A DNA stretch of 64,000 nucleotides from Verrucomicrobiia bacterium (GTDB taxonomy: Bacteria > Verrucomicrobiota > Verrucomicrobiia > Limisphaerales > UBA11358), in assembly GCA_049280815.1 (NCBI GenBank), contig JBAPQW010000014.1, positions 76,893 through 140,892 of the forward strand. Direction: 5' to 3'. The translations under genes were made by a program, and so were the position numbers. A model generated the notes under the pieces. The model was not told where the DNA came from. It saw nothing but the letters and a program-made list of their open reading frames with translations, and searched no databases. Shown here piece by piece: positions 1-64,000 of this stretch. Every line of letters begins with the position of its first letter. The first letter of the stretch is position 1.

Positions 1-3000
1 GGAACTTATGTGGCCACGACTTCGCTGGTGGGTTCCAACGCCACCATCACCATCCAAACTGAGGTCACCAACCAAAGCGGGGTGGTGACCGCCAGCGGCA
101 ATCTGACTTCAACCATTTTTGATGCTGGCAACAACCCGGTTGCCACGGTGACTTCGGCGGTGAGCGTGCCGGCCGGCCAGGATTTGGTTGTGACGCAGAC
201 CGTGTCGTTGACGGCGAACTTGTGGTCGCTGCAAACGCCTTATCTTTACAACCTGGTTACCACAGTCAGCAACCAGAACGCGGTCGCGGATATTTACAAC
301 ACGCCGTTTGGTGTGCGGACCGTTTCGATTGATGCCACCAACGGCGTTTTCATCAACGGGCAGCATGTGTGGATTCAGGGAATGTGCAACCATCAGGACA
401 TGGCCGGGGTCGGCTCCGCCCTGCCGGACCGGCTGCAGTATTTCCGCATCGAGCGGCTGAAGCAGATGGGCGTGAACGCCTATCGGAGCTCGCACAACAC
501 GCCGACGGCGGAGCTGCTCAACGCCTGCGACCAGTTGGGAATGCTGGTGCTGGATGAAAATCGCCGGCTGGGAACCAATGCGGAGCCCTTGGGCGAGCTG
601 AGCCGTCAAATCCGCCGCGACCGGAATCATCCTTCCGTATTTATGTGGTCGCTTGCAAATGAGGAACCCCTCCAAGGCACGACCACCGGGGCGGCCATCA
701 TCCAGGTTATGCAGAACCTGGTCCACTCCTTGGACTCCACGCGCTTATGCACCGCCGCCCTGAATTCTTGGGGAGCCGGCTTTAGCTCGGTCCTGGATGT
801 GAATGGCTTCAATTATCAACTCGGCCAGCAGGATACGTTTCACACCGGCAATCCGGCTTGGCCCATCATCGGCACGGAAACGTCCAGTCAGATTACGGAT
901 CGCGGCATCTATACCAATGACACCGCGAACGGCTACGTCTGGGGTTATGACCTCAACCCGGTAAGCTGGGGGGAGACGGCGGAAGCCTGGTGGCAATATT
1001 ACTCTGCCCGTCCGTGGTCTTCCGGCGGATTCTCCTGGACGGGTTTTGATTATCGCGGCGAACCAACGCCTTACGGCTGGCCCTGCATCAACTCGCATTT
1101 TGGCACGCTGGACATGTGCGGTTTTCCGAAGGACAACTTTTATTATTATCAGGCCAACTGGACGCTCAAACCCGTGCTGCATGTCTTCCCGCACTGGAAC
1201 TGGACGACACCGGGACAACCCATCAACGTCTGGGCTTTTGGAAATTGTCAGGCGGTGGAATTGTTCACCAACGGCGTCAGCCTGGGACGGCAGGCGCTCA
1301 ATGTTCAGGGTCATGTCGAATGGGACAACGTCGCTTACACGGCAGGAACGCTTCAAGCCATTGGCTATAACAATGGGGTGGCGGTCATCACGAATTCGGT
1401 GGTCACCACCGGCGCGCCGGCGGCCATTGCGCTGATTCCCGACCGTCGCACCATTTTGGCGGACGGGAAAGATGTTTCGGTGGTGACGGTGGCCGTTCTG
1501 GATGCGCAGGGAAACCTTGTTCCAACGGCGGCCAATGAAATCAATTTCTCGATCAGCGCCGGCGCCGCCGTTCTCGGGGTCGGCAATGGCGACCCCAGTT
1601 CGCATGAGGCGGACAAAGCAAGTCAACGCGCGGTGTTCAACGGCCTGGCTCAAGTCATCGTCCAGTCAATCAATCAACCCGGCACCATTACTTTGACTGC
1701 GGCTTCCACTGGTTTGACCCCAACCAACATCATCCTTACGGAGGCCGCCACCCTGCCGCCGCCAGCCGCGCCCACAGGAGTCGCCGCCGTCGCCGGAAAC
1801 GCGCAGGTGACGGTCAGTTGGGACATCGTGCCGGGTGCGATCACCTACAACTTGTGGCGGGCCACGACCCATAATGGTCCTTACACGCTTGTTGCCGGAA
1901 ACATCGGAGGTGTTAATTTGGGTTTCACCGACAACCGCGTTGCCAATTTGACAACGTATTATTATGTGGTCACGGCCAATGGCAACGGCACCAGTGTCAA
2001 TTCGGCGGAAGTCAGCGCCACTCCCGCCGCCATCGTCACCGGCCTGACCGCCATCGCCGGCAGCGGCCAGATTATTTTGAATTGGAATGGTTCGCCGGGC
2101 GTCAGTTACAACGTGAAGCGTTCCACGGTCACCGGCGGACCCTACACCACCCTCGCGGCATCCGTCGCCAACACCAATTACACCGACAGCAGCGTGGCCA
2201 CCTGCCAGACCTACTTCTACGTGGTCACCGTCACCAATGCCGGCAACGAGAGCCTGCCCTCGGCCGAGGCCGGCGCCTCACTGCCCGGCGGAGCTCCACC
2301 GGCACCCTGGCTGAACCAGGATATTGGCTCCGTGGGATCGGCGGGCAGCGCCACATACTGCAACGGCCAATTCACCGTCTCCGGTTCCGGTGCCGACATT
2401 TGGGGCACCAACGACGCCTGCCAGTTTGTTTATGTTTATGTTCCGATCAGCACCAACTGTGACATCCGTGCCCGGGTCGTGAGCGTGCAAAATACTTCCG
2501 GCAACGCCAAGGCCGCCGTGATGATCCGCGAAACGCTCACGGCGGGTTCCCGGCAGGCCTTGGCGGATGTCGAACCGACCGCCGGAATCGAGTTTCTTTG
2601 GCGGACCAACACCGGGTTCAACACCACTTCTGCCACGGTCGCTGGACAGACCGCGCCCAACTGGGTGCGGCTGACGCGCACCAACAACACCTTCAGGGCT
2701 TATTGGTCTCCCGACGGCAATGCCTGGACCCAGATTGGAGCGCCCACCAACATCAACATGGCCGTCAGCGCCTATGCCGGCCTCGCCGTGTGTGCCCATA
2801 ATAACACCGTGCTCAACACCTCCGTGCTCGACAATGTCAGCGCCAGTTTTCTGGCGGCCAACACCGCACCGACGCTGGCACCCATCGCCAACCAGACCGT
2901 CAATGTGGGCCAGACCGTTGCGCTCAACGCCAGTGCCACCGACACTCAGACACTCACCTTCAGCCTGTTAAGCGCGCCGGCCAGTGCCACGCTCACTCAA

Positions 3001-3366
3001 CTCAACAATACCAACGCCGCCTTCAATTGGCGTCCCAAGGTGACCGACGCCAACACCACCAACCCGGTTACCCTGAAGGTGGCGGATCCCAGCAGCCTGA
3101 GCGCCACACAAAGCTTCTGGATCGTGGTCAATCCGCTCACCCTGCCCATCGCCACCTCGTTTACGTTGAACAACGGCCAGTTTGGATTCCAGGTGGGCGG
3201 TCAGGTGGGACCGGATTATGCCGTGGAGGTTTCGACGGATTTGGTCAATTGGAGTACCCTCTTCATGACCAACCCTCCGTTGATGCCGTTCTCATGGGTG
3301 GATACCAACGCGGCTGCGTTGCCAGCGCAGTTCTATCGCATCCAGGTCGGGCCGCCCCTGCCGTAA
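1..3366 (+). CDS. glycoside hydrolase family 2 multidomain secreted protein, 5' end cut by window edge
   Basis: Frame 1 is open from nt 1 to TAA 3364-3366. The translation shows a GH2 Ig-like sandwich, then TIM-barrel motifs (CNHQD, RSSHN, WSLANEE, IIGTETSS). These are followed by Big-like and two FN3-like modules (YYYVVTA, YFYVVTV), a concanavalin/LamG-like module (DIWGTND...FRAYWSPDGNAW) and a C-terminal beta-sandwich ending QFYRIQ. The GH2 N-terminal sugar-binding domain is missing, so the start lies upstream of the window. Confidence 0.85.
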   Translation, partial: GTYVATTSLVGSNATITIQTEVTNQSGVVTASGNLTSTIFDAGNNPVATVTSAVSVPAGQDLVVTQTVSLTANLWSLQTPYLYNLVTTVSNQNAVADIYNTPFGVRTVSIDATNGVFINGQHVWIQGMCNHQDMAGVGSALPDRLQYFRIERLKQMGVNAYRSSHNTPTAELLNACDQLGMLVLDENRRLGTNAEPLGELSRQIRRDRNHPSVFMWSLANEEPLQGTTTGAAIIQVMQNLVHSLDSTRLCTAALNSWGAGFSSVLDVNGFNYQLGQQDTFHTGNPAWPIIGTETSSQITDRGIYTNDTANGYVWGYDLNPVSWGETAEAWWQYYSARPWSSGGFSWTGFDYRGEPTPYGWPCINSHFGTLDMCGFPKDNFYYYQANWTLKPVLHVFPHWNWTTPGQPINVWAFGNCQAVELFTNGVSLGRQALNVQGHVEWDNVAYTAGTLQAIGYNNGVAVITNSVVTTGAPAAIALIPDRRTILADGKDVSVVTVAVLDAQGNLVPTAANEINFSISAGAAVLGVGNGDPSSHEADKASQRAVFNGLAQVIVQSINQPGTITLTAASTGLTPTNIILTEAATLPPPAAPTGVAAVAGNAQVTVSWDIVPGAITYNLWRATTHNGPYTLVAGNIGGVNLGFTDNRVANLTTYYYVVTANGNGTSVNSAEVSATPAAIVTGLTAIAGSGQIILNWNGSPGVSYNVKRSTVTGGPYTTLAASVANTNYTDSSVATCQTYFYVVTVTNAGNESLPSAEAGASLPGGAPPAPWLNQDIGSVGSAGSATYCNGQFTVSGSGADIWGTNDACQFVYVYVPISTNCDIRARVVSVQNTSGNAKAAVMIRETLTAGSRQALADVEPTAGIEFLWRTNTGFNTTSATVAGQTAPNWVRLTRTNNTFRAYWSPDGNAWTQIGAPTNINMAVSAYAGLAVCAHNNTVLNTSVLDNVSASFLAANTAPTLAPIANQTVNVGQTVALNASATDTQTLTFSLLSAPASATLTQLNNTNAAFNWRPKVTDANTTNPVTLKVADPSSLSATQSFWIVVNPLTLPIATSFTLNNGQFGFQVGGQVGPDYAVEVSTDLVNWSTLFMTNPPLMPFSWVDTNAAALPAQFYRIQVGPPLP

Positions 3367-3488
3367 GGGATGGCCTTGCCCCGTTTTGGTGGACAAGAGC
3401 ACGGGAGTTCCATTGGGGACAAATACGGTGAATGGCTATTCACGCAAAGGGGCGTATCCTTAAAAAGACGCGCCTCTTTTACTGGATT

Positions 3489-3516
3489 TTGAGTTAATTA
3501 TGATTTTACATATTAT
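3489..3516 (+). promoter_or_regulatory. putative sigma70-type promoter for the pseudopilin-like gene
   Basis: TTGAGT (3489-3494), 16-nt spacer, TATTAT (3511-3516), in an unusually AT-rich stretch about 50 nt upstream of ATG 3569. Pattern match only. Confidence 0.35.
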
Positions 3517-3568
3517 GAGAAAAGAACTATTTTTAGTTAACCCTAAATTTAACTGCCAAAAAGACACG

Positions 3569-4396
3569 ATGGACTCAAATTCCAGCAAACGGTGTGAGAT
3601 TCGCGGCCGTGGTTTTACCTTGATTGAACTCCTGGTGGTCATTGCCATCATCGCCATTCTCGCCGCGCTGTTGTTGCCGGCTTTGGCCAGCGCCAAGGAA
3701 AAGGCCCGGCGAACCCAGTGCCTGAACAATTTGAAACAACTGGGCCTGGCGTCAAACATGTATAACACCGACAATCAGGATTTTATGGCGTGGCCAAACT
3801 GGGGAAATAATAGCGATGAGCCCCCCGGCTGGCTGTATCAGGGAGATCCCACGACCTTCCCCATCACCACCTATAGGGGTGGTCCAAATACCGTTAACAA
3901 TTGGGGTCAATATCAGCAAGTTCACCTGATGCAGGGAACCTTTTGGCAATATGTGCCCAATGGAAAGGTGTTCCTTTGTCCGAATGATCTCCAGCCAACC
4001 TATAACCCGGCCGCCCTTTGGGCCCAGCGCACCATGACTTTATCCACTTACATCATGAATGGAGCGGTTTGTTATTATCCCAACCCTTACAATCAGTATG
4101 CTTATAAAGCCTGCAAGGCAAGTCAGGTCTGGAGTCCAGTATGTTATTTGTTGTGGGAGCCGGATCAGACCATAGACCCCGGTTGTTATAATGATGCGTC
4201 TAGTTGTCCCGGACCGGATTCCGTTGCTGGTGTTAACGCACAAGAAGGCCTTGGCAATCTGCATGTCAAAGGCGGGAATTTATTGTCCGTGGGTGGGAGT
4301 GCCACTTACATGCTGCCCCAGGACTATACCAACGAATTGAATATTCCCGCCAAAAACCTTCTGTTTTGGAATCCATTGACCGGTAATGGCCGTTAA
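3569..4396 (+). CDS. prepilin-type N-terminal cleavage/methylation domain protein (DUF1559/H-X9-DG-like pseudopilin)
   Basis: [35 protein letters not shown] is the class III signal/pilin N-terminus. The C-terminal H-x9-GG segment ([12 protein letters not shown]) resembles the H-X9-DG family. Start moved to ATG 3569 (M24 of ORF 3500..4396), just ahead of the basic pre-cleavage segment. Confidence 0.85.
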
Positions 4397-4448
4397 TAAA
4401 CTTCCGCCGATCCGTAAATGAGTTGTTCAGGGACGACTATTTCAGTTT

Positions 4449-4600
4449 GTCTCGCCCTGGTTGGCAAACCAGGGATTGAGACCTCCGAAAAACAGGCGTA
4501 GCGGCTTTCGGCAGAAAGCCGCACTTTTCAATTTCTTGGAGCTTGCGGCGCTCCACCGAGACGCCGCTACGGTCAGCAGGCGGTTTTTCAGGCGTCTCGG
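4449..4600. repeat. cluster of GC-rich hairpins (REP-like), possibly including a terminator
   Basis: GTCTCgCCCTGGTT-GGCA-AACCAGGGattGAGAC (4449-4482). GCGGCTTTC-GGCA-GAAAGCCGC (4501-4522) followed by aCTTTTCAATTTC. CCGAGACGCC (4556-4565) pairs with GGCGTCTCGG (4591-4600). GTAGCGGC (4497-4504) pairs with GCCGCTAC (4563-4570). Confidence 0.5.
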
Positions 4601-4724
4601 ATTATTTGCCTCTGAACGTCATTACGGTTATGGTGTGGTAGTAAGCTGACAGCCATTGATGCGGGGTCGGGTGGTGCGGAAGTTCGACTGAAGAAACCTC
4701 GGCCGGTTGGCGGGAGGATGGTGA

Positions 4725-5474
4725 ATGGATGTCAGACGAATCGGCGCCGGTGTCATGAAAACTGATGACAATCCCATGAGAGCCATTGCATGTAAGAATA
4801 GGGCAGATGTGAACATAGCTGTATCAATCATTGAGGACGATGCGCCGGCACGAGGCATACTGGCGGATTGGATCAGCCGCACGCAGGGTTTCAGTTTCAC
4901 CGGCGCGCATGGCAGCGGGGAGGCCGCGCTGGCAACCTTGCCCGCGGAGAAGCCAACGGTGGTGCTGATGGATATCAACCTGCCGGGCATGAACGGGATT
5001 GAATGTGTGCGCCGGCTCAAACCCTTGCTGCCGGACACCCAATTCGTAATGCTCACCGTGTATGAGGATTCCGAGCACATCTTCAACGCGCTCGCCGCCG
5101 GTGCCAGCGGTTACCTGTTAAAGCGGATGCCCCGCGACGAGCTGCTTGCCGCCCTCAAGGACGTTCACGCCGGCGGATCACCCATGACCAGCAACATTGC
5201 CCGCAAAGTCGTCCAGTCATTCCAGCAACCGGGCGCGCCGATTTCAGCCGGCGAGGACCTTTCTCCGCGCGAGCGGGAGGTTTTGGGATTGCTCGCCCGC
5301 GGTTATCTCTACAAGGAAATTGCGGTTTCGCTCCAGATCGGCGTGCCGACCGTGAACACCTACATCCGGCGCATTTACGAGAAGTTGCATGTCCGTTCCC
5401 GTTCCCAGGCCGTGGCGAAATATGGCCATGTCCCCGGCGCCGTCGGCACCAGCGGACCGCGCGCTGCCAAATAG
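4725..5474 (+). CDS. response regulator, NarL/FixJ family (REC + LuxR-type HTH)
   Basis: REC motifs (IIEDD, VVLMDINLPGMNG, MLTVYED, GASGYLLK) and a LuxR HTH (LSPREREVLGLLARGYLYKEIAVSLQIGVPTVNTYIRRIYEKLHV). The start is uncertain (4725, ATG 4755 or ATG 4776). No histidine kinase gene is adjacent. Confidence 0.9.
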   Translation: MDVRRIGAGVMKTDDNPMRAIACKNRADVNIAVSIIEDDAPARGILADWISRTQGFSFTGAHGSGEAALATLPAEKPTVVLMDINLPGMNGIECVRRLKPLLPDTQFVMLTVYEDSEHIFNALAAGASGYLLKRMPRDELLAALKDVHAGGSPMTSNIARKVVQSFQQPGAPISAGEDLSPREREVLGLLARGYLYKEIAVSLQIGVPTVNTYIRRIYEKLHVRSRSQAVAKYGHVPGAVGTSGPRAAK

Positions 5475-5559
5475 TCGCGGGCGATGGAAGCCGGACGGCT
5501 GCCGTTGCTTCGGCCGGAATAATATGGGTTGCCCGCTGGCTTCCGGCTTCAAAATCGAA

Positions 5560-7134
5560 TCAATGCCCTGCCACCGCCCGGACCGGCTGCCGGATGATCC
5601 GTTTGAAAAGAAAGATCAGCGGCACACAACCCAGGGCGAGCAGGCCGAACAGCCGGAAATTATCCACAAACGCCCACAGGTGCGCCTGGTGGTCCAGGGT
5701 CTGGTAAATGAGGCTGGTGGCCTGGGCTTTGGCGGTCACGGTGTCGGTATGACGGGCCAGCGTGTGTTGCAAGCCGTCCAGCTGACGCGTGAACGCGAGG
5801 TCGAGCGGCGTCAAGTGCCCGACCATCAGCGCCTGGTGTACCTGGGCGCCGCGCGCCAGCATCGTGGTGACGAAAGCGATGCCGATGCTGCCGCCGAGGT
5901 TGCGCGTGAGGTTGTAAATCCCGGTGGCGTTGCCGAGTTGCTGTTGGCGCAACTGGCTCATGGTCGCCGTGGTCAGCGGGACAAAAATGAAACTGATGGC
6001 AATGCCGTTGACCACGCTGGGCCAGATGACGCGCAGCTGGCTCACTTGCAGGGTGATGTCGCTCAACATGAACGACGACACGGCCAGCATGGTGAATCCG
6101 AAACACAGCAGCCATCGCGCCCGGATGCGCCCCACCAGTCGCCCGACGATGAACGTGGTGACAAACGCCGCGATGCCGCGGGGGCTCATCGCATAACCGC
6201 TTTGCAAGGCCGGATAGCCCATCAAGGTCTGCAAAAACAGCGGCAATTCCGCCGTCGTGCCGTATAGAATCGCAGCCAGCGACAGCATCAGGAGGAGGCC
6301 GACGGTGAAGTTGCGGTTTTTGAACACGCGCAAATCCACCAGCGGATGCTCGGCCGTGAATTCCCGCGCGATGAATCCGATCAGCGAAAAGGCCGAGATC
6401 ACCACGAGCCAGCAAATCCAGTTGGATTGAAACCAGTCCTCCTCCTGTCCCTTGTCCAGGGTGATTTGCAGCGTCGCCAGCCAGACCGCCAGCAGGCCGA
6501 ACCCGATGAAGTCAATGTCGGCCTTCTCGTCGCGTTTGATGTAGGGCGGATCCTCGACCAGCCATTGTTGCAGGAACACGGCCGCAATGCCAAACGGCAC
6601 GTTGATGTAAAAAATCCAGCGCCAGGAATAATTGTCGGTGATCCAGCCGCCGAGCGTCGGGCCGAGGATCGGCGCCACCACCACGCCCATGGCAAACATC
6701 GCCATGGCCGAGCCGCGCTTGTTCATCGGAAAACTTTCCAGCAGCACCGCCTGGGCGATGGGCACCATCGCACCGCCGCCGATGCCCTGAAAAATGCGCG
6801 CCAGGATCAGCGTTGGCAGATTCCACGCCAGCCCGCACAACACCGAGGCGAACGTAAACAGCATCACGCAGGAAAGCAGCACCCGCTTCCGGCCGAAATA
6901 ATTTCCCAGCCAGCCGGTCATGGGCAGGATGATGGCGTTGGAAACGAGATAGCTCGTCAGCACCCAGGTCGCTTCGTCGGTCGTGGCGGACAGGCTGCCG
7001 GCAATGTGCGGCAACGCGATGTTGGCGATGGACGTGTCGAGCACCTCCATGAACACCGCCATCATCACCGCCACGGCGATAAGCCACGGATTGTGGCGTG
7101 GACGCCAATCCTCGTGATGTACGCCGTCGGGCAT
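5560..7134 (-). CDS. MFS transporter, DHA2 (EmrB/QacA-like, 14-TMS) drug efflux permease
   Basis: FMEVLDTSIANIALPHIAGSL, GWLGNYFGRKRVLL and many TM segments are typical of EmrB. Start set to ATG 7134 (M34 of the ORF), 8 nt after the upstream HlyD stop at 7143-7145. Confidence 0.9.
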   Translation of the reverse strand: MPDGVHHEDWRPRHNPWLIAVAVMMAVFMEVLDTSIANIALPHIAGSLSATTDEATWVLTSYLVSNAIILPMTGWLGNYFGRKRVLLSCVMLFTFASVLCGLAWNLPTLILARIFQGIGGGAMVPIAQAVLLESFPMNKRGSAMAMFAMGVVVAPILGPTLGGWITDNYSWRWIFYINVPFGIAAVFLQQWLVEDPPYIKRDEKADIDFIGFGLLAVWLATLQITLDKGQEEDWFQSNWICWLVVISAFSLIGFIAREFTAEHPLVDLRVFKNRNFTVGLLLMLSLAAILYGTTAELPLFLQTLMGYPALQSGYAMSPRGIAAFVTTFIVGRLVGRIRARWLLCFGFTMLAVSSFMLSDITLQVSQLRVIWPSVVNGIAISFIFVPLTTATMSQLRQQQLGNATGIYNLTRNLGGSIGIAFVTTMLARGAQVHQALMVGHLTPLDLAFTRQLDGLQHTLARHTDTVTAKAQATSLIYQTLDHQAHLWAFVDNFRLFGLLALGCVPLIFLFKRIIRQPVRAVAGH

Positions 7135-7142
7135 GCGAGGGG

Positions 7143-8375
7143 TTAGTGGCCGTGAAGTTTCCGGTTCAGCACGGCCCGAAACGCCAATGCCGATGTGAAC
7201 GCCAGAAAGATTGCGCCCAGCGCCGTCACCCAATCGGGAATGCTCAGCGAACTCACCTGAACACTCGGCGTGACGGACAAGCCCGGGCCAATGGTGTGGT
7301 CGGCCGGCAATGGCCCATCAAAAACGATTTTCACCGGCACCCGCTGGACGACCTTCACGTAGTTGCCGGTGGCATTTTCCGGCGGCAACAGGCTGAACCG
7401 TGCCCCGCTGCCGGCCTGGACGCTGTCCACGCGCGCGGCAAACGACCGGTCCAGCGCATCAATGCTGACGGTGGCCCGCTGGCCGGGTTTCATGTGTTTG
7501 AGTTGCGATTCCTTGAAATTGGCAACGACCCAGACCTCGTCGGGCACGATGGACATCAACGCCTGGCCAACGTCCACATAGTTGCCCGGTTCGACGGATT
7601 TACGCGTGATGCGGCCGTCGCCCGGCGCAAAAAGTTTCGTGTAGGACAGGTTGAGTTGCGCCGCCGCCACGTTCGTTTGCGCCTCCTGCCATTGCGACAG
7701 GGCCATGCCGACCTCCGCCTCCGCGGCGGCCAGTTGCGCCTTGGACTCATCCACCTTCGAGGACTCGACGCCCACGTTTTCCTGGGCCGAGCTCAAGTCC
7801 GCCTGGGCGTTTTTGTATGCCGCCTGTGCCGCGTCGAATTCCTGGTGCGAAATCGTGTTTTCCTTCAACAATTCCTCGCTCCGTTTGAAATCCTCCTCCG
7901 CGCGCCGGGCCGTGGCGGCGGACGCCTCGGCGTCGGCCTGGGCCTTGCGGGCGCCGGCCTCGGCGGTGGCCACTTTTTTGCGCATCAAATCATCCGCGGC
8001 CAGCACCGTCTTGACATTGGCGTCCTGGGAAACCGCCCCCGCCTGTTTTTGCGCCACCGTGATGGCGGAATCCGCCGGATCCAGTTCCACGAGCAGGTCA
8101 TTCGAATGGACAAACTGATTGTCCAGAACATGAACGGCCAGAACCTGGCCGGCAATCCGGGGCGCAATGGTAACCACGTGACCCTCAATAAAAGCGTCGT
8201 CAGTGGATTCGTGCGTCAAAAAGCCGTTGAGATAGGACAGGGCGAAATACAACAGCACCGCGAACAGGACGGTCGCCGGCCACTGAAACCAGGGGGAATT
8301 CAGGCGGGCCAGCCTTGGGCCGTTGCCTTTAAAAGCGGCCGGAGGCGGATTGGCGGTGGATGGATTTTCGTTCAT
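7143..8375 (-). CDS. HlyD-family secretion protein (EmrA-like membrane fusion protein)
   Basis: N-terminal TM anchor, a long coiled-coil (AEAGARKAQADAEAS...AQLAAAEAEV), a lipoyl/beta-barrel segment (LSYTKLFAPGDGRITRKSVEPGNYV) and GNYVKVVQRVPVKI. It sits directly upstream of the MFS permease. Confidence 0.9.
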   Translation of the reverse strand: MNENPSTANPPPAAFKGNGPRLARLNSPWFQWPATVLFAVLLYFALSYLNGFLTHESTDDAFIEGHVVTIAPRIAGQVLAVHVLDNQFVHSNDLLVELDPADSAITVAQKQAGAVSQDANVKTVLAADDLMRKKVATAEAGARKAQADAEASAATARRAEEDFKRSEELLKENTISHQEFDAAQAAYKNAQADLSSAQENVGVESSKVDESKAQLAAAEAEVGMALSQWQEAQTNVAAAQLNLSYTKLFAPGDGRITRKSVEPGNYVDVGQALMSIVPDEVWVVANFKESQLKHMKPGQRATVSIDALDRSFAARVDSVQAGSGARFSLLPPENATGNYVKVVQRVPVKIVFDGPLPADHTIGPGLSVTPSVQVSSLSIPDWVTALGAIFLAFTSALAFRAVLNRKLHGH

Positions 8376-8381
8376 GGAAAT

Positions 8382-11300
8382 TCAGTTCTCGCCGCGCGCC
8401 GGTTTTTCGCCGCTGTGTTGCTTGGCGATCAAAACATAGATGGAGGGAATCACCAGCAGGGTGAACAACGTGCCAATGCTCATGCCGGCCACGAGCACGA
8501 TGCCAATCGAGTTGCGCGCCGCTGCGCCGGCGCCGGTGACGAGCGTGAGGGGAAAGTTGCCCGCGATGGTGGCCACCGTGGTCATCAACACCGGTCGCAA
8601 CCGGAGGATCGCCGCTTCCCGGATCGCCTGGGTTTTGCTCCGGCCCTGCCGCTGGAGTTCGTTGGCGAACTGCACGATCAGGATGCCGTTCTTGGAAATC
8701 AGCCCGACGAGCGTGATCAGGCCGACCTCGGAATAGATGTTCACCGAGGTGGTCCAGCCGTTCGTCCAGAACCAGAGGTTCGGGTTGGGCATCTTGAGGA
8801 AGCAGAAGATGAGCGCGCCAAAAATTGCCAGCGGCACCGAGCCGAGGATGATGATGAACGGATCGCGGAAGCTGTTGAACTGCGCGGCCAGCACCAGGAT
8901 GATCAGGATGACCGCCAGCAGGAACGCCGGGAGGAATTTATCGCCTTCCACCCGCAGAAACCGGGAGTCGCCGGTGTAATCCAGTTTGTAGCCGCTCGGC
9001 AAAATCCGGGCCGCTTCGGCCTCCAGGAATTTCAGCGCGGCGTCCAGCGGCACAATGGCGACGCCGCTGATTTTTACGGAATTCAACTGCTGGAACCGGT
9101 TCAGCGCCCGCGGCGTGGTGTGCTTTACCAGATGCGCGAACGTGCTGACCGGAATCAGCTGGCTGCCCGGCCCCTTCACGTAGGTGTTCTCCAATTGTCC
9201 GGCATTCAGCCGCACGCCGCGTTCCATCTGCGGAATGACCTTGTAGCTGCGGCCGGACAAATCAAACCGGTTCACGTAATTGCCGCCCACCAGCACGGCC
9301 AGGTCCGAGCCCACGGTTTGCAGATCGAGCCCCAGCGTGGCGACCTTGTCCCGGTCAATGACCAGTTCCGCTTCCGGCTGGTCCACCTTCGTGTCAATCA
9401 TTGGCGGAAAGGCGAACATGCCGTTGGTGGCGCAGACCTGCTGCAGCTGCTGCGCATATTTCAGGATCTGCTCCGGCTCCTCGGTGGCCGACAAAACGAC
9501 GTTCACGGGAAAATTTTCACCGCCCGTGGGCAGGGGCGGCGGCGTGACCATGAACATGCGGATGCCAGGAAGCCGGCTCACCATGGCCTGCACCTCCGGT
9601 AAGATCTGGAAAGCGGTCCGCTTCCGCTGGCCCCACGGCTTGAGCACCAGGCCGCCAAATCCGCCGTCCGGCTGCGTCAGTTGAAAAACCTGCTCCTGCT
9701 CCGGCACCGTGGCAAACAGGCTCCCGGCCAGATCCGCGTAAAATGAGGTTTGCTCGATGGTCGCATCCGGCGGCGTCTCCACGACCCCGAAGATGACGCC
9801 CTGGTCCTCCGCCGGCGCGGGTTCCTTCGCCTGCCAGGCCATCTTGAACATCGGAATGGTCAGCAACGACAGCCCGATCCAGACGGTGTAAATCATCGGC
9901 CGCCGCGCCAGCGTCCAGTCCAGCACGCGCCCGTAGAATACCTTCAGCCGGTCAAAATCGCGGTTGATGCGTCCGACCAGTCCCTGGTCCTCACGCTCGT
10001 GGCTCAACAACCGTGAGGCCATCACCGGCGACAGCGTCAAAGCGACAATGCCGGAAATCAACACCGCGCCCGCCAGCGTCAGCGCGAATTCGCGAAACAG
10101 CGAACCGGTCAGCCCGCCCTGGAAGGCGATGGGCGCATAGACCGCCGCCAGCGTGATCGTCATGGCGATCACCGGCCCGATCAGCTCCCGCGCGCCGAGC
10201 AGGGCTGCGTCCGTGGGGGTCTTGCCTTCCCGGATGTGGCGTTCCACGTTTTCGACGACGACAATCGCGTCGTCCACCACCAGGCCCACGGCCAGGACAA
10301 TGGCCAGCAGCGTGAGCAGGTTCAGGGTGAACCCAAACACCTGCATCAGGAAAACCGCGCCGATGAGCGAGAGCGGAATCGCCACCAGCGGAATCAGCAC
10401 CGAGCGGAACGACCCGAGGAACAGGAAAATCACGATGGCGACGATGATGAGCGTCACAATCAGCGTCTTCACGACTTCGTGCAACGCGTCGGAAATATAT
10501 TTGGTTGCATCGTAGGCCAGGCGGGCGTTGAGGCCGGTGGGCAGATTTTTTTGGATGGCGGCCATTTCCTGACGCACGCGTTTGACGACATCGAGCGAGT
10601 TCGCGTTGGGCAGGGCCCAGATGCCCATGAACACTGCGCGTTCGCCGCTGAAGCGCACCTCGGAATCGTAATCTTCCGCGCCGAGCACCACGTCGGCCAC
10701 GTCGCGCAGCCGCACGAGCTGGTTGCCGACCCGCCGGACGACGAGGTTTTTGAACTCCTCGACCGAGCGCAGATCGGTGTTGGCCGTGAGGTTCACCTGC
10801 ACCAGCGAACCCTTGGTGTGGCCTACAGCGGAGAGGAAGTTGTTGGCCGCCAGCGCCGTGCGCACCTCGCTCGGACTGATGTTGAAGGCCGCCAGCCGGT
10901 CGGGCTTCAGCCAGATGCGCATCGCAAAAGTGCGGCCGCCCAAAACATCCGCCTTTTGCACGCCTTCCAGCGCGGTCAGGCGCGGTTGCACCACGCGCAC
11001 GAGATAGTCCGTGATCTGGTTCGCCGCCAGGATGTCCGAGGAAAAACTCAGGTAGGCCGAGGCGAACTGCGAATCCGCCGTGGCGATGGTCAGGGCGGGG
11101 ATTTCCGCCTCGGGCGGCAGATCGTTGCGTACCTGGTCCACCTTGGAGCTGATTTCGCCCAGCGCCTTTTTGGAATCATAATTCAGCCGCAGATGCACGG
11201 TGATGGTGGAAACCCCCAGCTTGCTGGCCGATTCCATGTAATCAATGCCGTCCGCAGCCGCGATGGCGCGTTCCAGCGGCTGAGTGACAAAGCCGCGCAC

Positions 11301-11477
11301 CAGGTCGGCGCTGGCGCCGACATAAACGGTCGTCACCGTGATGGTCGCGTTCTCGCTCCGCGGGTATTGCCGGATATTCAGCGAACGGATGGCCTGCAGG
11401 CCCGCGATCAGGATGATCAGGCTCACCACCGTGGCCAGCACCGGCCGGCGGATGAAAAGATCCGTGAAAGATTTCAT
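8382..11477 (-). CDS. RND efflux permease (AcrB/HAE1-like)
   Basis: 1031 aa. It starts MKSFTDLFIRRPVLATVVSLIILIAGLQAIRSLNIRQYP and has 12-TM RND architecture with two large periplasmic loops. Confidence 0.92.
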   Translation of the reverse strand: MKSFTDLFIRRPVLATVVSLIILIAGLQAIRSLNIRQYPRSENATITVTTVYVGASADLVRGFVTQPLERAIAAADGIDYMESASKLGVSTITVHLRLNYDSKKALGEISSKVDQVRNDLPPEAEIPALTIATADSQFASAYLSFSSDILAANQITDYLVRVVQPRLTALEGVQKADVLGGRTFAMRIWLKPDRLAAFNISPSEVRTALAANNFLSAVGHTKGSLVQVNLTANTDLRSVEEFKNLVVRRVGNQLVRLRDVADVVLGAEDYDSEVRFSGERAVFMGIWALPNANSLDVVKRVRQEMAAIQKNLPTGLNARLAYDATKYISDALHEVVKTLIVTLIIVAIVIFLFLGSFRSVLIPLVAIPLSLIGAVFLMQVFGFTLNLLTLLAIVLAVGLVVDDAIVVVENVERHIREGKTPTDAALLGARELIGPVIAMTITLAAVYAPIAFQGGLTGSLFREFALTLAGAVLISGIVALTLSPVMASRLLSHEREDQGLVGRINRDFDRLKVFYGRVLDWTLARRPMIYTVWIGLSLLTIPMFKMAWQAKEPAPAEDQGVIFGVVETPPDATIEQTSFYADLAGSLFATVPEQEQVFQLTQPDGGFGGLVLKPWGQRKRTAFQILPEVQAMVSRLPGIRMFMVTPPPLPTGGENFPVNVVLSATEEPEQILKYAQQLQQVCATNGMFAFPPMIDTKVDQPEAELVIDRDKVATLGLDLQTVGSDLAVLVGGNYVNRFDLSGRSYKVIPQMERGVRLNAGQLENTYVKGPGSQLIPVSTFAHLVKHTTPRALNRFQQLNSVKISGVAIVPLDAALKFLEAEAARILPSGYKLDYTGDSRFLRVEGDKFLPAFLLAVILIILVLAAQFNSFRDPFIIILGSVPLAIFGALIFCFLKMPNPNLWFWTNGWTTSVNIYSEVGLITLVGLISKNGILIVQFANELQRQGRSKTQAIREAAILRLRPVLMTTVATIAGNFPLTLVTGAGAAARNSIGIVLVAGMSIGTLFTLLVIPSIYVLIAKQHSGEKPARGEN

Positions 11478-11489
11478 GCGCGCGGCAGT

Positions 11490-12614
11490 TTAGCTGTTCG
11501 GCGGATTGGGCGACATCGACGGCTGCGGCGTGTCGGTGTTGTTTTCCTGCACGCCGACGCCGTTGCGCAATTTGAACAGCCCCGCCGTCACCACGCGGTC
11601 GCCGGCCTTCAATCCTGATTCCACGCTGACGAAATCGCCATGCGCCCGGCCGGTGCGGATGAACTTCTGTTGCACAACCAGATTCGTCACGCCGTTGGCC
11701 GCCTGCGGTTCAACCACATAAACGGCATCGCCAAACGGCGCGCTCAATATCGCCGTCGCCGGCACCACCAGCACGGTTTGCGCCTCCGGCAACAGCACCT
11801 CGACGCGTACGAACATCCCCGGGTGCAACAGCTTTTCGGCGTTTTCAAACGTGGCCTGCAACCGCACGCTGCGGGTGGTCTGGTCGAGATCCGGATTGAT
11901 GGCTGTCAACGTGCCTTCGAAACGCTGGTCGGGATAAGTGTCCGAGGTGACCCGCACCGGCAACCCGGTCTTGAGCTGCGCCAGGTTCTGCTGCGGCAGG
12001 GAAAAATCGGCGAAAGCCGGCGATAACGCCTGCAAGGAGACGATCGGTTTGCCGACGTCCAGCAACTCGCCGAGATTCACCAGCCGGATGCCCAGCTGCC
12101 CGGCAAAGGGCGCGCGGATGGTTTTCTTTTCAATGGTCGCACGGATCGCGTCGGCATTGGCCTGTTCCTGCTTCAAGGTCGCTTCCACCCCGTCCAGTTC
12201 GGATTGCGATACGGTGTTGTTGACGCGCAACTGGCGCGTGCGCTCGGCATTAAGCCGGGCCAGTTCCACCTGCGCTTCAATGGCCCGCAGTTGGGCTGCT
12301 TCCGACGAGGTGTCCAGCCGCAGGAGCAGGTCGTCCTTGGCCACGGCGGCACCGGATTCAAACGCGATTTCGCTCACCTTCCCGGCGATTTCGGGCGAGA
12401 CAGTCACGCCCTGCACCGCGCTGATGGAGCCGACGGCGGTCAGGGTGTCCGGCCATTTCTCTTCATGCACAACGGCGGTGGAGACCGTTTCCGGGGGCGG
12501 GACGAACGCCCGGCCGGCGGCGATGAGGGTGCGCACCTGCCACGTTTTGATCCCGGCCAGCACCAGCACGACCGCCAGCACGATGAGGCCGGCTCTTGAA
12601 ATGTTTCGTTTCAT
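11490..12614 (-). CDS. efflux RND transporter periplasmic adaptor subunit (MFP)
   Basis: MKRNISRAGLIVLAVVLVLAG anchor, coiled-coil hairpin and beta-barrel (IRAPFAGQLGIRLVNLGE). Start set to ATG 12614, which forms an ATGA overlap with the TetR stop (12611-12613). Confidence 0.88.
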   Translation of the reverse strand: MKRNISRAGLIVLAVVLVLAGIKTWQVRTLIAAGRAFVPPPETVSTAVVHEEKWPDTLTAVGSISAVQGVTVSPEIAGKVSEIAFESGAAVAKDDLLLRLDTSSEAAQLRAIEAQVELARLNAERTRQLRVNNTVSQSELDGVEATLKQEQANADAIRATIEKKTIRAPFAGQLGIRLVNLGELLDVGKPIVSLQALSPAFADFSLPQQNLAQLKTGLPVRVTSDTYPDQRFEGTLTAINPDLDQTTRSVRLQATFENAEKLLHPGMFVRVEVLLPEAQTVLVVPATAILSAPFGDAVYVVEPQAANGVTNLVVQQKFIRTGRAHGDFVSVESGLKAGDRVVTAGLFKLRNGVGVQENNTDTPQPSMSPNPPNS

Positions 12615-13249
12615 GATTTTTTCCGGATCGAAGGTTGGTGAACTGAGGTGCGTCGCTGCTTCGCGCCCGCGCCGGTCAAAAACAGGTCCACGATGCGCTC
12701 CGCCGCCCGGCGGTTCAGACGAAAGTTCGGCATCAACAAATGCGCCGTGATGCAAAGGTGCGCCTGCCCGTAAAAACCATAGGCCAGGTCTCGGCTGTCA
12801 AAACGGTCATCCAGTTCTCCAGCGGTTTGCGCGCGTTTGATCAGCGAGCGGATGAATTCAAGATTGCGCTGGCAGCGGTCCAGATAGTTCAGCTCCGGCG
12901 GCACTTCGCCCGGGGCGGCAAACGCGGTGGCGAAGGCGATGCGCGTCAACTCGCGTTTTTTGTGAAAATAATCGAACAGGGCCGCCAGGATTTCAATCAA
13001 TTGTCCCCGAACGTCCGACTTGCGGGCCGCGGCCTGCTGCACCACCTGCAGCCGTTCGTCATGGGCCTCGCTGACCAGCGCCTGGAACAGGCCGGCCTTG
13101 TCGTGGAAATAATAGTACAATGCCGGCTTGGACACCTTCGCGTCGCCGACGATTTGCTGGACGGACGTGGCCGCATAGCCGCCGTTGGCGAAGCGTTTCA
13201 GCGCCGCCCGGAGGATTTGCCGCCGCGTCCCTGGACCAGGTTGAGCCAT
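12611..13249 (-). CDS. TetR/AcrR family transcriptional regulator
   Basis: RRQILRAALKRFANGGYAATSVQQIVGDAKVSKPALYYYFHDK is a TetR N-terminal HTH. It is the first gene of the efflux operon. Confidence 0.9.
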   Translation of the reverse strand: MAQPGPGTRRQILRAALKRFANGGYAATSVQQIVGDAKVSKPALYYYFHDKAGLFQALVSEAHDERLQVVQQAAARKSDVRGQLIEILAALFDYFHKKRELTRIAFATAFAAPGEVPPELNYLDRCQRNLEFIRSLIKRAQTAGELDDRFDSRDLAYGFYGQAHLCITAHLLMPNFRLNRRAAERIVDLFLTGAGAKQRRTSVHQPSIRKKS

Positions 13250-13251
13250 AA

Positions 13252-13269
13252 ACCTACCGAACGGTAGGT
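13252..13269. promoter_or_regulatory. perfect palindrome, candidate TetR operator
   Basis: ACCTACCG-AA-CGGTAGGT, 3 nt upstream of the tetR ATG (13249) in the tetR/livJ divergent region. Confidence 0.4.
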
Positions 13270-13497
13270 AACCATGGCAGGTTCGTCAAGCGACTTTTTG
13301 TGGCGGGTCGGGCCGGTGGCCTGGTGGGTGGGTCGTATAATTTGCTGTAGCCTCGGGCATGTGGCTTGAATGAATCGGCATGCCGCGCCGACGCTGCAAT
13401 CCGAATCAAGCCCCCTATCCTTTTCAAAGAGTTGAAAGCGTCGCGGCAAATGCGTACTCTGGCCGGGTTAGGCGGTCACCTTGAAACCAGAACTTTT

Positions 13498-14664
13498 ATG
13501 AAAATGTGGCGCACACCAACGAGCTGGCCGGCACTGGGCCTGGCCGGGGCCTTGCTGGCTGGCCTCACCGGCTGCAACAAGCCGTCGGGCGGCGAGGCCG
13601 CGGCCGGCGATGTCATCAAGGTCGGTGAATTTGCGTCGTTGACCGGCAGCGAGGCCACGTTTGGCCAGTCGTCGCACCTGGGCACCCAGATGGCGGTGGA
13701 CGACCTCAATGCCGCGGGTGGCCTCCTGGGGAAGAAAATCCAGTTGCTGACCGAGGATGATCAGTCCCAGGCCGGCCAACCCGCCACGGTCGTGCGCAAA
13801 TTGATTTCGCGTGACGACGTCATCGCCATTCTTGGCGAAGTGGCGTCTTCGAAATCACTCGAGGCCGCGCCGATCTGCCAGCAAAACAAAATCCCGATGA
13901 TCTCGCCTGCCTCGACCAATCCAAAGGTGACCGAGGCGGGCAATTACATTTTTCGGGTCTGTTTCATAGATCCTTTTCAAGGCACGGTCATGGCCAATTT
14001 TGCGCGCAAAACCCTCAAACTGAAAACCGCGGCGGTGCTGGCAGATGTGAAAAGTGATTACAGCCTGGGATTGGCCAAATTTTTCAAGGCGGGTTTCACG
14101 GCCGACGGGGGAATAATCGCATTGGAACAGAACTACAGCGCCGGGGACAAGGACTTCAACGCCCAACTGACGGCGATCAAGGCCGAAAATCCCGACGGGA
14201 TTTTTGTCCCCGGTTATTACACGGAGGTCGGGTTGATCGCATTGCAGGCGCGTCAACTGGGCATCACCGCGCCCATTTTTGGCGGCGACGGCTGGGAATC
14301 ATCCTCGTTGGTGCCCATTGGCGGCAAGGCTCTGGAAGGCTGCTATTTTTCCACACACTATTCACCCGAAGACACCTCGCCGGCCGTGCAGGACTTTGTG
14401 AAACGGTTCCGCGCCCAACACAATGAAACGCCCGATGCCATGGCTGCGCTCGGTTATGATTCGGCCATGATCCTGGCCGATGCCATCAAACGCGCTGGCT
14501 CCACGGATGGCGCAAAAGTCGCTGCGGCGCTGGCGGCCACGAAGGACTTCGCCGGAATCACCGGCAAGATCACCATTGACGCGAACCGCAACGCCTCGAA
14601 ACCGGCCGTGATCCTGGCCATCAAGGACGGGCAGTTCAAATACGTGGAAACCATTACGCCGTGA
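13498..14664 (+). CDS. livJ: branched-chain amino acid ABC transporter substrate-binding lipoprotein (LivJ/LivK-like)
   Basis: Type I periplasmic binding fold (IKVGEFASLTGSEATFG, PMISPASTNPKVT). Start set to ATG 13498, giving MKMWRT...LAGLTGC with a lipobox. Confidence 0.88.
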   Translation: MKMWRTPTSWPALGLAGALLAGLTGCNKPSGGEAAAGDVIKVGEFASLTGSEATFGQSSHLGTQMAVDDLNAAGGLLGKKIQLLTEDDQSQAGQPATVVRKLISRDDVIAILGEVASSKSLEAAPICQQNKIPMISPASTNPKVTEAGNYIFRVCFIDPFQGTVMANFARKTLKLKTAAVLADVKSDYSLGLAKFFKAGFTADGGIIALEQNYSAGDKDFNAQLTAIKAENPDGIFVPGYYTEVGLIALQARQLGITAPIFGGDGWESSSLVPIGGKALEGCYFSTHYSPEDTSPAVQDFVKRFRAQHNETPDAMAALGYDSAMILADAIKRAGSTDGAKVAAALAATKDFAGITGKITIDANRNASKPAVILAIKDGQFKYVETITP

Positions 14665-14668
14665 ATTT

Positions 14669-14682
14669 GGTTGAGAGTTGAG
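14669..14682. repeat. heptamer array GGTTGAG AGTTGAG (left arm of the livJ-livH inverted pair)
   Basis: Two 7-nt units directly after the livJ stop. They are the reverse complement of the CTCAACC units at 14800-14827. Confidence 0.6.
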
Positions 14683-14775
14683 GAAAAACCTGCAAATGAC
14701 AATGTCGTGCTCAACTTTGATCCAGTGGACGTATGGCGGAGGGCTTTTGACTCTGCCGCGAACGGACAGGGCGAA

Positions 14776-14835
14776 ATGTTGAGCGGCCCCCGGAATTCTC
14801 TCAACCCTCAACCCTCAACCCTCAACTGGCTCTGA
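14776..14835 (+). CDS. candidate 19-codon upstream ORF spanning the heptamer array
   Basis: ATG 14776 ... TGA 14833-14835 translates MLSGPRNSLNPQPSTLNWL. Its stop overlaps CTG 14832-14834 (CTGA), the inferred livH start. Confidence 0.3.
   Translation: MLSGPRNSLNPQPSTLNWL
14800..14827. repeat. heptamer tandem array CTCAACC x3 + CTCAACT
   Basis: Four exact or near-exact 7-nt units read directly from the sequence, immediately upstream of the conserved livH N-terminus. Confidence 0.9.
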
Positions 14836-15737
14836 CCGAATTTCTCCAGCAACTCATCAACGGCCTGGCTTTCGGCTCGATTCTCGCCCTGATTGCGCTC
14901 GGCTACACGATGGTTTACGGAATTCTCCGCTTCATCAATTTCGCCCACGGCGACATTTTCATGCTCGGCGCGTTCACCGGATTTTATATCGCGCCAAGAA
15001 TCGCCACCCTTTTACCCACCCCGTCCATCGGGGCCGGACTCGTCGTCATGGGGATTTCCATGGCGATCTGCGCGGCCATCGGCGTGATCATTGAACGGCT
15101 GGCCTACCGGCCGTTGCGACGCAGTCCCAAACTGGCCGTCCTGATCTCGGCCATCGGGGTTTCGCTGTTCCTCGAATACACCGGCCAGCTGGCCTTCGGT
15201 GCCGCCCCCAAAAAATTTCCCGACCTCATCCCGGTTTATCCCCTCACGCAATTAGATGGATTGAGCATCAACAGCAACCAGGTCATCGTGCTCGGCGTGA
15301 CGTTGTTGCTGTTGCTGGCCCTGAGATTCATCACGTTGAAAACCAAAATCGGCACGGCCATGCGCGCGTTGTCGTTCAATCCCGAGGCCGCGGCGCTCAT
15401 GGGGATCAACACCGACGTCGTCATCTCATTCACCTTTGCCCTCGGTTCGGCGCTGGCGGCGGCGGCGGGCATTCTCTATGCCATCAGCTACCCGGCCATT
15501 GACCCGCTCATGGGCATTTTGCCCGGGCTCAAGGCGTTCGTGGCCGCGGTGCTCGGCGGCATCGGCAACCTGCCCGGCGCGGCGCTGGGTGGCATCATCA
15601 TCGGCGTCACCGAGACGCTTGTTTCCGGCTACATTTCCTCGACCTACCGGGATGCGATCGCCTTTGGCGTTTTGATTTTGATCCTGCTGATCAAACCTTC
15701 GGGCCTGCTTGGCAAAAGGGAGGTTGAAAAGGTGTGA
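14832..15737 (+). CDS. livH: branched-chain amino acid ABC transporter permease LivH, non-canonical (CTG?) start
   Basis: The first ATG (14910) falls inside the conserved LivH motif GYTMVYG. The in-frame upstream sequence encodes LTEFLQQLINGLAFGSILALIALGYT, matching the LivH N-terminus. This frame has no ATG/GTG/TTG between the stop at 14748-14750 and 14910, so only CTG 14826 or 14832 is available. Confidence 0.8.
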   Translation: MTEFLQQLINGLAFGSILALIALGYTMVYGILRFINFAHGDIFMLGAFTGFYIAPRIATLLPTPSIGAGLVVMGISMAICAAIGVIIERLAYRPLRRSPKLAVLISAIGVSLFLEYTGQLAFGAAPKKFPDLIPVYPLTQLDGLSINSNQVIVLGVTLLLLLALRFITLKTKIGTAMRALSFNPEAAALMGINTDVVISFTFALGSALAAAAGILYAISYPAIDPLMGILPGLKAFVAAVLGGIGNLPGAALGGIIIGVTETLVSGYISSTYRDAIAFGVLILILLIKPSGLLGKREVEKV

Positions 15738-16720
15738 TGTTCAGGCATGCCAAACTCCTGCTGCTCGCCGCCTTGGGGCTGAGCCTCCTGGTGTCGCTCG
15801 GCGCGGCCCGCATCGACCCTTACGTCCTCTTTGTCCTGTGTAACATCGGAATCTATATCATCCTTGCCGTCAGCTTGAACCTGATCAACGGGTACACCGG
15901 CCAGTTCTCACTCGGTCACGCCGGTTTCATGGCCGTGGGCGCTTACACCGCAGCGGTAATCACCAACCAGTTCGGGGCCTTGAATCCGTTCGCCTCCGGT
16001 GCGCTTTTCTTCGGCGCGCTCCTCGCCGGCGGATTGCTCGCGGCGGTGGCCGGCCTGCTGGTGGGACTGCCAACCCTGCGGCTGAAGGGCGATTATCTGG
16101 CCATCGTCACACTCGGTTTTGGCGAAATCATCCGCGTCATTTTTCAAAACATGGACCGGGTTGGCGGGGCGCGCGGCTTAAGCGTGATGCACGATTACAC
16201 GAATTTCTTCTGGACGTTCGGCATGGCGGCGGTGACGGTTTACGTGGTCACCGCGCTGGTGCACTCAACCTACGGCCGCGGCTTCATTGCCGTGCGCGAC
16301 GACGAGATTGCCGCCGAGGCGATGGGCATCAACACAACCAAATACAAGGTCACCGCGTTTGTGGTCGGCGCGTTTTTTGCCGGCATTGCCGGCGGCCTCT
16401 TTGCGCATTCCACGCTGTTCCTCACGCCGGGCGGGTTTAACTTCATGCAATCCATCGCCATCGTGGTGATGGTCATCCTGGGCGGCATGGGCAACACGCC
16501 CGGGGTGATTCTCGCCGCGGTTCTCCTTACCCTGCTGCCGGAGGGGCTGCGCTGGTTGGCCGGGGTCGAACATCTCCCGGGCATCGCCAAAATGCATCCG
16601 CTGGGCTGGATTGGCGACACGCGGATGATCATTTACTCCCTGTTGCTCATCGCGCTCATGCTGACGCGACCCCAGGGACTGTTTACCTGGCGCAGAAAAA
16701 TCCAGAACATCCCGTCATGA
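15734..16720 (+). CDS. livM: branched-chain amino acid ABC transporter permease LivM
   Basis: Polytopic permease with GQFSLGHAGFMAVGAYTAA and LRLKGDYLAIVTLGFGEIIR. GTG 15734 overlaps the livH stop (GTGA); ATG 15737 is the alternative start. Confidence 0.9.
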   Translation: MMFRHAKLLLLAALGLSLLVSLGAARIDPYVLFVLCNIGIYIILAVSLNLINGYTGQFSLGHAGFMAVGAYTAAVITNQFGALNPFASGALFFGALLAGGLLAAVAGLLVGLPTLRLKGDYLAIVTLGFGEIIRVIFQNMDRVGGARGLSVMHDYTNFFWTFGMAAVTVYVVTALVHSTYGRGFIAVRDDEIAAEAMGINTTKYKVTAFVVGAFFAGIAGGLFAHSTLFLTPGGFNFMQSIAIVVMVILGGMGNTPGVILAAVLLTLLPEGLRWLAGVEHLPGIAKMHPLGWIGDTRMIIYSLLLIALMLTRPQGLFTWRRKIQNIPS

Positions 16721-17493
16721 CCGCAACCTCCGAAAACGATTTGCTGAGGGCTGAACGGCTGACGATCCGCTTCGGCGGGCTGACCGCCGTTTCGAATCTG
16801 GATTTGCAGATCCGGGGCAACGAGCTGGTCGGTTTGATCGGGCCGAACGGTGCGGGCAAGACCACCGTGTTCAATCTCATCACCGGCGTCTATCAACCGG
16901 CCGAAGGCGAAATTCTTTTCGATGGCCGGTCGGTGGTCGGCAGCAAACCTTACCGCATCACCGCCCGCGGGATCGCCCGGACGTTCCAAAACATCCGGCT
17001 GTTTTCATCGCTGTCGGTTTTTGACAATGTCCGGACGGTTTTTCACCTGCATTTGCAGGGCGATGTCCGGCATGCGCTCTGGCGCGGACGGGCGTTCCTG
17101 GACGAGGAAAAATCCATCGCCGGCCGGGTGGTGGAACTGCTGGAAATTTTCCACCTCGAAAAATTCCGGGAAGCCCCGGCGAAAAGCCTGAGTTATGGCG
17201 ATCAGCGGCGCCTGGAAATTGTGCGGGCGCTGGCGGCGCAGCCGAAATTGCTGCTGCTCGATGAGCCCGCCGCCGGAATGAATGCGAGTGAAAAGACGGA
17301 TCTGATGCGGTTGATCCAGTTCATCAAGGACCGATTCAAGATTTCCGTGTTGCTCGTCGAACATGACATGCAGGTGGTGATGGGCATCTGCGAGCGCATC
17401 GTGGTCCTGGATTACGGCGTGAAAATTGCCGAAGGCACGCCGGATGAAGTGCGCAAGAATCCAAAAGTCGTCGCCGCGTACCTGGGAGATTAA
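16717..17493 (+). CDS. livG: branched-chain amino acid ABC transporter ATP-binding protein LivG
   Basis: Walker A GPNGAGKTT, signature LSYGDQRRLEI, Walker B LLLLDEP. ATGA overlap with the livM stop. Confidence 0.92.
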   Translation: MTATSENDLLRAERLTIRFGGLTAVSNLDLQIRGNELVGLIGPNGAGKTTVFNLITGVYQPAEGEILFDGRSVVGSKPYRITARGIARTFQNIRLFSSLSVFDNVRTVFHLHLQGDVRHALWRGRAFLDEEKSIAGRVVELLEIFHLEKFREAPAKSLSYGDQRRLEIVRALAAQPKLLLLDEPAAGMNASEKTDLMRLIQFIKDRFKISVLLVEHDMQVVMGICERIVVLDYGVKIAEGTPDEVRKNPKVVAAYLGD

Positions 17494-17577
17494 ATGAACA
17501 ACCAAGGCGCGAAGACACAAAGAAAAAGAACTGGCCGTCAGGCTGCATGGCGCCTTTGCGCCTTTGTTGTTTAAAAC

Positions 17578-18288
17578 ATGCTGGAAATCAAAAATCTGGC
17601 CGTTGGCTACGGTGCCATCACCGCGTTGCATGGAATCTCGTTGTCTGTGCCGGCGGGTGGCATCGTCACGCTCATCGGCAGCAATGGCGCCGGCAAAACG
17701 ACGGCGTTGAAGACGATTTCCGGTCTGCTGAAACCCAAGTCCGGTGAAATTCTATACGCCGGCAAAAACATCGCCGGGCTGCCGCCGCACCAGATCGTCA
17801 ACCTTGGAATTTCACACGTCCCGGAAGGCCGGATGATTTTTGCCAATCTGACGGTGATGGAAAATTTGCAGATGGGGGCGTATCTGCAAAAGGACCGGTT
17901 GGTGGTCCGGCGCGCTTTGGATTATGTGTTTGCGGCCTTTCCGCGGTTGCAGGAGCGGGAGAAACAAATCGCGGGAACCCTGAGCGGCGGCGAACAGCAA
18001 ATGCTGGCGATTGGCCGCGCGTTGATGAGCCGGCCAAAATTGCTGATGCTCGACGAACCGTCCCTCGGCCTCGCGCCGTTGCTGGTAAAGACCATCTTCG
18101 AGAAGATCGTCGAAATCAACCGCGAGCAGGGCATCACGATTCTCCTCGTTGAACAGAATGCAAAACTGGCCCTGGAAGTTTCAGGCTTCGGCTATGTGCT
18201 GGAGACCGGCAAAGTCGCTTTGTCAGGCGACTCGGCCACGCTGCGCCAGAATCCGCAGGTCAAAAACGCTTATCTGGGCGGGGTGTGA
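17578..18288 (+). CDS. livF: branched-chain amino acid ABC transporter ATP-binding protein LivF
   Basis: Walker A GSNGAGKTT, signature LSGGEQQMLAI, Walker B LLMLDEP. Confidence 0.92.
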   Translation: MLEIKNLAVGYGAITALHGISLSVPAGGIVTLIGSNGAGKTTALKTISGLLKPKSGEILYAGKNIAGLPPHQIVNLGISHVPEGRMIFANLTVMENLQMGAYLQKDRLVVRRALDYVFAAFPRLQEREKQIAGTLSGGEQQMLAIGRALMSRPKLLMLDEPSLGLAPLLVKTIFEKIVEINREQGITILLVEQNAKLALEVSGFGYVLETGKVALSGDSATLRQNPQVKNAYLGGV

Positions 18289-18295
18289 TTTCCGG

Positions 18296-20287
18296 CTAAG
18301 CGGGCGGCGGCGACTTCGGCAACAGCCGGGAGATGATCACCAGCAAGGCCATCACCACCAGCGCGAGAATGCCCCAGAACACCACCCCGCCTTTGCCGGG
18401 GATTTGATACTCGCGCCACGATGATTTCAGGAGTTGCTGTTCGGTGCCGGGCAGAGCGATGGCCTTGTCCGCCGACAATAATTGCCCGGCAACCAGGCTG
18501 AGGTCGTAGCTCGGGGTGGTGGCGTGCGGATGGCCGTAGTACAGGAAGAGCTGATCGTCCGACCCGGTTTTGAACAAGATGCGCGTTGCGGGATAACCGA
18601 GCTGAAATTTCTCCAGCGCAATCGGCGGGTTGTCGCCGTTGTGCGTTTCCAAGAACAGCGTGTCGCTGCGGGGCGGGCTGTCGAGGGCCAGGAAAAATTC
18701 CCCGTTCTTGCGATCGGGCTTTTGCACCCAGGAAACCCCGCCCAAACCATGCCGGTATTTTTCACCGCGTTCGTCGGTGAGTTCCTCGTAAAGTGTCATT
18801 TCACGCTGGAACAAAAGCGTTTCCGTGGCGCAACTCAGACGCGTCACGGGCAGGTTGGATTGCGGCAGCTTGATGATCCAGCGGCTGATTCTGGGATCTT
18901 TCGCGTCATTGGTGACGGTTACTGTCGGTGCCAGGAGACGGCTGATGGAGGTGTGTTCGAGGATGTAAGGCACCTGGTTGCTGCCGTGCAACAGCCGCAA
19001 ATTCGGGAAGCCGGGTTGCGCGTGCGCGAGCACCTCCGGTTCCAGCTCCAATTGTTGTGCCCCGGCACGGGTAATTTTCACCGGCTGGCGAAATTTCCAT
19101 GCCGACACATCCAGTGCCGGGCCGGTTTCCTCGATGCCGGGCAGGACTTCCGTCGGGCGATAATTTGGGTTGTCCGCCGGTGGTGAAAACTTGATCGGCG
19201 AAACCGGCACGGATTTGAGGTTCATGTCCAGCGCGGCCAGATCGTAGTGTGGCGCGGGACACTGCGGGTTGTCCGTCAGCAGATGGTAAATGCCTGCCTG
19301 GCGCGCGAGAAACACGAGATATACCGGGCGCCGTTCCACACGCACCGCGGTGATGGGCAAAGGCGGGCTGTCCTGATTTTCAATGAACAGGAGCAATTCC
19401 CGTGAACGGACCTGGCTTTCCACGGGAGCCAAAAGGCTTTCCACCGCAGGTTGGCCTTCGATGGCGACGCGGTAAATCACACCCTGCCCAATGGTTTGCT
19501 CGTGAATGTAGTCTTCCGAAATCTGTGGTACGGCGAAAGTCACGTGCCGGCTGAAAAGCGGCTCGGCGGTTTCAATTTGGACGGCGGTGAGGCTCAAATT
19601 CGCTGCCCCGAGATTCAACGCCAACCGCGTCGCTCCGGGGTTTTCACTGCGTTCGGCAATGGTCACCGGCAGCCAGCCGGTCGGGGCCGATTCGGTCACG
19701 GCCACGCGGATGTGCGCGCCGGTGAGGGGGATCGGTGCTGAACGCTGGTCGTCCACCGTCAGTCGCAGCCATGGCCATGTGCCGGCGGGAAAGGAGACAT
19801 GGAGCCGGCTCGCACCGTCCGGCTGCCGGAAAATCGGTTGTCCCGGCTCGAGGGTCTGCCAGTGATTGAGGTCGGGGGAACCTTCAATGCGCACCGGTTT
19901 GATGAAACTTGCCGCCGGGGTTTCCAGCGCGACATCATCGAGCGGTTGGGTCAATCCGGTCTCCAGCACGATGACCGTATTGCTCGGGGTCAACGAGGCA
20001 TGGAATGATTTTACGTTTCGAACAACTTTCACCGCCGGGACCGGGCGTTCAATCACGTAAGGCACTTCGTTGCCCGCAGCGTCGTAGAGCCGCAGGTCTT
20101 CCAGCGCGGGCCGCGCGGCATCGAGGGTTTCAATCGGCAAGTCCAGTTTTACCAGTCCGGACGCGGGCACGTTAAACGGCTGTTCGTGCTGCCATTCGGC
20201 GGGCAGGCCCGCCGCGTTGGCCGAAAACCCCCAGGCCAACGTGAAGACGCAGAGCCAGGTCGGCCAGGATCTATGGGTTCGATTCAT
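18296..20287 (-). CDS. DUF3999-like secreted/membrane-anchored protein
   Basis: Start set to ATG 20287, giving a signal peptide MNRTHRSWPTWLCVFTLAWGFSANA. There is a C-terminal TM (VVFWGILALVVMALLVIISRLL). Family assignment is from memory of the DUF3999 pattern and its pairing with DUF2339. It overlaps the upstream gene's end by 17 nt. Confidence 0.6.
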   Translation of the reverse strand: MNRTHRSWPTWLCVFTLAWGFSANAAGLPAEWQHEQPFNVPASGLVKLDLPIETLDAARPALEDLRLYDAAGNEVPYVIERPVPAVKVVRNVKSFHASLTPSNTVIVLETGLTQPLDDVALETPAASFIKPVRIEGSPDLNHWQTLEPGQPIFRQPDGASRLHVSFPAGTWPWLRLTVDDQRSAPIPLTGAHIRVAVTESAPTGWLPVTIAERSENPGATRLALNLGAANLSLTAVQIETAEPLFSRHVTFAVPQISEDYIHEQTIGQGVIYRVAIEGQPAVESLLAPVESQVRSRELLLFIENQDSPPLPITAVRVERRPVYLVFLARQAGIYHLLTDNPQCPAPHYDLAALDMNLKSVPVSPIKFSPPADNPNYRPTEVLPGIEETGPALDVSAWKFRQPVKITRAGAQQLELEPEVLAHAQPGFPNLRLLHGSNQVPYILEHTSISRLLAPTVTVTNDAKDPRISRWIIKLPQSNLPVTRLSCATETLLFQREMTLYEELTDERGEKYRHGLGGVSWVQKPDRKNGEFFLALDSPPRSDTLFLETHNGDNPPIALEKFQLGYPATRILFKTGSDDQLFLYYGHPHATTPSYDLSLVAGQLLSADKAIALPGTEQQLLKSSWREYQIPGKGGVVFWGILALVVMALLVIISRLLPKSPPPA

Positions 20288-23200
20288 TTTTGGTATCCTT
20301 GTCTTTGGCGGCGGAGGCATAGAAACGCTGGTAGGCGAACGATGCCAGCATGGCAATCACCGCCACGCCGATGAACGCGCCGATGCGGTAAAGTTGGTTG
20401 AGCCGGGCCAGGTCGTGGAAGAAAAGTTTCAGCAGCGTTACGCTCAACAAGCCGATGGCGCTGTACCGTGCCGCCGGGATATTCCGGAGAATGCCGGCCA
20501 CCAGCAGCACCAACGCGAACAACGCCCAGGCGATGGAAAAAGTCATGTCACGTTGGAAGATGATGTCGGGCGAAACTTCGCTGCTGAATTTGAACGTCAG
20601 CGTCGAGCCGGGTTCGCTGAAGAAATCGGCGATTTCGATGTTCAACAGCAGAAAGGCCAGCACCGTTCCCAGACCCGCCAGGAGGGGCGGCGTGTTGGAC
20701 TGCAAGATCAGATTTCGCGGCGGGGCGAGCAGCCGCGCGCCGGCGAACAGGCAGACGGTCACGATGCCGTAAGCATAGAGATACCAGTTCAAAATTGGCG
20801 TGGCGCTGCGCGCATGGTATTCGAGCACGGCGGGATTGAAGACCAGCCGGACGAAGGCGGCCACGAGCAGCCCGACGCCGGTGAGTCGCAGGCCGGGATG
20901 CGGTACGCGCTGGAACAGCCAGAGCAACGCAGTGCCTTCCAGCGCCCAGCCGATGGTGATCCATTGGCGGTCGAATTGGATCGGGAAAATGAGCGTGATG
21001 AAAAACAACGCCACGCCGCCGAACCAGGCCAGTTGGGTCAGGCGTGCCGGGTTCTCTGGAATTCTCTTCACTACCACGATCAGACTCAACAACGGCGGCA
21101 AAGCAAACGCCGCCGGCAATAAACCCATGACTTGATTCGGATACGCCACGGTGACGAGCCGATGGATGAGGAAAAATTGCGGCAGACCAGCCATGGCGGC
21201 GGTGGCCCATGGAACTACCCGGTCCCCAAACTTTTTCAGGAACAGGAACGGGAACAGCGCGAACACCGCGTAGAAAATCAAATACCACGTCAGTGGCAGG
21301 TTCGGCGATGCGTTCGGATTCACGGCGTCAAACCGGTTGAAGTGCCAGGCGCATTCCAGTGCCGTGACGCAGGCCAGACCGACGGCGGGCAGCCAGTCCT
21401 GCGAAAACATTTTCGCCACCCCCAGCAGCAGCACGACCAGGAGCAGGGCGAGCCCGAAGACTGGCGACGGATTTGCCAGCGGCAGCCGCAACGTGGCCAT
21501 GATGAGCAGCAGAAACGGCAGCGCCGCCGAGAACGCCGGCAGCAGCGCGGCCAGATTTTCCGATTGCAAGGCGTCCTCGTTTGGGTTGATGGCCTTGATG
21601 AGCCAATCAGGTTTCAGTTTGCGCACGGCCCAGACGCTCACCGCAACGAAGAAAACCGCAAATACACCGAGCAGGAAAAAGGACGTGGGCAACCCGGTGA
21701 GTTCCACGGGGATTTTAAAAATCAACGCCCCGGTGGCGGCGAGGGTGAGCACCATCACGACCAGCACGGGCAAGAGCGAGGCCATCACCACGGCCAGCCC
21801 GATGGCCAAAACATCCACCAGCAGGACGAACGGCCAGACGATGAACGAAACTTCCGCGAGTTGGAAAATGGGGATGAGCACCAGCACCAGCGCCAGGGGC
21901 GGGAACAGCTGGCAGCCCCACAACGGTGCGCGGATTCCATACCGGCGTTGCAGCAAGACCGGGAACACCGAATGGACGACGGCCAAGATGAGATAAAACG
22001 CAAGGGCCGGGTTCAATAAGTCGTTGCTCAACGAATGGGCAGTCCAGATGCCGAGCAATCCGAAGACGGCGAGGCCGGCGACTGGCTGGACCGGGGCCGT
22101 TTCTTCGTCGAGCGGGACGAGGGCGGCCACCACAAAATCAATGAGAAAAACAAAACCGAACATCAGCCACGGCCGTTGTGCCAGCGAGGGAAAGGCCAGG
22201 AACCAGGCGGTGAACACCAGCGCGACGGCGGCCAGCCCCAGCGTGGAACCCGAAAGCCATTTGTTCGTCAGCCTCCGGCTTTTGGCCCACGCAACGGCGG
22301 CGAGGTAAAGCAGGTTGAATCCAAGCAGAACGGCCAGCGCCACCAGGATTTTGTCGCCTTCAAAATATTTTTCCGGCTCGAAAAACTTTCCCGCCCAGCC
22401 GATTTGCATGAAGGCGGTTCCGGCGGCAGCCAGCGCGGTCAGGAAATCCCAACGACGGTTCAGCGCCACCACAATCAGGCCGGCATCGAGGATGGCGATG
22501 TAACCGAACAGGCCCAGCGGGTTATCCTGTCCGGTGGAGAGCAGGACGGGGGTGAGGAAACCGCCCAACATGCCGAGGATGGCCACGACCATGGCATTGA
22601 GCCGGATGGCGAGCAGGAAGGCGGTGGTGGTGATGAGCACCATCAGCAGGAAAGTCGGGAGCGGTCCGAAAAATTCAAAGTGATAGATGGAGCGGCAGGC
22701 GAAGGTGACGGCATAAAGAATCACCACGCCGGTGGCGCACAGGGTTTGCGCCCCGACGGCGTATTGCCTGCGCCGCTGCAACCAGGAACCGCCGACGAGC
22801 AGGCCGACGCCGGTGAGAAAACCGAAGGCCATGCGGAGTTCCGGCGAAATCAGGTTGTGGTCGAAGGAATATTTGATGGCAAAGGCAATGCCGAGGAAGA
22901 AGGCCAGCCCGGCGGCCCAGGCAAATCCTTTCACTCCCAGAAATTGTTCCCAATTGATGGCCGGAGTGGCCGCGGATGGCAGGGGTGGCGCCCGTTCCGG
23001 TTTGGGTGCGATGGGAGGAATCGGAGGCCGGACCAGCGGGGGCGGGACAGTCCCCGCGGTTTGCGCGGATGCGAAAACAGGCGCTTCCTCAGGTTGAACT
23101 GCCGGGGTCGCGGCTGGCGGCACGCCTTCCCGTTGTTTCTGGAGAATTTGTTCCCGGGTTGGCAGCGTGAAAACTGGCGGCGGTTCCGGTGCGGGCGCCG

Positions 23201-23399
23201 GCTCTGGCTCCGATTCAACCGGTTTTACGGATTCCCGTTCCCGTTTCAGCCGGTAAACCTCCGCTTCGAGTCCACCCAGGCGCCGGGACAGTTCGTCGAT
23301 GCGGTTGCCAGCCTGCACCGCGCGCGCAATCAGCCAGATGGCCAGAACGAGGGGAACACCGAGAACCGCCAGGACGATGAGCGGTATCATTGCTTCCAT
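20271..23399 (-). CDS. DUF2339-like large polytopic membrane protein
   Basis: 1042 aa with an N-terminal TM, a coiled coil (NRIDELSRRLGGLEAEVYRLKRERE), a Pro-rich linker and then more than 20 predicted TM helices. This is the architecture I associate with DUF2339. Confidence 0.65.
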   Translation of the reverse strand: MEAMIPLIVLAVLGVPLVLAIWLIARAVQAGNRIDELSRRLGGLEAEVYRLKRERESVKPVESEPEPAPAPEPPPVFTLPTREQILQKQREGVPPAATPAVQPEEAPVFASAQTAGTVPPPLVRPPIPPIAPKPERAPPLPSAATPAINWEQFLGVKGFAWAAGLAFFLGIAFAIKYSFDHNLISPELRMAFGFLTGVGLLVGGSWLQRRRQYAVGAQTLCATGVVILYAVTFACRSIYHFEFFGPLPTFLLMVLITTTAFLLAIRLNAMVVAILGMLGGFLTPVLLSTGQDNPLGLFGYIAILDAGLIVVALNRRWDFLTALAAAGTAFMQIGWAGKFFEPEKYFEGDKILVALAVLLGFNLLYLAAVAWAKSRRLTNKWLSGSTLGLAAVALVFTAWFLAFPSLAQRPWLMFGFVFLIDFVVAALVPLDEETAPVQPVAGLAVFGLLGIWTAHSLSNDLLNPALAFYLILAVVHSVFPVLLQRRYGIRAPLWGCQLFPPLALVLVLIPIFQLAEVSFIVWPFVLLVDVLAIGLAVVMASLLPVLVVMVLTLAATGALIFKIPVELTGLPTSFFLLGVFAVFFVAVSVWAVRKLKPDWLIKAINPNEDALQSENLAALLPAFSAALPFLLLIMATLRLPLANPSPVFGLALLLVVLLLGVAKMFSQDWLPAVGLACVTALECAWHFNRFDAVNPNASPNLPLTWYLIFYAVFALFPFLFLKKFGDRVVPWATAAMAGLPQFFLIHRLVTVAYPNQVMGLLPAAFALPPLLSLIVVVKRIPENPARLTQLAWFGGVALFFITLIFPIQFDRQWITIGWALEGTALLWLFQRVPHPGLRLTGVGLLVAAFVRLVFNPAVLEYHARSATPILNWYLYAYGIVTVCLFAGARLLAPPRNLILQSNTPPLLAGLGTVLAFLLLNIEIADFFSEPGSTLTFKFSSEVSPDIIFQRDMTFSIAWALFALVLLVAGILRNIPAARYSAIGLLSVTLLKLFFHDLARLNQLYRIGAFIGVAVIAMLASFAYQRFYASAAKDKDTKNESNP

Positions 23400-23650
23400 A
23401 AAGTTTACTTTCGGTGAACGGAGGCTTGGTTAAGCGCAGTTTGCGCGTCGCTGCGAGGATTTGGCAAGAAGGAATGGACCCGTTTGTCCGCGCCCAGCCC
23501 AGCCGGACGGGCCTTGATTTTGGTTTGCCTCATGCCACGATCATAGCCGCCGGGTTCCGGGAAGGTGAATTGATAAAATCTTCACCAGCATTGCTTCAAA
23601 CAATGCCAAGGAGGCCCTCATTGCCGTGTTGATTTGTCCAAAATGTCCTG

Positions 23651-23678
23651 TTGACTTCGTCCGCGCGTTTGGTAATTT
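23651..23678 (+). promoter_or_regulatory. putative sigma70-type promoter of rplM-rpsI
   Basis: TTGACT (23651-23656), 16-nt spacer, TAATTT (23673-23678), 25 nt upstream of ATG 23704. Confidence 0.35.
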
Positions 23679-23703
23679 CTTTGTTCCTTTGCTCAATTTT
23701 AAG

Positions 23704-24138
23704 ATGAAAACGTATTTGCCGAAAGTGAATTTGGACCAGCGAAAGTGGCACGTGATTGACGCCGACGGTGCCATTCTCGGTCGTCTGGCCGTGCAGGTGG
23801 CCGATGTTTTACGCGGCAAAAACAAGCCGATCTACACGCCGCACCTCGATGCCGGCGATTTTGTCGTGGTCATCAACGCCGAAAAGATCCGTCTCACCGG
23901 CAAGAAGGAAACGGCGAAGGAATTCATGACCTATTCCGGCTGGAAAGGCGGCGAGAAATACACCTCCGTGGCCCAGATGCGCGCCAAAAATCCTGAAAAA
24001 CTCATCACCCATGCGGTCAAAGGCATGATTCCGAAAAACCGGCTCGGCAGCCAGTTGCTGACCAAGCTCAAAGTTTTCAAGGGCCCAAACCATCCGCATG
24101 CAGCCCAGCAACCCGAACCGCTCAAGGTGGCGGCTTGA
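23704..24138 (+). CDS. rplM: 50S ribosomal protein L13
   Basis: MKTYLPKVNLDQRKWHVIDADGAILGRLAVQVADVLRGKNKPIYTPHLDAGDFVVVINAEKI. Start at ATG 23704 (M27 of the ORF). Confidence 0.95.
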   Translation: MKTYLPKVNLDQRKWHVIDADGAILGRLAVQVADVLRGKNKPIYTPHLDAGDFVVVINAEKIRLTGKKETAKEFMTYSGWKGGEKYTSVAQMRAKNPEKLITHAVKGMIPKNRLGSQLLTKLKVFKGPNHPHAAQQPEPLKVAA

Positions 24139-24144
24139 TTTTCC

Positions 24145-24165
24145 CTCAACCCTCAACGCTCAACT
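24145..24165. repeat. heptamer array CTCAACC CTCAACG CTCAACT
   Basis: Three 7-nt units occupy most of the 32-nt rplM-rpsI spacer and end 5 nt before the rpsI ATG. Confidence 0.85.
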
Positions 24166-24170
24166 GACCG

Positions 24171-24572
24171 ATGGCTGAATCCAAAATCACCGAATATCTC
24201 GGCACGGGACGGCGCAAGACCGCCGTCGCGCGCGTCCGGCTTGCGTCCGGCAACGGCAAAATCACCGTCAACGGACGCCAGTTTGAAAATTATTTCCCGC
24301 TGGAAACATTGCGGGTGACCGCAACGCAGCCGCTGACCCTCACCGGCACGGCTGAAAAATTCAACACGCGCATCAACGTCAGCGGCGGCGGGCCCAATGG
24401 CCAGGCCGGCGCGGTGCGGCACGGCATTTCCCGGGCGTTGTTGCAATTCGACGCGACCTTGCGGGGCGCCTTGAAGGCTGAGGGTTTCCTCACGCGCGAT
24501 TCGCGCATGAAGGAGCGCAAGAAATACGGCCAGCCGGGCGCGCGCAAACGCTTCCAATTCTCGAAACGTTGA
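24171..24572 (+). CDS. rpsI: 30S ribosomal protein S9
   Basis: [16 protein letters not shown]...[19 protein letters not shown]...[25 protein letters not shown]. Confidence 0.95.
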
Positions 24573-24590
24573 TCGCGCTGGAGATTTCCA

Positions 24591-24627
24591 AGCCCCGCTG
24601 GTTCAATCCGGCGGGGCTTTTTGTTTT
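24591..24627 (+). terminator. rho-independent terminator after rpsI
   Basis: AGCCCCGC (24591-24598) pairs with GCGGGGCT (24611-24618), followed by TTTTTGTTTT. Confidence 0.8.
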
Positions 24628-24633
24628 CGAGCC

Positions 24634-24667
24634 TGTAGCAGCCGACGTGGGGAGGCTCCGGCTGATT
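24634..24667. repeat. REP-like element (TGTAGCAGC ... CCGGCTGATT type)
   Basis: TGTAGCAGCCG...CCGGCTGATT. The same two motifs recur at 28031-28088. Local pairings are GAGCC/GGCTC and CAGCCG/CGGCTG. Confidence 0.5.
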
Positions 24668-24769
24668 GGGTTGGAGACAAATGATTGACCGTTTAATTTG
24701 AGCCTCGCTGCCTCGGCGGCTGCAAATAACATTTTTTTCTTTGCGTCTTTGCGTTAATAGAAAGGTGGT

Positions 24770-25831
24770 ATGAATCTTAAGAAAGTTGCCATTGTCGGCG
24801 CGTCCGGTTACTCCGGTGAGGAACTCGTGCGCCTGTTGCTGAGCCATCCCCATGTGGAACTGGCGGCGGTGACCTCGCGTCAATATGCCGGGCAAACGCT
24901 GGCGCAGGCGTTTCCCAGGTTTGCGGCCCACTCGCAGGCAAAACAACTGCGATTCTCCGAGCCGAACGCCGCGCTGCTCGCCAGGCAGGTGGACGTGGTC
25001 TTCCTGGCGCTGCCGCATGGCGTCGCCGCCGAATACGCCGTGCCGCTGCTCGACGCGGGATGCGTGGTGATCGACCTCAGCGCGGATTTCCGGTTGAAGA
25101 GCGCCGGGATTTACAAGGAGTTTTACACCCATGACCATCCCGCCCCGGATTTGCTGGAAAAATCGGTCTATGGCCTGCCGGAAATTTATCGCGAAGAGAT
25201 CAGAAAATCGATGCTGGTGGCAGCGCCAGGCTGTTATCCAACGAGCATTCTCCTGCCGTTGATTCCGTTGCTGAAAGCCGGGTTGATCCAGCCGGCCGGC
25301 ATCATCGCCGATTCGTTGAGCGGCGTCAGCGGAGCGGGTCGCAAGGCCGAGTTGGATTACCTGTTTTGCGAATGCAATGAAAGCGTGCGGCCTTACGGCG
25401 TGCCCAAGCACCGGCATCTGTCGGAAATCGAGGAACAGCTTTCGCTGGCCGCCGGCACCCCGGTCATCCTCCAGTTCACACCGCATTTGATTCCGGTGAA
25501 CCGCGGCATTTTGACGACGCTTTACCTCGCGCCGGAAAAGCCTTTTGCCAACCCGACGGAAATGGATGGGCTGGGCAAAAGGATTTCAGCCTGTTATGCA
25601 GCGGCTTACGGCGACGAACCGTTCGTGCATCTGCTCGAAGACAAGGCGCTGCCCGACACCAAGAATGTCATCGGCACCAACACGATCGAAATCGCCTGGC
25701 GGCTCGATCCGCGCACGGGCCGGCTCCTGGTCATGAGCGCCGAGGATAATCTGATCAAGGGCGCGAGCGGCCAGGCCGTGCAAAGCCTGAACCTCATCTG
25801 CGGTTTCCCGGAGACGGCCGGGTTGGTCTGA
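24770..25831 (+). CDS. argC: N-acetyl-gamma-glutamyl-phosphate reductase
   Basis: VAIVGASGYSGEELVRLL, active-site region VAAPGCYPTS, C-terminal DNLIKGASGQAVQSLNL. Confidence 0.93.
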   Translation: MNLKKVAIVGASGYSGEELVRLLLSHPHVELAAVTSRQYAGQTLAQAFPRFAAHSQAKQLRFSEPNAALLARQVDVVFLALPHGVAAEYAVPLLDAGCVVIDLSADFRLKSAGIYKEFYTHDHPAPDLLEKSVYGLPEIYREEIRKSMLVAAPGCYPTSILLPLIPLLKAGLIQPAGIIADSLSGVSGAGRKAELDYLFCECNESVRPYGVPKHRHLSEIEEQLSLAAGTPVILQFTPHLIPVNRGILTTLYLAPEKPFANPTEMDGLGKRISACYAAAYGDEPFVHLLEDKALPDTKNVIGTNTIEIAWRLDPRTGRLLVMSAEDNLIKGASGQAVQSLNLICGFPETAGLV

Positions 25832-25840
25832 GTGGGTAAG

Positions 25841-26650
25841 ATGTCCACATCTGTTTTGCCAACCGCCCGGTGGAACGCGGCTGAATATGCCGCGAATTCC
25901 GCCGTGCAGCAAACCTGGGCGCGTGAGCTCATCGCGCAACTTCAACTGCGCGGCGACGAGCGGATCCTCGATGTCGGTTGCGGCGACGGCAAGGTGACGG
26001 CGGAAGTTGCGCATGCCGTGCCTCGCGGTTCAGTCACCGGCATTGATGCTTCGCCGCAGATGATTGAGTTCGCCCGCATGACCTTTCCGCGGGGCAAGGT
26101 TTCCAACCTGGAATTTCACGTCATGGACGCGCGCAAAATCCGCTTCAACCGGGAGTTCGACCTGGTTTTTTCCAATGCGGCGCTGCATTGGATTGACGAT
26201 CATCAGGCGTTTCTGTCCGGTGCGTCGGTGTGCCTGCGGTCCGGCGGGCAACTGGTCGTTTCGTGTGGCGGTAAGGGCAACGCGCATGACGTTTTTATCG
26301 CCTTGCGCCCTGAAATGCGACTCAAACGCTGGCGCCACTATTTCCGAAAGCTTGAAAAACCGTATTTCTTCCACAGTCCCGCGGAATATGAAAAATGGCT
26401 GCCGCAGTTCGGCTTTAAGTCGTGCGGCATCAAGCTGACGCCCAAAGATGCGGTTTACGCCGGGCTGGCCGGACTGGCCACTTGGCTGCGCACGACCTGG
26501 CTGCCCTACACCCAACGCTTGCCCGAGGGGGTGCGCGAGGAATTCATCACTGCCGTCACGGATCGCTATGTGGCCAGACATCCACCCGATGCCGAAGGCT
26601 ATGTCCACGTCAAAATGGTGCGGCTGGAAATTGACGCGGTAAAAGTTTGA
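25841..26650 (+). CDS. class I SAM-dependent methyltransferase (Tam-like)
   Basis: WNAAEYAANSAVQQTWA and SAM motif I ILDVGCGDGKVT. ATG 25841 preferred over GTG 25832. Confidence 0.8.
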   Translation: MSTSVLPTARWNAAEYAANSAVQQTWARELIAQLQLRGDERILDVGCGDGKVTAEVAHAVPRGSVTGIDASPQMIEFARMTFPRGKVSNLEFHVMDARKIRFNREFDLVFSNAALHWIDDHQAFLSGASVCLRSGGQLVVSCGGKGNAHDVFIALRPEMRLKRWRHYFRKLEKPYFFHSPAEYEKWLPQFGFKSCGIKLTPKDAVYAGLAGLATWLRTTWLPYTQRLPEGVREEFITAVTDRYVARHPPDAEGYVHVKMVRLEIDAVKV

Positions 26651-26690
26651 AAACCACCGGCGTATTTCGCAATTTGCGCCCGTGACCGAT

Positions 26691-28022
26691 ATGAAAAAGT
26701 TGTTCAAAGAAATTCAAGGTTCCATCGTCGCTCCGCGGGGTTTTCTCGCCAGCGGCGTGTTTTGTGACATCAAACGCCTTGGCACCGGCAAGGGTTCGAA
26801 CAAGGGGCCCAAACGTGATCTGGCGCTGATTGTCTCCGAGGTGTCGGCGACCGTCGCGGGCATGTTTACGACCAACCAGGTTTGCGCGGCGCCGGTGAAG
26901 ATTTGTGTCGAGCGCGTGAAAAAGGGAACGGCCCGGGCCGTGGTCCTCAATTCCGGCAACGCCAACGCCTGCACCGGCCGGCAGGGTTTGCAGGACGCGC
27001 AGGAGATGGTTCGCTACACCGAGCGCGCATTGGCCTTTCCGAAAGGCTCGGTCCTGGTCGGCTCGACCGGGCGTATCGGCGTCACGATGCCCATGGACAA
27101 CATCCGGGCGGGAATCATCGAGGCCTGCGTGGAATTGGGTTCCACCGCCGCCCACGCTGCCCACGCGGTCGAAGCCATCATGACGAGTGACACGCGGCCC
27201 AAGCAACTGGCGGTTGAATTCAAGCTGGGCGGAAAAACCGTTCGCCTCGGAGGCATCTGCAAGGGCGCGGGCATGATCCAGCCAGGCATGAGTGCCACGG
27301 GTGCGCGGCCCGCCGCGCTGCCGTTGCATGCAACCATGCTGGGTTTCATCACCACGGATGTTGCCATCGAGGCCGGGGTTTTGCAGGCCGCGCTGTGCGA
27401 AGCCGTCGCGCATAGTTTTAATCGCATCACCGTGGACGGCGACATGAGCACGAACGACACGGTGCTCGTGCTGGCGAACGGGCTGGCGGGGAACAAAAAC
27501 ATCCAACATCCAACATCCAACATCCAACATCGCATTTTTCAAGCGGCGCTCAACCACGTTTGCCTCGAGCTGGCCAAAATGATCGTCCGCGACGGCGAAG
27601 GCGTTCATCGCGTGGTGACGGTGCGGGTGAGCGGCGCGAAGACAGTTCAAGATGCCGATGCTGCGGCGCGCGCGGTGGCGAACAGCGCGCTGGTGAAAAC
27701 CAGCTGGCATGGCGGCGATCCGAACTGGGGCCGCATCATGGATGCGCTCGGCTATTCACCGGCCAGAATCGTCGAGGAAAAAGTGGACATCGGGTATAGT
27801 TCCGCTGACCGCAAAAAAATCCTGTGGAGCCTCAAACACGGGCAGCCGACGAAGGCGACATTCAAACAACTTTGCGCCGCCGTGGCGCCGAAGGAATTCG
27901 ATTTGCACGTCAACCTGAATCTTGGCCGGGCTGGGGCGGTGATTTACGCCGCGGATTTGACCGAGGAATATGTGGACTTCAACAAGGGCGACGTGGGCGA
28001 TCCGGGTTCGCTGGGGGGCTAA
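26691..28022 (+). CDS. argJ: bifunctional ornithine acetyltransferase / N-acetylglutamate synthase ArgJ
   Basis: GFLASGVFCDIK, self-cleavage region PLHATMLGFITTD, IVRDGEGVHRVVTVRVSGA. ATG 26691 preferred over GTG 26682. It contains the AACATCC heptamer array. Confidence 0.92.
   Translation: MKKLFKEIQGSIVAPRGFLASGVFCDIKRLGTGKGSNKGPKRDLALIVSEVSATVAGMFTTNQVCAAPVKICVERVKKGTARAVVLNSGNANACTGRQGLQDAQEMVRYTERALAFPKGSVLVGSTGRIGVTMPMDNIRAGIIEACVELGSTAAHAAHAVEAIMTSDTRPKQLAVEFKLGGKTVRLGGICKGAGMIQPGMSATGARPAALPLHATMLGFITTDVAIEAGVLQAALCEAVAHSFNRITVDGDMSTNDTVLVLANGLAGNKNIQHPTSNIQHRIFQAALNHVCLELAKMIVRDGEGVHRVVTVRVSGAKTVQDADAAARAVANSALVKTSWHGGDPNWGRIMDALGYSPARIVEEKVDIGYSSADRKKILWSLKHGQPTKATFKQLCAAVAPKEFDLHVNLNLGRAGAVIYAADLTEEYVDFNKGDVGDPGSLGG
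27498..27532. repeat. heptamer array AACATCC x4 + AACATCG inside argJ
   Basis: 35 nt of exact period-7 repeat, translated in frame as NIQHPTSNIQH. Confidence 0.9.
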
Positions 28023-28030
28023 GTTTTGTT

Positions 28031-28100
28031 TGTAGCAGCGGGCGTTAGTCCGCTCATTTATTCAGCGAAAAGTTGGAACCGGCTGATTTCGGCTGCTACG
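28031..28100. repeat. REP-like element (GTAGCAGC ... GCTGCTAC)
   Basis: GTAGCAGC (28032-28039) pairs with GCTGCTAC (28092-28099). It contains CCGGCTGATT (28079-28088), as in the 24634 copy. Confidence 0.55.
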
Positions 28101-28111
28101 GTCAACATACT

Positions 28112-28139
28112 AAAGCCGCCGGATTGCTCCGGCGGCTTT
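28112..28139. terminator. bidirectional terminator between convergent argJ and ilvC
   Basis: AAAGCCGCCGG (28112-28122) pairs with CCGGCGGCTTT (28129-28139). It is T-rich on both strands beyond the stem. Confidence 0.75.
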
Positions 28140-28156
28140 CAATATTTTAGCAGATC

Positions 28157-29254
28157 TTAGTTTGATGCGCGTCCCGTGACGCCCTTGGTTCCCTTGGTGA
28201 TGGCCCGGGCGGGTTCCTTCGGACGCAGGGCGCGGACGGCGGCGCCGGCGCGCCACATTTCCGAGTTGTGGAGCTGGTCCAGTTCCTTCTGCAACAGCTT
28301 CTGGTAATTCGAGCCACCGCAGGCGGAAAGCACCCGAGTACATTCTCGGCCGTCCTTGACGCGCCGATACAGGTCCTTGAACACCGGCAACGTCGCCTTC
28401 TTGAAGTGCGGTTTCCAGTCCAGCGCGCCGCGCTGGGCGGTGGCGGAGCAGTTGGAATACATCCAGTCCATCCCATTCTCATCCACTAGCCGGATGAGGC
28501 TCTGAGTGAGTTCCTCGACGGTTTCATTGAACGCCTCGCTCGGCGAATGGCCGTGGGCGCGCAGCACCTCGTATTGCGCCTCCATGACGCCAGCCAGCGC
28601 CCCCATCAAAATGCCGCGTTCGCCGGTAAGGTCGCTGAACACCTCGAGCTGGAACGTGGTGGGGAACAGATAGCCGGAACCGACGCCAATGCCCAGCGCC
28701 AGGCAGCGCTCGGTGGCGCGGCCGGTGTAATCCTGGCCGACGGCAAAGCTGGAATTGATGCCCGCGCCGGTGAGGAAGTTGCGGCGGACGTTCAGGCCGG
28801 AACCCTTCGGCGCCACCATGATCACGTCCACGTTTTTCGGCGGGATGACGCCGGTCTGTTTCTTGTAGGCGATGGAAAAGCCGTGTGAAAAATAAAGCGC
28901 CGCACCGGGTTTCAAGTGTTTCTTGACCGTCGGCCAGATCTGGCGTTGGGCGGCATCCGAAACCAGCATCTGGATGACCGTGCCCTTTTGCACCGCTTCC
29001 TTGATGTCGAACAGGGTCTTGCCGGGCTTCCAGCCATCGGCCTTGGCGCGGTTCCAGCCCTTGCCGCCGGGGCGGTTGCCGATGATGACGTTGAAGCCGT
29101 TGTCGCGGAGGTTCAGCGCCTGGGCCGGTCCCTGCACGCCGTAACCGATGATGGCGATGGTTTCGTTCTTCAGCACCTTGCGCGCCCGGGCCATCGGGAA
29201 TTCCTTCCGGGTGATGACCTTTTCCTTGGTTCCGCCAAAATCAATGATTGCCAT
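28157..29254 (-). CDS. ilvC: ketol-acid reductoisomerase
   Basis: IAIIGYGVQGPAQALNLRDNGFNVIIG and AQRGALDW motifs. Confidence 0.93.
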   Translation of the reverse strand: MAIIDFGGTKEKVITRKEFPMARARKVLKNETIAIIGYGVQGPAQALNLRDNGFNVIIGNRPGGKGWNRAKADGWKPGKTLFDIKEAVQKGTVIQMLVSDAAQRQIWPTVKKHLKPGAALYFSHGFSIAYKKQTGVIPPKNVDVIMVAPKGSGLNVRRNFLTGAGINSSFAVGQDYTGRATERCLALGIGVGSGYLFPTTFQLEVFSDLTGERGILMGALAGVMEAQYEVLRAHGHSPSEAFNETVEELTQSLIRLVDENGMDWMYSNCSATAQRGALDWKPHFKKATLPVFKDLYRRVKDGRECTRVLSACGGSNYQKLLQKELDQLHNSEMWRAGAAVRALRPKEPARAITKGTKGVTGRASN

Positions 29255-29389
29255 AATCTTCTCTTTCTTCGCTGGTATTGGTTTGTCTCTTTAACTCGTC
29301 AAATGAACCCTGAATCTTAGCCGCCTTGGCGTGCCAGTCAAACGGAAACACGGCGCGGGTAAAGTCGTGAAGCCCGGGTCCGGGTCCGG

Positions 29390-29863
29390 TTATTTGCGGG
29401 GCAAGGCGACCTTGCCGGTGCGCGTGATTTCCTGGACGCCGAACGAATCCATCAGGCTGATGAACTTTTCCACCTTGCTTTCGGTGCCGGTGATTTCAAT
29501 GGCGAGCGTCTTGGGCTGCACGTCCACGATTTTCGCGCGAAAAATATCGGTGATCTGCATCACCTCGGCGCGCGACTTGGCGTCCACGCCCACTTTGACG
29601 AGCACCAGTTCCCGGTCCACGTATTCGCCCTCGTGAAAATCCTGCACCTTGATGACATCCGGCAGCTTGTTGAGCTGCTTGACAATTTGTTCCAGCGTGG
29701 CCTCGTCGCCGTGGGTGACGATGGTCATGCGCGACGTCTTGGGGTCCTGGGTTGGGCCGACGTTGAGGGTGTCGATGTTGTAGCCGCGGCCGCTGAACAG
29801 GCCGGCCACGCGCGTGAGCACGCCGAACTTGTTCTCGACCAAAATCGAAATGGTATGTCGCAT
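29390..29863 (-). CDS. ilvN: acetolactate synthase small (regulatory) subunit
   Basis: MRHTISILVENKFGVLTRVAGLFSGRGYNIDTLNVGPT is an ACT domain. No large-subunit gene is adjacent. Confidence 0.9.
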   Translation of the reverse strand: MRHTISILVENKFGVLTRVAGLFSGRGYNIDTLNVGPTQDPKTSRMTIVTHGDEATLEQIVKQLNKLPDVIKVQDFHEGEYVDRELVLVKVGVDAKSRAEVMQITDIFRAKIVDVQPKTLAIEITGTESKVEKFISLMDSFGVQEITRTGKVALPRK

Positions 29864-30080
29864 AAATTCCCGTTGGAACGGAGGAAAAGGCTAACAACCC
29901 TTCAAGCCACGGTCAATTTTCAATTTCGAATGGCATGCTTGGGCCGCCGAAATCATGTTTCACTCCGGAGCCATGGTGGTGCAGAGAACTTCGTGTGAAT
30001 GGGTGAATTCACGTCTGGTTTTGACGCTTTCGGCGCCTCGCCGATGGCTTGGTTTCCCGTCCGGTGCGGCGAGGAGCTGG

Positions 30081-30392
30081 TTAAAAATACCGGTCGATCA
30101 CCCGGGTGATGCGGTCGTTCACGTAAACGGTGTTGCGGTGACCAAACAACGGTTTGCGCCGTTTCTCGATCCGCACGTCCGATTTCTCCCGGCCATCAAT
30201 CACAAAGTGGTAAACTTCGTGGATCGGTTCGTTGAAGACGCGGGTGGACTGGAAAACCGGCTGTTTGTCCACGCGGATGCTCAGGGTGCCGCAAAGCTGG
30301 TTGAAATTGAATTCGACGAGGTGTCTTTCCGAGCTGCCAACTTCGAGGGCGAATTTCATACGTCGTGTGTCTCTGTTCCATTGCTTAAACAT
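30081..30392 (-). CDS. hypothetical small protein
   Basis: 103-aa ORF (alternative ATG 30359 gives 92 aa). No family recognised. The composition looks like real coding sequence. Confidence 0.45.
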   Translation of the reverse strand: MFKQWNRDTRRMKFALEVGSSERHLVEFNFNQLCGTLSIRVDKQPVFQSTRVFNEPIHEVYHFVIDGREKSDVRIEKRRKPLFGHRNTVYVNDRITRVIDRYF

Positions 30393-30720
30393 GCAATCCT
30401 CGTGCCACTTATGCGGAGCAGCTCACCCGCCGGCCTTTTCGGCATTGCGGGGTGCCGGTTGCTACGCCCCGGCCGCAATCCCGGCGAATTCGGGGCGGTT
30501 GAAGGAACGCTGCGGTTCCCCCTGTCTGAATTGCTTCACCGGTGACCCCGAAATAGGTATTGCTGCGGCGGCGGGGTGTCCATTTGTTGGAGGGCAGTCC
30601 AAAAACCGGCGAAGCTTTCCTGGTATATTTGTTCCATGGCGGTTGACCGGGCTGGCATTGCCTTCAGCCCGGAAAACAACATTCGGGCCTTTTCACTTTG
30701 CCCCTCAGACCCTTCCAGAA

Positions 30721-31542
30721 TCAAAAGAACGGGTTATGCGCCTTTTCCTCCGCCACCGTCGTCAACGGGCCGTGGCCGGGGCAAATCAGTGTCTCCGGCG
30801 GCAGCGTAAAAATCTGGTCGCGCACCTTTTGCCGCGCCAGCTCCCACGACGGGTTGCCCCGCCCGATGGACCCGGCAAAAATGGCATCGCCCACGACGGC
30901 CACGTGCGGCGCGTCCTCCTGCCAGTTGCCGATGACATAAGTCACCGCATCCTCGGCATGGCCGGGAGTTTCGCGATACGTCACTCGCAAGCCGCCCAGA
31001 TGAACGATTTCGCTCGTTTTGTTGCGCTGGTCCACGGGCGCATTCTTGGAACTGCTGTGCAGCCGCACTTTGGGAAAAGCCTCGCGGATGGCGCCGAGCG
31101 CGCTCACGTGGTCGAAATGCGAGTGTGTGATGAAGACGTGTCGCAGGGCCAGACCTTCCGCGTCGACGGTGTCCCGGACCAGCTTTGCATCAAAGCCGGT
31201 GTCGAACAGCGCCGCGTCGCGGGTGACCTCATCCCAGATCAAAAAGCAATTTACCGTGATCCCTTCAGCGGCGGTGGTGAACACGCGCAATTCACGCCAC
31301 GGACTCAGGTCCGTTTCCGCCGGATGCCAGCCATCGGCAATGCCTTCGAGTTTGGCCGCGTTCAGTCCGAGGACGGTGGCGAGGGTCTTGAAATCCGGAC
31401 GCTGGGCCGCGTGCCCGGTTTGCTCGAGCCCGGACAATTCGGTTTCGGTGATGCCCGCCGCTCGGGCCGCGGTGGCGGTGGAAACGCCGCTCATGGCCCG
31501 CGCCTTGCAGATAATATCGCCCAAATGGTCTTCAAGATTCAC
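30721..31542 (-). CDS. XRE-type HTH fused to MBL-fold metallo-hydrolase
   Basis: N-terminal LGDIICKARAMSGVSTATAARAAGITETELSGLEQTG, then MBL motifs HVFITHSHFDH, TPGH and GDAIFAGSIGR. Start set to GTG 31542. The long ORF to 31857 would overlap a better small + strand ORF and the surA-like upstream region. Confidence 0.75.
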   Translation of the reverse strand: MNLEDHLGDIICKARAMSGVSTATAARAAGITETELSGLEQTGHAAQRPDFKTLATVLGLNAAKLEGIADGWHPAETDLSPWRELRVFTTAAEGITVNCFLIWDEVTRDAALFDTGFDAKLVRDTVDAEGLALRHVFITHSHFDHVSALGAIREAFPKVRLHSSSKNAPVDQRNKTSEIVHLGGLRVTYRETPGHAEDAVTYVIGNWQEDAPHVAVVGDAIFAGSIGRGNPSWELARQKVRDQIFTLPPETLICPGHGPLTTVAEEKAHNPFF

Positions 31543-31637
31543 GCCGTTTACCTTAGCGGTCGGCGCTGGCAATCGCAAGCAAACGACTTGAACCCCAGCG
31601 GGTCGTATGTTAGAAATTTGGCAGGAATCAGAACCAC

Positions 31638-31814
31638 ATGTTTCGTCCAAAGGCCGAAAAAGAGCCGGAACGTTTTTATTTGTTGCCGGGGCAGGGTGGG
31701 CGCGCAGCCCGTCGCAAGCGGCTTTACTTTCTAAAATGGTCCATCGTGGCCGCGTTGGGAGTGTCGGGCATTTTGGGGCTGGTGATGTATTTGCTGAATC
31801 GTCTCCGTCTGTGA
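31638..31814 (+). CDS. candidate 58-aa membrane protein (below the ORF-track size cutoff)
   Basis: ATG 31638 to TGA 31812-31814: MFRPKAEKEPERFYLLPGQGGRAARRKRLYFLKWSIVAALGVSGILGLVMYLLNRLRL. It has a basic N-terminus and one clear TM helix, 51 nt upstream of the surA-like ATG. Confidence 0.4.
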   Translation: MFRPKAEKEPERFYLLPGQGGRAARRKRLYFLKWSIVAALGVSGILGLVMYLLNRLRL

Positions 31815-31865
31815 GTGACGCGCTTGACCCGCCGGGGTTTGTTGTTAACATGCGCACGGATTTTG

Positions 31866-32825
31866 ATGAAGTTTTTCCGTTTTATTCCGTTGCTGGCGGC
31901 GGCTGTTTGTTTCAGCCTGCCGTTGCACGCGGAATTGGTTGATGGCGTCAAGGCGGTGGTCAGCAGCGGGGTCGTCACGATTGGTGAAGTTGATGATTTT
32001 GTCATGCCGGCGGCCCAGGCGTTGCATCGGGAATATGCCGGGGATCAGGCCATGTTCCAGCAGAAGCTCGACAGTGCGCTCAACGACGGTCTGGAACAAT
32101 TGATTGAGCGACAGTTGATTTTGCGCGATTTTGACGTCGAACAGTACCGGTTGCCGGACACCGTGGTGGACGAACTGGTCCAGGAACGCATCCGCGACAA
32201 GTTTGGCGACCGCATCACCCTGATGAAAACCCTCCAGGCGCAGGGCCAGACATTCGAGAAATTCCGCCAGGAGGTGCGCGATCAATACATCGTTTCCGCC
32301 TTGCGCGCCAAAAACATTTCCCCGGACAAAATCATCATCTCGCCCTACAAGGTGGAAACCTATTATCTGGCTCATCAGGATGATTTCAAGGTCGAGGACC
32401 AGATCAAACTCCGCATGATCGTACTCAACAAGCCATCCGGCGACGATACCAACACCTTGAGCCTGGCCAACGATATCCTGGCCAAGATCAAGGAAGGCGC
32501 GACGTTCCAGGAAATGGCCTCCGTTTACTCGCAAGGCTCGCAACGCAGCGAGGGCGGCGATTGGGGCTGGGTCGAACGCTCGGTTTTGCGCAAGGAACTG
32601 GCCGAAACCGCCTTCGCGCTCCAGCCCGGCCAGGTCAGCGGCGTGGTGGAAACCCCGGAGGCTTGTTATCTGATGCTCGTCGAACAGACGCGCCCCGCCC
32701 ATGTCAAACCGCTCACTGAAGTGCGTGATGATATCGAGGTAACCCTGCGCACGCAGGCGCAGAAGCAGCTCGAACAGCAGTGGATTGCGCAGTTGAAAAG
32801 GAAAACGTTCATCCGCCTGTTCTAA
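31866..32825 (+). CDS. peptidyl-prolyl cis-trans isomerase, SurA/PrsA-like (parvulin domain)
   Basis: Signal peptide MKFFRFIPLLAAAVCFSLPLHA, SurA-like chaperone region, then a PPIC-type domain (IKLRMIVL...GGDWGWVER...ACYLMLVE). Confidence 0.85.
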   Translation: MKFFRFIPLLAAAVCFSLPLHAELVDGVKAVVSSGVVTIGEVDDFVMPAAQALHREYAGDQAMFQQKLDSALNDGLEQLIERQLILRDFDVEQYRLPDTVVDELVQERIRDKFGDRITLMKTLQAQGQTFEKFRQEVRDQYIVSALRAKNISPDKIIISPYKVETYYLAHQDDFKVEDQIKLRMIVLNKPSGDDTNTLSLANDILAKIKEGATFQEMASVYSQGSQRSEGGDWGWVERSVLRKELAETAFALQPGQVSGVVETPEACYLMLVEQTRPAHVKPLTEVRDDIEVTLRTQAQKQLEQQWIAQLKRKTFIRLF

Positions 32826-32851
32826 GTTCCGCCGTGAGTGGGGACTTTTTC

Positions 32852-32879
32852 TTCAACCCTTAACCCACAACTCCTAACG
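32852..32879. repeat. degenerate heptamer array TTCAACC CTTAACC CACAACT CCTAACG
   Basis: Four 7-nt units of consensus YYNAACY ending 3 nt before the pdxA ATG 32883. Confidence 0.65.
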
Positions 32880-32882
32880 CCC

Positions 32883-33872
32883 ATGACTGGCTGGATCGGC
32901 ATCTCCCTCGGCGATGTCACCGGCATTGGTCCGGAGGTCGCCCTCAAAGCCGTTGCGGCCGAAGCTCCGGGTGACGGAGCGAAATATTTGTTCATCGGCG
33001 ACGAAAACCAGCTTCAGCGGCTTGTTCAGAAGTTGGGACTCGATTTGCCGCTGAAGAAGTTTTCCGGCTACAGCGGCCCCGGGCGGTTCTTCGTTACGAA
33101 TCCCCTGGCCGGACCACTGCCGGATAATTTGCCGGCCGGTGCGCCGGCGGCGGCGAATGCCGCGGTAGCCTGGCTGCGCGAAGGTGCGGAACGCTGCCTT
33201 CGCCGTGAGCTTGATGCGCTCGTCACCGCCCCCGTCAACAAGGAATCCATCGTCCGCGCCGGCCATCCATTTACCGGCCAGACCGGATTTCTCTCCGCAC
33301 TCGCCGGGGCCAAACGGACGGCGATGATGCTGCTGGGCACGGATGAGCGCGGACGCTGGTTGCGGGTGGCGCTGGCCACGGTCCATATTGCCATCAAGTC
33401 CGTTCCCGAACAGCTTACGGCGGAGAGCATCAATCTGGCCATCGAACTCGCTGTTCAAGCATGCCGCGATTTAGACCTGCCGCGCGCAAAAATTGCGGTC
33501 GCCGGTTTGAATCCGCATGCCGGCGAAGGCGGGGAATTTGGCGATGAAGAAATAAAAACCATTGCGCCGGCGGTGCTCGCGGCACAAAAACGAGGCCTGG
33601 ATGTCGTCGGCCCGTTGAGCGGCGACACGGTGTTTCACTATGCGTTGCAGGGGAATTTCGATGCTGTCGTGGCGATGTATCACGACCAGGGTTTGGCGCC
33701 GCTGAAAGCCGTGGCGTTCGACTCGGGGGTGAACTGGACGCTCGGTTTGCCGTTCATCCGCACCTCGCCCGACCACGGCACGGCTTATGACATCGCCGGA
33801 AAGGGAATTGCCAATCCATCCTCCATGGTTGCCGCGATCCGATTGGCGAAACAGCTGGCACGTTCCAGGTAG
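32883..33872 (+). CDS. pdxA: 4-hydroxythreonine-4-phosphate dehydrogenase
   Basis: IGISLGDVTGIGPEV, VTAPVNK, GLNPHAGEGG, VAMYHDQGL, IRTSPDHGTAYDIAGKG. ATG 32883 matches the usual PdxA N-terminus. GTG 32838 would translate the heptamer array. Confidence 0.92.
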   Translation: MTGWIGISLGDVTGIGPEVALKAVAAEAPGDGAKYLFIGDENQLQRLVQKLGLDLPLKKFSGYSGPGRFFVTNPLAGPLPDNLPAGAPAAANAAVAWLREGAERCLRRELDALVTAPVNKESIVRAGHPFTGQTGFLSALAGAKRTAMMLLGTDERGRWLRVALATVHIAIKSVPEQLTAESINLAIELAVQACRDLDLPRAKIAVAGLNPHAGEGGEFGDEEIKTIAPAVLAAQKRGLDVVGPLSGDTVFHYALQGNFDAVVAMYHDQGLAPLKAVAFDSGVNWTLGLPFIRTSPDHGTAYDIAGKGIANPSSMVAAIRLAKQLARSR

Positions 33873-33892
33873 GGACGACCTGCTGGTCGTCC
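33873..33892. terminator. hairpin between convergent pdxA and trpC (possible terminator, no U-tract)
   Basis: GGACGACC-TGCT-GGTCGTCC, a perfect 8-bp stem directly after the pdxA stop. Confidence 0.4.
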
Positions 33893-33922
33893 GAGGCTGC
33901 GCCGCAGCGCGGCCCTGCCAAA

Positions 33923-34765
33923 TCAACCGATCAACGCGCGGACTTTCGTGCCGATGTCGCCGCCTTTCATCAGGGATTCACCGACCAGGATCGCCTTCGC
34001 ACCGCACTGCTTCAAACGCTCCACATCCGCGCGCGTGTGAATGCCGCTTTCTGCCACCAGCAAAGGACAGGGCGGAGGATTGGGCATGGAGGATGGCGTG
34101 GAAGTTTTTGCCATCTTCGATCTGCCAACTTTCATCACCGCCGCCAGAAGCTCCGTCGTCGCCAGGTCCACCTCGAAATTTTTCAAATTGCGGTTGTTCA
34201 CGCCGATGAGCGTCGGGGAGATTTTCAACGCGCGGTCCAATTCTGGCTCATCGTGGACTTCAACCAGGACGGCGAGGCCGGATTCCGTCGCGAGCGAATG
34301 GAATTTTTCCAGCTGTTCGTCGCTTAAAATCGCGACGATGAGCAGGATGGCGTCCGCGCCCCACTCGCTGGATTCGAGGATTTGCCGCTCATCGATGATG
34401 AAATCCTTGCGCAGCAACGGCAGCTTCACCGCCGCGCGGATTTGCCGGAGATAATCGAGCGACCCCTGGAAAAACTTCTCATCGGTCAAAACGGACAGGC
34501 AGCTGGCGCCGCCTGCCTCGTAGGCTTTGGCGATGCGAACGGGGTCAAAGTCCTGGCAAATGACGCCGGCGGACGGCGACGCCTTTTTAACCTCGGCAAT
34601 CAATGCCAGGTCGCCCCGGCGCGGCTGGCGCAAGGCGGCGAGGAAATCGCGCCGTTCACCGCGTTCGAGCAAGGCATCGCGCAAATCGCCCGCGGCAAGC
34701 ACGCGCTCGGAAAGGCGGGCGACCTCCAGTTTTTTCTCAGCCACGATTTTATCGAGGATGTTCAT
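33923..34765 (-). CDS. trpC: indole-3-glycerol phosphate synthase
   Basis: LIAEVKKASPSAG, LSVLTDEKFFQGS, LRKDFIIDERQI, IGVNNRNL, VAESGI. Confidence 0.92.
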   Translation of the reverse strand: MNILDKIVAEKKLEVARLSERVLAAGDLRDALLERGERRDFLAALRQPRRGDLALIAEVKKASPSAGVICQDFDPVRIAKAYEAGGASCLSVLTDEKFFQGSLDYLRQIRAAVKLPLLRKDFIIDERQILESSEWGADAILLIVAILSDEQLEKFHSLATESGLAVLVEVHDEPELDRALKISPTLIGVNNRNLKNFEVDLATTELLAAVMKVGRSKMAKTSTPSSMPNPPPCPLLVAESGIHTRADVERLKQCGAKAILVGESLMKGGDIGTKVRALIG

Positions 34766-34770
34766 CGGAA

Positions 34771-34894
34771 AATGACTAATGACTAAATACTAATGACTAA
34801 AGTATGACGAAGCACGAATCCTGATAAACGTGCGCCGTTCGTCATTCGAGCAATTGGGCATTCTTTAGTCATTCGTCATTATGGTTTAGTCATT
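34771..34894. repeat. inverted heptamer arrays (AATGACT units vs AGTCATT/CGTCATT units) filling the prfB-trpC spacer
   Basis: Left array 34771-34805 (AATGACT AATGACT AAATACT AATGACT AAAGTAT). Central hairpin GACGAAGCACG...CGTGCgccgTTCGTC. Right array 34840-34894 (CGTCATT ... AGTCATT CGTCATT ATGGTTT AGTCATT). Confidence 0.85.
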
Positions 34895-36040
34895 TATTCT
34901 TCCTCATCCTTCACGCCCTGCATCCGTTTTGCCGGGCAGCCGGCGCGCAACCAGCCGTTCACGAACGCATCCAGATCGCCGTCCATTACCCCCTGCACGT
35001 CGCTCGTTTCCACGCCGGTGCGCAAATCCTTCACCATGCGATACGGCTGAAAGACATAGCTGCGAATCTGGTTGCCCCACGAAATGCTGCCCTTCTCGCC
35101 GTAAAACCGTTCCATGTCGGCCTTCTGCGCATCCACCCGCTGGGCGTAAATGCGCGACAGCAACAGTCGCATCGCCGTGGCGCGGTTCTGGTGCTGCGAC
35201 CGCTGGGTTTGCGACGCGACAACGAGGCCGGTCGGAAGGTGGGTGATGCGCACGGCGGTTTCCACCTTGTTCACATTCTGGCCGCCCTTGCCCCCGGAAC
35301 GAAACGTATCCACGTGGAATTCATTCGGCGGGACCACGATTTCCGACGACGTTTCCTCAATTTCCGCAATCGCGTCCACGCTGGCGAAGCTGGTGTGGCG
35401 GCGTTTGTTGGAATCAAACGGCGAGATGCGCACGAGCCGGTGGACACCCCGTTCGGCCTTGGCAAAGCCGTAGGCGTTTTCCCCCTGGAGCAGCATCGTG
35501 ACGCTCTTGAGGCCCGCGCCTTCGCCGGGCAACGCGTCGGTGATGTCGACCTCCCAGCCGCGCGATTCGGCCCAGCGCTGATACATGCGCGAAAGCATTT
35601 CCGCCCAATCCTGCGCCTCGGTGCCGCCGGCGCCGGCATTGATGCTGAGGATGCAATTCTTCCGGTCATGCGGCCCGTTGAGAAAAACCTTCAGCTCCAG
35701 GATTTCGAGTTCCTTGAAAAATCGGGCGAGGTCGCGGGTGAGTTCCTTTTCCACCTGGGCCTGGGCTTCCGGCGGTTCGGCCTCGCCCAGCTCGAGCATG
35801 ACGCGGAAATCTTCCAGCTTCTTTTCCGCCTGGAGCAGCGGTTCGATCTTGTTGCGGAGGGAGTTCGCCTCGTCGATCAGCGTCTGCGCCTTCTCGCGGT
35901 TGTTCCAGAAATTATCGGTGGCCATGAGCGCATTGAGTTCGCCCAGGCGTTTTTGCGCGTTGGGGACGTCAAAGAAACCTCCGCAGGTGCGTAAGCTTCT
36001 CGGCGGCGGTGGCAATTTCTGTCTTAACCGTTTCGAACAT
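34894..36040 (-). CDS. prfB: peptide chain release factor 2, requires programmed +1 frameshift
   Basis: ORF0 runs from ATG 36040 (MFETVKTEIATAAEKLTHLRRFL) to in-frame TGA 35971-35969. The +1 frame continues from GAC 35970 (DVPNAQKRLGELN...) to TAA 34894-34896. SPF (RISPFDS) and GGQ (GGKGGQNVNK) motifs are present. Joined coordinates: complement(34894..35970,35972..36040). Confidence 0.93.
35968..35983 (-). other. RF2 programmed +1 frameshift site
   Basis: The minus strand reads CGG AGG TTT CTT TGA C, i.e. SD-like GGAGG 3 nt before the canonical CTT TGA C slippery/stop context. Confidence 0.9.
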
Positions 36041-36044
36041 CGGA

Positions 36045-36079
36045 CCAGAATACAGAATCCAGAATCCCGAATCCAGAAC
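36045..36079. repeat. heptamer array CCAGAAT ACAGAAT CCAGAAT CCCGAAT CCAGAAC
   Basis: Five 7-nt units fill the 45-nt spacer between the pseudopilin stop (36086) and the prfB ATG (36040). Confidence 0.85.
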
Positions 36080-36085
36080 GGAAAG

Positions 36086-37285
36086 CTAAAGTCCGCCTTC
36101 GCGTTGCGCCTTTTTTCGTTGCGCTCGTTGCCATGCTTTGAACGCCAGCAGCAGCAGGAAAATCAACAGCACCAGCAAATAGGTCCCGAAGATGATCCTC
36201 CTCGCCGTTTTGATGACGCGCTGGTCAAACGTCAAGGCCGTCGTTTCCGCCTCATTGGTGGTGACCGCAGCTTCGTTTGTCATCGCCTTCGTGTTCGAGC
36301 CGGTTTCAACTGAAGAGGCTCCGGTGGTCTTTGTCTCATCGACAGGTGGAGTCGATTTTGTTGTCGAACTGGTTATGGGATTGTTTTGATTGGCATTCTG
36401 AACGTTGCCAGCTGCCGATGGCGAGCGGACAGACAGATTTGCGGCGGCTGGGTTGATTGGCGCGTCACCATTATTTCCGGTTCCCCTGCTTGGGGGTGAT
36501 CCCCGATTGGCTGGAGCCGATTGCCCCGTATTCCCTGACTGGGCAGAACCACTGTTCTGCGCGCCGCCGCCACTGGTGCTGGATGGATCCGGGGTTATTT
36601 CGGACCCGGGTACAATCGGCCTGACGAGGTCTTCAGTCACGGACTCTTCCGACAGAACAATCGCATTATAAGATTCTTCTACATGTCCATCCGAGAAAAG
36701 GATATTGCCCAATTTCTTGTAATGCAAACCGTCCCATTGGGGTCGCGGCGCAACGGTTGGTATATGGACGATGCCTCTTCGATGAGGGGGCAGATCGGCC
36801 GGGAGGTCGCGGTCACAGGCAAGAATCGCGTTGGGGTTGACGGGATACGCGACCAGGCCGATTTCATAGCTTAAGTTCCAATTGTTAAACTGGTTGAAAT
36901 TCGTGGCCGGCCAACGCTGCAAATCCGCCGGACAAGCCAGCGGCTTGGGAGTGACAAGCCCTTCGGCGAGCGGGCGGAAATGTTGATATGAAAAATAAAA
37001 GGATTGGTCGAAGATCTGATAACCGGCAGTAACGAATTCCAGCGAGCCTTCGTCATTGGTTGAGACCTGCGTGGGAAATTTCCCGCCGTGTTCATTCGCA
37101 AACAAATGGGCGGCGAGCCCTATTTGTTTCAGGTTGCCGACACATTCAATCCGCCTGGCCCGAGCCTGGGCTTGAGCCAATGCCGGCAACAGCAGCGCCG
37201 CCAGAATGCCGATGATGGCGATGACCACCAGCAACTCCACCAGAGAGAACGCACCCGCCCTGCGATTCGATCGGCTGGAATTCAT
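36086..37285 (-). CDS. prepilin-type N-terminal cleavage/methylation domain protein with a long low-complexity tail and a C-terminal TM anchor
   Basis: [38 protein letters not shown]1559-like [11 protein letters not shown] motif. P/S/T/G/N-rich tail, then [19 protein letters not shown] followed by a basic end. Confidence 0.85.
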
Positions 37286-37433
37286 GCCGGACCAATCATT
37301 AGCACTGGCCGTGCCACGCCGGTTTTGACTTCAAAAGACTGATTCGATCTCCCAAGCGCGTTATCTTCACGCCATCCCGCGTGGGGTTCACGCGTCCAGG
37401 GCTGTTGGGATCCGCAGAATCCAAAATGGAAAC

Positions 37434-37661
37434 CTAAAGCTCGTCTTCACGCCCGGCATAGAACAATTGAAATGCGCGGTCGTAATCTGACTCCGGCACG
37501 AAAACCTGGGCTGGCCGGCTCAGGTCGCCGTCATCCGCCACGGCGGGGTCGGCGAACGATTGCGTGGCGACAATGCCGTGCTTTTCGAGCATTACCACGA
37601 GCATCTCCGCATTGACGACCGGGCCGGTGTAGAAAAGTTTCACGGGTGGAGTTTGACACAA
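37434..37661 (-). CDS. small DUF2007-like (putative signal-transducing) protein
   Basis: VKLFYTGPVVNAEMLVVMLEKHGI...DYDRAFQLF resembles the DUF2007 fold family (from memory). GTG 37643 is an alternative start. Confidence 0.5.
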   Translation of the reverse strand: MCQTPPVKLFYTGPVVNAEMLVVMLEKHGIVATQSFADPAVADDGDLSRPAQVFVPESDYDRAFQLFYAGREDEL

Positions 37662-37811
37662 AATTCACGGGTTTTCACGGACCCAAATCAACCGGGAAAA
37701 TACATGTTAGTCCGAGTCGGAAAATCACGGCAGGGAAGTGATTGATGGCGACCTTGGTTTTCTGATTGCGATCCACTACCGCAAAAGCGCGGTTGCATGA
37801 CCGCATCGGGA

Positions 37812-38366
37812 TTATTTATGGGTGGGGAGCTGGGAATAGACCATGAACAAGAGCACCACGATGACGATGCCCATGATGGCAACGCTCAGCCAGAAGTAGA
37901 GGCCGGCCTTGTTGCGCTTTTTGGAAAATTCCTTGTTGGCGCCCAAACCGGGCGGACGGCCGCCGCTTTCCAGTTCGCTCAGGCTGACCCCGCGCGGGAT
38001 GACCAGGGTGGCTTCCACCTGCCGTTTGGCCGGGGCGGGAGCGGAGCCGGAGCCGGAGCCGGGAGCGGCGGCCGGGGTTCCGGGGGCGTCGAGTTTCAAT
38101 TCCACGTTGCCCAACCGCAGCGTCTGGCCGGGCTTCAAAACGCTTTCCGCGATCTTTTCATTATTGATGAATGTGCCGTTTGTCGAATTGAGATCCCGGA
38201 TGAGGACTTCGGTGCCGCGCAGGTGAACTTCGCAATGGTGGCTGGAGACGGATGGCTCGGCAATTTGGAACAGGTTGTCCTCAACACGGCCAATCGTGGT
38301 GCGATCCACGTTCAGCTCATGTGCGCGGCCGTTCAGGCCCTGAGTCAGAATAACAAGTTTGGCCAT
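37812..38366 (-). CDS. FHA domain protein with C-terminal TM anchor
   Basis: TTIGRVEDNLFQIAEPSVSSHHCEV...IRDLNSTNGTFINNEKI is a canonical FHA domain. C-terminal helix LYFWLSVAIMGIVIVVLLFMV. Confidence 0.88.
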   Translation of the reverse strand: MAKLVILTQGLNGRAHELNVDRTTIGRVEDNLFQIAEPSVSSHHCEVHLRGTEVLIRDLNSTNGTFINNEKIAESVLKPGQTLRLGNVELKLDAPGTPAAAPGSGSGSAPAPAKRQVEATLVIPRGVSLSELESGGRPPGLGANKEFSKKRNKAGLYFWLSVAIMGIVIVVLLFMVYSQLPTHK

Positions 38367-38438
38367 GGACTTACGATGAGCCGATTATGGTCACGGCGCG
38401 TTTCAAGTCAAACGGAATTCTGATGGCCCGGTTCTTCT

Positions 38439-39596
38439 TCAACCCCGGCGTTCAATCAGCGCGCGGAATTCGGCGAACAACGGCGTCGAATCGTGCGGCC
38501 CGGGTGATGCCTCGGGATGATACTGCACGCAAAAAACCGGCCTGGTCCTGTGGCGCAGCCCTTCGACGGTCTGGTCGTTCAAATTAATCCGGTTGACCGC
38601 GACGCCGGAAGGTAATGATTTCGCATCCACGGCAAAACCGTGATTCTGCGAGGTGATTTCAACCTTGCCGGATTCCAGGTCCTTCACCGGCTGGTTGGCC
38701 CCGCGATGGCCGAACTTGAGCTTGAAGGTTTTGCCGCCGAGAGCCTGGCCGACAATTTGATGCCCCAGACAGATTCCAAAAACCGGCACGCCGCTGTCCA
38801 TCAGCGTCTTCACTTCGCGCACGATGTAATGGAGCGCCGCCGGGTCACCGGGGCCGTTGGACAGGAAGATGCCCGCCGGCTTATGCTTGAGCGCATCGGC
38901 GGCGGTGGCTGTGGCCGGCAACACCTGTACCGCAAAACCATGCTGCCGCAACCGCCGCAAAATGTTGTATTTCATGCCGTAGTCGAAGGCGACGATGGGA
39001 ATGTCCGCCGGCGGCAGCGGCTCCCGCAGCTGGCGTGCATTGGCGGCTTCATTGCCGATCGCCAGTTTAAAACTCGCGCTCTGCTCGTCCTTTTCGTCCC
39101 AGCGAAATGCCTTCTTGTGCGTGACTTCCTTGACGTAATCCACACCCACAAAGACAAATTCCTTCGCGCGTTTGATGGCTTCCGCGTCCGGAATTTCCTC
39201 CGTGGAAATGAACCCGTTCAGCGCGCCGCGCACGCGGAGTTTCTTGGTCAGGGCGCGGGTGTCGATGCCCTGGATGCCCGGGATCCCGTTTTTCTTCAGG
39301 TAGTCCGCGAGGGGCAGGTCCGCGCGCCAGTTGCTGACGACCGGCGAGAGTTCGCGGATGACGAATCCGGCCACGTGCGGCCGCCACGATTCCACGTCCA
39401 CCTCGTTGACGCCGTAATTGCCGATGAGCGGATAGGTCATCGTGACGATCTGTCCCTTGTAGGACGGGTCGGTGAGGATTTCCTGGTAGCCGGTCATGGA
39501 CGTGTTGAAGCAGACCTCGCCGCCCGCCGACGCGCGCGCGCCAAAACCTTGTCCGTGAAACACGGAGCCGTCTTCGAGTGCGAGAATGGCTTTCAT
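38439..39596 (-). CDS. carA: carbamoyl-phosphate synthase small subunit (glutamine amidotransferase)
   Basis: MKAILALEDGSVFHGQGFG...FNTSMTGYQEILTDPSY and the GATase triad region FGICLGHQ...QYHPE. Start set to ATG 39596. Confidence 0.93.
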   Translation of the reverse strand: MKAILALEDGSVFHGQGFGARASAGGEVCFNTSMTGYQEILTDPSYKGQIVTMTYPLIGNYGVNEVDVESWRPHVAGFVIRELSPVVSNWRADLPLADYLKKNGIPGIQGIDTRALTKKLRVRGALNGFISTEEIPDAEAIKRAKEFVFVGVDYVKEVTHKKAFRWDEKDEQSASFKLAIGNEAANARQLREPLPPADIPIVAFDYGMKYNILRRLRQHGFAVQVLPATATAADALKHKPAGIFLSNGPGDPAALHYIVREVKTLMDSGVPVFGICLGHQIVGQALGGKTFKLKFGHRGANQPVKDLESGKVEITSQNHGFAVDAKSLPSGVAVNRINLNDQTVEGLRHRTRPVFCVQYHPEASPGPHDSTPLFAEFRALIERRG

Positions 39597-39663
39597 TGCC
39601 GATGAATGACCGGGCGCGATGCTAGGCAAGTGACGCCGCGGGTCAAGCGTGAAGCGGAGTTTT

Positions 39664-41061
39664 TCACGCGACAACCGCCTCGGCCTGCTCCGTCCAGACT
39701 TTTTCCCCGCCGACGATGGTGGCCACCGCCCGGCCTTTGAGGTTCCAGCCAAAAAACGGGTTGTTCGCTGATTTGCTGGCCGTTGCCGCGCGCTCAAAAA
39801 TCCACTCGCGGTCGGGATCGAACACCGTCACGTCCGCGTCCGCGCCCGTGGTCAAGGTGCCTTTGTTCAATTTCAACAGCCGTGCCGGGTTGATGGTGTA
39901 TTTGGCAATGAGATCGGACAGGCCAAGCCGTTTGGCGTGGTAAAGCTGCATCAGCGAGAGCGCCAGTCCGGTTTCCAGTCCGGTGATGCCGAACGGGGCG
40001 TAGTCGAATTCCACTTCCTTCTCGTAATCGCAGTGCGGCGCGTGGTCGCTGCACAGGATTTCAATCGTGCCGTCGGCCAGCCCGGCGAGAATCGCCTCCC
40101 GGTCACGGGCCGAGCGCAACGGCGGGTTCATCTTGAAGTTCGTGTCATACGCCGGCCAGGAAGGCAGGTTGAGAATTGAAGGTTGGGCGTCGAGCCTGGG
40201 GAACAGGTTTTTCCCATCTTGCGCCCAGAATTTTTCGCTGCCGGCCACGGCGGCGTCGGTGAGCGTGAAATGGTGCGGACAGGCTTCGCCGGAAACCGGC
40301 ACGCCGCGTTTCCGGGCGTCGCGGATGAGTTGCACGCTGCCGGCCGCGCTCAGATGCTGGCAGTGGACGTGCGTCCCGGTGAGTTCGGCGAGCAGGATGT
40401 TGCGCGCCACAATCATCTCCTCGCCCGCCGCCGGCCAGCCGCGCAGGCCCAGCACGGTGTTCCAATAACCCTCATGCATCATGCCGTCGGTCACCAGCGA
40501 GTAATCCTGGCAATGGTCCATCACGGGCAGGTCAAACATCTTGGCGTATTCGAGCGCGCGGCGCATGAGTTCGTTGTTCTGCACACAATGGCCGTCGTCG
40601 GTGATGGCCACAACGCCCGCGCGTTTGAGCGAGCCGATGGACGCGAGTTCCTCGCCGGCGATGTTTTTGGTGATGGCGCCGGTGACGAAAACGTTCACGA
40701 CACCATGTTGGGCGGCGCGTTCGTGGATGAGGGCGACGGTCCCGGCGTTGTCAATGGCCGGGGATGTGTTGGGCATGCAGACGACCGAGGTGAAGCCGCC
40801 CCGGGCAGCGGCGGCGGTGCCGGTGGCGATGTTTTCCTTCGCCGTCTGACCGGGCTCACGCAGGTGGACGTGCAAATCTATCAAACCGGGGCAGACAATT
40901 TTTCCGCCGACATCCAGCCGTTCAATTTCTTTGGGCGCCCGGGTGGCGGCGTCCGGACCAAGGGCGGCAATTTTCCCTTCGAGAATGAGCACATCAGCAA
41001 CGGTATCGAGACGGTTGGCGGGGTCTATGACTCGCCCGCCGGTCAGAAGCAGCGAGTTCAT
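39664..41061 (-). CDS. pyrC: dihydroorotase
   Basis: VCPGLIDLHVHLREPG, CMPNTSP, SDHAPH. Start set to ATG 41061, because the longer ORF would overlap tRNA-Gly. Confidence 0.9.
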   Translation of the reverse strand: MNSLLLTGGRVIDPANRLDTVADVLILEGKIAALGPDAATRAPKEIERLDVGGKIVCPGLIDLHVHLREPGQTAKENIATGTAAAARGGFTSVVCMPNTSPAIDNAGTVALIHERAAQHGVVNVFVTGAITKNIAGEELASIGSLKRAGVVAITDDGHCVQNNELMRRALEYAKMFDLPVMDHCQDYSLVTDGMMHEGYWNTVLGLRGWPAAGEEMIVARNILLAELTGTHVHCQHLSAAGSVQLIRDARKRGVPVSGEACPHHFTLTDAAVAGSEKFWAQDGKNLFPRLDAQPSILNLPSWPAYDTNFKMNPPLRSARDREAILAGLADGTIEILCSDHAPHCDYEKEVEFDYAPFGITGLETGLALSLMQLYHAKRLGLSDLIAKYTINPARLLKLNKGTLTTGADADVTVFDPDREWIFERAATASKSANNPFFGWNLKGRAVATIVGGEKVWTEQAEAVVA

Positions 41062-41129
41062 GCGGCGGGAGCATAACCGTGGTGGATTGACATGGCAAGC
41101 TCCGAAGGTATGATTCACCCGGGCCCGGT

Positions 41130-41203
41130 GCGGGCGTAGTTCAATGGTAGAACGGAAGCCTTCCAAGCTTCACACGTGGGTTCGATTCCCATCGCCCGCT
41201 CCA
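41130..41203 (+). tRNA. tRNA-Gly (anticodon UCC), CCA encoded
   Basis: Hand-folded cloverleaf: acceptor GCGGGCG/CGCCCGC, D arm GTTC-AATGGTA-GAAC, anticodon arm GAAGC-CTTCCAA-GCTTC, T arm GTGGG-TTCGATT-CCCAT, discriminator T, CCA. Confidence 0.92.
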
Positions 41204-41298
41204 ATCCCGCTGGATCACGAATTCAATGGAGCCCGGCGCAAGGCGCGGCGGCAGCGGCGATGATCACTTTCGTTTTGTGGTCGTCGTTTTGCTGTTAT

Positions 41299-41976
41299 TT
41301 ATTCCTGTCCGCCGTGCTGGCGAAGCACTTCCGCGACAGCCTTGTATCCCATGGCCTCCGCCCGGCGCAATGGCGTCAAGCCCAGGTTATCCTTGGCATT
41401 GACCTCCGCCTTGTACGCCAGCAGCACTTCCACCAAGTCCTTGTAGCCCTTGAATGCCGCCCAGTGCAAAGGGGTCAAGCCGTCCTTGTCCCTGGCATTG
41501 ACCTCGGCTTTGTTGGCCAGCAGCACTTCCGCCACGTCTTTCTGGCCGTTGGCTGCCACGGAGTGTAAAGGCGTGCGGCCATCGTTGTCCCTGGCATTGA
41601 CCTCGGCTTTGTTGGCCAGCAGCAATTCCGCCACGTCCTTGTGGCCCACGATCGCCGCCGCATACAAAGGCGTTGAACCCAGTTTGTTCCTGGCGTTGAC
41701 GTCGGCTTTGTTGGCCAGCAGCAATTCCGCCACGTCCTTGTGGCCCATAAATGCCGCCCAATGCAACGGCGTCATGCCATCGCTGTCTTTGCTCACGGCC
41801 AGATCAGGGTGGTCTTTGAGCAATGCCTTGACCTTGGCCAGGTCACCATTCCGGGCCGCCTCATCAATCTCGCCGCAGAAGGCGAGACTGCTCCAGGCCA
41901 GTGCGACCAGCAGGATGGCGGCGCGGCGCAGAATCGGGGACCCGCCCAGCCGGCCAGGAAATGAATGCGTGTTCAT
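41299..41976 (-). CDS. secreted ankyrin-repeat protein
   Basis: Signal peptide, then five tandem repeats of the form TPLHWAAFxGHKDVAELLLANKAxVNA. Confidence 0.88.
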   Translation of the reverse strand: MNTHSFPGRLGGSPILRRAAILLVALAWSSLAFCGEIDEAARNGDLAKVKALLKDHPDLAVSKDSDGMTPLHWAAFMGHKDVAELLLANKADVNARNKLGSTPLYAAAIVGHKDVAELLLANKAEVNARDNDGRTPLHSVAANGQKDVAEVLLANKAEVNARDKDGLTPLHWAAFKGYKDLVEVLLAYKAEVNAKDNLGLTPLRRAEAMGYKAVAEVLRQHGGQE

Positions 41977-42061
41977 GTTAACTCGTTGCTACCTCGATTG
42001 AGGCGAAACGTCAACCCGAAAGGCGGCTCAAGACGAACCATCCCGGCCGGCCAACAAATGG

Positions 42062-42805
42062 TTAGTAAGAAATGGCGTAGGCCACGCGGCCGGCACCGGT
42101 GATGGCCCAGAGATTCAGCGGATCAACCGATTGTGGAAATCTGATAAAACGCGTGCTGCCGTCGGCCATGGCAAAATTTGAGCCGCCCGTTCCACTGCCC
42201 GGCCCATGGCTGTCATGGCGGCTCTGTTCGGCGATGCCGGTGAAATCATTGCCGCTGTTCTCAAGCAGATCACAGTAAAAATCGCCGGCGTCATGACTCT
42301 TTTCCCCAAGCACAATCGTATCGCTCGGAAAAACAATGGCGTTTTCCTTCATGCTGTCCCCATCGTTCAGGCCTTGAGGGTCGTTCGGGCCTTGTAAATA
42401 GTCGTTCCAGCCGTTGATGAAATAACTGCGCGGCGAAGCATCGGCCACGTTGTTCGATGGAGACGAGCCGACCGTTGCCGGGTCGGACAACAGGGCAATG
42501 TCGGTGGGACAAAGCAGGATTTTTATGTTTCTGCCGGTGTTGTCGTAAAGGCGATTGGGCCAGCTGTTGGTTTCCGAGCGCGGCGGGTAGAGGCCCTGGT
42601 TGTCGTCCACGTCCATGCGCAAGGCGAGGTTGAGTTGCCGGAGATTGTTGACGCAGGCGATGCGTTTGCCGGATTCCTTGGCGCGGCTCAAGGCCGGCAG
42701 GAGCATGGCCGCCAGAATGGCGATGATGGCGATCACCACCAGCAATTCGATGAGCGTGAAGCCCGTTTCCGTGCTGGCTTTTTGCCGCCGGCTGGTTAGT
42801 TTCAT
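42062..42805 (-). CDS. prepilin-type N-terminal cleavage/methylation domain protein (DUF1559/H-X9-DG-like)
   Basis: [35 protein letters not shown] and C-terminal [13 protein letters not shown]. Start set to ATG 42805. Confidence 0.85.
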
Positions 42806-42880
42806 ACCCATCCCATTCGTCGCCGCGTCCGGCTGGATGATTCGACGGACCAAATATTCGTCCTGTTCATTTTATTTTTT

Positions 42881-43345
42881 ATGACCCAAAAGAATTCAAT
42901 CCTGATCGCCCTCATGCTTGTGCTTGCCGGTGTCTATGTTGTTCATTTTACCGATTGGTTCAGGCCAAAGACGATTCAAATTTCGCACACCGCCCGCCCC
43001 GGCGCATTCGGCAACCGCCCGGGCGGGGCGGCCGGCACCGCTCCGCTGCTGATGTTCAGTCTGGGCGGTGACTACGAGTTGACCGAAATCAAGGTCGTTC
43101 CGCTTGCCGAATGGCAGGCGAATCATGACGCCGAGCCCGTCTGGCATCTGGTCCTGGATTCGAACCCCGAGCCGGAGAGATCATTTGTCTATGGCCAGCC
43201 TCTCCGCGGCCTGAAACCCGCCGCGCCCGGGGCGCAACCGCAACCGCTTCAGCCGAACCTGACCTACCGCCTGTTCGTTACCGCCGGAAGGGCCCGGGGC
43301 TGGCACGATTTTAAAATTGGCGGCAGCGGGCCCGAAGCGAAATAA
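42881..43345 (+). CDS. hypothetical membrane-anchored protein
   Basis: N-terminal TM ILIALMLVLAGVYVV. No family recognised. Confidence 0.5.
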   Translation: MTQKNSILIALMLVLAGVYVVHFTDWFRPKTIQISHTARPGAFGNRPGGAAGTAPLLMFSLGGDYELTEIKVVPLAEWQANHDAEPVWHLVLDSNPEPERSFVYGQPLRGLKPAAPGAQPQPLQPNLTYRLFVTAGRARGWHDFKIGGSGPEAK

Positions 43346-43347
43346 AG

Positions 43348-44334
43348 TCACCGCTTCGCCTCGATGCTCGTTCCGGCCAGATGACAGGCGGCTCCATGTG
43401 CTTTTCTGACTTCCCGGAACGCCGGAACTTCCGTCTGGCAGCGTGCTTCCGCAATCGGACAGCGCGGGTGAAACGGGCAGCCGCCCGGCGGATGAATGGG
43501 TGAGGGCACGTCGCCCGGCAAAATGATCCGCTGCCGTTTGGATTCCGGGTCCACTTCCGGAATGGCGGAGATCAACGCCTGCGTGTAGGGATGCTGCGGC
43601 TCGCGGATGATGTTTTTGGCGTCCGCCGTTTCGACGATTTTGCCAAGGTACATCACCATCACGCGTCGGCTGATGTGCTCCACCACCGCGAGGTCGTGGG
43701 CGATGAAGAGATAGGCGATGCCGCGTTGCTGCTGCAAATCCTGGAGCAGATTGATGATCTGTGCCTGCACCGAAACATCCAGCGCACTCACCGGTTCATC
43801 ACAAATGATCAGCTCCGGCTCGACCGCCAGCGCGCGCGCGATGCCGATGCGTTGCCGCTGGCCGCCGCTGAATTCATGGGGGTAGCGCTGCGCATAGACC
43901 GCGTCGAGCCCGACGGCCTTGAGCAATTCCAGGATGCGCTTCTGCCGGGCGGACGGGCTGTCGGTCAACTGATGGATGTCGAGCGCCTCGCCCACAATCT
44001 GCTCGACCGTCATGCGCGGGTTCAGCGAGCCGTAGGGGTCCTGGAAAATCATCTGGAACTTCCGCCGCCGGGCGCGCAACGCCGAGCCGCCCATGCGGGT
44101 GATGTCCTCGCCGTTGAGCAAAACGCTGCCGGCGGTCGGCTCGACCAGCCTCACGATGGCGCGGCCGAGGGTGGTCTTGCCGCAACCGCTTTCGCCGACC
44201 AGACCGAGCGTTTCGCCCGGCTCGATGGCAAAGCTCACGTCGTCCACCGCCTTCACGGATTCGTGGACGCGGCTGAACATCCCGTGCTTCACGGGAAAAT
44301 AAACCTTCAGGTTTTTGACTTCGAGCAGGCTCAT
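43348..44334 (-). CDS. peptide ABC transporter ATP-binding protein (OppF/DppF-like)
   Basis: [13 protein letters not shown], Walker [10 protein letters not shown], signature [16 protein letters not shown]-terminal oligopeptide domain [16 protein letters not shown] overlap with the upstream stop. Confidence 0.92.
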
Positions 44335-45293
44335 GGCGTTTTCCAAAACGGACATCGGACCCAGCGCCCAACTTCGACCTCGATTAGTTCGGGAATTTTT
44401 TCCGAGCATTCCGGCCTGGCGATCGGGCAGCGCGGCGCAAAGCGGCAGCCGGGCGGGAAATTGCCAATGCGCGGAACGTTGCCGGGGATGGCCGAAAGGC
44501 GGCTGGCACCCCCGGCCAGTTTCGGAACGGAATTGATCAGCGCCCTGGTATAGGGATGCATCGGCCGGCGCAGCAATTCCTTCGCGGGTGACAGTTCGAC
44601 GATCTGCCCGGCATACATTACGGCCACGCGGTCGGCCATGTCGCCGACGATGCCGAGGTTGTGCGTGATGAGCAGGATCGCCATGCCGAGGCGCTGCTTG
44701 AGTTCGTGCAACAAATCGAGGATTTGTGCCTGGATGGTCACGTCGAGCGCGGTGGTCGGTTCGTCGGCCACGAGCAGTTTCGGCTCGCTGGCCAGGGCCA
44801 TGGCAATCATCACGCGCTGCTGCATGCCGCCGGACATCTCGAACGGATAATTCCGGATGCGCGATTCCGGCGCGGGAATGCCGACCAGTTTCAACAGCCG
44901 GATGACTTCCGCGTCGGTTGCCTTGTTCGGTTGATGCAGCGTGAGCGATTCCTTGATCTGGTTGCCGATGCGAAACACCGGATTCAGCGACGCGCCCGGT
45001 TCCTGGAAGACGTAGCTGACCACGCCGCCGCGAATGCGGCGCAACTCGCTGTTCGACATTTTCAGCACGTCCCGGCCGTTCAATAAAATTTCTCCGCCGA
45101 CGTAGTTGGCCGGTGGCGTCGGCACGAGCCGGGCGATGGACAGCGCGGTGACGCTCTTGCCACAACCGCTTTCGCCGACGAGACAGACGGTTTCGCCCGC
45201 GCCGATGGTCAGCGACAGACCGTCCACGGCGCGCAAGGCGTCGGCGCCCGTGCCGAAGTCCATCTTGAGGTTCTTGATTTCGAGCAGGTTCAT
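44331..45293 (-). CDS. peptide ABC transporter ATP-binding protein (OppD/DppD-like)
   Basis: [54 protein letters not shown] overlap with the oppC-like stop. Confidence 0.92.
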
Positions 45294-46375
45294 GACTTCG
45301 TGTCCGCAGCGTCTCTTAAACCATCGCCGAGGAAGTTGAAAGCGAGAACGGTGACAAAAATCGCTGCACTCGGCGCCAGCAGCCACGGATAATTTTGCAG
45401 ATATTGCACATCTTCCGCGGCGGTGAGCATATTCCCCCAGCTTGCCTGCGGTTCCTGGATGCCCACACCGAGGAAGCTCAACACGACCTCGCCGAGGATA
45501 TAATACGGCACGCTTAAGGTGGCGGCGACAATGACATAGGAAAACGTGTTCGGTAAAATATGGCGCACGATCACTTTCAAGTGCGTCTGGCCAAGAGCGC
45601 GTGCGGCGAGGACAAATTGCTGTTCGCGCAAGGACAGGGTCATGCCGCGAATCACCCGGGCCATGCTGGCCCAGCCGATCAGGCTCAGGATGATCACAAT
45701 CATGGCATAGACCTGTGCCGAACTCATGCCCGGGGGAAAGGTCGCACGCAGTGAGATGATGAGGTAAAGGGCGGGAATGGACATGATCAATTCGCACAGC
45801 CGCATGATGACGTTATCGGTAACGCCACTAAAATATCCGGATATTCCGCCGATAATAAGGCCAAAAGTGAACGATAACAGGATTCCGATGACGCCGATGG
45901 AAAGCGAGATTTGCGAGCCGTAAAGCAACCGAGAAAGGATATCGCGCCCAAATTGGTCGGTGCCGAAAAGAAAAACCGGATAGTCCTTGTCGCCGGTGCC
46001 GAAAAGGTGGATTGAAGCCGGAATCAAGCCGAACAATTTATATTGGTCGCCGCGAATAAAGAAAAGAAGCGGTTTCGTATCGTTCGGGATTTCGCGATAA
46101 ACGAAATCGTCATGCACCGATTCATAGCGTGGCGCAACGATATGAAAGCCCGACAGCTTCGGCCACAGCGGCTGGTGAAAGGAGTAATGGGTGTCCAGAT
46201 GGTCGTAACTATACGGCGCGATGAAGCCGGCGAACAGCGCGACGAGATAAAGGAAAATCAAAACCGTGCCGCCGACCATCGCGATGCGACGCTGTTTCAG
46301 TCGCCGCCAGAAAAGTTGCCACGGCGAAAGCGTCATTTTCGCCTGAGCAGTTGAAATTGGCTCGGAGGGTTCCAT
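45290..46375 (-). CDS. peptide ABC transporter permease (OppC/DppC-like)
   Basis: BPD-transport inner-membrane component ([16 protein letters not shown]; EAA-like region [20 protein letters not shown]). Confidence 0.9.
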
Positions 46376-46376
46376 T

Positions 46377-47342
46377 TTATTTCAACCGGATGCGCGGATC
46401 GCTCCAGGCGAGCAAAATATCAGCGATGAAATTTCCGATGACAAGCAACGCCGTGGCCATGACGACGCAGTCCACGACGAGATAGGAATCCTTGGCAAAA
46501 AAGGCCTCCATGGTGAGGCGTCCCAGGCCCGGCCAGGCCATGATGTTTTCCACGATGAAGGCGCCGCTCAACAGCGCGGCGAGCGAGTAGCCGAAAATGG
46601 TCAGCAGCGGATTGATGGCGTTGCGGAGCGCGTGTTTGTAAATCACCCAGCCTTCGCCGAGGCCGCGCGCACGGGCGGCGGTGACATATTCGGCGTGGAG
46701 GGTGTCGAGCAGATTGGACCGCATCTGGCGCATGATGCCGGCCAGGTCGGAAGCGGCGAGGACCAGCGCGGGTAAGATCAGGTGGTGGGTGAAATCCCAG
46801 AATTGTTGCATCGGCGACATCAGATCGTGAACCGGACTTTGCGCGCCGCCGACGGGAAACCAGCCGGTGGAAGCCGCGAACCACAGTGCCAGCAGTGACA
46901 GCAATATGTCGGATATGGACAGGCCTACGAAGGAGATCAGCGAACAGGTACGGTCAATCCATGAATCCTTCCGGACCGCCGCCCAGATACCGAGCGGAAT
47001 GGCCACACCCCAGGCAAAAATCATTGCGAAAAACGAAAGCAAAAACGTGTTCCACAGCCGTGCGAAGATGAGCGAGGTCGCGGGAATTTTGTAGGCCATC
47101 GAATAACCGAAATCCCCCTGCAGAATACTCTTGAACCAGTAGAAGTATTGGATATACCACGGTTTATCGAGGTGGAATTGAGCCTTAAGATGCGCGATGG
47201 TCTCCGGCGAGATTTGCGGGTTTTGCGAAAGCGCAGTGAAATAATCGCCGGGCGCGAGCGACATGAGCAGAAACGTGAGCAACGAGACCCCGATCAACAG
47301 CGGAATCATGTGCAGCAATCGTTTCAGGACAAATGTCAGCAT
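46377..47342 (-). CDS. peptide ABC transporter permease (OppB/DppB-like)
   Basis: MLTFVLKRLLHMIPLLIGVSLLTFLLM and EYVTAARARGLGEGWVIYKHALRNA. Start set to ATG 47342. Confidence 0.9.
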   Translation of the reverse strand: MLTFVLKRLLHMIPLLIGVSLLTFLLMSLAPGDYFTALSQNPQISPETIAHLKAQFHLDKPWYIQYFYWFKSILQGDFGYSMAYKIPATSLIFARLWNTFLLSFFAMIFAWGVAIPLGIWAAVRKDSWIDRTCSLISFVGLSISDILLSLLALWFAASTGWFPVGGAQSPVHDLMSPMQQFWDFTHHLILPALVLAASDLAGIMRQMRSNLLDTLHAEYVTAARARGLGEGWVIYKHALRNAINPLLTIFGYSLAALLSGAFIVENIMAWPGLGRLTMEAFFAKDSYLVVDCVVMATALLVIGNFIADILLAWSDPRIRLK

Positions 47343-47471
47343 TGCAAAAGCAATTGAAACTTGGCAAAAAATTCCCGCACGGGCGAGTGAAAAGCAAATT
47401 AACCATGGCCGCGAACGACCGTTCGCTCTATTTTGGAGTGAGCCGGCTGACGCCGGTTGCCACGAAAATTT

Positions 47472-49268
47472 ATGTGCATGAAAAACTCGGTTCAATCATT
47501 TGCGGTTTTTGCCGCAGCGGTGCTTTCTCTGTCCGGCTGTGAGAAAAAAGCAGTGACGCCGGAAAAATCCGCCGCCAGTTATCCGCTGCCCGAACCGCCA
47601 TTGGTGGCGGATTGCGAGCCGGGCATTCCGGGCGGACGGCTGATTGTTTCCACCTTCGCCGATCCAAAGACGTTTAATCCCATCACGGCCAGCGACGGTG
47701 GTTCGCAGGAGATTTATCGGTTTCTTTTCGCTTCATTGCTTGGCTTTGACTCGGCAAAGCAGGAAGTCGAGCCGGGCTTGGCGGAATCGTGGAGCGTCGC
47801 GCCCGACAACAAGACGTGGACATTCAAACTGCGCAAGGATCTGCGCTGGAGCGATGGCGAACCGATTACGGCGGATGATGTCGTCTTTACGGTCAACGAT
47901 TTGATTTACAATCCCGACATTAATCCGGTCATCGCTGATGCTCTGCGGGTGGGCGGGAAAAATTTTACGGTGACGAAAATTGACGATTTGACGGTTCAAG
48001 TTGTGACGCCGGAGATTTACGCGCCATTTTTGGAAGGCTTTGGCGCGGGTGTGCCGATCATGCCCAAACATATTTTGGAAAAATCCGTCGCCGCCAAAAC
48101 TTTCACTTCAGCTTACGGCTCGAATTGGAAGGCGGCGGATATCGTGGGCAGCGGACCGTTCGTCATCAAGGAATACAAGCCGGCGCAATACACGCTGCTC
48201 GCGCGCAATCCGTATTTTTTCGAGGTGGATAGCAACGGCCAGCGGCTGCCGTATCTCGACAACATCATTTACACCGTCGTGCCGGACTGGAATGCCATGT
48301 CGCTGCGGGTGCTTCATGGTGAAAGCGACGTGGACGACTTTATCAAGCCGGACGAATACGACACGTTCAAGGCGGCGGAGGCGGGCGGGAAAATCAAGCT
48401 GCTCGAACCGGGCATCGGGTTGGAAACCCTCTACATTGTCTTCAACGAAAATACAAATGTGAATCCAAAGACCAGTCAGCCTTATGTTGGCCCGAAAAAG
48501 TTGCAATGGTTCCGCAATACAAAATTCCGGCAGGCCTGCGCCTATGCGATTGACCGCGACGCCATCATCAAGGCGGTTTATTCGGGACGTTCCGCGCCGA
48601 ACTATGGCCTGTTGACGGTCGGCAACAAAAAGTGGTTCAACCCAAACATTCCGCAATATCCGCATGACGTGGACAAGGCACTCGCGTTGTTAAAGGAAAT
48701 CGGAATTAAAAAACGCAATGGCGACGACTTTTTGACCGATGCCGACGGAAATAAAATTGAGTTCGTTTTGAATACTAATACCGGCAACGGGCTGCGCGAA
48801 AAATCCTCTTTGCTCATCAAATCCGATCTGGAGAAGCTCGGATTCAAAGTCATTTTCCAGTCGGTTGATTTCAACACGCTGATGGACAAAATGGAAACCA
48901 CTTACGATTTCGACTGCGTATTAATGGGCAGCGGTCCTGAAAGCACGGACCCGGCATTCCTGATGAACCTTATCAAGTCCAGCGGTTACTCGCACGAATG
49001 GTTTCCGCGCCAGAAATCGCCTTCGACCGACTGGGAGGCGCGTCTGGATTATCTGATGGACGCGGAACTCAAAACGCTGGACTTTGCCGAACGCAAAAAG
49101 GATTTCGACGAAGTGCAGGTGATTCTCGCCGAACAACAGCCGGAGATTTTCACCGTCATCCCCAGATATTATGGTGCCGTGCGGACGGACATCGGCAATC
49201 TGCGCCCAACGCCGTTGAGTTACTACCGTGTTACCTGGAATGCCGAGGAGCTTTACTTCAAGAAATAG
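47472..49268 (+). CDS. peptide ABC transporter substrate-binding lipoprotein (family 5, OppA/DppA-like)
   Basis: Lipobox LSLSGC and a family-5 SBP body. It is divergent from the permease genes. The start is ATG 47472 or 47478. Confidence 0.88.
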   Translation: MCMKNSVQSFAVFAAAVLSLSGCEKKAVTPEKSAASYPLPEPPLVADCEPGIPGGRLIVSTFADPKTFNPITASDGGSQEIYRFLFASLLGFDSAKQEVEPGLAESWSVAPDNKTWTFKLRKDLRWSDGEPITADDVVFTVNDLIYNPDINPVIADALRVGGKNFTVTKIDDLTVQVVTPEIYAPFLEGFGAGVPIMPKHILEKSVAAKTFTSAYGSNWKAADIVGSGPFVIKEYKPAQYTLLARNPYFFEVDSNGQRLPYLDNIIYTVVPDWNAMSLRVLHGESDVDDFIKPDEYDTFKAAEAGGKIKLLEPGIGLETLYIVFNENTNVNPKTSQPYVGPKKLQWFRNTKFRQACAYAIDRDAIIKAVYSGRSAPNYGLLTVGNKKWFNPNIPQYPHDVDKALALLKEIGIKKRNGDDFLTDADGNKIEFVLNTNTGNGLREKSSLLIKSDLEKLGFKVIFQSVDFNTLMDKMETTYDFDCVLMGSGPESTDPAFLMNLIKSSGYSHEWFPRQKSPSTDWEARLDYLMDAELKTLDFAERKKDFDEVQVILAEQQPEIFTVIPRYYGAVRTDIGNLRPTPLSYYRVTWNAEELYFKK

Positions 49269-49275
49269 GCCGCCT

Positions 49276-49929
49276 TCAGATCAGGCCGAACAGTTTGGCG
49301 AGCGACAAAAGCGTTCCGTTGACCGCAAAGTTCAGCCCCTGGCGAACCTGCGGAATCTGGAGCACGACAATCACCGCAATGAAACCATACCGGGCAAAGC
49401 TCGCGTAGGCTTCCCAGCTCATGCCGCTCAGATTCCGCAGCACGTGGGAGCCGTCGAGGGGCGGGATGGGAATGAGGTTGAAAAAGCAGAGCAGCAGGCT
49501 GAGCGAGGCGAATTGCCAGCATACGCCGGCGAAGGGTTCCTGATGCATCAGTAATCCCACGCGGGCCAGCGCCACCAGCGCCACCGCCAGAATCAGGTTC
49601 ATGGCCGGGCCGGCCATGGTGACCAGGATGTCATCCGAGCGGGGGTTCCGTAAATTATAAGGATTGACCGGCACCGGCTTGGCCCAGCCAATCATGAAAC
49701 GGCTGACGCCGAAAGGAAGAAAAATCATCATCAACGGCAGCAGGACCGTGCCAATGGGATCAATGTGGACGATGGGATTGAGCGAAACCCGGCCCTGCAG
49801 CCTGGCGGTGTCGTCGCCACATTTCAAGGCCACCCAGGCGTGGCCAAATTCGTGAAAGGTCAGCAGGATGACCAGTCCCAGGTAAGAAATCAGCCCTTCC
49901 ACGATGACATTGCTTGTGTTGGCATCCAT
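49276..49929 (-). CDS. site-2 protease family (M50) membrane metalloprotease
   Basis: HEFGHAW zinc motif and several TM helices. Start set to ATG 49929, because the longer ORF runs into the REP-like palindrome. Confidence 0.8.
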   Translation of the reverse strand: MDANTSNVIVEGLISYLGLVILLTFHEFGHAWVALKCGDDTARLQGRVSLNPIVHIDPIGTVLLPLMMIFLPFGVSRFMIGWAKPVPVNPYNLRNPRSDDILVTMAGPAMNLILAVALVALARVGLLMHQEPFAGVCWQFASLSLLLCFFNLIPIPPLDGSHVLRNLSGMSWEAYASFARYGFIAVIVVLQIPQVRQGLNFAVNGTLLSLAKLFGLI

Positions 49930-49992
49930 TCCCGCCAGCTTACCAACTGCGCCCCCTGCCCGTCGAGGCTGCACCTTGTACGAGCGTTTTTT

Positions 49993-50063
49993 GGTAGCGC
50001 CGGCGTCCCCCCGCTGGCAGGTGGGCAATCCGCCACAAGGGCGGGCGGGACGCCGGCGCTACC
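49993..50063. repeat. REP-like perfect 17-bp inverted repeat
   Basis: GGTAGCGCCGGCGTCCC (49993-50009) pairs with GGGACGCCGGCGCTACC (50047-50063). There is an inner CCCGC/GCGGG extension. It lies in the divergent M50/fabI spacer. Confidence 0.85.
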
Positions 50064-50149
50064 AGGCTGGCTGGTGGCGATTTGTTTTGCGCACTGCCGC
50101 CGCAACGTTTTACCATTTCAACGATTTAACCGGTCGACAATAATATATT

Positions 50150-50920
50150 ATGCCATTGCTTGAAGGAAAGTTCGGGGTCGTTTTCGGTGTCGCCAATCAA
50201 CGCTCCATTGCCTGGGCCATCGCGCAGGCGTGGGCGCGCGAGGGCGCGAAGCTCGCGTTCACCTACCAGGGCGACCGGCTCAAGGAGAACGTGGAGGAAC
50301 TCGCCGGCACCTTTGGCGCCGACACGCTCATCCTGCCGTGCGATGTGACCAAGGACGAGGAAATCGCGAACGTGTTCAAAACCGTGGGCGAAAAATTCGG
50401 CAAATTGCATCTGCTCCTGCACTCGGTGGCGTTTGCGCCGAAAGCCGCGCTGGAAGGCGAATTCGTCAATACCAGCCGCGAGGCGTTCCGTGTGGCGCAT
50501 GACGTGAGCGCCTATTCGCTCGTCGCGCTCGCCCGGGCCGCAGCGCCGCTGATGACCGATGGCGGCAGCGTCGTGGCCATGAGTTATTACGGCGCGGAAA
50601 AGGTCGTGCCGCACTACAACGTCATGGGCGTGGCCAAGGCCGCGCTCGAAGCCAGCACGCGCTATCTCGCCTACGACCTCGGCCCGAAGAAAATTCGCGT
50701 CAACTGCATCAGCGCCGGTCCCGTCAACACGCTCGCCGCGCGCGGCATCAGCGGCTTCAACGAAATGCTCAAGCAATACGAGGCCCGGTCGCCGCTCAAG
50801 CGCAACGTGCTGCCCGAGGAACTCGGGGCCACGGGCCTGTTTCTCGCCAGCGACGGCGCGGCCGCCATCACCGGCCAGGTGATCTACGTGGATTCCGGCT
50901 ACCAGATCATGGGGATGTAA
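50150..50920 (+). CDS. fabI: enoyl-[acyl-carrier-protein] reductase (NADH)
   Basis: GKFGVVFGVANQRSIAWAIA, HSVAFAP, YNVMGVAKAALEASTRYLA, INCISAGP. Confidence 0.93.
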   Translation: MPLLEGKFGVVFGVANQRSIAWAIAQAWAREGAKLAFTYQGDRLKENVEELAGTFGADTLILPCDVTKDEEIANVFKTVGEKFGKLHLLLHSVAFAPKAALEGEFVNTSREAFRVAHDVSAYSLVALARAAAPLMTDGGSVVAMSYYGAEKVVPHYNVMGVAKAALEASTRYLAYDLGPKKIRVNCISAGPVNTLAARGISGFNEMLKQYEARSPLKRNVLPEELGATGLFLASDGAAAITGQVIYVDSGYQIMGM

Positions 50921-50937
50921 TTCCTGAAAGACATTTT

Positions 50938-51020
50938 CGATTTACGATATGCGATTTACGTGATCTGCGCGGATCGGGAGTGATTCGTAAATCGTAAATC
51001 AAACCTCGCAAATCCAAATC
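50938..51020. repeat. inverted heptamer-array hairpin element (CGATTTA units vs CGTAAAT units), copy 1
   Basis: Left CGATTTA CGATATG CGATTTA CG (50938-50960). 25-nt loop. Right CGTAAAT CGTAAAT CAAACCT CGCAAAT CCAAATC (50986-51020). CGATTTACG/CGTAAATCG forms a 9-bp stem. It fills the convergent fabI/flavin-reductase spacer. Confidence 0.85.
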
Positions 51021-51621
51021 AGGCCGGGCGGATCATTTCAAAACGGTCGCGGGTGCGGCAATACCAGTGCGGGGACGCCATGCGCCCGATGAGAAACAGC
51101 TTGTCGGTGCGGATCCGTTTTTTCTCCGCGTCGAACAGTTCATCGCGCAAATGAAGGCGTTTGATCAGGCCGATCACCATGCGATTGCCGCCGATTTGCA
51201 GCGTGCCCCATTCGGTGCATTCCAGGTTCACCGGCGATTCCGCGATGCGCGGCGGTTTCACGACGGAGGATGGCGCGGCGTGGAGTCCGGCGCGGGTCAA
51301 TTCATTTTCGCCGAACGGCAGCGACGCCGCGCATTGGTTCATCGCCTCGGCGATCGTTTCATCCACCAGGTTCACAACAAATTCATGTGTGGCGCGGACG
51401 TTCAAGGCGGTGTCCTTGGGCGCGCCGTTGTCGCGGTCGCCGGGCGCAAAGGCGCAGATGGGCGGGTTTGCGCCCATGAGATTGAAGAAACTGAACGGCG
51501 CGGCGTTCACCCGGCCATCGGCGCTGAGCGTGGTGACGAGGGCGATGGGCCGCGGCGTGACCAGGCTGGCGAGGAGGGGATACACCCGGTCGGCAAATTC
51601 CTTTTCAAGATCAAGTTCCAT
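51019..51621 (-). CDS. flavin reductase family protein
   Basis: FMN-binding split-barrel pattern (VTPRPIALVTT...GRVNAAPFSFFN). Confidence 0.8.
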   Translation of the reverse strand: MELDLEKEFADRVYPLLASLVTPRPIALVTTLSADGRVNAAPFSFFNLMGANPPICAFAPGDRDNGAPKDTALNVRATHEFVVNLVDETIAEAMNQCAASLPFGENELTRAGLHAAPSSVVKPPRIAESPVNLECTEWGTLQIGGNRMVIGLIKRLHLRDELFDAEKKRIRTDKLFLIGRMASPHWYCRTRDRFEMIRPA

Positions 51622-51668
51622 GTCCGCAGGATGCCACGGTTTGTTGAAATGGCAAACGGCGTGGAAAT

Positions 51669-53036
51669 TCAGCGACGAACCAGGCGGGCCACAAACGCGC
51701 CGTCCACATCGTCCACGAACGGCAGCAATTCGTGTGCGTATTCCAATTTGAAATCAGGGTGATCACTTAAGAAGTGTTTCACGACGTCACCGTTTTCCTC
51801 CGGTTCCAGGCTGCAGGTGCTGTACACCAAAACACCGCCGGGTTTCACCCGGGGCGCGGCCTGGCTGAGCAAATCCAGCTGCGCGGCGTGGAGGCGTTTG
51901 ATTTCCGCTGCTTGAACCCGCCAGCGCAAATCCACGCGGCGGCGCATCACGCCGGTGTTCGAACACGGAGCGTCCACCAGGATGCGGTCGAAGCTGGTTG
52001 AGGGTTGAGAGTTGAGAGTTGAGGGCAAAACGGGTTCGACACAGGTCACCCCGAGCCGCAGGCAGTTTTCCCGGATCAAACCCAGCCGTTCCTCTGAAAC
52101 ATCCTGGGCGACGATGCGGCCCTGGTTGTTCATCCATTGCGCGATGAACGTGGTTTTGCCGCCGGGAGCGGCGCAAAAATCCAAAATCGCATCCCCGGGC
52201 TGCGGCCCGAGCCTGGCCACGGCCAGCAACGTGCTGGGATCCTGGAGGTAAAACCCGCCGTCGCGAAAACTCGCCAGGGAGTGCAATGGCGGGTGGGTTT
52301 TCAATTCAAACACCAGATTTTCAAAATCAGCAGGGGCCCGCTGCCGTGCGTCCAGGCTGACCGACGGGTCGGTTCTGCCAAGAAATTCGCGCCGGACAAA
52401 ATCAGATTCGACATTTTCCGCGCGCCAGGTTTCCAGCAGTTTGCCGGCGTCGGTTTTCAAGGTGTTGACCCGGGCAAACGTTTTCGGCGGCGTATTGTTC
52501 CATTCCAGGAGCCGGGCCGTCTTTTCGGCGCCCCAGCGTTTTTGCCAGCGGGTGACGAGCCATTCGGGGTGCGACCAGCCGAGGGCCGGTTGTGACGTTT
52601 TCAATCCGGCCAGCAGCCTTTTGGTTTCGTCCTGGACGCGCAGGTAGCCGCGCAAAATGGCGTTGATGAATCCGGCCCGGGTGCCCAAACCGTTTTGTTT
52701 GGCGAGCTCAACCGTCTCGTGGACGGCGGCGTGGTCGGGAATGCGGTCGAGCCAGAAAATCTGGTAGAGGCCGAGCCGCAGCAGATTCTGGAGGCCGGGT
52801 TTTTGTTCGCGCCCATCGGTTTTTTGCGCGATGAGCCAGTCGAGCGTGGCCTGCCAGCGGACGACGCCATAAGTGATTTCCTGGCAAAGCCCCCGGTCGG
52901 CGGACGAAAGCGCCGCCCCCGCCAGCGCGGCCTGGAGCAAATCCTCGACAAACTCACCGTCGGCGCGCCGTTGCTGCAAAACCTGCGCCGCGATTTGTCT
53001 TGGTTTTTGGCCGCTCACCAACTTTAATAATGCCAT
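51669..53036 (-). CDS. rsmB: 16S rRNA (cytosine967-C5)-methyltransferase RsmB/Sun
   Basis: NusB-like N-terminus, then MTase motifs ILDFCAAPGGKT, DRILVDAPCSNTGVMRR and LVYSTCSLEPEEN. It contains the heptamer array. Confidence 0.9.
   Translation of the reverse strand: MALLKLVSGQKPRQIAAQVLQQRRADGEFVEDLLQAALAGAALSSADRGLCQEITYGVVRWQATLDWLIAQKTDGREQKPGLQNLLRLGLYQIFWLDRIPDHAAVHETVELAKQNGLGTRAGFINAILRGYLRVQDETKRLLAGLKTSQPALGWSHPEWLVTRWQKRWGAEKTARLLEWNNTPPKTFARVNTLKTDAGKLLETWRAENVESDFVRREFLGRTDPSVSLDARQRAPADFENLVFELKTHPPLHSLASFRDGGFYLQDPSTLLAVARLGPQPGDAILDFCAAPGGKTTFIAQWMNNQGRIVAQDVSEERLGLIRENCLRLGVTCVEPVLPSTLNSQPSTSFDRILVDAPCSNTGVMRRRVDLRWRVQAAEIKRLHAAQLDLLSQAAPRVKPGGVLVYSTCSLEPEENGDVVKHFLSDHPDFKLEYAHELLPFVDDVDGAFVARLVRR
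51996..52023. repeat. heptamer array (GGTTGAG x2, AGTTGAG x2 on the + strand; CTCAACY on the coding strand) inside rsmB
   Basis: 28 nt of period-7 repeat, translated as PSTLNSQPST between MTase motifs. Confidence 0.9.
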
Positions 53037-53068
53037 ACGACTTTTTGGACGCGAGTTAAAAGGCTTTT

Positions 53069-54928
53069 ATGAGAGAAGAATTTGAAAAACTGGCGGCGGC
53101 GGGAAAGATCGAAGGCCGCCACGTCGAGCCGTTGACCTTGCTGGCGGAAAGCGGATGCTGCATGCATCGCAGTTGGGGCTTCGGGCGCATCAAGACGGTG
53201 GACACGGTCTTTGCGCGCTTCGCCATTGATTTCGCCGGCAAGCCGGGACACACGATGGATTTGGGCTTTGCGGTCGAGAGCCTCAAGCCGATTGCGAAGG
53301 ACCACATCCTGGCACGCAAGGCCAACGACCTGGAAAACGTGCGCCAGCTGGCCGCGCATCATCTGGAGCTGATCAAGCTGGTGCTGAACAGCTACGGCGG
53401 CCGGGCGACGGCGGACCAGATCCAGCACGCGCTGGTGCCGGATGTCATCCGGGACGACTGGAAGAAGTGGTGGGAAACCGCGCGGCGCGAAATGAAAAAG
53501 GACGGGCATTTCATCGTGCCGCTGAAAAAGACCGAGCCGGTCGTCTTTCAGGCGCAGGAAACATCGCTGCAAACCCGGTTGATGACCAGTTTCCGCGCGG
53601 CCAAAGGTTTGAAGGCGCGGGTGGTGGTCGTCGGCGAATTGTCGAAAAGTGCCCCGGACCTGGCCGACAAACAGGGTGCCGCCGGCGAAATCATCGCGGC
53701 GTTGAACGTGGATATCGTGTCGCACCAACGCACGCAACCGGCTGTGGCGCTGGAAGCCATTTTTGCCCGCGACGAACTGCGCGAAATCGCCGGGTTGGCG
53801 CCGGGGCCCGACGAAATCACCGCCGCCCAAATCTGGGCGCAGGACATCAAGTTCGGCCCGGTGATGGAACAGATTCCCGCCGCGAAACATCATCATGCCC
53901 TGCAGTCGTTCAAGACCGCGAATCCCGAGCGCTGGCCGGAAGTGCTGCGGTACTCGTTGAATTTCGTTTCCGCAAAATTGTGCCGTGAATTTGCCAATCT
54001 GCTGATTCAGGAGGGCAAGACGGAGTTGCTCAAGGAAACCCTGGCGCGGCTGGTCAACCAGCATACCGCGAGCACCGAGCTGCTGCTCTGGCTGGGGCGC
54101 GAGCGCAGCGACGCCTTCGCCGACATCCTGGGTCCGGAGGTTTTCCGCGCCATGCTCACCTCCATGGAACGCGACCAGTTCAATGAAAAGCGCTCGAACC
54201 GCCTGCGGGAATTCATTCTGGACGACCATGAATTGCTCGTCGAGCTGACCGCCTCCGCCGACATCGACGTCGTCAAGGATCTTACCCGCGCGCTGCAACT
54301 GTCGCCGGTGTTCGACGACATGGACAAGCGCTCGCTCCTTGCCCGGCTCGTCAAGAGTCACCCGGCCGTCCAGTCGCTCATCAGCGGTGAACAAACCAAG
54401 CAGGAAGCGGCGACGCTGGTTTCATGGGAAAGTCTCGAACGCCGCAAGGCCGAATATCAGGAACTGGTGCAGAAGAAGATTCCCGCCAACTCCAGGGAAA
54501 TCGCCACCGCCCGCAGCTATGGTGACCTCAGCGAAAATCACGAATTCAAGGCGGCGAAGGAAATGCAGAAAATCCTCATGCGCCGCAAGGAGGAGCTGGA
54601 AAACCAGCTCACCCGCGCCCGTGGCACGGATTTCGCCAATGCCCGCACCGACATCGTCAGCATCGGCACGATTGTGCAGGCCATCGATCTGGTGGCGAAC
54701 CATCCGGAAACGTTCACCATTCTCGGCGCGTGGGACTCCGATCCGGACAAGGGGGTCATCAGCTACCTCTCGCCCGTCGCGCAGTCCCTGCTCAACAACA
54801 AGGTCGGCGACGAGGTGGAATTTGAATTTCAAGGGGCCAAGCACCGGCACCGCATCGAACACATCGAGGTTTTCAAGGCGGCCCCGGCTCCGGCAATCGA
54901 AACCGCCCCCGCCGTTTCGAGCTCTTAG
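53069..54928 (+). CDS. GreA/GreB-family transcription elongation factor with ~450-aa N-terminal extension
   Basis: The C-terminal ~150 aa match GreA (ARSYGDLSENHEFKAAKEMQ...VSIGTIVQAID...ISYLSPVAQSLLNNKVGDEVEF). The N-terminus starts with a small Tudor/CarD-like segment (WGFGRIKTVD...). Confidence 0.8.
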   Translation: MREEFEKLAAAGKIEGRHVEPLTLLAESGCCMHRSWGFGRIKTVDTVFARFAIDFAGKPGHTMDLGFAVESLKPIAKDHILARKANDLENVRQLAAHHLELIKLVLNSYGGRATADQIQHALVPDVIRDDWKKWWETARREMKKDGHFIVPLKKTEPVVFQAQETSLQTRLMTSFRAAKGLKARVVVVGELSKSAPDLADKQGAAGEIIAALNVDIVSHQRTQPAVALEAIFARDELREIAGLAPGPDEITAAQIWAQDIKFGPVMEQIPAAKHHHALQSFKTANPERWPEVLRYSLNFVSAKLCREFANLLIQEGKTELLKETLARLVNQHTASTELLLWLGRERSDAFADILGPEVFRAMLTSMERDQFNEKRSNRLREFILDDHELLVELTASADIDVVKDLTRALQLSPVFDDMDKRSLLARLVKSHPAVQSLISGEQTKQEAATLVSWESLERRKAEYQELVQKKIPANSREIATARSYGDLSENHEFKAAKEMQKILMRRKEELENQLTRARGTDFANARTDIVSIGTIVQAIDLVANHPETFTILGAWDSDPDKGVISYLSPVAQSLLNNKVGDEVEFEFQGAKHRHRIEHIEVFKAAPAPAIETAPAVSSS

Positions 54929-54938
54929 AAATTCAAAA

Positions 54939-54978
54939 GGCGCGAAGCATCATGCTTCGCGCCCCGGGGTCTTTGTTT
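54939..54978. terminator. bidirectional terminator between the convergent greA-like and DUF5069 genes
   Basis: GGCGCGAAGCAT-c-ATGCTTCGCGCC (54939-54963) with a T-rich tract on both strands (TCTTTGTTTT downstream, TTTTGAATTT on the minus strand). Confidence 0.8.
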
Positions 54979-54988
54979 TCCAAACGTT

Positions 54989-55432
54989 TCAGCCCTTGCC
55001 GCCGAAGCTCACGTAATCGTCCAGATCGAGCACGTCGAACCACGTGACAATGTCCGTGCGTCCGGGCGCGCCGGCCTTGTGCAGGCCGTTGAAATACTCG
55101 CGCCCCTCCGGATTATCCGGGGCGCGTTGATCCTGCCAGGCCGACCACGCGGCGATTTCCACGGCGGTGCGCTTGTGCTTGGCGTGGGCCGTGATCCATT
55201 CGAGAACTTCGGTGTCGCTTTTGGCCAATTCCTGCTTCAAGGCCTCCGGGTCAACGCCGGCAAATTCGAGGAATTGCTGGTCGAGCGGGCAGGCGTAGTG
55301 ATATTCACCGCTTTTGCCGGCCAGGGTGGCACGGCCCTTGTCCAGGCAACGCGGCAGGATCGTGTAGCCGCCCAGTCGCACGCGCGGACTGCGCGGGGGT
55401 TGTTTCGTCAAATCAGGAGTGTGTGATGACAT
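54989..55432 (-). CDS. DUF5069-like protein
   Basis: PRSPRVRLGGYTILPRCLDKGRATLAGKSGEYHYACPLDQ matches my memory of DUF5069. ATG 55432 preferred, because the 13 extra codons up to 55471 are atypically AT-rich. Confidence 0.6.
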   Translation of the reverse strand: MSSHTPDLTKQPPRSPRVRLGGYTILPRCLDKGRATLAGKSGEYHYACPLDQQFLEFAGVDPEALKQELAKSDTEVLEWITAHAKHKRTAVEIAAWSAWQDQRAPDNPEGREYFNGLHKAGAPGRTDIVTWFDVLDLDDYVSFGGKG

Positions 55433-55548
55433 AAGCGTTTCCGTTTTGGTTTTAATTTCAATTTGTCGCATTCCAATTTTACGACGTGTTTATATTGCCT
55501 CCAAAATGCCGAATTGCAAGTGGCTCGCAGAAATTTTAGCATGGTCGT

Positions 55549-56238
55549 GTGAAACACTCGGGAAAAGCCGCGTGGGCGGCGTTGCGACTCATCGGATTTG
55601 CCGGGGCAGGCGTCCTCGCCCTGCTGACGGGCGCCTTGCTGGCCAAATATATCGGGTCGTTTGTGCTCGAGTATCTCACCTGGGCGCTCGTCGGGCTTTG
55701 GGTGTTGTTCACCCTCTTCACCTTTTATTTCTTTCGCGATCCCGACCCGATGGTGCCCACCGGTCCCAATCTCGTCATCGCGCCCGGCCACGGCAAGGTG
55801 GACGTGATGGACACCACGACCGAGCCGGATTTCATGGGGGGCGAATGCCAGCGCATTTCCATCTTTCTTTCCGTGATTGATATCCACGTTCAATGTGCGC
55901 CGGCGGCCGGCCGCGTCGCCTTTTTCAAACATACTCCCGGGCAATTTGTCAGCGCGATGCGGACCGACTCCGCCCAGTTCAACGAGAACGTGCTCGTCGG
56001 CCTCCACACCACCGAGCCGGCCGGCGAGAAAATCGGCGTGCGCCTCATCGCCGGCCTCATCGCCCGCCGCATCGTGCCATGGATCAACGAGGGTGACACC
56101 GTCCAGCGCGGCGAACGCATCAGCCTGATTCAATTCGGATCGCGCGTGGATATTTATCTGCCCCGCCGCGCCCGGATCAAAATCAATCTGGGCGACCGGG
56201 TGATCGGCGGCGAAACCGTGATCGCCTCGTTTGATTGA
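55549..56238 (+). CDS. psd: phosphatidylserine decarboxylase proenzyme (short type)
   Basis: APGHGKV, SIFLSVIDIHVQCAP and the self-cleavage region IQFGSRVDIYLP. GTG start at 55549. Confidence 0.85.
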   Translation: MKHSGKAAWAALRLIGFAGAGVLALLTGALLAKYIGSFVLEYLTWALVGLWVLFTLFTFYFFRDPDPMVPTGPNLVIAPGHGKVDVMDTTTEPDFMGGECQRISIFLSVIDIHVQCAPAAGRVAFFKHTPGQFVSAMRTDSAQFNENVLVGLHTTEPAGEKIGVRLIAGLIARRIVPWINEGDTVQRGERISLIQFGSRVDIYLPRRARIKINLGDRVIGGETVIASFD

Positions 56239-56241
56239 ATT

Positions 56242-57102
56242 ATGAACGAATCAGCTGCTCCCCAACCCGTGCCCGACGAATCGGATGAAGGCCGGCTGAA
56301 GATTTATTTTCTGCCGAACCTGCTCACGGCCGGCAACCTGTTCTGCGGCTTCCTGGCGCTGACCAAAATCGTGGAAGCCGATCCGATGGGCGATGAATAC
56401 TTTGGCCAGATCAAGCTCGCGCTCGCGTACATTCTGCTTGCGTGCATCTTCGATTTGCTGGATGGGCGTGTGGCGCGGCTGGGGGGCGCGGAAAGCCCGT
56501 TCGGACGCGAGTTCGATTCGCTGGCGGATTTGATCTCCTTCGGGGTTGCCCCGGCGTTTCTGGTGCAGCGGGTCGTGCTGGCGGACGTCTTCGGCGATTA
56601 TCGGCAGATCAGCTGGTTCATTGCGTCCATTTATCTGCTCTGCGGGGCGTTCCGGCTCGCGCGATTCAACTGTTTGTCCGCGATGGCCGGCGGCGGTGGC
56701 GGCAAGGACTTTCTGGGCTTCCCCATTCCTTCCGCGGCGGGTTTGGTGGCCTCGCTGACCCTGCTCATCATTCATTTCCATGAGCGGGAAAAGACCCTTG
56801 GTCCCTGGAATTATCTGCTGGCCATTGTGCTCGTCTTTTTGTCGGCCATGATGGTGAGCACGGTGCGTTATCCGAGCTTCAAATCGCTGGGCTTGCGTTC
56901 CAAGAGCACGTTCACGAAGGCCATCGGGGCGGCGCTCTTCCTGGGCTGCCTGCTGATTTTGCGGGAAAAGGTCCTGTATTACGTGCTGCCGGCGTTCTTC
57001 ACGCTGTATCTCGTCTATGGTTTCGTGCGGCCGAGCATCTCCCGCGCCTGGCGCCGGGAAATTGAAGAAGAAGACGATGACGAGCCGGACGCGGCGCACT
57101 GA
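56242..57102 (+). CDS. pssA: CDP-diacylglycerol--serine O-phosphatidyltransferase
   Basis: CDP-alcohol phosphatidyltransferase motif DLLDGRVARLGGAESPFGREFDSLADLISFGVAP. Confidence 0.9.
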   Translation: MNESAAPQPVPDESDEGRLKIYFLPNLLTAGNLFCGFLALTKIVEADPMGDEYFGQIKLALAYILLACIFDLLDGRVARLGGAESPFGREFDSLADLISFGVAPAFLVQRVVLADVFGDYRQISWFIASIYLLCGAFRLARFNCLSAMAGGGGGKDFLGFPIPSAAGLVASLTLLIIHFHEREKTLGPWNYLLAIVLVFLSAMMVSTVRYPSFKSLGLRSKSTFTKAIGAALFLGCLLILREKVLYYVLPAFFTLYLVYGFVRPSISRAWRREIEEEDDDEPDAAH

Positions 57103-57106
57103 AACC

Positions 57107-57817
57107 ATGCCGGAACTGCTGCCCATTTTGCTTTCCGCCGTCACCGGCTTCGTCAGCGGTCTGCTGCTGTCGATGCCCGTGGGTCCGGTCAATCTCACCG
57201 TCATCAACGAGGGCGCCCGCCGCGGCTTTGTCTGGGCCGCGCTCATCGGTTTCGGCGCGGCCACGATGGATGTGGTTTACTGCACCATTGCCTTCACCGG
57301 GTTTTCGTCGTTTTTCGACAATCACATGGTCAAGGCCTCGATGGAGGTGTTCAGCTTCGTGTTCATGCTGTTTCTCGGTGTCAAATTTCTCACGGCCAGA
57401 ACCGTGATTGCGCCGACGCAGCTCGGCGATACCGCGAGCCGGATTGAAAGGCGCATTGACGCAAGATGGCATCCGCACTCGGCATTTATGATCGGCTTCA
57501 CGCGCGTGCTGGGCAACGTCGGCGTGTTGTTGTTTTGGATCGTCGCGGCCGCCTATTTCATGTCGCACGATTCCTGGTTCACCTCCTACGAATGGGTGGA
57601 GGATTCCATTGCCGCCAAGGGCGCGTTCATCAGCGGTGTGGCCTTGGGCGCGAATTTATGGTTCTGTGCGCTCAGTTATGGTGTGTCGCGCGGACAGGGA
57701 CGGTTCGGTGAACAAACCCTGCTGCGCATGGAGCGCTTTTCCGGTTTTTGTCTGCTTGGGCTGGGATTGTACGATGGCGTGCACATTGCCTGGCAGTTGG
57801 CGCGGCACAAACTGTAA
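57107..57817 (+). CDS. LysE-family translocator
   Basis: Start at ATG 57107. GLLLSMPVGPVNLTVI and a six-TM pattern. Confidence 0.75.
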   Translation: MPELLPILLSAVTGFVSGLLLSMPVGPVNLTVINEGARRGFVWAALIGFGAATMDVVYCTIAFTGFSSFFDNHMVKASMEVFSFVFMLFLGVKFLTARTVIAPTQLGDTASRIERRIDARWHPHSAFMIGFTRVLGNVGVLLFWIVAAAYFMSHDSWFTSYEWVEDSIAAKGAFISGVALGANLWFCALSYGVSRGQGRFGEQTLLRMERFSGFCLLGLGLYDGVHIAWQLARHKL

Positions 57818-57857
57818 AGCGCCACGCGTTAATCTTTCCGTTATTAAATCATAAATC

Positions 57858-58961
57858 ATGTTAAAAGCTGGAATTGTCGGTTTGCCCAACGTCGGGAAAT
57901 CCACCCTGTTCAACGCCGTCACTCGCACGCGCAAGGCCGAGGCGGCGAATTATCCCTTCTGCACCATTGACCCGAACGTCGGCGTCGTCACCGTGCCGGA
58001 CGCCCGGCTCGAACCCCTCGCCAAAGTCGCCAAAACCCAGGTCATCATCCCGGCGGCGATTGAATTTGTGGACATTGCCGGCCTGGTCAAGGGCGCTTCC
58101 CAGGGCGAGGGCCTCGGCAACAAGTTTCTCACCCACATCCGGGAGGTGGACGCCATCGTCCAGGTCGTGCGCTGCTTCGAGGACGCGGACATCCATCACG
58201 TGACCGGCACGGTGGATCCCGTGCGCGACATCGAAACCATCACGACGGAGCTGGTGCTGTCCGACCTGGAGGCGGTGCAGAAACGGCTCGCCAGCGTGGC
58301 CAAGGACGCCAAGCGCGGCGACAAGGAGGCGCTCGCCCAGGAAACCGTGCTTAAAAAAATCGAACCGCACCTCAATGCCGGCAAGCCCGCGCTCACCCTG
58401 CAGCTTGCCCCGGAGGAAAAGGCCATCTCGCGCCTGTTCTGGCTGATGACCGACAAACCCACGATTTTTGCGTGCAACGTCAAGGAATCCGACCTGGCCG
58501 CCGCGGACAGGAATCCGTTCATCCAAAAGGTGAGCGACTACGCCCAGCATCATTTTGCCTGCGAGGCCGTCGTCATCAGCGCGCAGATCGAAAGCGACTT
58601 GATCGATTTGTCGGCGGACGAGGCAAAACAATTTCTGAAGGAACTTGGCGTCGAGGAATCCGGGGTCGGCGCGCTGATCCGCGCCACGTATCATCTGCTC
58701 GGCTTGCGCACGTATTTCACCGCGGGCGAAAAGGAGGTGCGCGCCTGGACGATTCACGCCGGCGACACCGCACCCAAGGCCGCCGGGGTCATCCATTCCG
58801 ACTTCGAACGCGGTTTCATCAAGGCCGAGACCGTCGCCTACGACGACTTGATGAAGTGCGGTTCCATCGCCGCCGCGCGCGAAAAAGGTCTCTACCGCAT
58901 GGAAGGCAAGGAATACGTCGTGAAGGACGGCGACGTGCTGCTGTTCAAGTTCAACGTGTGA
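57858..58961 (+). CDS. ychF: redox-regulated ribosome-binding ATPase YchF
   Basis: [37 protein letters not shown]-terminal TGS domain [27 protein letters not shown]. Confidence 0.95.
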
Positions 58962-58973
58962 TCTTAATATTTC

Positions 58974-59049
58974 CGATTTTCGATATACGATTTACGCAGG
59001 CAGGTGAATTGGGGAGCGACTCGTAAATCGTAAATCCAATATCGTAAAT
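58974..59049. repeat. inverted heptamer-array hairpin element, copy 2 (homologous to 50938-51020)
   Basis: Left CGATTTT CGATATA CGATTTA CG (58974-58996). 25-nt loop. Right CGTAAAT CGTAAAT CCAATAT CGTAAAT (59022-59049). Same 9-bp stem CGATTTACG/CGTAAATCG and the same loop length as copy 1. Confidence 0.85.
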
Positions 59050-59105
59050 CAGCCAGAATAACGTAATCTCGTCTGCTACATTACCAGCTGGCGCCAGCCT
59101 CCAGC

Positions 59106-59133
59106 TTGACTGGCTGGACCAAGCTGCTATCTT
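59106..59133 (+). promoter_or_regulatory. putative sigma70-type promoter of the aroF leader
   Basis: TTGACT (59106-59111), 16-nt spacer, TATCTT (59128-59133). This would place the TSS at or next to GTG 59140 (near-leaderless), which is a weakness. Confidence 0.3.
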
Positions 59134-59139
59134 TGTCTC

Positions 59140-59229
59140 GTGAACAGCCAGCAAACAAACCACGCAGCCAGCAGCCAGTATTTCTTTTATTGGTTTGGCC
59201 CGGTCGGCGCGCACTTGCGGCTGCGATAG
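59140..59229 (+). CDS. candidate aromatic-amino-acid leader peptide (29 aa)
   Basis: GTG 59140 ... TAG 59227-59229 translates MNSQQTNHAASSQYFFYWFGPVGAHLRLR. Codons TAT TTC TTT TAT TGG TTT occupy 59179-59196. Confidence 0.6.
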   Translation: MNSQQTNHAASSQYFFYWFGPVGAHLRLR

Positions 59230-59256
59230 AATTTTCATCAAACCAATCGCCGCAGG
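59214..59256 (+). promoter_or_regulatory. candidate antiterminator pairing
   Basis: CTTGCGGC (59214-59221) can pair with GCCGCAGG (59249-59256), 8 bp including one G-U. This competes with the terminator's right arm. A further helix is ATTGGTTTG (59189-59197) / CAAACCAAT (59239-59247). Confidence 0.5.
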
Positions 59257-59286
59257 TCGCCAAACGCCTGCGGCGTTTTTGTTTTT
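59248..59286 (+). terminator. rho-independent terminator (attenuator) about 30 nt upstream of aroF
   Basis: CGCCGCAGG (59248-59256) pairs with CCTGCGGCG (59267-59275), a perfect 9 bp, followed by TTTTTGTTTTT (59276-59286). Confidence 0.8.
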
Positions 59287-59314
59287 GTGACCTTCGGCCA
59301 ACCCATAAAAAACC

Positions 59315-60334
59315 ATGATCATCGTGCTCAAACCCCGGATTTCGAGGAAAGAGGAACAGGCCGTCCTCAGGGAAATCCGCAAGCTCGGCTACACCCCCCA
59401 CGTCATGCGCGGCGTGGCCCGCACCGTCGTCGGCGCCATCGGCGACGAACTCACCCACGCCAACCTCGAAACACTGGTCGCCCAGTTCCCGCGCGCGGTG
59501 GAAAGCGTCATGCCCATCCAGAAGCGTTACAAGCTCGTCAGCCGCGAGGCGCATCCGGCCAATTCCACCATCCGCGTCCGCGAACACGTCATCGGCGGCA
59601 AACGACTCCATGTCATGGCCGGCCCGTGCTCGGTGGAAAGCGAGAAACAACTGCTGGCCACCGCCGAGGCGGTGAAGGCCGCCGGGGCGACCATCCTGCG
59701 CGGCGGCGCATTCAAGCCGCGCACCTCACCCTACGAATTTCAGGGACTCGGCGAGAAAGGGCTCAAGCTGCTCGACAAGGCGCGGCGCGCCACCGGGCTG
59801 GCCGTCATCACCGAATTGCTGTCCGAAAATCACGTCGATATGGTGGCTGAATACACGGACATCATCCAGATCGGCGCGCGGAATGCGCAGAACTTTCAGC
59901 TCCTGATCGCCGCCGCCAAAACCGGCAAGCCCGTCCTGCTCAAGCGCGGGCTTTCCATGAAAATCGAGGAATGGCTGCTGGCGGGCGAATATATCCTCGC
60001 CAATGAAAATCCGAACCTCCTGTTCTGCGAACGCGGCATCCGGACATTCGAGACCTACACGCGCAACACGCTCGACCTCTCGACCATCCCCATCATCAAG
60101 CGCGAATCGCATTGTCCGATCGTGATTGATCCGAGCCAGGGCGCCGGGCGCGCGGATCTGGTGACGGCCATGTGCCAGGGCGCGGTGGCGATGGGCGCGG
60201 ACGCGTTGTTGATCGAGGTGCACCCGAATCCGGCGGGAGCCTGGAGCGACGGCGCGCAACAGTTGTCGCTCAACGGTTTCGCAAAACTGATGCAGGAATT
60301 GAAGCCATTCATCGCCGCCGCCGGACGCGAATAA
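59315..60334 (+). CDS. aroF: 3-deoxy-7-phosphoheptulonate (DAHP) synthase, class I-beta with N-terminal ferredoxin-like regulatory domain
   Basis: MIIVLKPRISRKEEQAVLREIRKLGY (regulatory domain), then VMAGPCSVES, LRGGAFKPRTSPYEFQGLG, QIGARNAQNF, KRGL, DPSQGAG. Confidence 0.92.
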   Translation: MIIVLKPRISRKEEQAVLREIRKLGYTPHVMRGVARTVVGAIGDELTHANLETLVAQFPRAVESVMPIQKRYKLVSREAHPANSTIRVREHVIGGKRLHVMAGPCSVESEKQLLATAEAVKAAGATILRGGAFKPRTSPYEFQGLGEKGLKLLDKARRATGLAVITELLSENHVDMVAEYTDIIQIGARNAQNFQLLIAAAKTGKPVLLKRGLSMKIEEWLLAGEYILANENPNLLFCERGIRTFETYTRNTLDLSTIPIIKRESHCPIVIDPSQGAGRADLVTAMCQGAVAMGADALLIEVHPNPAGAWSDGAQQLSLNGFAKLMQELKPFIAAAGRE

Positions 60335-60403
60335 GCGCTAGAACGCGAAAAGGCATAACGAGCGCAAATGGTGGGGCGAAGCTGCTGACGAACCGTTTTA
60401 ACC

Positions 60404-60431
60404 CTCAACCGTCAACGCTCAACCACCAACC
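60404..60431. repeat. heptamer array CTCAACC GTCAACG CTCAACC ACCAACC
   Basis: Four 7-nt units (a degenerate tail continues to about 60442) in the aroF / PRC-BON spacer. Confidence 0.75.
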
Positions 60432-60532
60432 AAACTTCAACCGCACAGGCGCCAACCCGCCGTCTGGCCGCTTGCGTTCCTGAAACCTTCAGTAAGGGTA
60501 ACACCCCATGGCCTCCATCCGGTTCCCGGCCT

Positions 60533-60566
60533 ATTGTGAAAGCTGCGACCACAATTCTTTCACAAT
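60533..60566. promoter_or_regulatory. perfect 10-bp inverted repeat just upstream of the PRC/BON gene
   Basis: ATTGTGAAAG (60533-60542), 14 nt, CTTTCACAAT (60557-60566), ending 7 nt before ATG 60574. Confidence 0.4.
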
Positions 60567-60573
60567 AAAATAC

Positions 60574-61914
60574 ATGAATCGAAAATTGCAAATCTTTGCC
60601 AGTGCCGCCGCCGGGCCGCTCCTGGCGTTGTCGGCGTTGGCCCAGGCACGCCTGGAACCACTGAGCAGCGCCATCAGGGCCACCGACCTCATCGGGATGA
60701 CGGTCAATAATGATCGGAACGAAAAACTCGGCGAGGTGGCAGACCTGGCGGTGGATGTCGAGTCCGGACGGATCGTTCAGGTGATTCTTTCCACCGGGGG
60801 TTTTTTCGGCCGGAGCAATGCGCTCGTCGCCCTGCCGCCGGGAGCCCTGCATTACAATGCCGTGGATAAAGTCCTGCAACTGGATGCCAGCAAAAGCACA
60901 ATCGAGGCGGACACCAGATTTGACGCCTCGACATGGGACGGAGACACGCAGTTCAATCGGGTGACGGCCGGCCAGGGTGATTGCGGTGAACACCCTTACT
61001 TCGTTGCCGACAATGAGGGATACCGGAATGCCGAGCTGGAGGGAACCGTCGCCTCGACCCTGCCCCATCACATGGATGGATCCGTCAATACGGATGGAGC
61101 GCGCACCCTGGACAAAGCCAGCAAGGTTGAAACCGCCAGCCAGGTGGAGGAAACCAACAACTGGATTTCAACCCTCAACCCGGACGGAAACTGGACATGG
61201 GAATATTACTCAAGTCAGCGGCGTGCCAACAATTCCTGGTCGCGGCTGGGTTATGTGCAGAGGGCCAGCCGGCTCATGGACGCCCCGGTGATGAACCTGC
61301 AGGGCCAGGAGCTCGGCAAGGTGGAGAACTTCATGGTGGATGTCTCAGCCGGCCGCATCGTGGCGGTCATCATTTCATCCGGCGGGTATCTTGGGATGGA
61401 AAATGAATTGAGCGCCGTGCCGCCCGCCGCGCTCCGGTTCAATCCCGACCATGCCCTTCTTCAACTGGACGCCTCAAGAGAGATGCTGGCCGGTTCCCCG
61501 CACTTCAAGGCCGGTGAATGGCCTGATTTCAGCCAGCCCGGTTATGCCAGCGGGGTTTATCGCGCGTACAACATTGAGCCCTGGTTCAACCCCAACACGA
61601 CGACCGGTGCTGATATCACCCGCCAGAATATCCCGGATCGCGATAACAGCCCGCTGACCACGCTGGATCAGGGCCCCCGGCTGACCGACGTGGACACCGA
61701 GGCCGAGATTCGCAGGGAAATCGTCGCTGACCGCGGAATGTCCGCGCATGCCAGAAACGTGAAGATCACCGCCATCGATGGCCGGGTCATCCTATGCGGG
61801 CCGGTGGACAGCGCCGGGGAAAAACAGCTCATCGGTGAAATTGCCGACCGGATTGCGCACGCCGGGAATGTGGACAACCAACTGGAAGTGCAGATCACCG
61901 TGAGCCTCAACTAA
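60574..61914 (+). CDS. secreted protein with two PRC-barrel-like domains and a C-terminal BON domain
   Basis: Signal peptide MNRKLQIFASAAAGPLLALSALAQA. Two segments of the form LGxVxDxxVDxxxGRIVxVIxSxGG (PRC barrel). The C-terminus NVKITAIDGRVILCGPVDSAGEKQLIGEIA...NQLEV is BON-like. Confidence 0.75.
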   Translation: MNRKLQIFASAAAGPLLALSALAQARLEPLSSAIRATDLIGMTVNNDRNEKLGEVADLAVDVESGRIVQVILSTGGFFGRSNALVALPPGALHYNAVDKVLQLDASKSTIEADTRFDASTWDGDTQFNRVTAGQGDCGEHPYFVADNEGYRNAELEGTVASTLPHHMDGSVNTDGARTLDKASKVETASQVEETNNWISTLNPDGNWTWEYYSSQRRANNSWSRLGYVQRASRLMDAPVMNLQGQELGKVENFMVDVSAGRIVAVIISSGGYLGMENELSAVPPAALRFNPDHALLQLDASREMLAGSPHFKAGEWPDFSQPGYASGVYRAYNIEPWFNPNTTTGADITRQNIPDRDNSPLTTLDQGPRLTDVDTEAEIRREIVADRGMSAHARNVKITAIDGRVILCGPVDSAGEKQLIGEIADRIAHAGNVDNQLEVQITVSLN

Positions 61915-61997
61915 TGCCCAGACCCATCCAAAAGAAACCAGCCGCGGCGGCAGACAAGATTGCCGGGCGGCCAAACCCTTGACCCATTTATTGACCT

Positions 61998-62123
61998 ATG
62001 ATTGCACTGATAATCCATCCCATGTTTGCCGCCATTGGTTACTCCTTGATTTATATGCTCGGCGGCGGAGGCCTGTTTGGCGCCTTCGTCATCTTTGTCA
62101 TTGCCAAAATGCTCGGCCGCTGA
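61998..62123 (+). CDS. candidate 41-aa membrane peptide
   Basis: ATG 61998 to TGA 62121-62123: MIALIIHPMFAAIGYSLIYMLGGGGLFGAFVIFVIAKMLGR. It is hydrophobic with a glycine hinge and lies below the ORF-track cutoff. Confidence 0.3.
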   Translation: MIALIIHPMFAAIGYSLIYMLGGGGLFGAFVIFVIAKMLGR

Positions 62124-62205
62124 ATTGACTGGTCCCTTGCCGCGACAAGGTGGGTCGCGTCGCTCGGTGCGCGCAGCTTTCGAGCAACGGGATCGACTCT
62201 ACAAG

Positions 62206-62390
62206 AAATTCAGGCACTGCCGAAAGGAAGGTAGTATCTTAATATGACGGAGCGCGGTTTGTCCCAAACCGCAGCACGCCGGTAAGCCAGGCAAGCCGTC
62301 CGCGATTTCAACGGTTCTTCTCGTAACAACCTGCTGCGAGTTGGGACAACTCGCGCTCCGAATTTCAAATTCAGGCACTGCCGAAAGGAA
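62206..62390. repeat. 24-nt direct repeat pair flanking a long imperfect hairpin
   Basis: AAATTCAGGCACTGCCGAAAGGAA occurs at 62206-62229 and 62367-62390. Between them, GGAGCGCGgtTTGTCCCAAacCGCAGCA pairs with TGCTGCGagTTGGGACAActCGCGCTCC. Confidence 0.8.
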
Positions 62391-62461
62391 AGCCAGCTTG
62401 ACGAATGATGGTTATGGTGTAATTGAAAGGCTATCGTCCGCAATATGCCAGTTTATCCGCC

Positions 62462-64000
62462 ATGACCAGGTTTTTCAGAGGTGATTTGTTGCTGGCATTG
62501 CTTTTCCCGCTGGCGGCGGTAAATGCGGGCGGTCAGGCGACCGTCCAAATTGGGCTAAACTTCACCGGCAGTTCTTATTTGTTAAATTCCCAGGCTTTGC
62601 CGCCGGATCCCAACGGGGTGATCGGGCCGGGCCGTTTCATGGAGTTCATCAACGGCACTGTTGCCATCTATAACCGGACCAATGGCGCAAGCGTGCAGCG
62701 GAAATCCGACCTGAAGTTCTGGGCCGATGCCGGGCTGAACACCTCAGCCATTGCCATAAGCGATCCGCGGGTGATTTATGATCCCGCCACCCAACGCTGG
62801 TTTGCCACGCAGGTGGACTTTGACCCCGGCGCCAACGACCCGACCACCGAGGCCAATGATTTTCTGCTCGCGGTGTCCACCACCTCCGACCCGACCAAGA
62901 CATGGACGGGGTTCATGATCCCATCCGACCCGGACAACGGCGATTTCGCAGATTTTCCCACGCTGGGCCTGGACAGCAACGCGGTTTATATTTCCGGCGA
63001 TTTTTACACCAACAGCGTGGCGGTGGGGCCGGGGCTCCTTTCCATTCCCAAGGCGGATTTGATTGCCGCCACACCGACCATTACAAACTTGCACTGGTAC
63101 GGCGTGATGGATTACAGCGTGCGCGGCGACGTGTTGCAACCGGCCGTTTGTTTCGACGGCAGTGCCACCGGCAGCATCCTCGCGATGGGCGACATCGGCA
63201 GCGACAGCAGCCCGCATTCAAACGTCGTGTGGTTTGCCGTGCAAAATGCGGGCGGGACGAGCTCGACGCTTTCCGCATCCACGAGCCTGACGGTCGCCCC
63301 GTATCAAGTGCCGGACAATGCCGATCTGGGCGTGCCCCAATTCGTCGCGCCCCAACCCGACGGCACCACCCTGCTCCAGGCCAATGATGCGCGGTTGAGC
63401 GCCAAGGTCTTTGCGGTCGGCGGAGTGCTTTATGCCGCCCACACCACGGAACTCAACGGGCGCATGGCCGTCCGCTGGTATCGCATCCGCGCCGCCGACC
63501 AGACCCTGCTGGAACAGGGCACCATCGCCGACCCGAACCTCGATTTGTTTTTTCCGTCCATCGCGGCCAACCCCTACGGCACGGTCGTTATCGGTTGCAA
63601 CGGCTCCAGCCTCGGCACCTACATCAATTGCTACGCCTACGCCGGCCAGACCGTCAATGGCCAGACCACCTTTGGCAGCAGCACCCTGATCCAATCGGGC
63701 GTGGTGGATTATCACGACGAGAATGACATCGTGGGAGACCTGATTGGCACCCCGACACCCAGCCGTTGGGGCGACTACAACACCCTATCCGTTGACGCCG
63801 CCGACCCGACGCAGTTCTGGACCATCCAGATGTATCCTTCCGGTATCGATACAGCCTCCGGCTTCGACGAAGGCATCTGGTCCACGCAGATCACGCAGCT
63901 CATCGTCACGCCGCTGCCGTCGCTTGCCATTACTCCGTCGGGGACAAACGTCGTTGTTTCCTGGCCGTTGTATGCCTCCAGCTACCAGCTGTTCTCCTCC
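62462..64000 (+). CDS. secreted hypothetical protein, 3' end cut by window edge
   Basis: Hand translation from ATG 62462 gives 513 codons with no stop to the window end, so it is absent from the ORF track. It has a signal peptide MTRFFRGDLLLALLFPLAAVNAGG. Shadow ORFs on both strands overlap it, as with other real genes here. No family recognised. Confidence 0.7.
   Translation, partial: MTRFFRGDLLLALLFPLAAVNAGGQATVQIGLNFTGSSYLLNSQALPPDPNGVIGPGRFMEFINGTVAIYNRTNGASVQRKSDLKFWADAGLNTSAIAISDPRVIYDPATQRWFATQVDFDPGANDPTTEANDFLLAVSTTSDPTKTWTGFMIPSDPDNGDFADFPTLGLDSNAVYISGDFYTNSVAVGPGLLSIPKADLIAATPTITNLHWYGVMDYSVRGDVLQPAVCFDGSATGSILAMGDIGSDSSPHSNVVWFAVQNAGGTSSTLSASTSLTVAPYQVPDNADLGVPQFVAPQPDGTTLLQANDARLSAKVFAVGGVLYAAHTTELNGRMAVRWYRIRAADQTLLEQGTIADPNLDLFFPSIAANPYGTVVIGCNGSSLGTYINCYAYAGQTVNGQTTFGSSTLIQSGVVDYHDENDIVGDLIGTPTPSRWGDYNTLSVDAADPTQFWTIQMYPSGIDTASGFDEGIWSTQITQLIVTPLPSLAITPSGTNVVVSWPLYASSYQLFSS

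Follow-up and report, generated by a model that had tools for sequence, protein, structure and literature searches.

The short tandem arrays of period 7 that are dispersed through the 64,000-nt stretch of DNA analysed here (the window) are best explained as heptanucleotide tandem repeats of the STRR-like kind, characteristic of this Verrucomicrobial lineage and present in two configurations: inverted pairs and solo arrays. The inverted pairs form the two arms of long stem-loops that fill gene junctions, reaching from the stop codon of one gene to the start codon of the next. The solo arrays belong to the same unit families and are placed in leaders next to start codons and, in frame, in protein loops that tolerate them. 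Our preferred reading, which we hold with a probability of about 0.6, is that STRR-like repeats are the stem arms of cassettes resembling the intervening sequence (IVS) of 23S rRNA, that they act as RNA duplexes and that they evolve by slippage of whole units. The cassette class is best explained as complementary short-tandem-repeat arms that enclose a PF05635 gene, a GxxExxY nuclease gene (PF13366), or nothing.

All of the loci in the preliminary description of this DNA were confirmed by TRF and by inspection of the register. TRF analysis of the window detected period-7 arrays at 14800, 24143, 27498, 34771, 36045, 50933, 50985, 51996, 58969, 59021 and 60400, and the remaining loci (14669-14682, 32852-32879, 34840-34894, 37412-37433 and 60404-60431) showed a 7-nt register on inspection. 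The array at 14669-14682 has two units only; those at 32852-32879, 34840-34894 and 60404-60431 are degenerate, with a core of AAC or TCATT every 7 nt. The features were as follows.

14669-14682, plus strand: 5' arm GGTTGAG AGTTGAG, starting 4 nt past the livK stop codon (14662-14664)
14707-14802, plus strand: decayed core, the remnant of a PF05635 four-helix-bundle ORF (tblastn against the intact ORFs of relatives)
14800-14827, plus strand: 3' arm, four units of CTCAACC (TRF; homologous 3' arms in relatives)
14832-14834, plus strand: probable livH start codon CTG, 5 nt past the 3' arm, aligned with the starts of relatives
24145-24165, plus strand: solo array CTCAACC CTCAACG CTCAACT, filling the rplM-rpsI spacer, 5 nt before the rpsI ATG (24171)
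27498-27532, plus strand: in-frame argJ array, five units of AACATCC, encoding NIQHPTSNIQH in a variable surface loop
32852-32879, plus strand: degenerate solo array, four units of YTNAACC, in the spacer from a surA-like gene to pdxA, ending just before the pdxA ATG (32884)
34771-34894, minus strand: stem-loop with AATGACT/AGTCATT arms, occupying the entire release-factor to trpC spacer
36045-36079, minus strand: solo array, five units of ATTCTGG (sense), past the stop of a DUF1559/N-methyl gene (36086-37285) and ahead of the release-factor start
37412-37433, minus strand: decayed duplicate of the 36045 array tail and the adjoining gene end, 26/32 identical to 36068-36100
50938-51020, unstranded: stem-loop CGATTTA/TAAATCG where fabI (50150-50920) and a flavin reductase gene (51019-51621) converge, z -2.9
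51996-52023, minus strand: in-frame rsmB array, four units of CTCAACY (sense), in rsmB (51669-53036)
58974-59049, unstranded: second CGATTTA/TAAATCG stem-loop, directly 3' of the ychF stop codon (58961), z -3.2 on the minus strand
60404-60431, plus strand: degenerate solo array CTCAACC GTCAACG CTCAACC ACCAACC, located in a PRC-barrel/BON leader (gene 60508-61914)

Period 7 dominated both the window and a comparison set of 80 related Verrucomicrobiota (Limisphaerales-like) loci, 1.33 Mb in total, which had been fetched with the argJ loop as bait; arrays in that loop were counted separately. The window contained four period-7 arrays with a score of at least 12 and none or one of every other period from 4 to 15, and each of 30 dinucleotide shuffles of the window gave at most one array of that score and none of period 7. 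The sequence CTCAACCCTCAAC (up to two mismatches) occurred 16 times in the window against 1.2 expected, and CGTAAATCGTAAATC seven times against 0.06 expected. In the combined census of the window and the 80 loci (1.39 Mb) there were 67 arrays of period 7, 38 of them located elsewhere than the argJ loop, 15 of the double period of 14, and at most 10 of any other period; shuffles gave 0-2 arrays. Exact arrays of at least three copies in the 80 loci numbered 37 for period 7, 14 for period 4, eight for period 6 and two for period 8. The proposal that the period is always 7 held within the window; in relatives, arms of period 8-9 were found as well. When the argJ loop was excluded, 48 of 72 arrays lay outside called ORFs, compared to a coding fraction of approximately 87% of the sequence, and 37 of these 48 were between genes on the same strand, often at a distance of 5-13 nt from the start codon. 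Each of the four window pairs that flank a spacer consisted of reverse complements and folded, as had been described, and hairpin z-scores overall ranged from -2.9 to -7.4.

The preliminary description found that no gene or known feature class explained the arrays. For the livK-livH junction this view was not supported: the arms at 14669-14827 belong to a PF05635 "23S rRNA intervening-sequence protein" cassette that has lost its interior, a degraded cassette of the IVS kind in which the first 13 and last 17 PF05635 codons are retained. Positions 14707-14745 encode the N-terminal codons VLNFDPVDVWRRA and positions 14752-14802 encode, in the same frame, the C-terminal codons SAANGQGEMLSGPRNSL; approximately 85 codons in the middle have been deleted. 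The remnant matched the intact ORFs of two relatives, L082 and L100, in the same frame (tblastn E 0.02 and 4e-4, the database searched being tiny), and these intact ORFs matched PF05635 (E 6.5e-36) as well as TIGR02436. In L082, L100, L110 and L162-L183 the order is livK stop codon, three to four GTTGA-type heptamers, PF05635 ORF, three to four complementary heptamers, livH. The 5' arms (RGTTGATR) are directly 3' of the livK stop codon and the 3' arms are CTATCAA, CCATCAA or CTCTCAA. LivH of L082 is 94% identical to that of the window, and the CTG at 14832 aligns with the ATG/GTG ACC GAA TTT livH start of relatives, including L082, L164 and L165; there was no in-frame ATG, GTG or TTG between the stop codon at 14748-14750 and position 14910. 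Two further loci, L097 and L122, have livK-livH hairpins that lack the ORF and are built of unrelated units. The PF05635 gene at this junction is well conserved (82-93% identity) and fixed at one locus across the clade; it behaves there more like a resident gene than a selfish element, which counts against the preferred reading.

As in the 23S rRNA IVS of Coxiella and Leptospira, which carries an S23p/PF05635 ORF, complementary ends form a long stem with an ORF of the same family in the loop. In the Coxiella IVS the S23p ORF lies in the loop, the terminal stem is 28 bp long and is cut within by RNase III, and three tandem GACAGAT heptamers, the number of which is strain-dependent, are located at the 5' side. 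Unlike the IVS, these cassettes are hosted by operon mRNAs, at livK-livH and other junctions, rather than by a 23S rRNA helix; both arms are tandem repeats, and cleavage by RNase III is presumed.

Between the release-factor gene (34894-36015) and trpC (33923-34765) the spacer is filled, from stop codon to start codon, by a stem-loop with an RNA folding energy of -39.6 kcal/mol (z -5.4), within which no ORF was found. The same junction in L001, L004, L054 and L011 has arms of different units. Four unrelated arm types were observed there and all fold (three tested, z -3.6 to -7.4), which supports the earlier suggestion that pairing survives a complete change of unit. In L034 and L184-L190 this junction carries a GxxExxY nuclease ORF (PF13366) framed by CACAGAG/CTCTGTG arms; in L184/L185 hairpins without an ORF, but with identical arms, adjoin it. 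A GxxExxY cassette with matching arms is also present between dapA and dapB (L191/L192). The arms of these cassettes have a period of 8-9. The CGATTTA/TAAATCG arm family recurs in L004 (8808-8890) at another junction, and occurs at three unrelated junctions in all; the loops of the hairpins that share these arms are unrelated. No ORF remnant was found at 34771-34894, 50938-51020 or 58974-59049, and it is therefore by architecture and position alone that these three are best explained as ORF-less members of the cassette class.

Hairpins directly 3' of stop codons, two of them at convergent or terminal gene ends, could be read as intrinsic transcription terminators. This is scarcely credible, as a T-run after the hairpin was absent in every case, and canonical terminators with a GC stem and T-run are found elsewhere in the genome (59248-59275, 54965-54937 and after rpsI). 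The first of these lies 200 nt downstream of the ychF hairpin at 58974-59049, and two other hairpins separate co-oriented genes and stand 5 nt ahead of the following start.

The hairpins might alternatively be mobile miniature elements, REPIN- or MITE-like, with the arrays as terminal repeats of non-autonomous copies that depend on a transposase or nuclease for their movement. The GxxExxY PD-(D/E)XK protein, with CACAGAG arms as its substrate, would be one such enzyme. The presence of the GxxExxY cassette and its arms at two junctions, the arm motif in Bacteroidota, the ORF-less hairpins of L184/L185, the three junctions of the CGATTTA family and the window livK-livH element, an internal-deletion derivative as MITEs are, are consistent with such movement. 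The heptamer hairpins showed neither target-site duplications nor conserved element ends, however; those with shared arms have unrelated loops, the PF05635 cassette is fixed at its one locus, the window has no transposase, and PF05635 is not a nuclease. We consider this explanation quite unlikely. It overlaps with the preferred reading, in that it concerns origin and not RNA function.

Across species the place, period and pairing of the arrays were kept while the unit sequence was replaced in concert; arrays recurred at orthologous junctions with differing units. In L166 and L174 an odd unit is mirrored across both livK-livH arms, and cognate arms paired better than most non-cognate arms (mean rank of 1.3 of 8). 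Although the IVP proteins of L164 and L165 are identical, three of the four units of one arm were changed in parallel; in L165 the change in one arm was not compensated in its partner, and in several stems the inner units are mismatched. These observations indicate that homogenisation within an arm can outrun selection for pairing. Paired arms pair with each other, and copy number shifts by whole units, or within genes by three units.

The arrays were stable between strains and not hypervariable: they were identical in eight contigs that share one identical IVP protein, in ten contigs, each from its own sample, that share another, and in L081. This result runs counter to the analogy, drawn earlier, with the 7-bp arrays of Haemophilus influenzae hmw, long hypermutable tracts by which a surface adhesin is tuned. 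The 7-bp unit and 5' location are similar, but the arrays here are short, strain-stable and beside housekeeping genes. Phase variation, in which unit gain or loss would switch or tune adjacent genes, is most improbable. The repeats are near start codons, and an ATG at 14776 would be fused to livH by the addition of one unit; that ATG, however, encodes an internal Met in what is left of the C-terminal part of the decayed PF05635 ORF, alignment puts the livH start at CTG 14832, and all of the neighbouring genes are housekeeping genes.

Solo arrays have no complementary partner and may be an independent by-product. The rplM-rpsI spacer has two to four YYCAACY units in approximately 20 related species and is otherwise only 8-12 nt long. 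CTCAACY arrays are found at the same spot in the pdxA leader of L001, L011, L023, L054 and L077, and L004 and L005 have them broken up by a small insert; ATTCTGG-type arrays precede the orthologous release-factor gene in L041, L034 and L054. Among the 80 argJ loops that were read, that of the window being one, 34 contained a period-7 array, with more than 10 different units at unchanged length; the loop of P0040 is exactly seven amino acids, or three units, shorter. The rsmB array encodes PSTLNSQPST, part of the linker preceding the FDRILVDAPCS motif, and in-frame arrays were also present in apparent mutL, uvrC and pyrC genes, named from conserved motifs.

The solo leader arrays, which abut start codons, were G-poor on the sense strand (G 0.11 compared to C 0.28). 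This might reflect binding of one single-strand nucleic-acid binding protein per 7-nt unit, with selection for the period and not the sequence. A cold-shock-type OB fold and the oligomeric four-helix-bundle protein of the cassette are candidates. According to the cited literature, heptamer repeats take up one CspB molecule per unit, and the specificity of this binding is weak. The arms have three to five units, and the PF05635 ORFs match bAvd-like PF22296 (25.8 bits, cut-off 40) and Avd NF033474 (E 2.6e-4, 21.3 bits, cut-off 80), both weakly. Against this explanation, which we regard as very unlikely, the strand bias derives mostly from orthologous copies, GxxExxY cassette arms depart from the 7-nt period, and in-frame arrays fit it poorly.

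If the preferred reading is correct, the arms in the transcript would form a double-stranded stem that insulates the insertion and brings the upstream stop and downstream start together. The stem may also, or instead, be an RNase III site, at which cleavage would split the operon RNA and leave a protective 3' stem on the upstream message. Stem or processing could then determine how strongly the flanking genes are expressed relative to each other, as with much LivK and little LivH. The arrays would arise and be homogenised by replication slippage or conversion, with selection purging versions that break reading frames or pairing.

In enterobacteria, REP/BIME sequences form palindromic stem-loops between the binding-protein and permease genes of ABC operons (malE-malF, hisJ-hisQ). 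Like these and REPINs, the livK-livH hairpin is an extragenic stem-loop at such a junction, with arms conserved more than loops; unlike REPs, which are single imperfect palindromes of one conserved sequence, it is made of tandem heptamers with locus-specific units, and no RAYT transposase was seen.

The likeness to the STRR heptamers of heterocystous cyanobacteria, proposed at the outset, was upheld. Both consist of dispersed, mostly intergenic 7-nt units in several families per genome, and some arrays form hairpins between genes of one operon. Such intercistronic hairpins, a feature class known already, sit between hupS and hupL, where effects on transcript stability or translational coupling have been proposed. 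The present arrays differ in their host phylum, Verrucomicrobiota, in their unit sequences and in their shortness (2-5 units). No prior description of heptamer arrays in this lineage was found in the literature, in agreement with the preliminary description, and no link to small-ORF cassettes was found in published descriptions of STRR. Heptamer arrays flanked eight of nine cyanobacterial PF05635 genes examined, six or seven of them inverted, and small homologous genes carried on plasmids of cyanobacteria lie between such arrays. The IVS-like architecture may also help to explain the long-unexplained 7-base repeats of cyanobacteria. Bacteroidota GxxExxY genes have CACAGAG arms, as in Verrucomicrobiota.

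Heptamers are the commonest class of long SSR in many bacteria, with slippage proposed as the cause (Mrazek et al. 2007, as cited elsewhere); published units include GGGAATC in Xanthomonas, GGGGAYT in Nostoc, GATAGRA in Chloroflexus and TAACTGA in Beggiatoaceae, Microcystis and Bacteroidetes. The arrays described here share with them the excess of period 7 over other long periods, a preference for intergenic DNA, inverted pairs that in some cases separate convergent genes, arrays immediately ahead of start codons, and differences in length and sequence between close species at one junction. In reported cases one unit dominates each genome, whereas 45 units coexist in the 72 arrays counted here, and here the paired arms enclose identifiable gene cassettes. 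Neutral slippage alone would have heptamers arise where the polymerase favours them, 7 nt being perhaps the DNA held in its active site, and persist where harmless, with hairpins and nearby ORFs incidental. The diversity of units, the differences in copy number between species and the in-frame arrays, which have no evident RNA role, fit this explanation, but we consider it unlikely. Distant lineages have inverted pairs of unrelated units at the same junctions, placed exactly from stop to start; in three phyla the small ORFs enclosed by arms are homologous, one unit is shared by six loci in the 64 kb of the window, and the odd unit of L166 and L174 appears in both arms.

Short arrays of tandem heptamers had been described as dispersed through the window, and every locus listed in that preliminary description was present when the sequence was analysed with TRF and read in register. 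TRF placed period-7 arrays at positions 14800, 24143, 27498, 34771, 36045, 50933, 50985, 51996, 58969, 59021 and 60400. The two-unit, degenerate and decayed arrays were as follows.

14669-14682: 5' array of the livK-livH spacer, two units only, read in register
32852-32879, 34840-34894 and 60404-60431: degenerate arrays with a constant core that recurs every 7 nt
37412-37433: decayed paralogue of 36068-36100 (26/32 identical)

Four period-7 arrays in the window had a score of at least 12, compared with none or one for each of the other periods from 4 to 15, and no period-7 array of that score was found in 30 dinucleotide shuffles of the window. Dimers of the CTCAACC type were observed 16 times (1.2 expected) and those of the CGTAAAT type seven times (0.06 expected). 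ArgJ (26682-28022) had hundreds of homologues with 82-91% identity, of which the named ones were from Verrucomicrobia or Limisphaerales. The nearest relatives of the window were Verrucomicrobiota subdivision 3/Limisphaerales MAGs, not heterocystous cyanobacteria, and the comparison set consisted of 80 loci from such MAGs (ArgJ ± 10 kb, one genome per species). Several of these loci (L001, L003, L013 and others; ArgJ 79-89% identical) were titled 'uncultured Bifidobacteriaceae', 'Pseudomonadales' or 'Candidatus Aquilonibacter', which look like wrong record titles and not biology.

The preliminary description had proposed that period 7 be compared with periods 6 and 8 and with shuffled controls, and that the arrays be mapped relative to start and stop codons. 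The window and the loci together (1.39 Mb) contained 67 period-7 arrays, 38 of them outside the argJ loop, and no more than 10 arrays of any other period except 14 (15 arrays); shuffled controls gave 0-2 arrays. When exact arrays of at least three copies were counted in the 80 loci, there were 37 of period 7, 14 of period 4, eight of period 6 and two of period 8. The 72 arrays outside argJ comprised 45 different units, counted as exact canonical units, and array units were more AT-rich than the genome (GC content of 43% vs 59%). Two thirds of these 72 arrays (48) were located between called ORFs, at a coding fraction of about 0.87, and 37 of the 48 were flanked by two co-oriented genes, often at 5-13 nt from a start codon. 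Gene positions were obtained with a home-made gene finder based on whole-ORF codon scores, and the number of arrays inside genes (10-24 of 72) is approximate. The 7-nt excess, the dispersal over 12-14 window loci, the several unit families and the mostly intergenic location are those of STRR sequences or heptanucleotide SSRs; the host is not a heterocystous cyanobacterium, as the strict definition of STRRs demands. To our knowledge, there is no accepted origin or function for heptamer repeats, which were first seen in cyanobacteria in 1990 and, from 2007, in many other bacteria.

Across clades the arrays retained their place and period while the unit turned over. The argJ loop of the window contained five AACATCC units, which encode NIQHPTSNIQH between the DGDMSTND and RDGEG motifs. 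A period-7 array was present in 34 of the 80 argJ loops that were read (79 loci and the window), with AACATCC, AACATTC, AACATCG, AATTCGG, GAGTTCG, CGATTCA, GTTCAGA, CCGAAGT, CACGCAT, GAAACTC or AAAAATT as the unit, and the loop was mostly of the same length as in non-repetitive versions, such as KKFGAKSPEFKTF. One ArgJ homologue, P0040, had exactly seven residues fewer, which corresponds to three units. Contraction and re-expansion of intragenic arrays by three units would homogenize the units and leave the frame intact, a process that fits P0040. In-frame arrays also were found in rsmB of the window and, in the relatives, in housekeeping genes that, from their conserved motifs, look like mutL, uvrC and pyrC. 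Three families of hairpin elements also occupied the argJ loop: the first, which has a GC-rich member after the rpsI terminator in the window (24632-24725; GTAGCAGCCGACGTGGGGAGGCTC ... GAGCCTCGCTGCCTCGGCGGCTGC), was inserted in frame in seven loci (L009, L024, L025, L038, L041, L054 and L062), and the other two were found in L002/L011/L019/L021/L059 and L005/L063/L070, respectively.

Many species had an rplM-rpsI spacer of 8-12 nt; that of about 20 species carried two to four YYCAACY units, which always ended immediately 5' of the ATG codon. The CTCAACY unit family was common to solo arrays and arms at livH, rpsI, pdxA and a PRC/BON gene and inside rsmB; the solo arrays may be what is left of a pair or may have arisen independently by slippage. 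The sense strand of these leader arrays was poor in G, as might be expected from selection at the RNA level. This bias was real in aggregate and came mostly from orthologous copies; a hand count of independent loci gave 9 vs 4, which was not significant, and the explanation was rejected. In the spacer between a surA-like gene and pdxA, the CTCAACY leader array of two loci (L004 and L005) was interrupted by a small GC-rich insert, e.g. TGGCGCAGCGAATCCCGTGATGCGGGAGAAGACGG. Elhai et al. in 2008 reportedly found small dispersed repeats nested within the heptamer arrays of Nostoc.

Inverted array pairs formed four hairpins in the window.

14669-14827: inverted pair between livK and livH
34771-34894: inverted pair between the release-factor gene and trpC
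50938-51020: pair with CGATTTA-type arms
58974-59049: pair with CGATTTA-type arms

Between the release-factor stop codon and the trpC start codon, the entire spacer was a hairpin with period-7 arms in the window and seven relatives. The arms were of the AATGACT type in the window and three loci (L005, L041 and L062), AACATCS in another three (L001, L004 and L054) and xAGTAGx in L011, and the hairpins folded with energies of -39.6, -53.5, -41.9 and -27.8 kcal/mol (z-scores of -3.6 to -7.4). Arms with unrelated units could not be aligned (MAFFT and RNAalifold) and were uninformative on covariation; hence each sequence was folded separately and the pairing of cognate arms was tested. Cognate arms out-paired most non-cognate arms (mean rank of 1.3 of 8), a test that was only moderately discriminating because the GTTGA core is common to all livK-livH arms.

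Relatives of the livK-livH region were obtained by a metagenome scan with LivH. In one of these, L082 (LivH 94% identical), the livK stop codon was followed by GTTGATA GTTGAGA GTTGATG GTTGATG, an intact ORF of 119 codons, CTATCAA CCATCAA CTATCAA CCATCAA and then livH. The encoded protein belonged to the 23S_rRNA_IVP family (PF05635, E = 6.5e-36; TIGR02436, 'four helix bundle protein') and had weak similarity to the Avd protein of DGRs. The same arrangement was observed in three other contigs (L100, L110 and L090) and in all 22 contigs that were fetched for four close homologues (L162-L183). The ORF within the loop was intact in L082, L100, L110 and L162-L183. The window retained both arms and, between them and in one frame, the two ends of the ORF: its first 13 codons (VLNFDPVDVWRRA; intact version, MFNFEKLAVWQKS) and its last 17 codons (SAANGQGEMLSGPRNSL; intact version, TAAEEQGKMLSGLRRSV). 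The pair at 14669-14827 is an internal-deletion derivative of the complete cassette. Versions that had no ORF and had unrelated units (AATTWCA and ACTCGGR) were found in L097 and L122, and no ORF was present inside the other three window hairpins. The preliminary description had regarded the arrays as STRR-like, with the hairpin as the feature that matters, and this part stood; its statement that no gene or known feature class explains them did not, since the paired arrays are accounted for by a known class of element and by gene remnants.

The start of livH was CTG ACC GAA in the window (14832-14834), L082, L164 and L165, and ATC AAC/AGC GAA in L166, L110 and L174; that of L162 is possibly ATA. 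The cassette-bearing contig L100 had a GTG start, and cassette-free relatives had ATG or GTG. In most cassette-bearing lineages there was no ATG, GTG or TTG at the conserved N-terminus of LivH, and near-cognate starts are possibly related to the proposed action of the stem on stop and start codons (below). For this reason the livH of gene callers either begins at an internal ATG or includes the array, and the consequence for annotation is a wrong livH start (the codon in use, CTG or ATC, follows the arm) and arrays that are read as coding sequence. Phase variation of livH through the ATG at 14776, which is one unit out of frame with livH, was rejected because this ATG encodes an internal methionine in what is left of the C-terminal part of the decayed PF05635 ORF and because livH aligns to the CTG start that is common to L082, L164 and L165.

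At the release-factor/trpC site, eight relatives (L034 and L184-L190) had a GxxExxY gene of the PD-(D/E)XK type (PF13366, TIGR04256) between arms of the sequence GCCACAGAG ACACAGAG GACACAGAG and its complement. The same cassette was located between dapA and dapB in L191 and L192, and in L184 and L185 an empty hairpin with identical arms was present beside the GxxExxY ORF. No ORF remnants were found in the core of the AATGACT hairpin of the window. The first 160 loci contained nine small ORFs of the PF05635 or GxxExxY type, about seven of which adjoined short-period arrays; in about six cases the arrays were inverted and complementary. Hairpins with arms of period 7-8 arrays numbered about 40 in 1.7 Mb. 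Homologues at E<1e-10 numbered more than 7000 for PF05635 and more than 7900 for GxxExxY, and we know of no established role for either of these very large families, nor of an explanation for rRNA intervening sequences. The resident copies were 82-93% (PF05635, livK-livH) and 73-94% (GxxExxY, release-factor/trpC) identical, and this conservation argues that the small genes do something for the host and are not simply decaying.

When the PF05635 protein was compared with a plasmid collection by tblastn, 31 records were obtained, mostly from Nostoc, Calothrix, Trichormus, Anabaena and other cyanobacteria. Heptamer arrays adjoined the ORF in eight of the nine plasmid flanks that were read, six or seven of them as inverted pairs: AGTAGGG x8 and CCCTACT x5 in Nostoc edaphicum, GGGTGTA and TACACCC in Calothrix, GGGAACA and TGTTCCC in Nostoc C052, and AAAGGGA and TCCCTTT in Geminocystis. 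The arrays of Pseudanabaena (AAAAGCT x11 and AAAAGCC x9) were direct, not inverted. This directly flanked four-helix-bundle gene was located between cas6 and cas4 (L203, a Pseudanabaena galeata plasmid, 45968-46894), and the Nostoc edaphicum cassette (L193, pNe_5) was located between the genes for the two subunits of ribonucleotide reductase, on the strand opposite to them. In Bacteroides and Bernardetia, plasmid-borne GxxExxY genes had CACAGAG/CTCTGTG arms, identical to those of the Verrucomicrobial cassettes. The 23S rRNA intervening sequence of Coxiella has an S23p ORF of the PF05635 family in its loop, a 28-bp terminal stem at which RNase III cuts, and a tandem run of three GACAGAT heptamers, the number of which differs between strains (PMC4990558). 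Hairpins of STRRs are known, and unexplained, between hupS and hupL of cyanobacteria (PMC2670836), and heptamers are reported to be more common than any other long SSR in many bacteria, for which polymerase slippage has been suggested (PMC4692102, PMC4679880). The literature searched, itself incomplete, contained no paper that linked heptamer arrays with PF05635 or GxxExxY cassettes and no description of such arrays in Verrucomicrobiota.

The hmw promoter repeats had been named in the preliminary description as one of the nearest analogies, and the comparison of contigs spoke against phase variation by unit number. The arrays were identical in eight contigs that had one common IVP protein and in ten contigs, from ten samples, that had another; those of L081 were identical to those of the window, the exact RpsI protein match being to an identical contig only. 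The neighbouring genes were housekeeping genes, and the arrays are not hypervariable. On a longer time scale the units evolved in concert. The L164 and L165 contigs encoded an identical IVP protein, and three of the four units of the 3' arm had changed in parallel (CTATCAA/CCATCAA vs CTCTCAA/CCCTCAA) with the 5' arm unchanged; homogenization within an arm can thus come before compensation. In other contigs the two arms followed each other: an aberrant second unit was mirrored in both arms of L166 (GTCTTTA and TAAAAAC) and L174 (GTGGGAA and TATCCAC).

Like rRNA intervening sequences, the elements had complementary terminal sequences that form a long stem around the core, and the core of the cassette was homologous to the genes of such sequences. 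All copies were located between protein-coding genes and not in an rRNA helix; the window contained no rRNA, and at Rfam gathering thresholds a single tRNA and no other RNA family. The hairpins are not intrinsic terminators, since the arms were AT-rich, no T-run stood 3' of any hairpin and terminators of the canonical kind were found nearby, elsewhere in the window. REP or REPIN sequences, many copies of a single conserved imperfect palindrome (20-40 nt) with an associated RAYT transposase, were rejected because the arms were tandem arrays with locus-specific units; a Pfam comparison of 20 ORFs of the window gave no transposase-like gene. With regard to MITEs, an internal deletion was seen at 14669-14827 and multiple sites were seen for the GxxExxY cassette, and neither a target-site duplication nor a transposase was identified.

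The architecture of the cassette persisted across clades: one arm 4-5 nt after the stop codon, the core, and a second arm 5 nt before the start codon, with arms that fold. In an operon transcript the arms would pair into a long duplex, insulating the insertion, and this duplex, by analogy with rRNA, would be a likely substrate for RNase III. Cleavage would split the message between the two cistrons, and the stem left on the 3' end of the upstream one would protect it; the stem also would place the upstream stop codon beside the downstream start. REP stem-loops have such a role in separating and protecting messages between the genes for the binding protein and the permease in enterobacterial ABC operons. 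The phenomenon is a variation on STRRs or heptamer SSRs and on rRNA intervening sequences, both of which are known. A more general and tentative proposal, to which we assign a probability of roughly 0.3, is that STRR-type heptamer arrays are the stem arms or relics of widespread, undescribed IVS-like cassettes and not free-standing microsatellites. Such cassettes would insert at the tips of RNA structures or at stop/start junctions, would carry an Avd-like four-helix-bundle (PF05635) gene, a GxxExxY nuclease gene or nothing, and would have Verrucomicrobiota, Cyanobacteria and Bacteroidota as hosts, as well as rRNA operons (Coxiella). Their arms would be made or maintained by RNase III processing, by binding of the cassette-encoded oligomer with one unit per subunit, or by the insertion mechanism. 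If true, this proposal would give a single explanation for STRRs, rRNA intervening sequences and two very large orphan protein families. The window and its relatives unite heptamer repeats, PF05635/GxxExxY genes and rRNA intervening sequences in one design of repeat-built arms, a stop-to-start stem and an optional small gene, with full, internally deleted and empty versions at orthologous sites, so that the vague question of why the period is 7 becomes experimentally approachable. The tie of heptamer arrays to these cassettes across phyla is the part that is most worth following up.

Three further calls concerned other features of the window. The 99-nt tandem repeat reported by TRF at 41358-41787 was the ankyrin-repeat coding region of a gene on the minus strand (41299-41976). 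ARAGORN predicted a tRNA-SeC at 38245-38319, which had no Rfam support and is probably a false call since it is inside an FHA-domain ORF (37812-38366, minus strand). ARAGORN and Rfam agreed on the tRNA-Gly at 41130-41203.

Follow-up and report, generated by a model that had tools for sequence, protein, structure and literature searches.

A predicted leader-peptide attenuator with Tyr, Phe and Trp codons upstream of a class I-beta DAHP synthase gene in Limisphaerales

The aroF gene, located at positions 59315–60334 of the 64-kb stretch of DNA analysed here (the window), is preceded by a short open reading frame carrying a run of aromatic codons and by a terminator-like hairpin, all on the forward strand, and the question raised by this locus is whether these elements control the gene behind them. 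It had been predicted from the sequence that they form a ribosome-mediated attenuator sensing Tyr, Phe and Trp, and this prediction is now supported by conservation of the locus in related genomes, by signatures of translation in the leader, and by the geometry of its RNA pairing. On this computational basis, the region 59106–59286 very probably functions as a ribosome-mediated transcription attenuator for the DAHP synthase gene.

The identity of the downstream gene as a class I-beta DAHP synthase with an N-terminal ferredoxin-like regulatory domain was confirmed. The Pfam domains PF18152 (DAHP_snth_FXD) and PF00793 (DAHP_synth_1) were found at residues 1–70 and 94–331 of the aroF product, respectively, and residues 1–337 align end to end with the DAHP synthase of Thermotoga maritima (1RZM/3PG9, E = 4e-97); homologues are named 3-deoxy-7-phosphoheptulonate synthase in the sources. 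DAHP synthase performs the first committed step in the synthesis of all three aromatic amino acids, and entry into the shikimate pathway is probably under two-level control in this lineage, comprising attenuation and the allosteric domain of the enzyme.

The leader ORF, located 85 nt upstream of aroF, extends from the GTG at 59140 to the TAG at 59227–59229 (59140–59229, 29 codons and the stop) and encodes MNSQQTNHAASSQYFFYWFGPVGAHLRLR. Six consecutive aromatic codons, TAT TTC TTT TAT TGG TTT (Tyr Phe Phe Tyr Trp Phe), occupy positions 59179–59196, and all three end products of the pathway are covered; both the reading frame and the codon run were verified against the window sequence. Such a run is unlikely to have arisen by chance, since translating the whole window in all six frames revealed a single one, where 0.013 would be expected. 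On the minus strand, a stretch of five aromatic codons at 47147 is part of an oligopeptide permease gene and was regarded as ordinary.

The leader ORF is followed by an intrinsic terminator. Its hairpin is composed of a left arm, strand 3 (CGCCGCAGGT, 59248–59257), and a right arm, strand 4 (GCCTGCGGCG, 59266–59275), forming 10 pairs including a closing G-U, of which 9 are perfect, and is followed by the U-tract TTTTTGTTTTT (59276–59286), which ends 28 nt before the aroF ATG. No other terminator-like hairpin of the window has in front of it a short ORF enriched in a single class of amino acid. An A-rich segment located before the terminator may represent an A-tract that pairs with the U-tract. 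Strand 3 would also serve as the 3' arm of an antiterminator. The segment CTTGCGGC (59214–59221) is complementary to 59249–59256, and the pair A59213–T59257 extends this helix to 9 pairs, so that strand 2, the 5' arm of the antiterminator, comprises ACTTGCGGC (59213–59221), located inside codons 25–28 of the leader. The 9-bp hairpin, the U-tract and the complementarity of strand 2 to the left arm had all been described in the original prediction; they were found as described in the window, and their geometry holds in relatives. Strand 1 (CAGCCAGCAA, 59145–59154), predicted to pair with strand 2 in the absence of leader translation, is a fourth element that was absent from the original prediction and completes the classical four-strand design. 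Beyond the U-tract, the motif CGGCCAAC (59296–59303) and a segment complementary to the terminator loop are also conserved; the pairing of the loop with this segment (75% versus 60% in one slid control) is too weak to interpret.

To assess conservation of this arrangement, regions upstream of aroF orthologues were compared across Limisphaerales (Verrucomicrobia subdivision 3), with AroF proteins 82–94% identical. The promoter, the short aromatic ORF, the terminator and aroF occur in constant order and with constant spacing in about 73 of 80 species-level genomes, so that the aromatic ORF and terminator expected upstream of aroF in relatives were indeed found. The unit always lies directly upstream of aroF on the same strand, about 35–45 nt from the ATG. 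Five loci have no leader unit; at two others (L056 and L067) the peptide is present and the terminator absent, two (L026 and L031) have a different terminator hairpin, and L038 carries an ORF with just two aromatic residues. In a Verrucomicrobiota relative whose AroF is 55% identical, the upstream gap of 105 nt contains neither leader nor terminator. The homologue search returned proteins at least 86% identical, and the representatives of 50% clustering are at most 55% identical, barring a few fragments of about 81%; the taxonomic sampling comprises AroF proteins of at least 82% or at most 55% identity.

The homologous leader ORFs comprise 26–32 codons and were compared as 62 distinct sequences. 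All three aromatic amino acids are present in 58 of them, mostly with 5–9 aromatic residues per leader, and the aromatic content of about 23% may be set against 8% in the genes of the window. The order of the aromatic residues is shuffled among relatives (YFFYWF, FYFYFW, WYYF and others), and the peptide drifts in sequence, with only the aromatic content and the stretches also serving as RNA strands being kept. The start codon, at an equivalent position, is GTG in 58 ORFs and ATG in 4, while the stop codon keeps its position and turns over in identity (TAA in 30, TAG in 20 and TGA in 12). Between the start codon and the TTGCGG motif lie 66 to 81 nt, in six length classes, and this interval changes by multiples of three in 45 of 47 loci, the two exceptions being traced to a wrongly picked start. 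Preservation of the frame, the exchange of GTG and ATG, and the turnover of stop codons are explained by translation alone, and on these comparative grounds the leader ORF is taken to be translated.

These signatures bear on the possibility that a ligand or an RNA-binding protein operates the switch, in the manner of riboswitches, T-boxes or TRAP-like systems, and that the short ORF is incidental. Aromatic amino acid genes of Firmicutes are controlled by such means, and the RNA strands of the leader are conserved more strongly than the peptide. However, retention of the frame, start codon exchange, stop codon turnover and aromatic enrichment are unexpected in an untranslated sensor, and no conserved domain of aptamer size was seen; the interval between strands 1 and 2 varies freely, in length by whole codons. 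A search of 58000–60500 against Rfam at E-values up to 10 revealed neither a T-box or riboswitch nor any leader family, and gave four unrelated matches at chance level. We therefore consider this explanation very unlikely, and the ribosome-mediated attenuator is preferred.

The way in which translation of the leader starts was a weak point of the original prediction, which listed the GTG start, the lack of an SD sequence and an uncertain promoter. The first two hold. The uncertainty of the promoter is answered by a near-consensus promoter, found in a promoter scan and conserved at 6–7 nt upstream of the start codon. It consists of the −35 hexamer TTGACT (59106–59111) and, after a 16-nt spacer, the extended −10 element TGcTATCTT (59125–59133, hexamer 59128–59133), and is separated from the start codon by a 6-nt discriminator (59134–59139). 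With a strict pattern, TTGAC was found at the equivalent place in 63 of 81 sequences; the spacer between the −35 and −10 elements is 16 nt in 61 of these 63 loci, and the −10 element and the start codon are 6 nt apart in 47 of them and 7 nt apart in 12 (59 of 63 together). The discriminator is not conserved in sequence among relatives and contains no SD. Within 64 kb, a promoter of the TTGAC-N-TGnTAnnnT type followed by a start codon is unique to the leader locus. From this spacing we infer that transcription starts at or adjoining G59140. With this interval of 6–7 nt kept in 59 of 63 loci, translation of the leader probably begins on a leaderless mRNA, and a leaderless transcript best accounts for the GTG start, the lack of an SD and the apparent uncertainty of the promoter. 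A literature search revealed no study mapping leaderless mRNAs in Verrucomicrobia.

The pairing of the RNA strands was analysed across the relatives. In the terminator, 93% of alignment cells are paired, the outer pairs exchange between CG and AU and between GC and AU, and wherever the hairpin is present, a T-run comes after it. The core CCGCAGG of strand 3 is nearly invariant. For the antiterminator helix between strands 2 and 3, 94% of cells are paired in 63 sequences. In most loci strand 2 lies at −14 to −6 relative to the stop codon, and the last aromatic codon lies 27–30 nt before the stop. In 47 of 63 folds of nascent RNA, at least 70% of the terminator left arm pairs with its strand 2 partner. 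Duplexes of strands 2 and 3 are more stable for cognate than for non-cognate combinations (−18.1 versus −16.7 kcal/mol), and none of 5000 permutations, which take the loci as unrelated with no correction for relatedness, reached the observed value. Despite the six codons available for each of Leu and Arg, the codons TTG CGG CTG of strand 2 are conserved in their exact nucleotides, which points to an RNA constraint on this segment. No compensatory double change was detected in the antiterminator alignment, the cores of strands 2, 3 and 4 being almost invariant, and RNAalifold recovered the terminator alone from the alignment. Since the antiterminator is nearly invariant and provides no compensatory changes, the argument for it is built on pairing potential, position, and the test of cognate against non-cognate duplexes.

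For strand 1, the minimum-energy fold of the window sequence pairs 59145–59154 with 59215–59223, and strand 2 pairs with ORF nucleotides 7–22 in 51 of 58 loci in full-length minimum-energy folds. The inner helix of strands 1 and 2 is 81.5% paired, compared to at most 46% in slid controls, and one of its pairs varies (UG in 26, UA in 25 and CG in 8). An additional helix between ATTGGTTTG (59189–59197) and CAAACCAAT (59239–59247), also proposed originally, is perfectly complementary in the window but only 58% paired in relatives; being unconserved, absent from minimum-energy folds and dispensable, it was left out of the mechanism. Altogether, the elements of the locus, their frame, their spacing and their pairing potential are conserved.

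A promoter and a terminator bound a self-contained transcript here, and one could suppose that the unit is an independent small gene, encoding a small RNA of about 147 nt or an aromatic-rich micropeptide, whose position next to aroF has no regulatory meaning. Trans functions have been described for an attenuator-derived RNA and a leader peptide of Sinorhizobium, rnTrpL and peTrpL. Against this stand the invariable placement of the unit in front of aroF described above and the drift of a peptide in which only the aromatic content and the segments doubling as RNA strands are kept. No second promoter with a short ORF and no second attenuator-like terminator were found within the window, no further copies of the hairpin occur in the flanks of the 80 loci, and no comparable leader was detected upstream of ilvN-ilvC. 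An independent gene is a most improbable reading; a trans function could exist beside attenuation, but would be an addition to it and not a replacement.

The 209-nt region folds better than all of 200 shuffled sequences (z = −3.6). In the window, the duplex of strands 1 and 2 has an energy of −13.4 kcal/mol and the terminator hairpin one of −19.8 kcal/mol. When both alternatives were folded and their energies compared, the antiterminator was the minimum-energy fold of the window sequence until strand 4 was present, and the terminator form was favoured by 4.5 kcal/mol without a ribosome; with a stalled ribosome the two forms differed by −1.3 to +3.1 kcal/mol, and are thus close in energy. In most of the modelled states, the antiterminator does not exceed the terminator in stability at equilibrium, and the switch would therefore need kinetic control.

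It could also be supposed that the control is mainly translational, with the region of the aromatic codons (59184–59207) pairing with the aroF translation initiation region (59288–59312) until a stalled ribosome unmasks it, and with a minor role for the terminator. In the window, a duplex of 19 pairs with −22.3 kcal/mol is predicted, and it is present in the minimum-energy fold of 59106–59314, and the motif CGGCCAAC of the 5' UTR is widely conserved, but the median z-score of the duplex is only −0.9 across 63 loci, masking the stall site leaves the predicted accessibility of the initiation region unchanged (0.60 versus 0.61), the core helix is 62% paired compared to 60% after a slide by one column, and U-rich aromatic codons are complementary to A-rich initiation regions by composition alone. 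With a duplex strength inconsistent across loci, no effect on accessibility and ambiguous column counts, masking of the aroF initiation region by the leader is unsupported, and this reading is highly improbable.

For the ribosome-mediated attenuator, we infer the transcription start, the stalling of the ribosome, the response to amino acids and the order of folding as follows. Transcription would start from the promoter at 59106–59133, probably at the GTG, and ribosomes would load on the 5' end of the RNA, no SD being needed. With an ample supply of each of charged tRNA-Phe, tRNA-Tyr and tRNA-Trp, the ribosome would reach the stop codon and cover strand 2 (59213–59221), strand 3 would pair with strand 4, and the terminator thus formed would end transcription at about 59286. 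Assuming a footprint of the size generally known, a ribosome terminating at the TAG would presumably cover about 59212–59240, strand 2 included. A shortage of even one of these charged tRNAs would stall the ribosome on 59179–59196 with its leading edge short of strand 2, and strand 2 could pair with strand 3 before strand 4 is made; no terminator would then form, and RNA polymerase would continue into aroF. If the leader is not translated, strand 1 (59145–59154) would hold strand 2, resulting in termination by default. In this soil verrucomicrobium, aroF is thus most likely switched on only when Tyr, Phe and Trp run short.

A more elaborate version would combine a leaderless GUG-initiated mRNA, a three-input OR gate responding to shortage of Phe, Tyr or Trp and acting on the first step of the common pathway, and a second function of the conserved features located after the terminator. 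The latter might act on the translation of aroF, or might be exerted in trans by an abundant terminated RNA of about 147 nt, by comparison with rnTrpL of Sinorhizobium. As a whole, this combination is unlikely.

Soils, peat and lakes harbour abundant Verrucomicrobia of subdivision 3, which are rarely cultured. To our knowledge, almost nothing is known about gene regulation in this group, and no report of an aromatic leader attenuator for this phylum was found in the literature and databases searched. The locus provides a well-defined conserved cis-regulatory unit and a clear promoter consensus for the group (TTGAC, a 16-nt spacer and TGnTAnnnT), and the leader is a likely example of leaderless GUG initiation. 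The proposed attenuator would read all three end products of the pathway at once. The leader could be fused to a reporter as a ready-made sensor for the supply of aromatic amino acids, and a new RNA family entry could be built from the alignment.

Leader peptides translated without a ribosome binding site have been described elsewhere. In Deinococcus deserti, 14 leaderless leader peptides were predicted (PMC4007540); the ilvB leader of Corynebacterium glutamicum is made without a ribosome binding site, according to Morbach 2000 as cited in PMC4046766; and polycysteine leaderless uORFs are present in mycobacteria (bioRxiv 10.1101/834739). As predicted for the leader analysed here, these have an AUG or GUG at or beside the transcription start and no SD. 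In those organisms the transcription starts were mapped, whereas here the leaderless status is deduced from the distance of 6–7 nt between the −10 element and the start codon.

Leader-peptide attenuation is textbook knowledge, and the proposed mechanism adds nothing new to it. The original prediction regarded a mixed aromatic leader on a DAHP synthase gene as undescribed in this lineage; as stated this is overdrawn, given the precedent of aroR-aroF in C. glutamicum, which belongs to another phylum. There, the aroR leader peptide, containing Phe-Tyr-Phe, attenuates aroF (cg1129, DAHP synthase), as described in PMC11802643, which refers to Neshat et al. 2014 on aroR-aroF, and in PMC4046766 (Mentz et al. 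2013). According to the former, aroR responds to limitation of Phe and not of Tyr (PMC11802643). By these accounts, the two systems have in common mixed aromatic codons before a DAHP synthase gene and ribosome stalling that raises transcription, or in our case would raise it, while aroR-aroF differs in being found in Actinobacteria and in having three regulatory codons, with no Trp. The likeness is one of published description. The C. glutamicum enzyme is presumably of a type other than I-beta with a ferredoxin-like domain.

The pheL-pheA and trpL-trpEDCBA systems of E. coli and other Proteobacteria comprise a short leader ORF, tandem codons for the end product, and strands pairing as 1:2, 2:3 and 3:4; their terminators surpass the antiterminator in stability, so that the outcome depends on which helix folds first. 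The predicted leader shares with them the four-strand design, the intrinsic terminator and the stability in favour of the terminator, and has no match to the Phe_leader and Trp_leader models of Rfam. Each of these E. coli leaders senses a single amino acid, controls an operon of a terminal branch rather than the common first step, and starts after an SD. The regulatory codons of the E. coli leaders are part of strand 1; in the leader of aroF they are located in the loop between strands 1 and 2. Mixed codons are found in the E. coli leaders of ilvGMEDA (Leu/Val/Ile) and thr (Thr/Ile), in which shortage of any single amino acid relieves termination. Although these serve another pathway and other amino acids and have no sequence relation to the leader upstream of aroF, the logic of sensing several end products with one leader appears to be shared.

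Between ychF (57858-58961) and aroF (59315-60334), which encodes DAHP synthase, lies a compact unit that, as judged from computational, comparative evidence, very probably senses aromatic amino acids by ribosome-mediated attenuation. A promoter scan revealed a promoter of the sigma-70 type (TTGACT from 59106 and TGcTATCTT up to 59133, with a 16-nt spacer), followed by a 29-codon leader ORF (MNSQQTNHAASSQYFFYWFGPVGAHLRLR, GTG 59140 to TAG 59229) with six aromatic codons at 59179-59196, and by a terminator hairpin (arms 59248-59257 and 59266-59275) continued by TTTTTGTTTTT up to 59286. The original prediction had proposed a Tyr/Phe/Trp attenuator for aroF, and rechecking on the window sequence showed all its coordinates and complementarities to be right. 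The aroF product comprises a ferredoxin-like domain (Pfam PF18152) and a DAHP synthase barrel (PF00793), and its alignment with the Thermotoga maritima enzyme (1RZM/3PG9) spans the full length. Immediately 3' of the ychF stop codon and 5' of the leader promoter lies an AT-rich imperfect inverted repeat (58964-59061; arms 58969-58996 and 59022-59049, 28 nt, 86% complementary) with three direct copies of TCGTAAATC; it may terminate ychF transcription, bind a protein, or be a small repeat element.

The unit stands out within the window. Across all six frames of its 64 kb, six aromatic codons in a row are found once, against 0.013 expected, and the sole other five-aromatic run sits within an oligopeptide permease gene. 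Nowhere else in the window does a start codon follow the strict promoter pattern, and no other terminator-like hairpin has a short ORF enriched for one amino acid class ahead of it. Folding of the leader region was stronger than that of 200 of 200 shuffled sequences (z = -3.6). In Rfam, no family was found for this region, and it belongs to none of the leader families there.

To find relatives, one genome per species was scanned with the AroF protein, yielding 80 loci with AroF identities of 82-94%, all in metagenome-assembled genomes mostly labelled Verrucomicrobia, Limisphaerales, or Pedosphaera; about nine carry other, probably mistaken, names. The search for an aromatic ORF and terminator upstream of aroF in relatives, suggested by the original prediction, located the unit in about 73 of the 80 loci. 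The full layout, defined by strict patterns, was present in 63 sequences in the same order: promoter, 6-7 nt, GTG or ATG, ORF, stop codon, usually 17-21 nt, hairpin with T-run, about 35-45 nt, and the aroF ATG. The leader ORFs in these sequences have 26-32 codons (22 in one), mostly with 5-9 aromatic residues, and the hairpin core is CCGCAGG/CCTGCGG. The unit is absent at five of the 80 loci (L046, L051, L057, L069, and L074) and from the upstream gap, only 105 nt long, of a more distant Verrucomicrobiota aroF whose product is 55% identical; on this distribution, it is a property of one clade inside the order rather than of the whole phylum.

Several loci depart from the common layout. L074 has no attenuator; about 70 nt upstream of aroF, a promoter of the same type precedes an ORF of 9 codons (MSFSIRSRF), which ends 2 nt short of the aroF ATG. 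In L056 and L067, the promoter and an ATG-started aromatic leader ORF (MIRCFARFSSFAGWFYYRAAGLRS and MIWCLARFSSFAAWFYYWAAPLRSWLR, respectively) lie about 250 nt upstream of aroF, and a canonical terminator was sought in both and not found; this leader may be a decayed copy or serve another mode of control. In L038 (2838-2974) the promoter, an ORF of normal length, and the terminator are retained, and the peptide MKSHAAKMIWLSHVSLARAAVGTADSVRF has two aromatic residues only. Strands 2 and 3 (described below) are kept in L026 (2820-2972) and L031 (175-327), where the terminator hairpin differs (GCCCCGAA/TTCGGGGC) and is displaced downstream by about 5 nt.

Three weak points had been named: the GTG start, the lack of a Shine–Dalgarno (SD) sequence, and an uncertain promoter. 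The promoter proved to be conserved, its pattern occurring at the matching place in 63 of 81 sequences, 61 of them with the 16-nt spacer. The -10 hexamer is separated from the start codon by 6 nt in 47 loci and 7 nt in 12, and the sequence in between is unconserved. Since 6-7 nt is the usual distance from the -10 element to the transcription start, the start codon is the likeliest place for the mRNA to begin, and a leaderless leader mRNA is, on this spacing, the somewhat favoured reading. Leaderless leader peptides have been documented in Deinococcus deserti, with AUG or GUG starts (PMC4007540), in C. glutamicum (PMC4046766), and in mycobacteria (bioRxiv 10.1101/834739). The absence of an SD sequence was confirmed but counts little, because SD-like cores (GGAG, GAGG, or AGGA at -20 to -4) precede only 4 of 35 window genes with Pfam support, in a rough count with uncurated start codons. 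The region upstream of aroF itself is A-rich and has no SD sequence.

Translation of the leader ORF is supported by the way in which it varies. The peptides are strongly divergent (e.g., MNSKQVNNAASSQYFFYWFSPVGAHLRLR, MNLIRRQAETAFTGAFYFYFWPEDRRLRLR, and MNSFRKPFSFAGWYYFTNAADGCLRLR), and the aromatic residues remain clustered while their order is shuffled; Phe, Tyr, and Trp are all present in 58 of 62 distinct ORFs. The conserved TTGCGG motif lies 66, 69, 72, 75, 78, or 81 nt from the start codon, and with no ORF filter applied this distance is divisible by three in 45 of 47 loci, the other two having start codons wrongly assigned by the script. Close relatives start with GTG and more distant ones with ATG at the identical position, and the stop codon keeps its position while changing identity (TAA in 30, TAG in 20, and TGA in 12 of the 62 ORFs). 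An untranslated RNA would not be expected to show this combination of clustered aromatics, preserved frame, start codon exchange, and stop codon turnover, which argues that the ORF is translated. The leaders are about 23% aromatic, versus 8% in window genes, and use TTT (75% versus 38%) and TAT (68% versus 47%) more often.

Strand 2 (59213-59221, ACTTGCGGC) pairs with strand 3 (59249-59257), which doubles as the left arm of the terminator. This antiterminator, already proposed in the original prediction, is the minimum-energy structure (-13.5 kcal/mol) of the window RNA folded only up to strand 3, and in 47 of 63 nascent-RNA folds at least 70% of the left arm is paired with the segment at -14 to -6 from the stop codon. 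The last aromatic codon and the stop codon are 27-30 nt apart in most loci. A ribosome covers roughly 12-15 nt on each side of the decoding centre; with this footprint assumed, a ribosome at the leader stop codon would cover 59212-59240, and hence strand 2, while one whose A site holds an aromatic codon would extend to about 59209 at most. When the full-length RNA is folded with no ribosome, the partner of strand 2 is instead a segment near the 5' end of the ORF (59145-59154; GCNNGCAAGU in relatives), and the terminator is formed; the former pairing was found in 51 and the latter in 54 of 58 loci, which gives the modelled unit the classical four strands. Constrained folding of both alternatives in the window put the terminator form ahead without a ribosome (-49.0 versus -44.5 kcal/mol), and modelling a stalled ribosome shrank the gap to between -1.3 and +3.1 kcal/mol, the balance expected of a switch that would be decided kinetically.

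Pairing was counted over columns of the 63-sequence alignment, reaching 93% for the terminator, 94% for the antiterminator, and 81.5% for the inner 1:2 helix, with far lower values in slid controls. Strands 2, 3, and 4 hardly vary in their cores and covariation is thin: the antiterminator shows no double change in this alignment, and RNAalifold recovers the terminator only. This is expected of a strand that must serve two partners, one of which is also coding sequence for Leu-Arg-Leu, but it leaves the antiterminator backed by conserved pairing potential and position rather than by classical covariation. Three more findings add to its support. The TTG CGG CTG codons are fixed at the nucleotide level, though six codons exist for Leu and for Arg. 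Strand 2/strand 3 duplexes gain stability when cognate, both overall (-18.1 versus -16.7 kcal/mol for non-cognate pairs) and in the divergent subset (-20.5 versus -17.7 kcal/mol), each with 0 of 5000 permutations as extreme, a statistic that ignores relatedness. Antiterminator solutions vary by subfamily: L047, L048, L060, L062, L065, L073, and L075 have a 14-15 pair helix UGCGGCGG...GGGUG, and L058, L076, L080, and L068 have shifted registers with matching flanks. In the former subfamily, which also includes L035, UGCGGCGG...GGGUG lies right after the aromatic codons, in the 3' half of the ORF, and pairs with CACCC...CUGCCGCA (about -19 to -27 kcal/mol), making a second, stronger candidate antiterminator.

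An additional helix in the original prediction (59189-59197/59239-59247) was dropped, being unconserved across relatives. A second, translational layer, in which the aromatic-codon region would pair with the aroF initiation region, was also rejected: the duplex is predicted to be strong in the window and is inconsistent across loci, masking the stall site leaves the predicted accessibility of the initiation region unchanged, and column counts are ambiguous. A motif between the terminator and the aroF ATG (GACCTYCGGCCAAC, 59289-59303), conserved at the equivalent position in most of the aligned leader loci, is complementary to UUGGCC of the leader, and tests for functional pairing were negative or ambiguous. 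Just past the U-tract, 59286-59292 is complementary to 59255-59261, in the loop and inner left arm of the terminator; this pairing is kept at 75% in 62 sequences, with a few double changes, against 60% in one slid control.

The window holds other amino acid genes on the reverse strand: ilvC with the acetolactate synthase small subunit gene (28157-29863), the large subunit gene not being adjacent, and trpC (33923-34765), downstream of a release factor gene. In the part of the ilvN-ilvC upstream region that was read, neither a leader ORF nor an attenuator-like terminator was found; the region upstream of trpC was covered by the window-wide promoter/start-codon and terminator scans.

A literature search returned nothing on attenuators in Verrucomicrobia or on the aroF leader unit, and aro genes go unmentioned in a broad survey of premature terminators. 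The initial observation is confirmed and its interpretation as an attenuator has strong comparative, wholly computational backing; the aroF leader appears to be a clean, well-conserved regulatory element of a poorly studied phylum, of which no description was found in the sources searched, with a familiar mechanism. Leader-peptide attenuation is a textbook mechanism, and in the ilv and thr operons the leader combines codons for more than one end product. Within the PVC group, there are predicted trpL-type leaders in Chlamydia. In C. glutamicum, the DAHP synthase gene aroF is itself preceded by a leader peptide, aroR (Phe-Tyr-Phe), which responds to Phe limitation (PMC11802643; PMC4046766).
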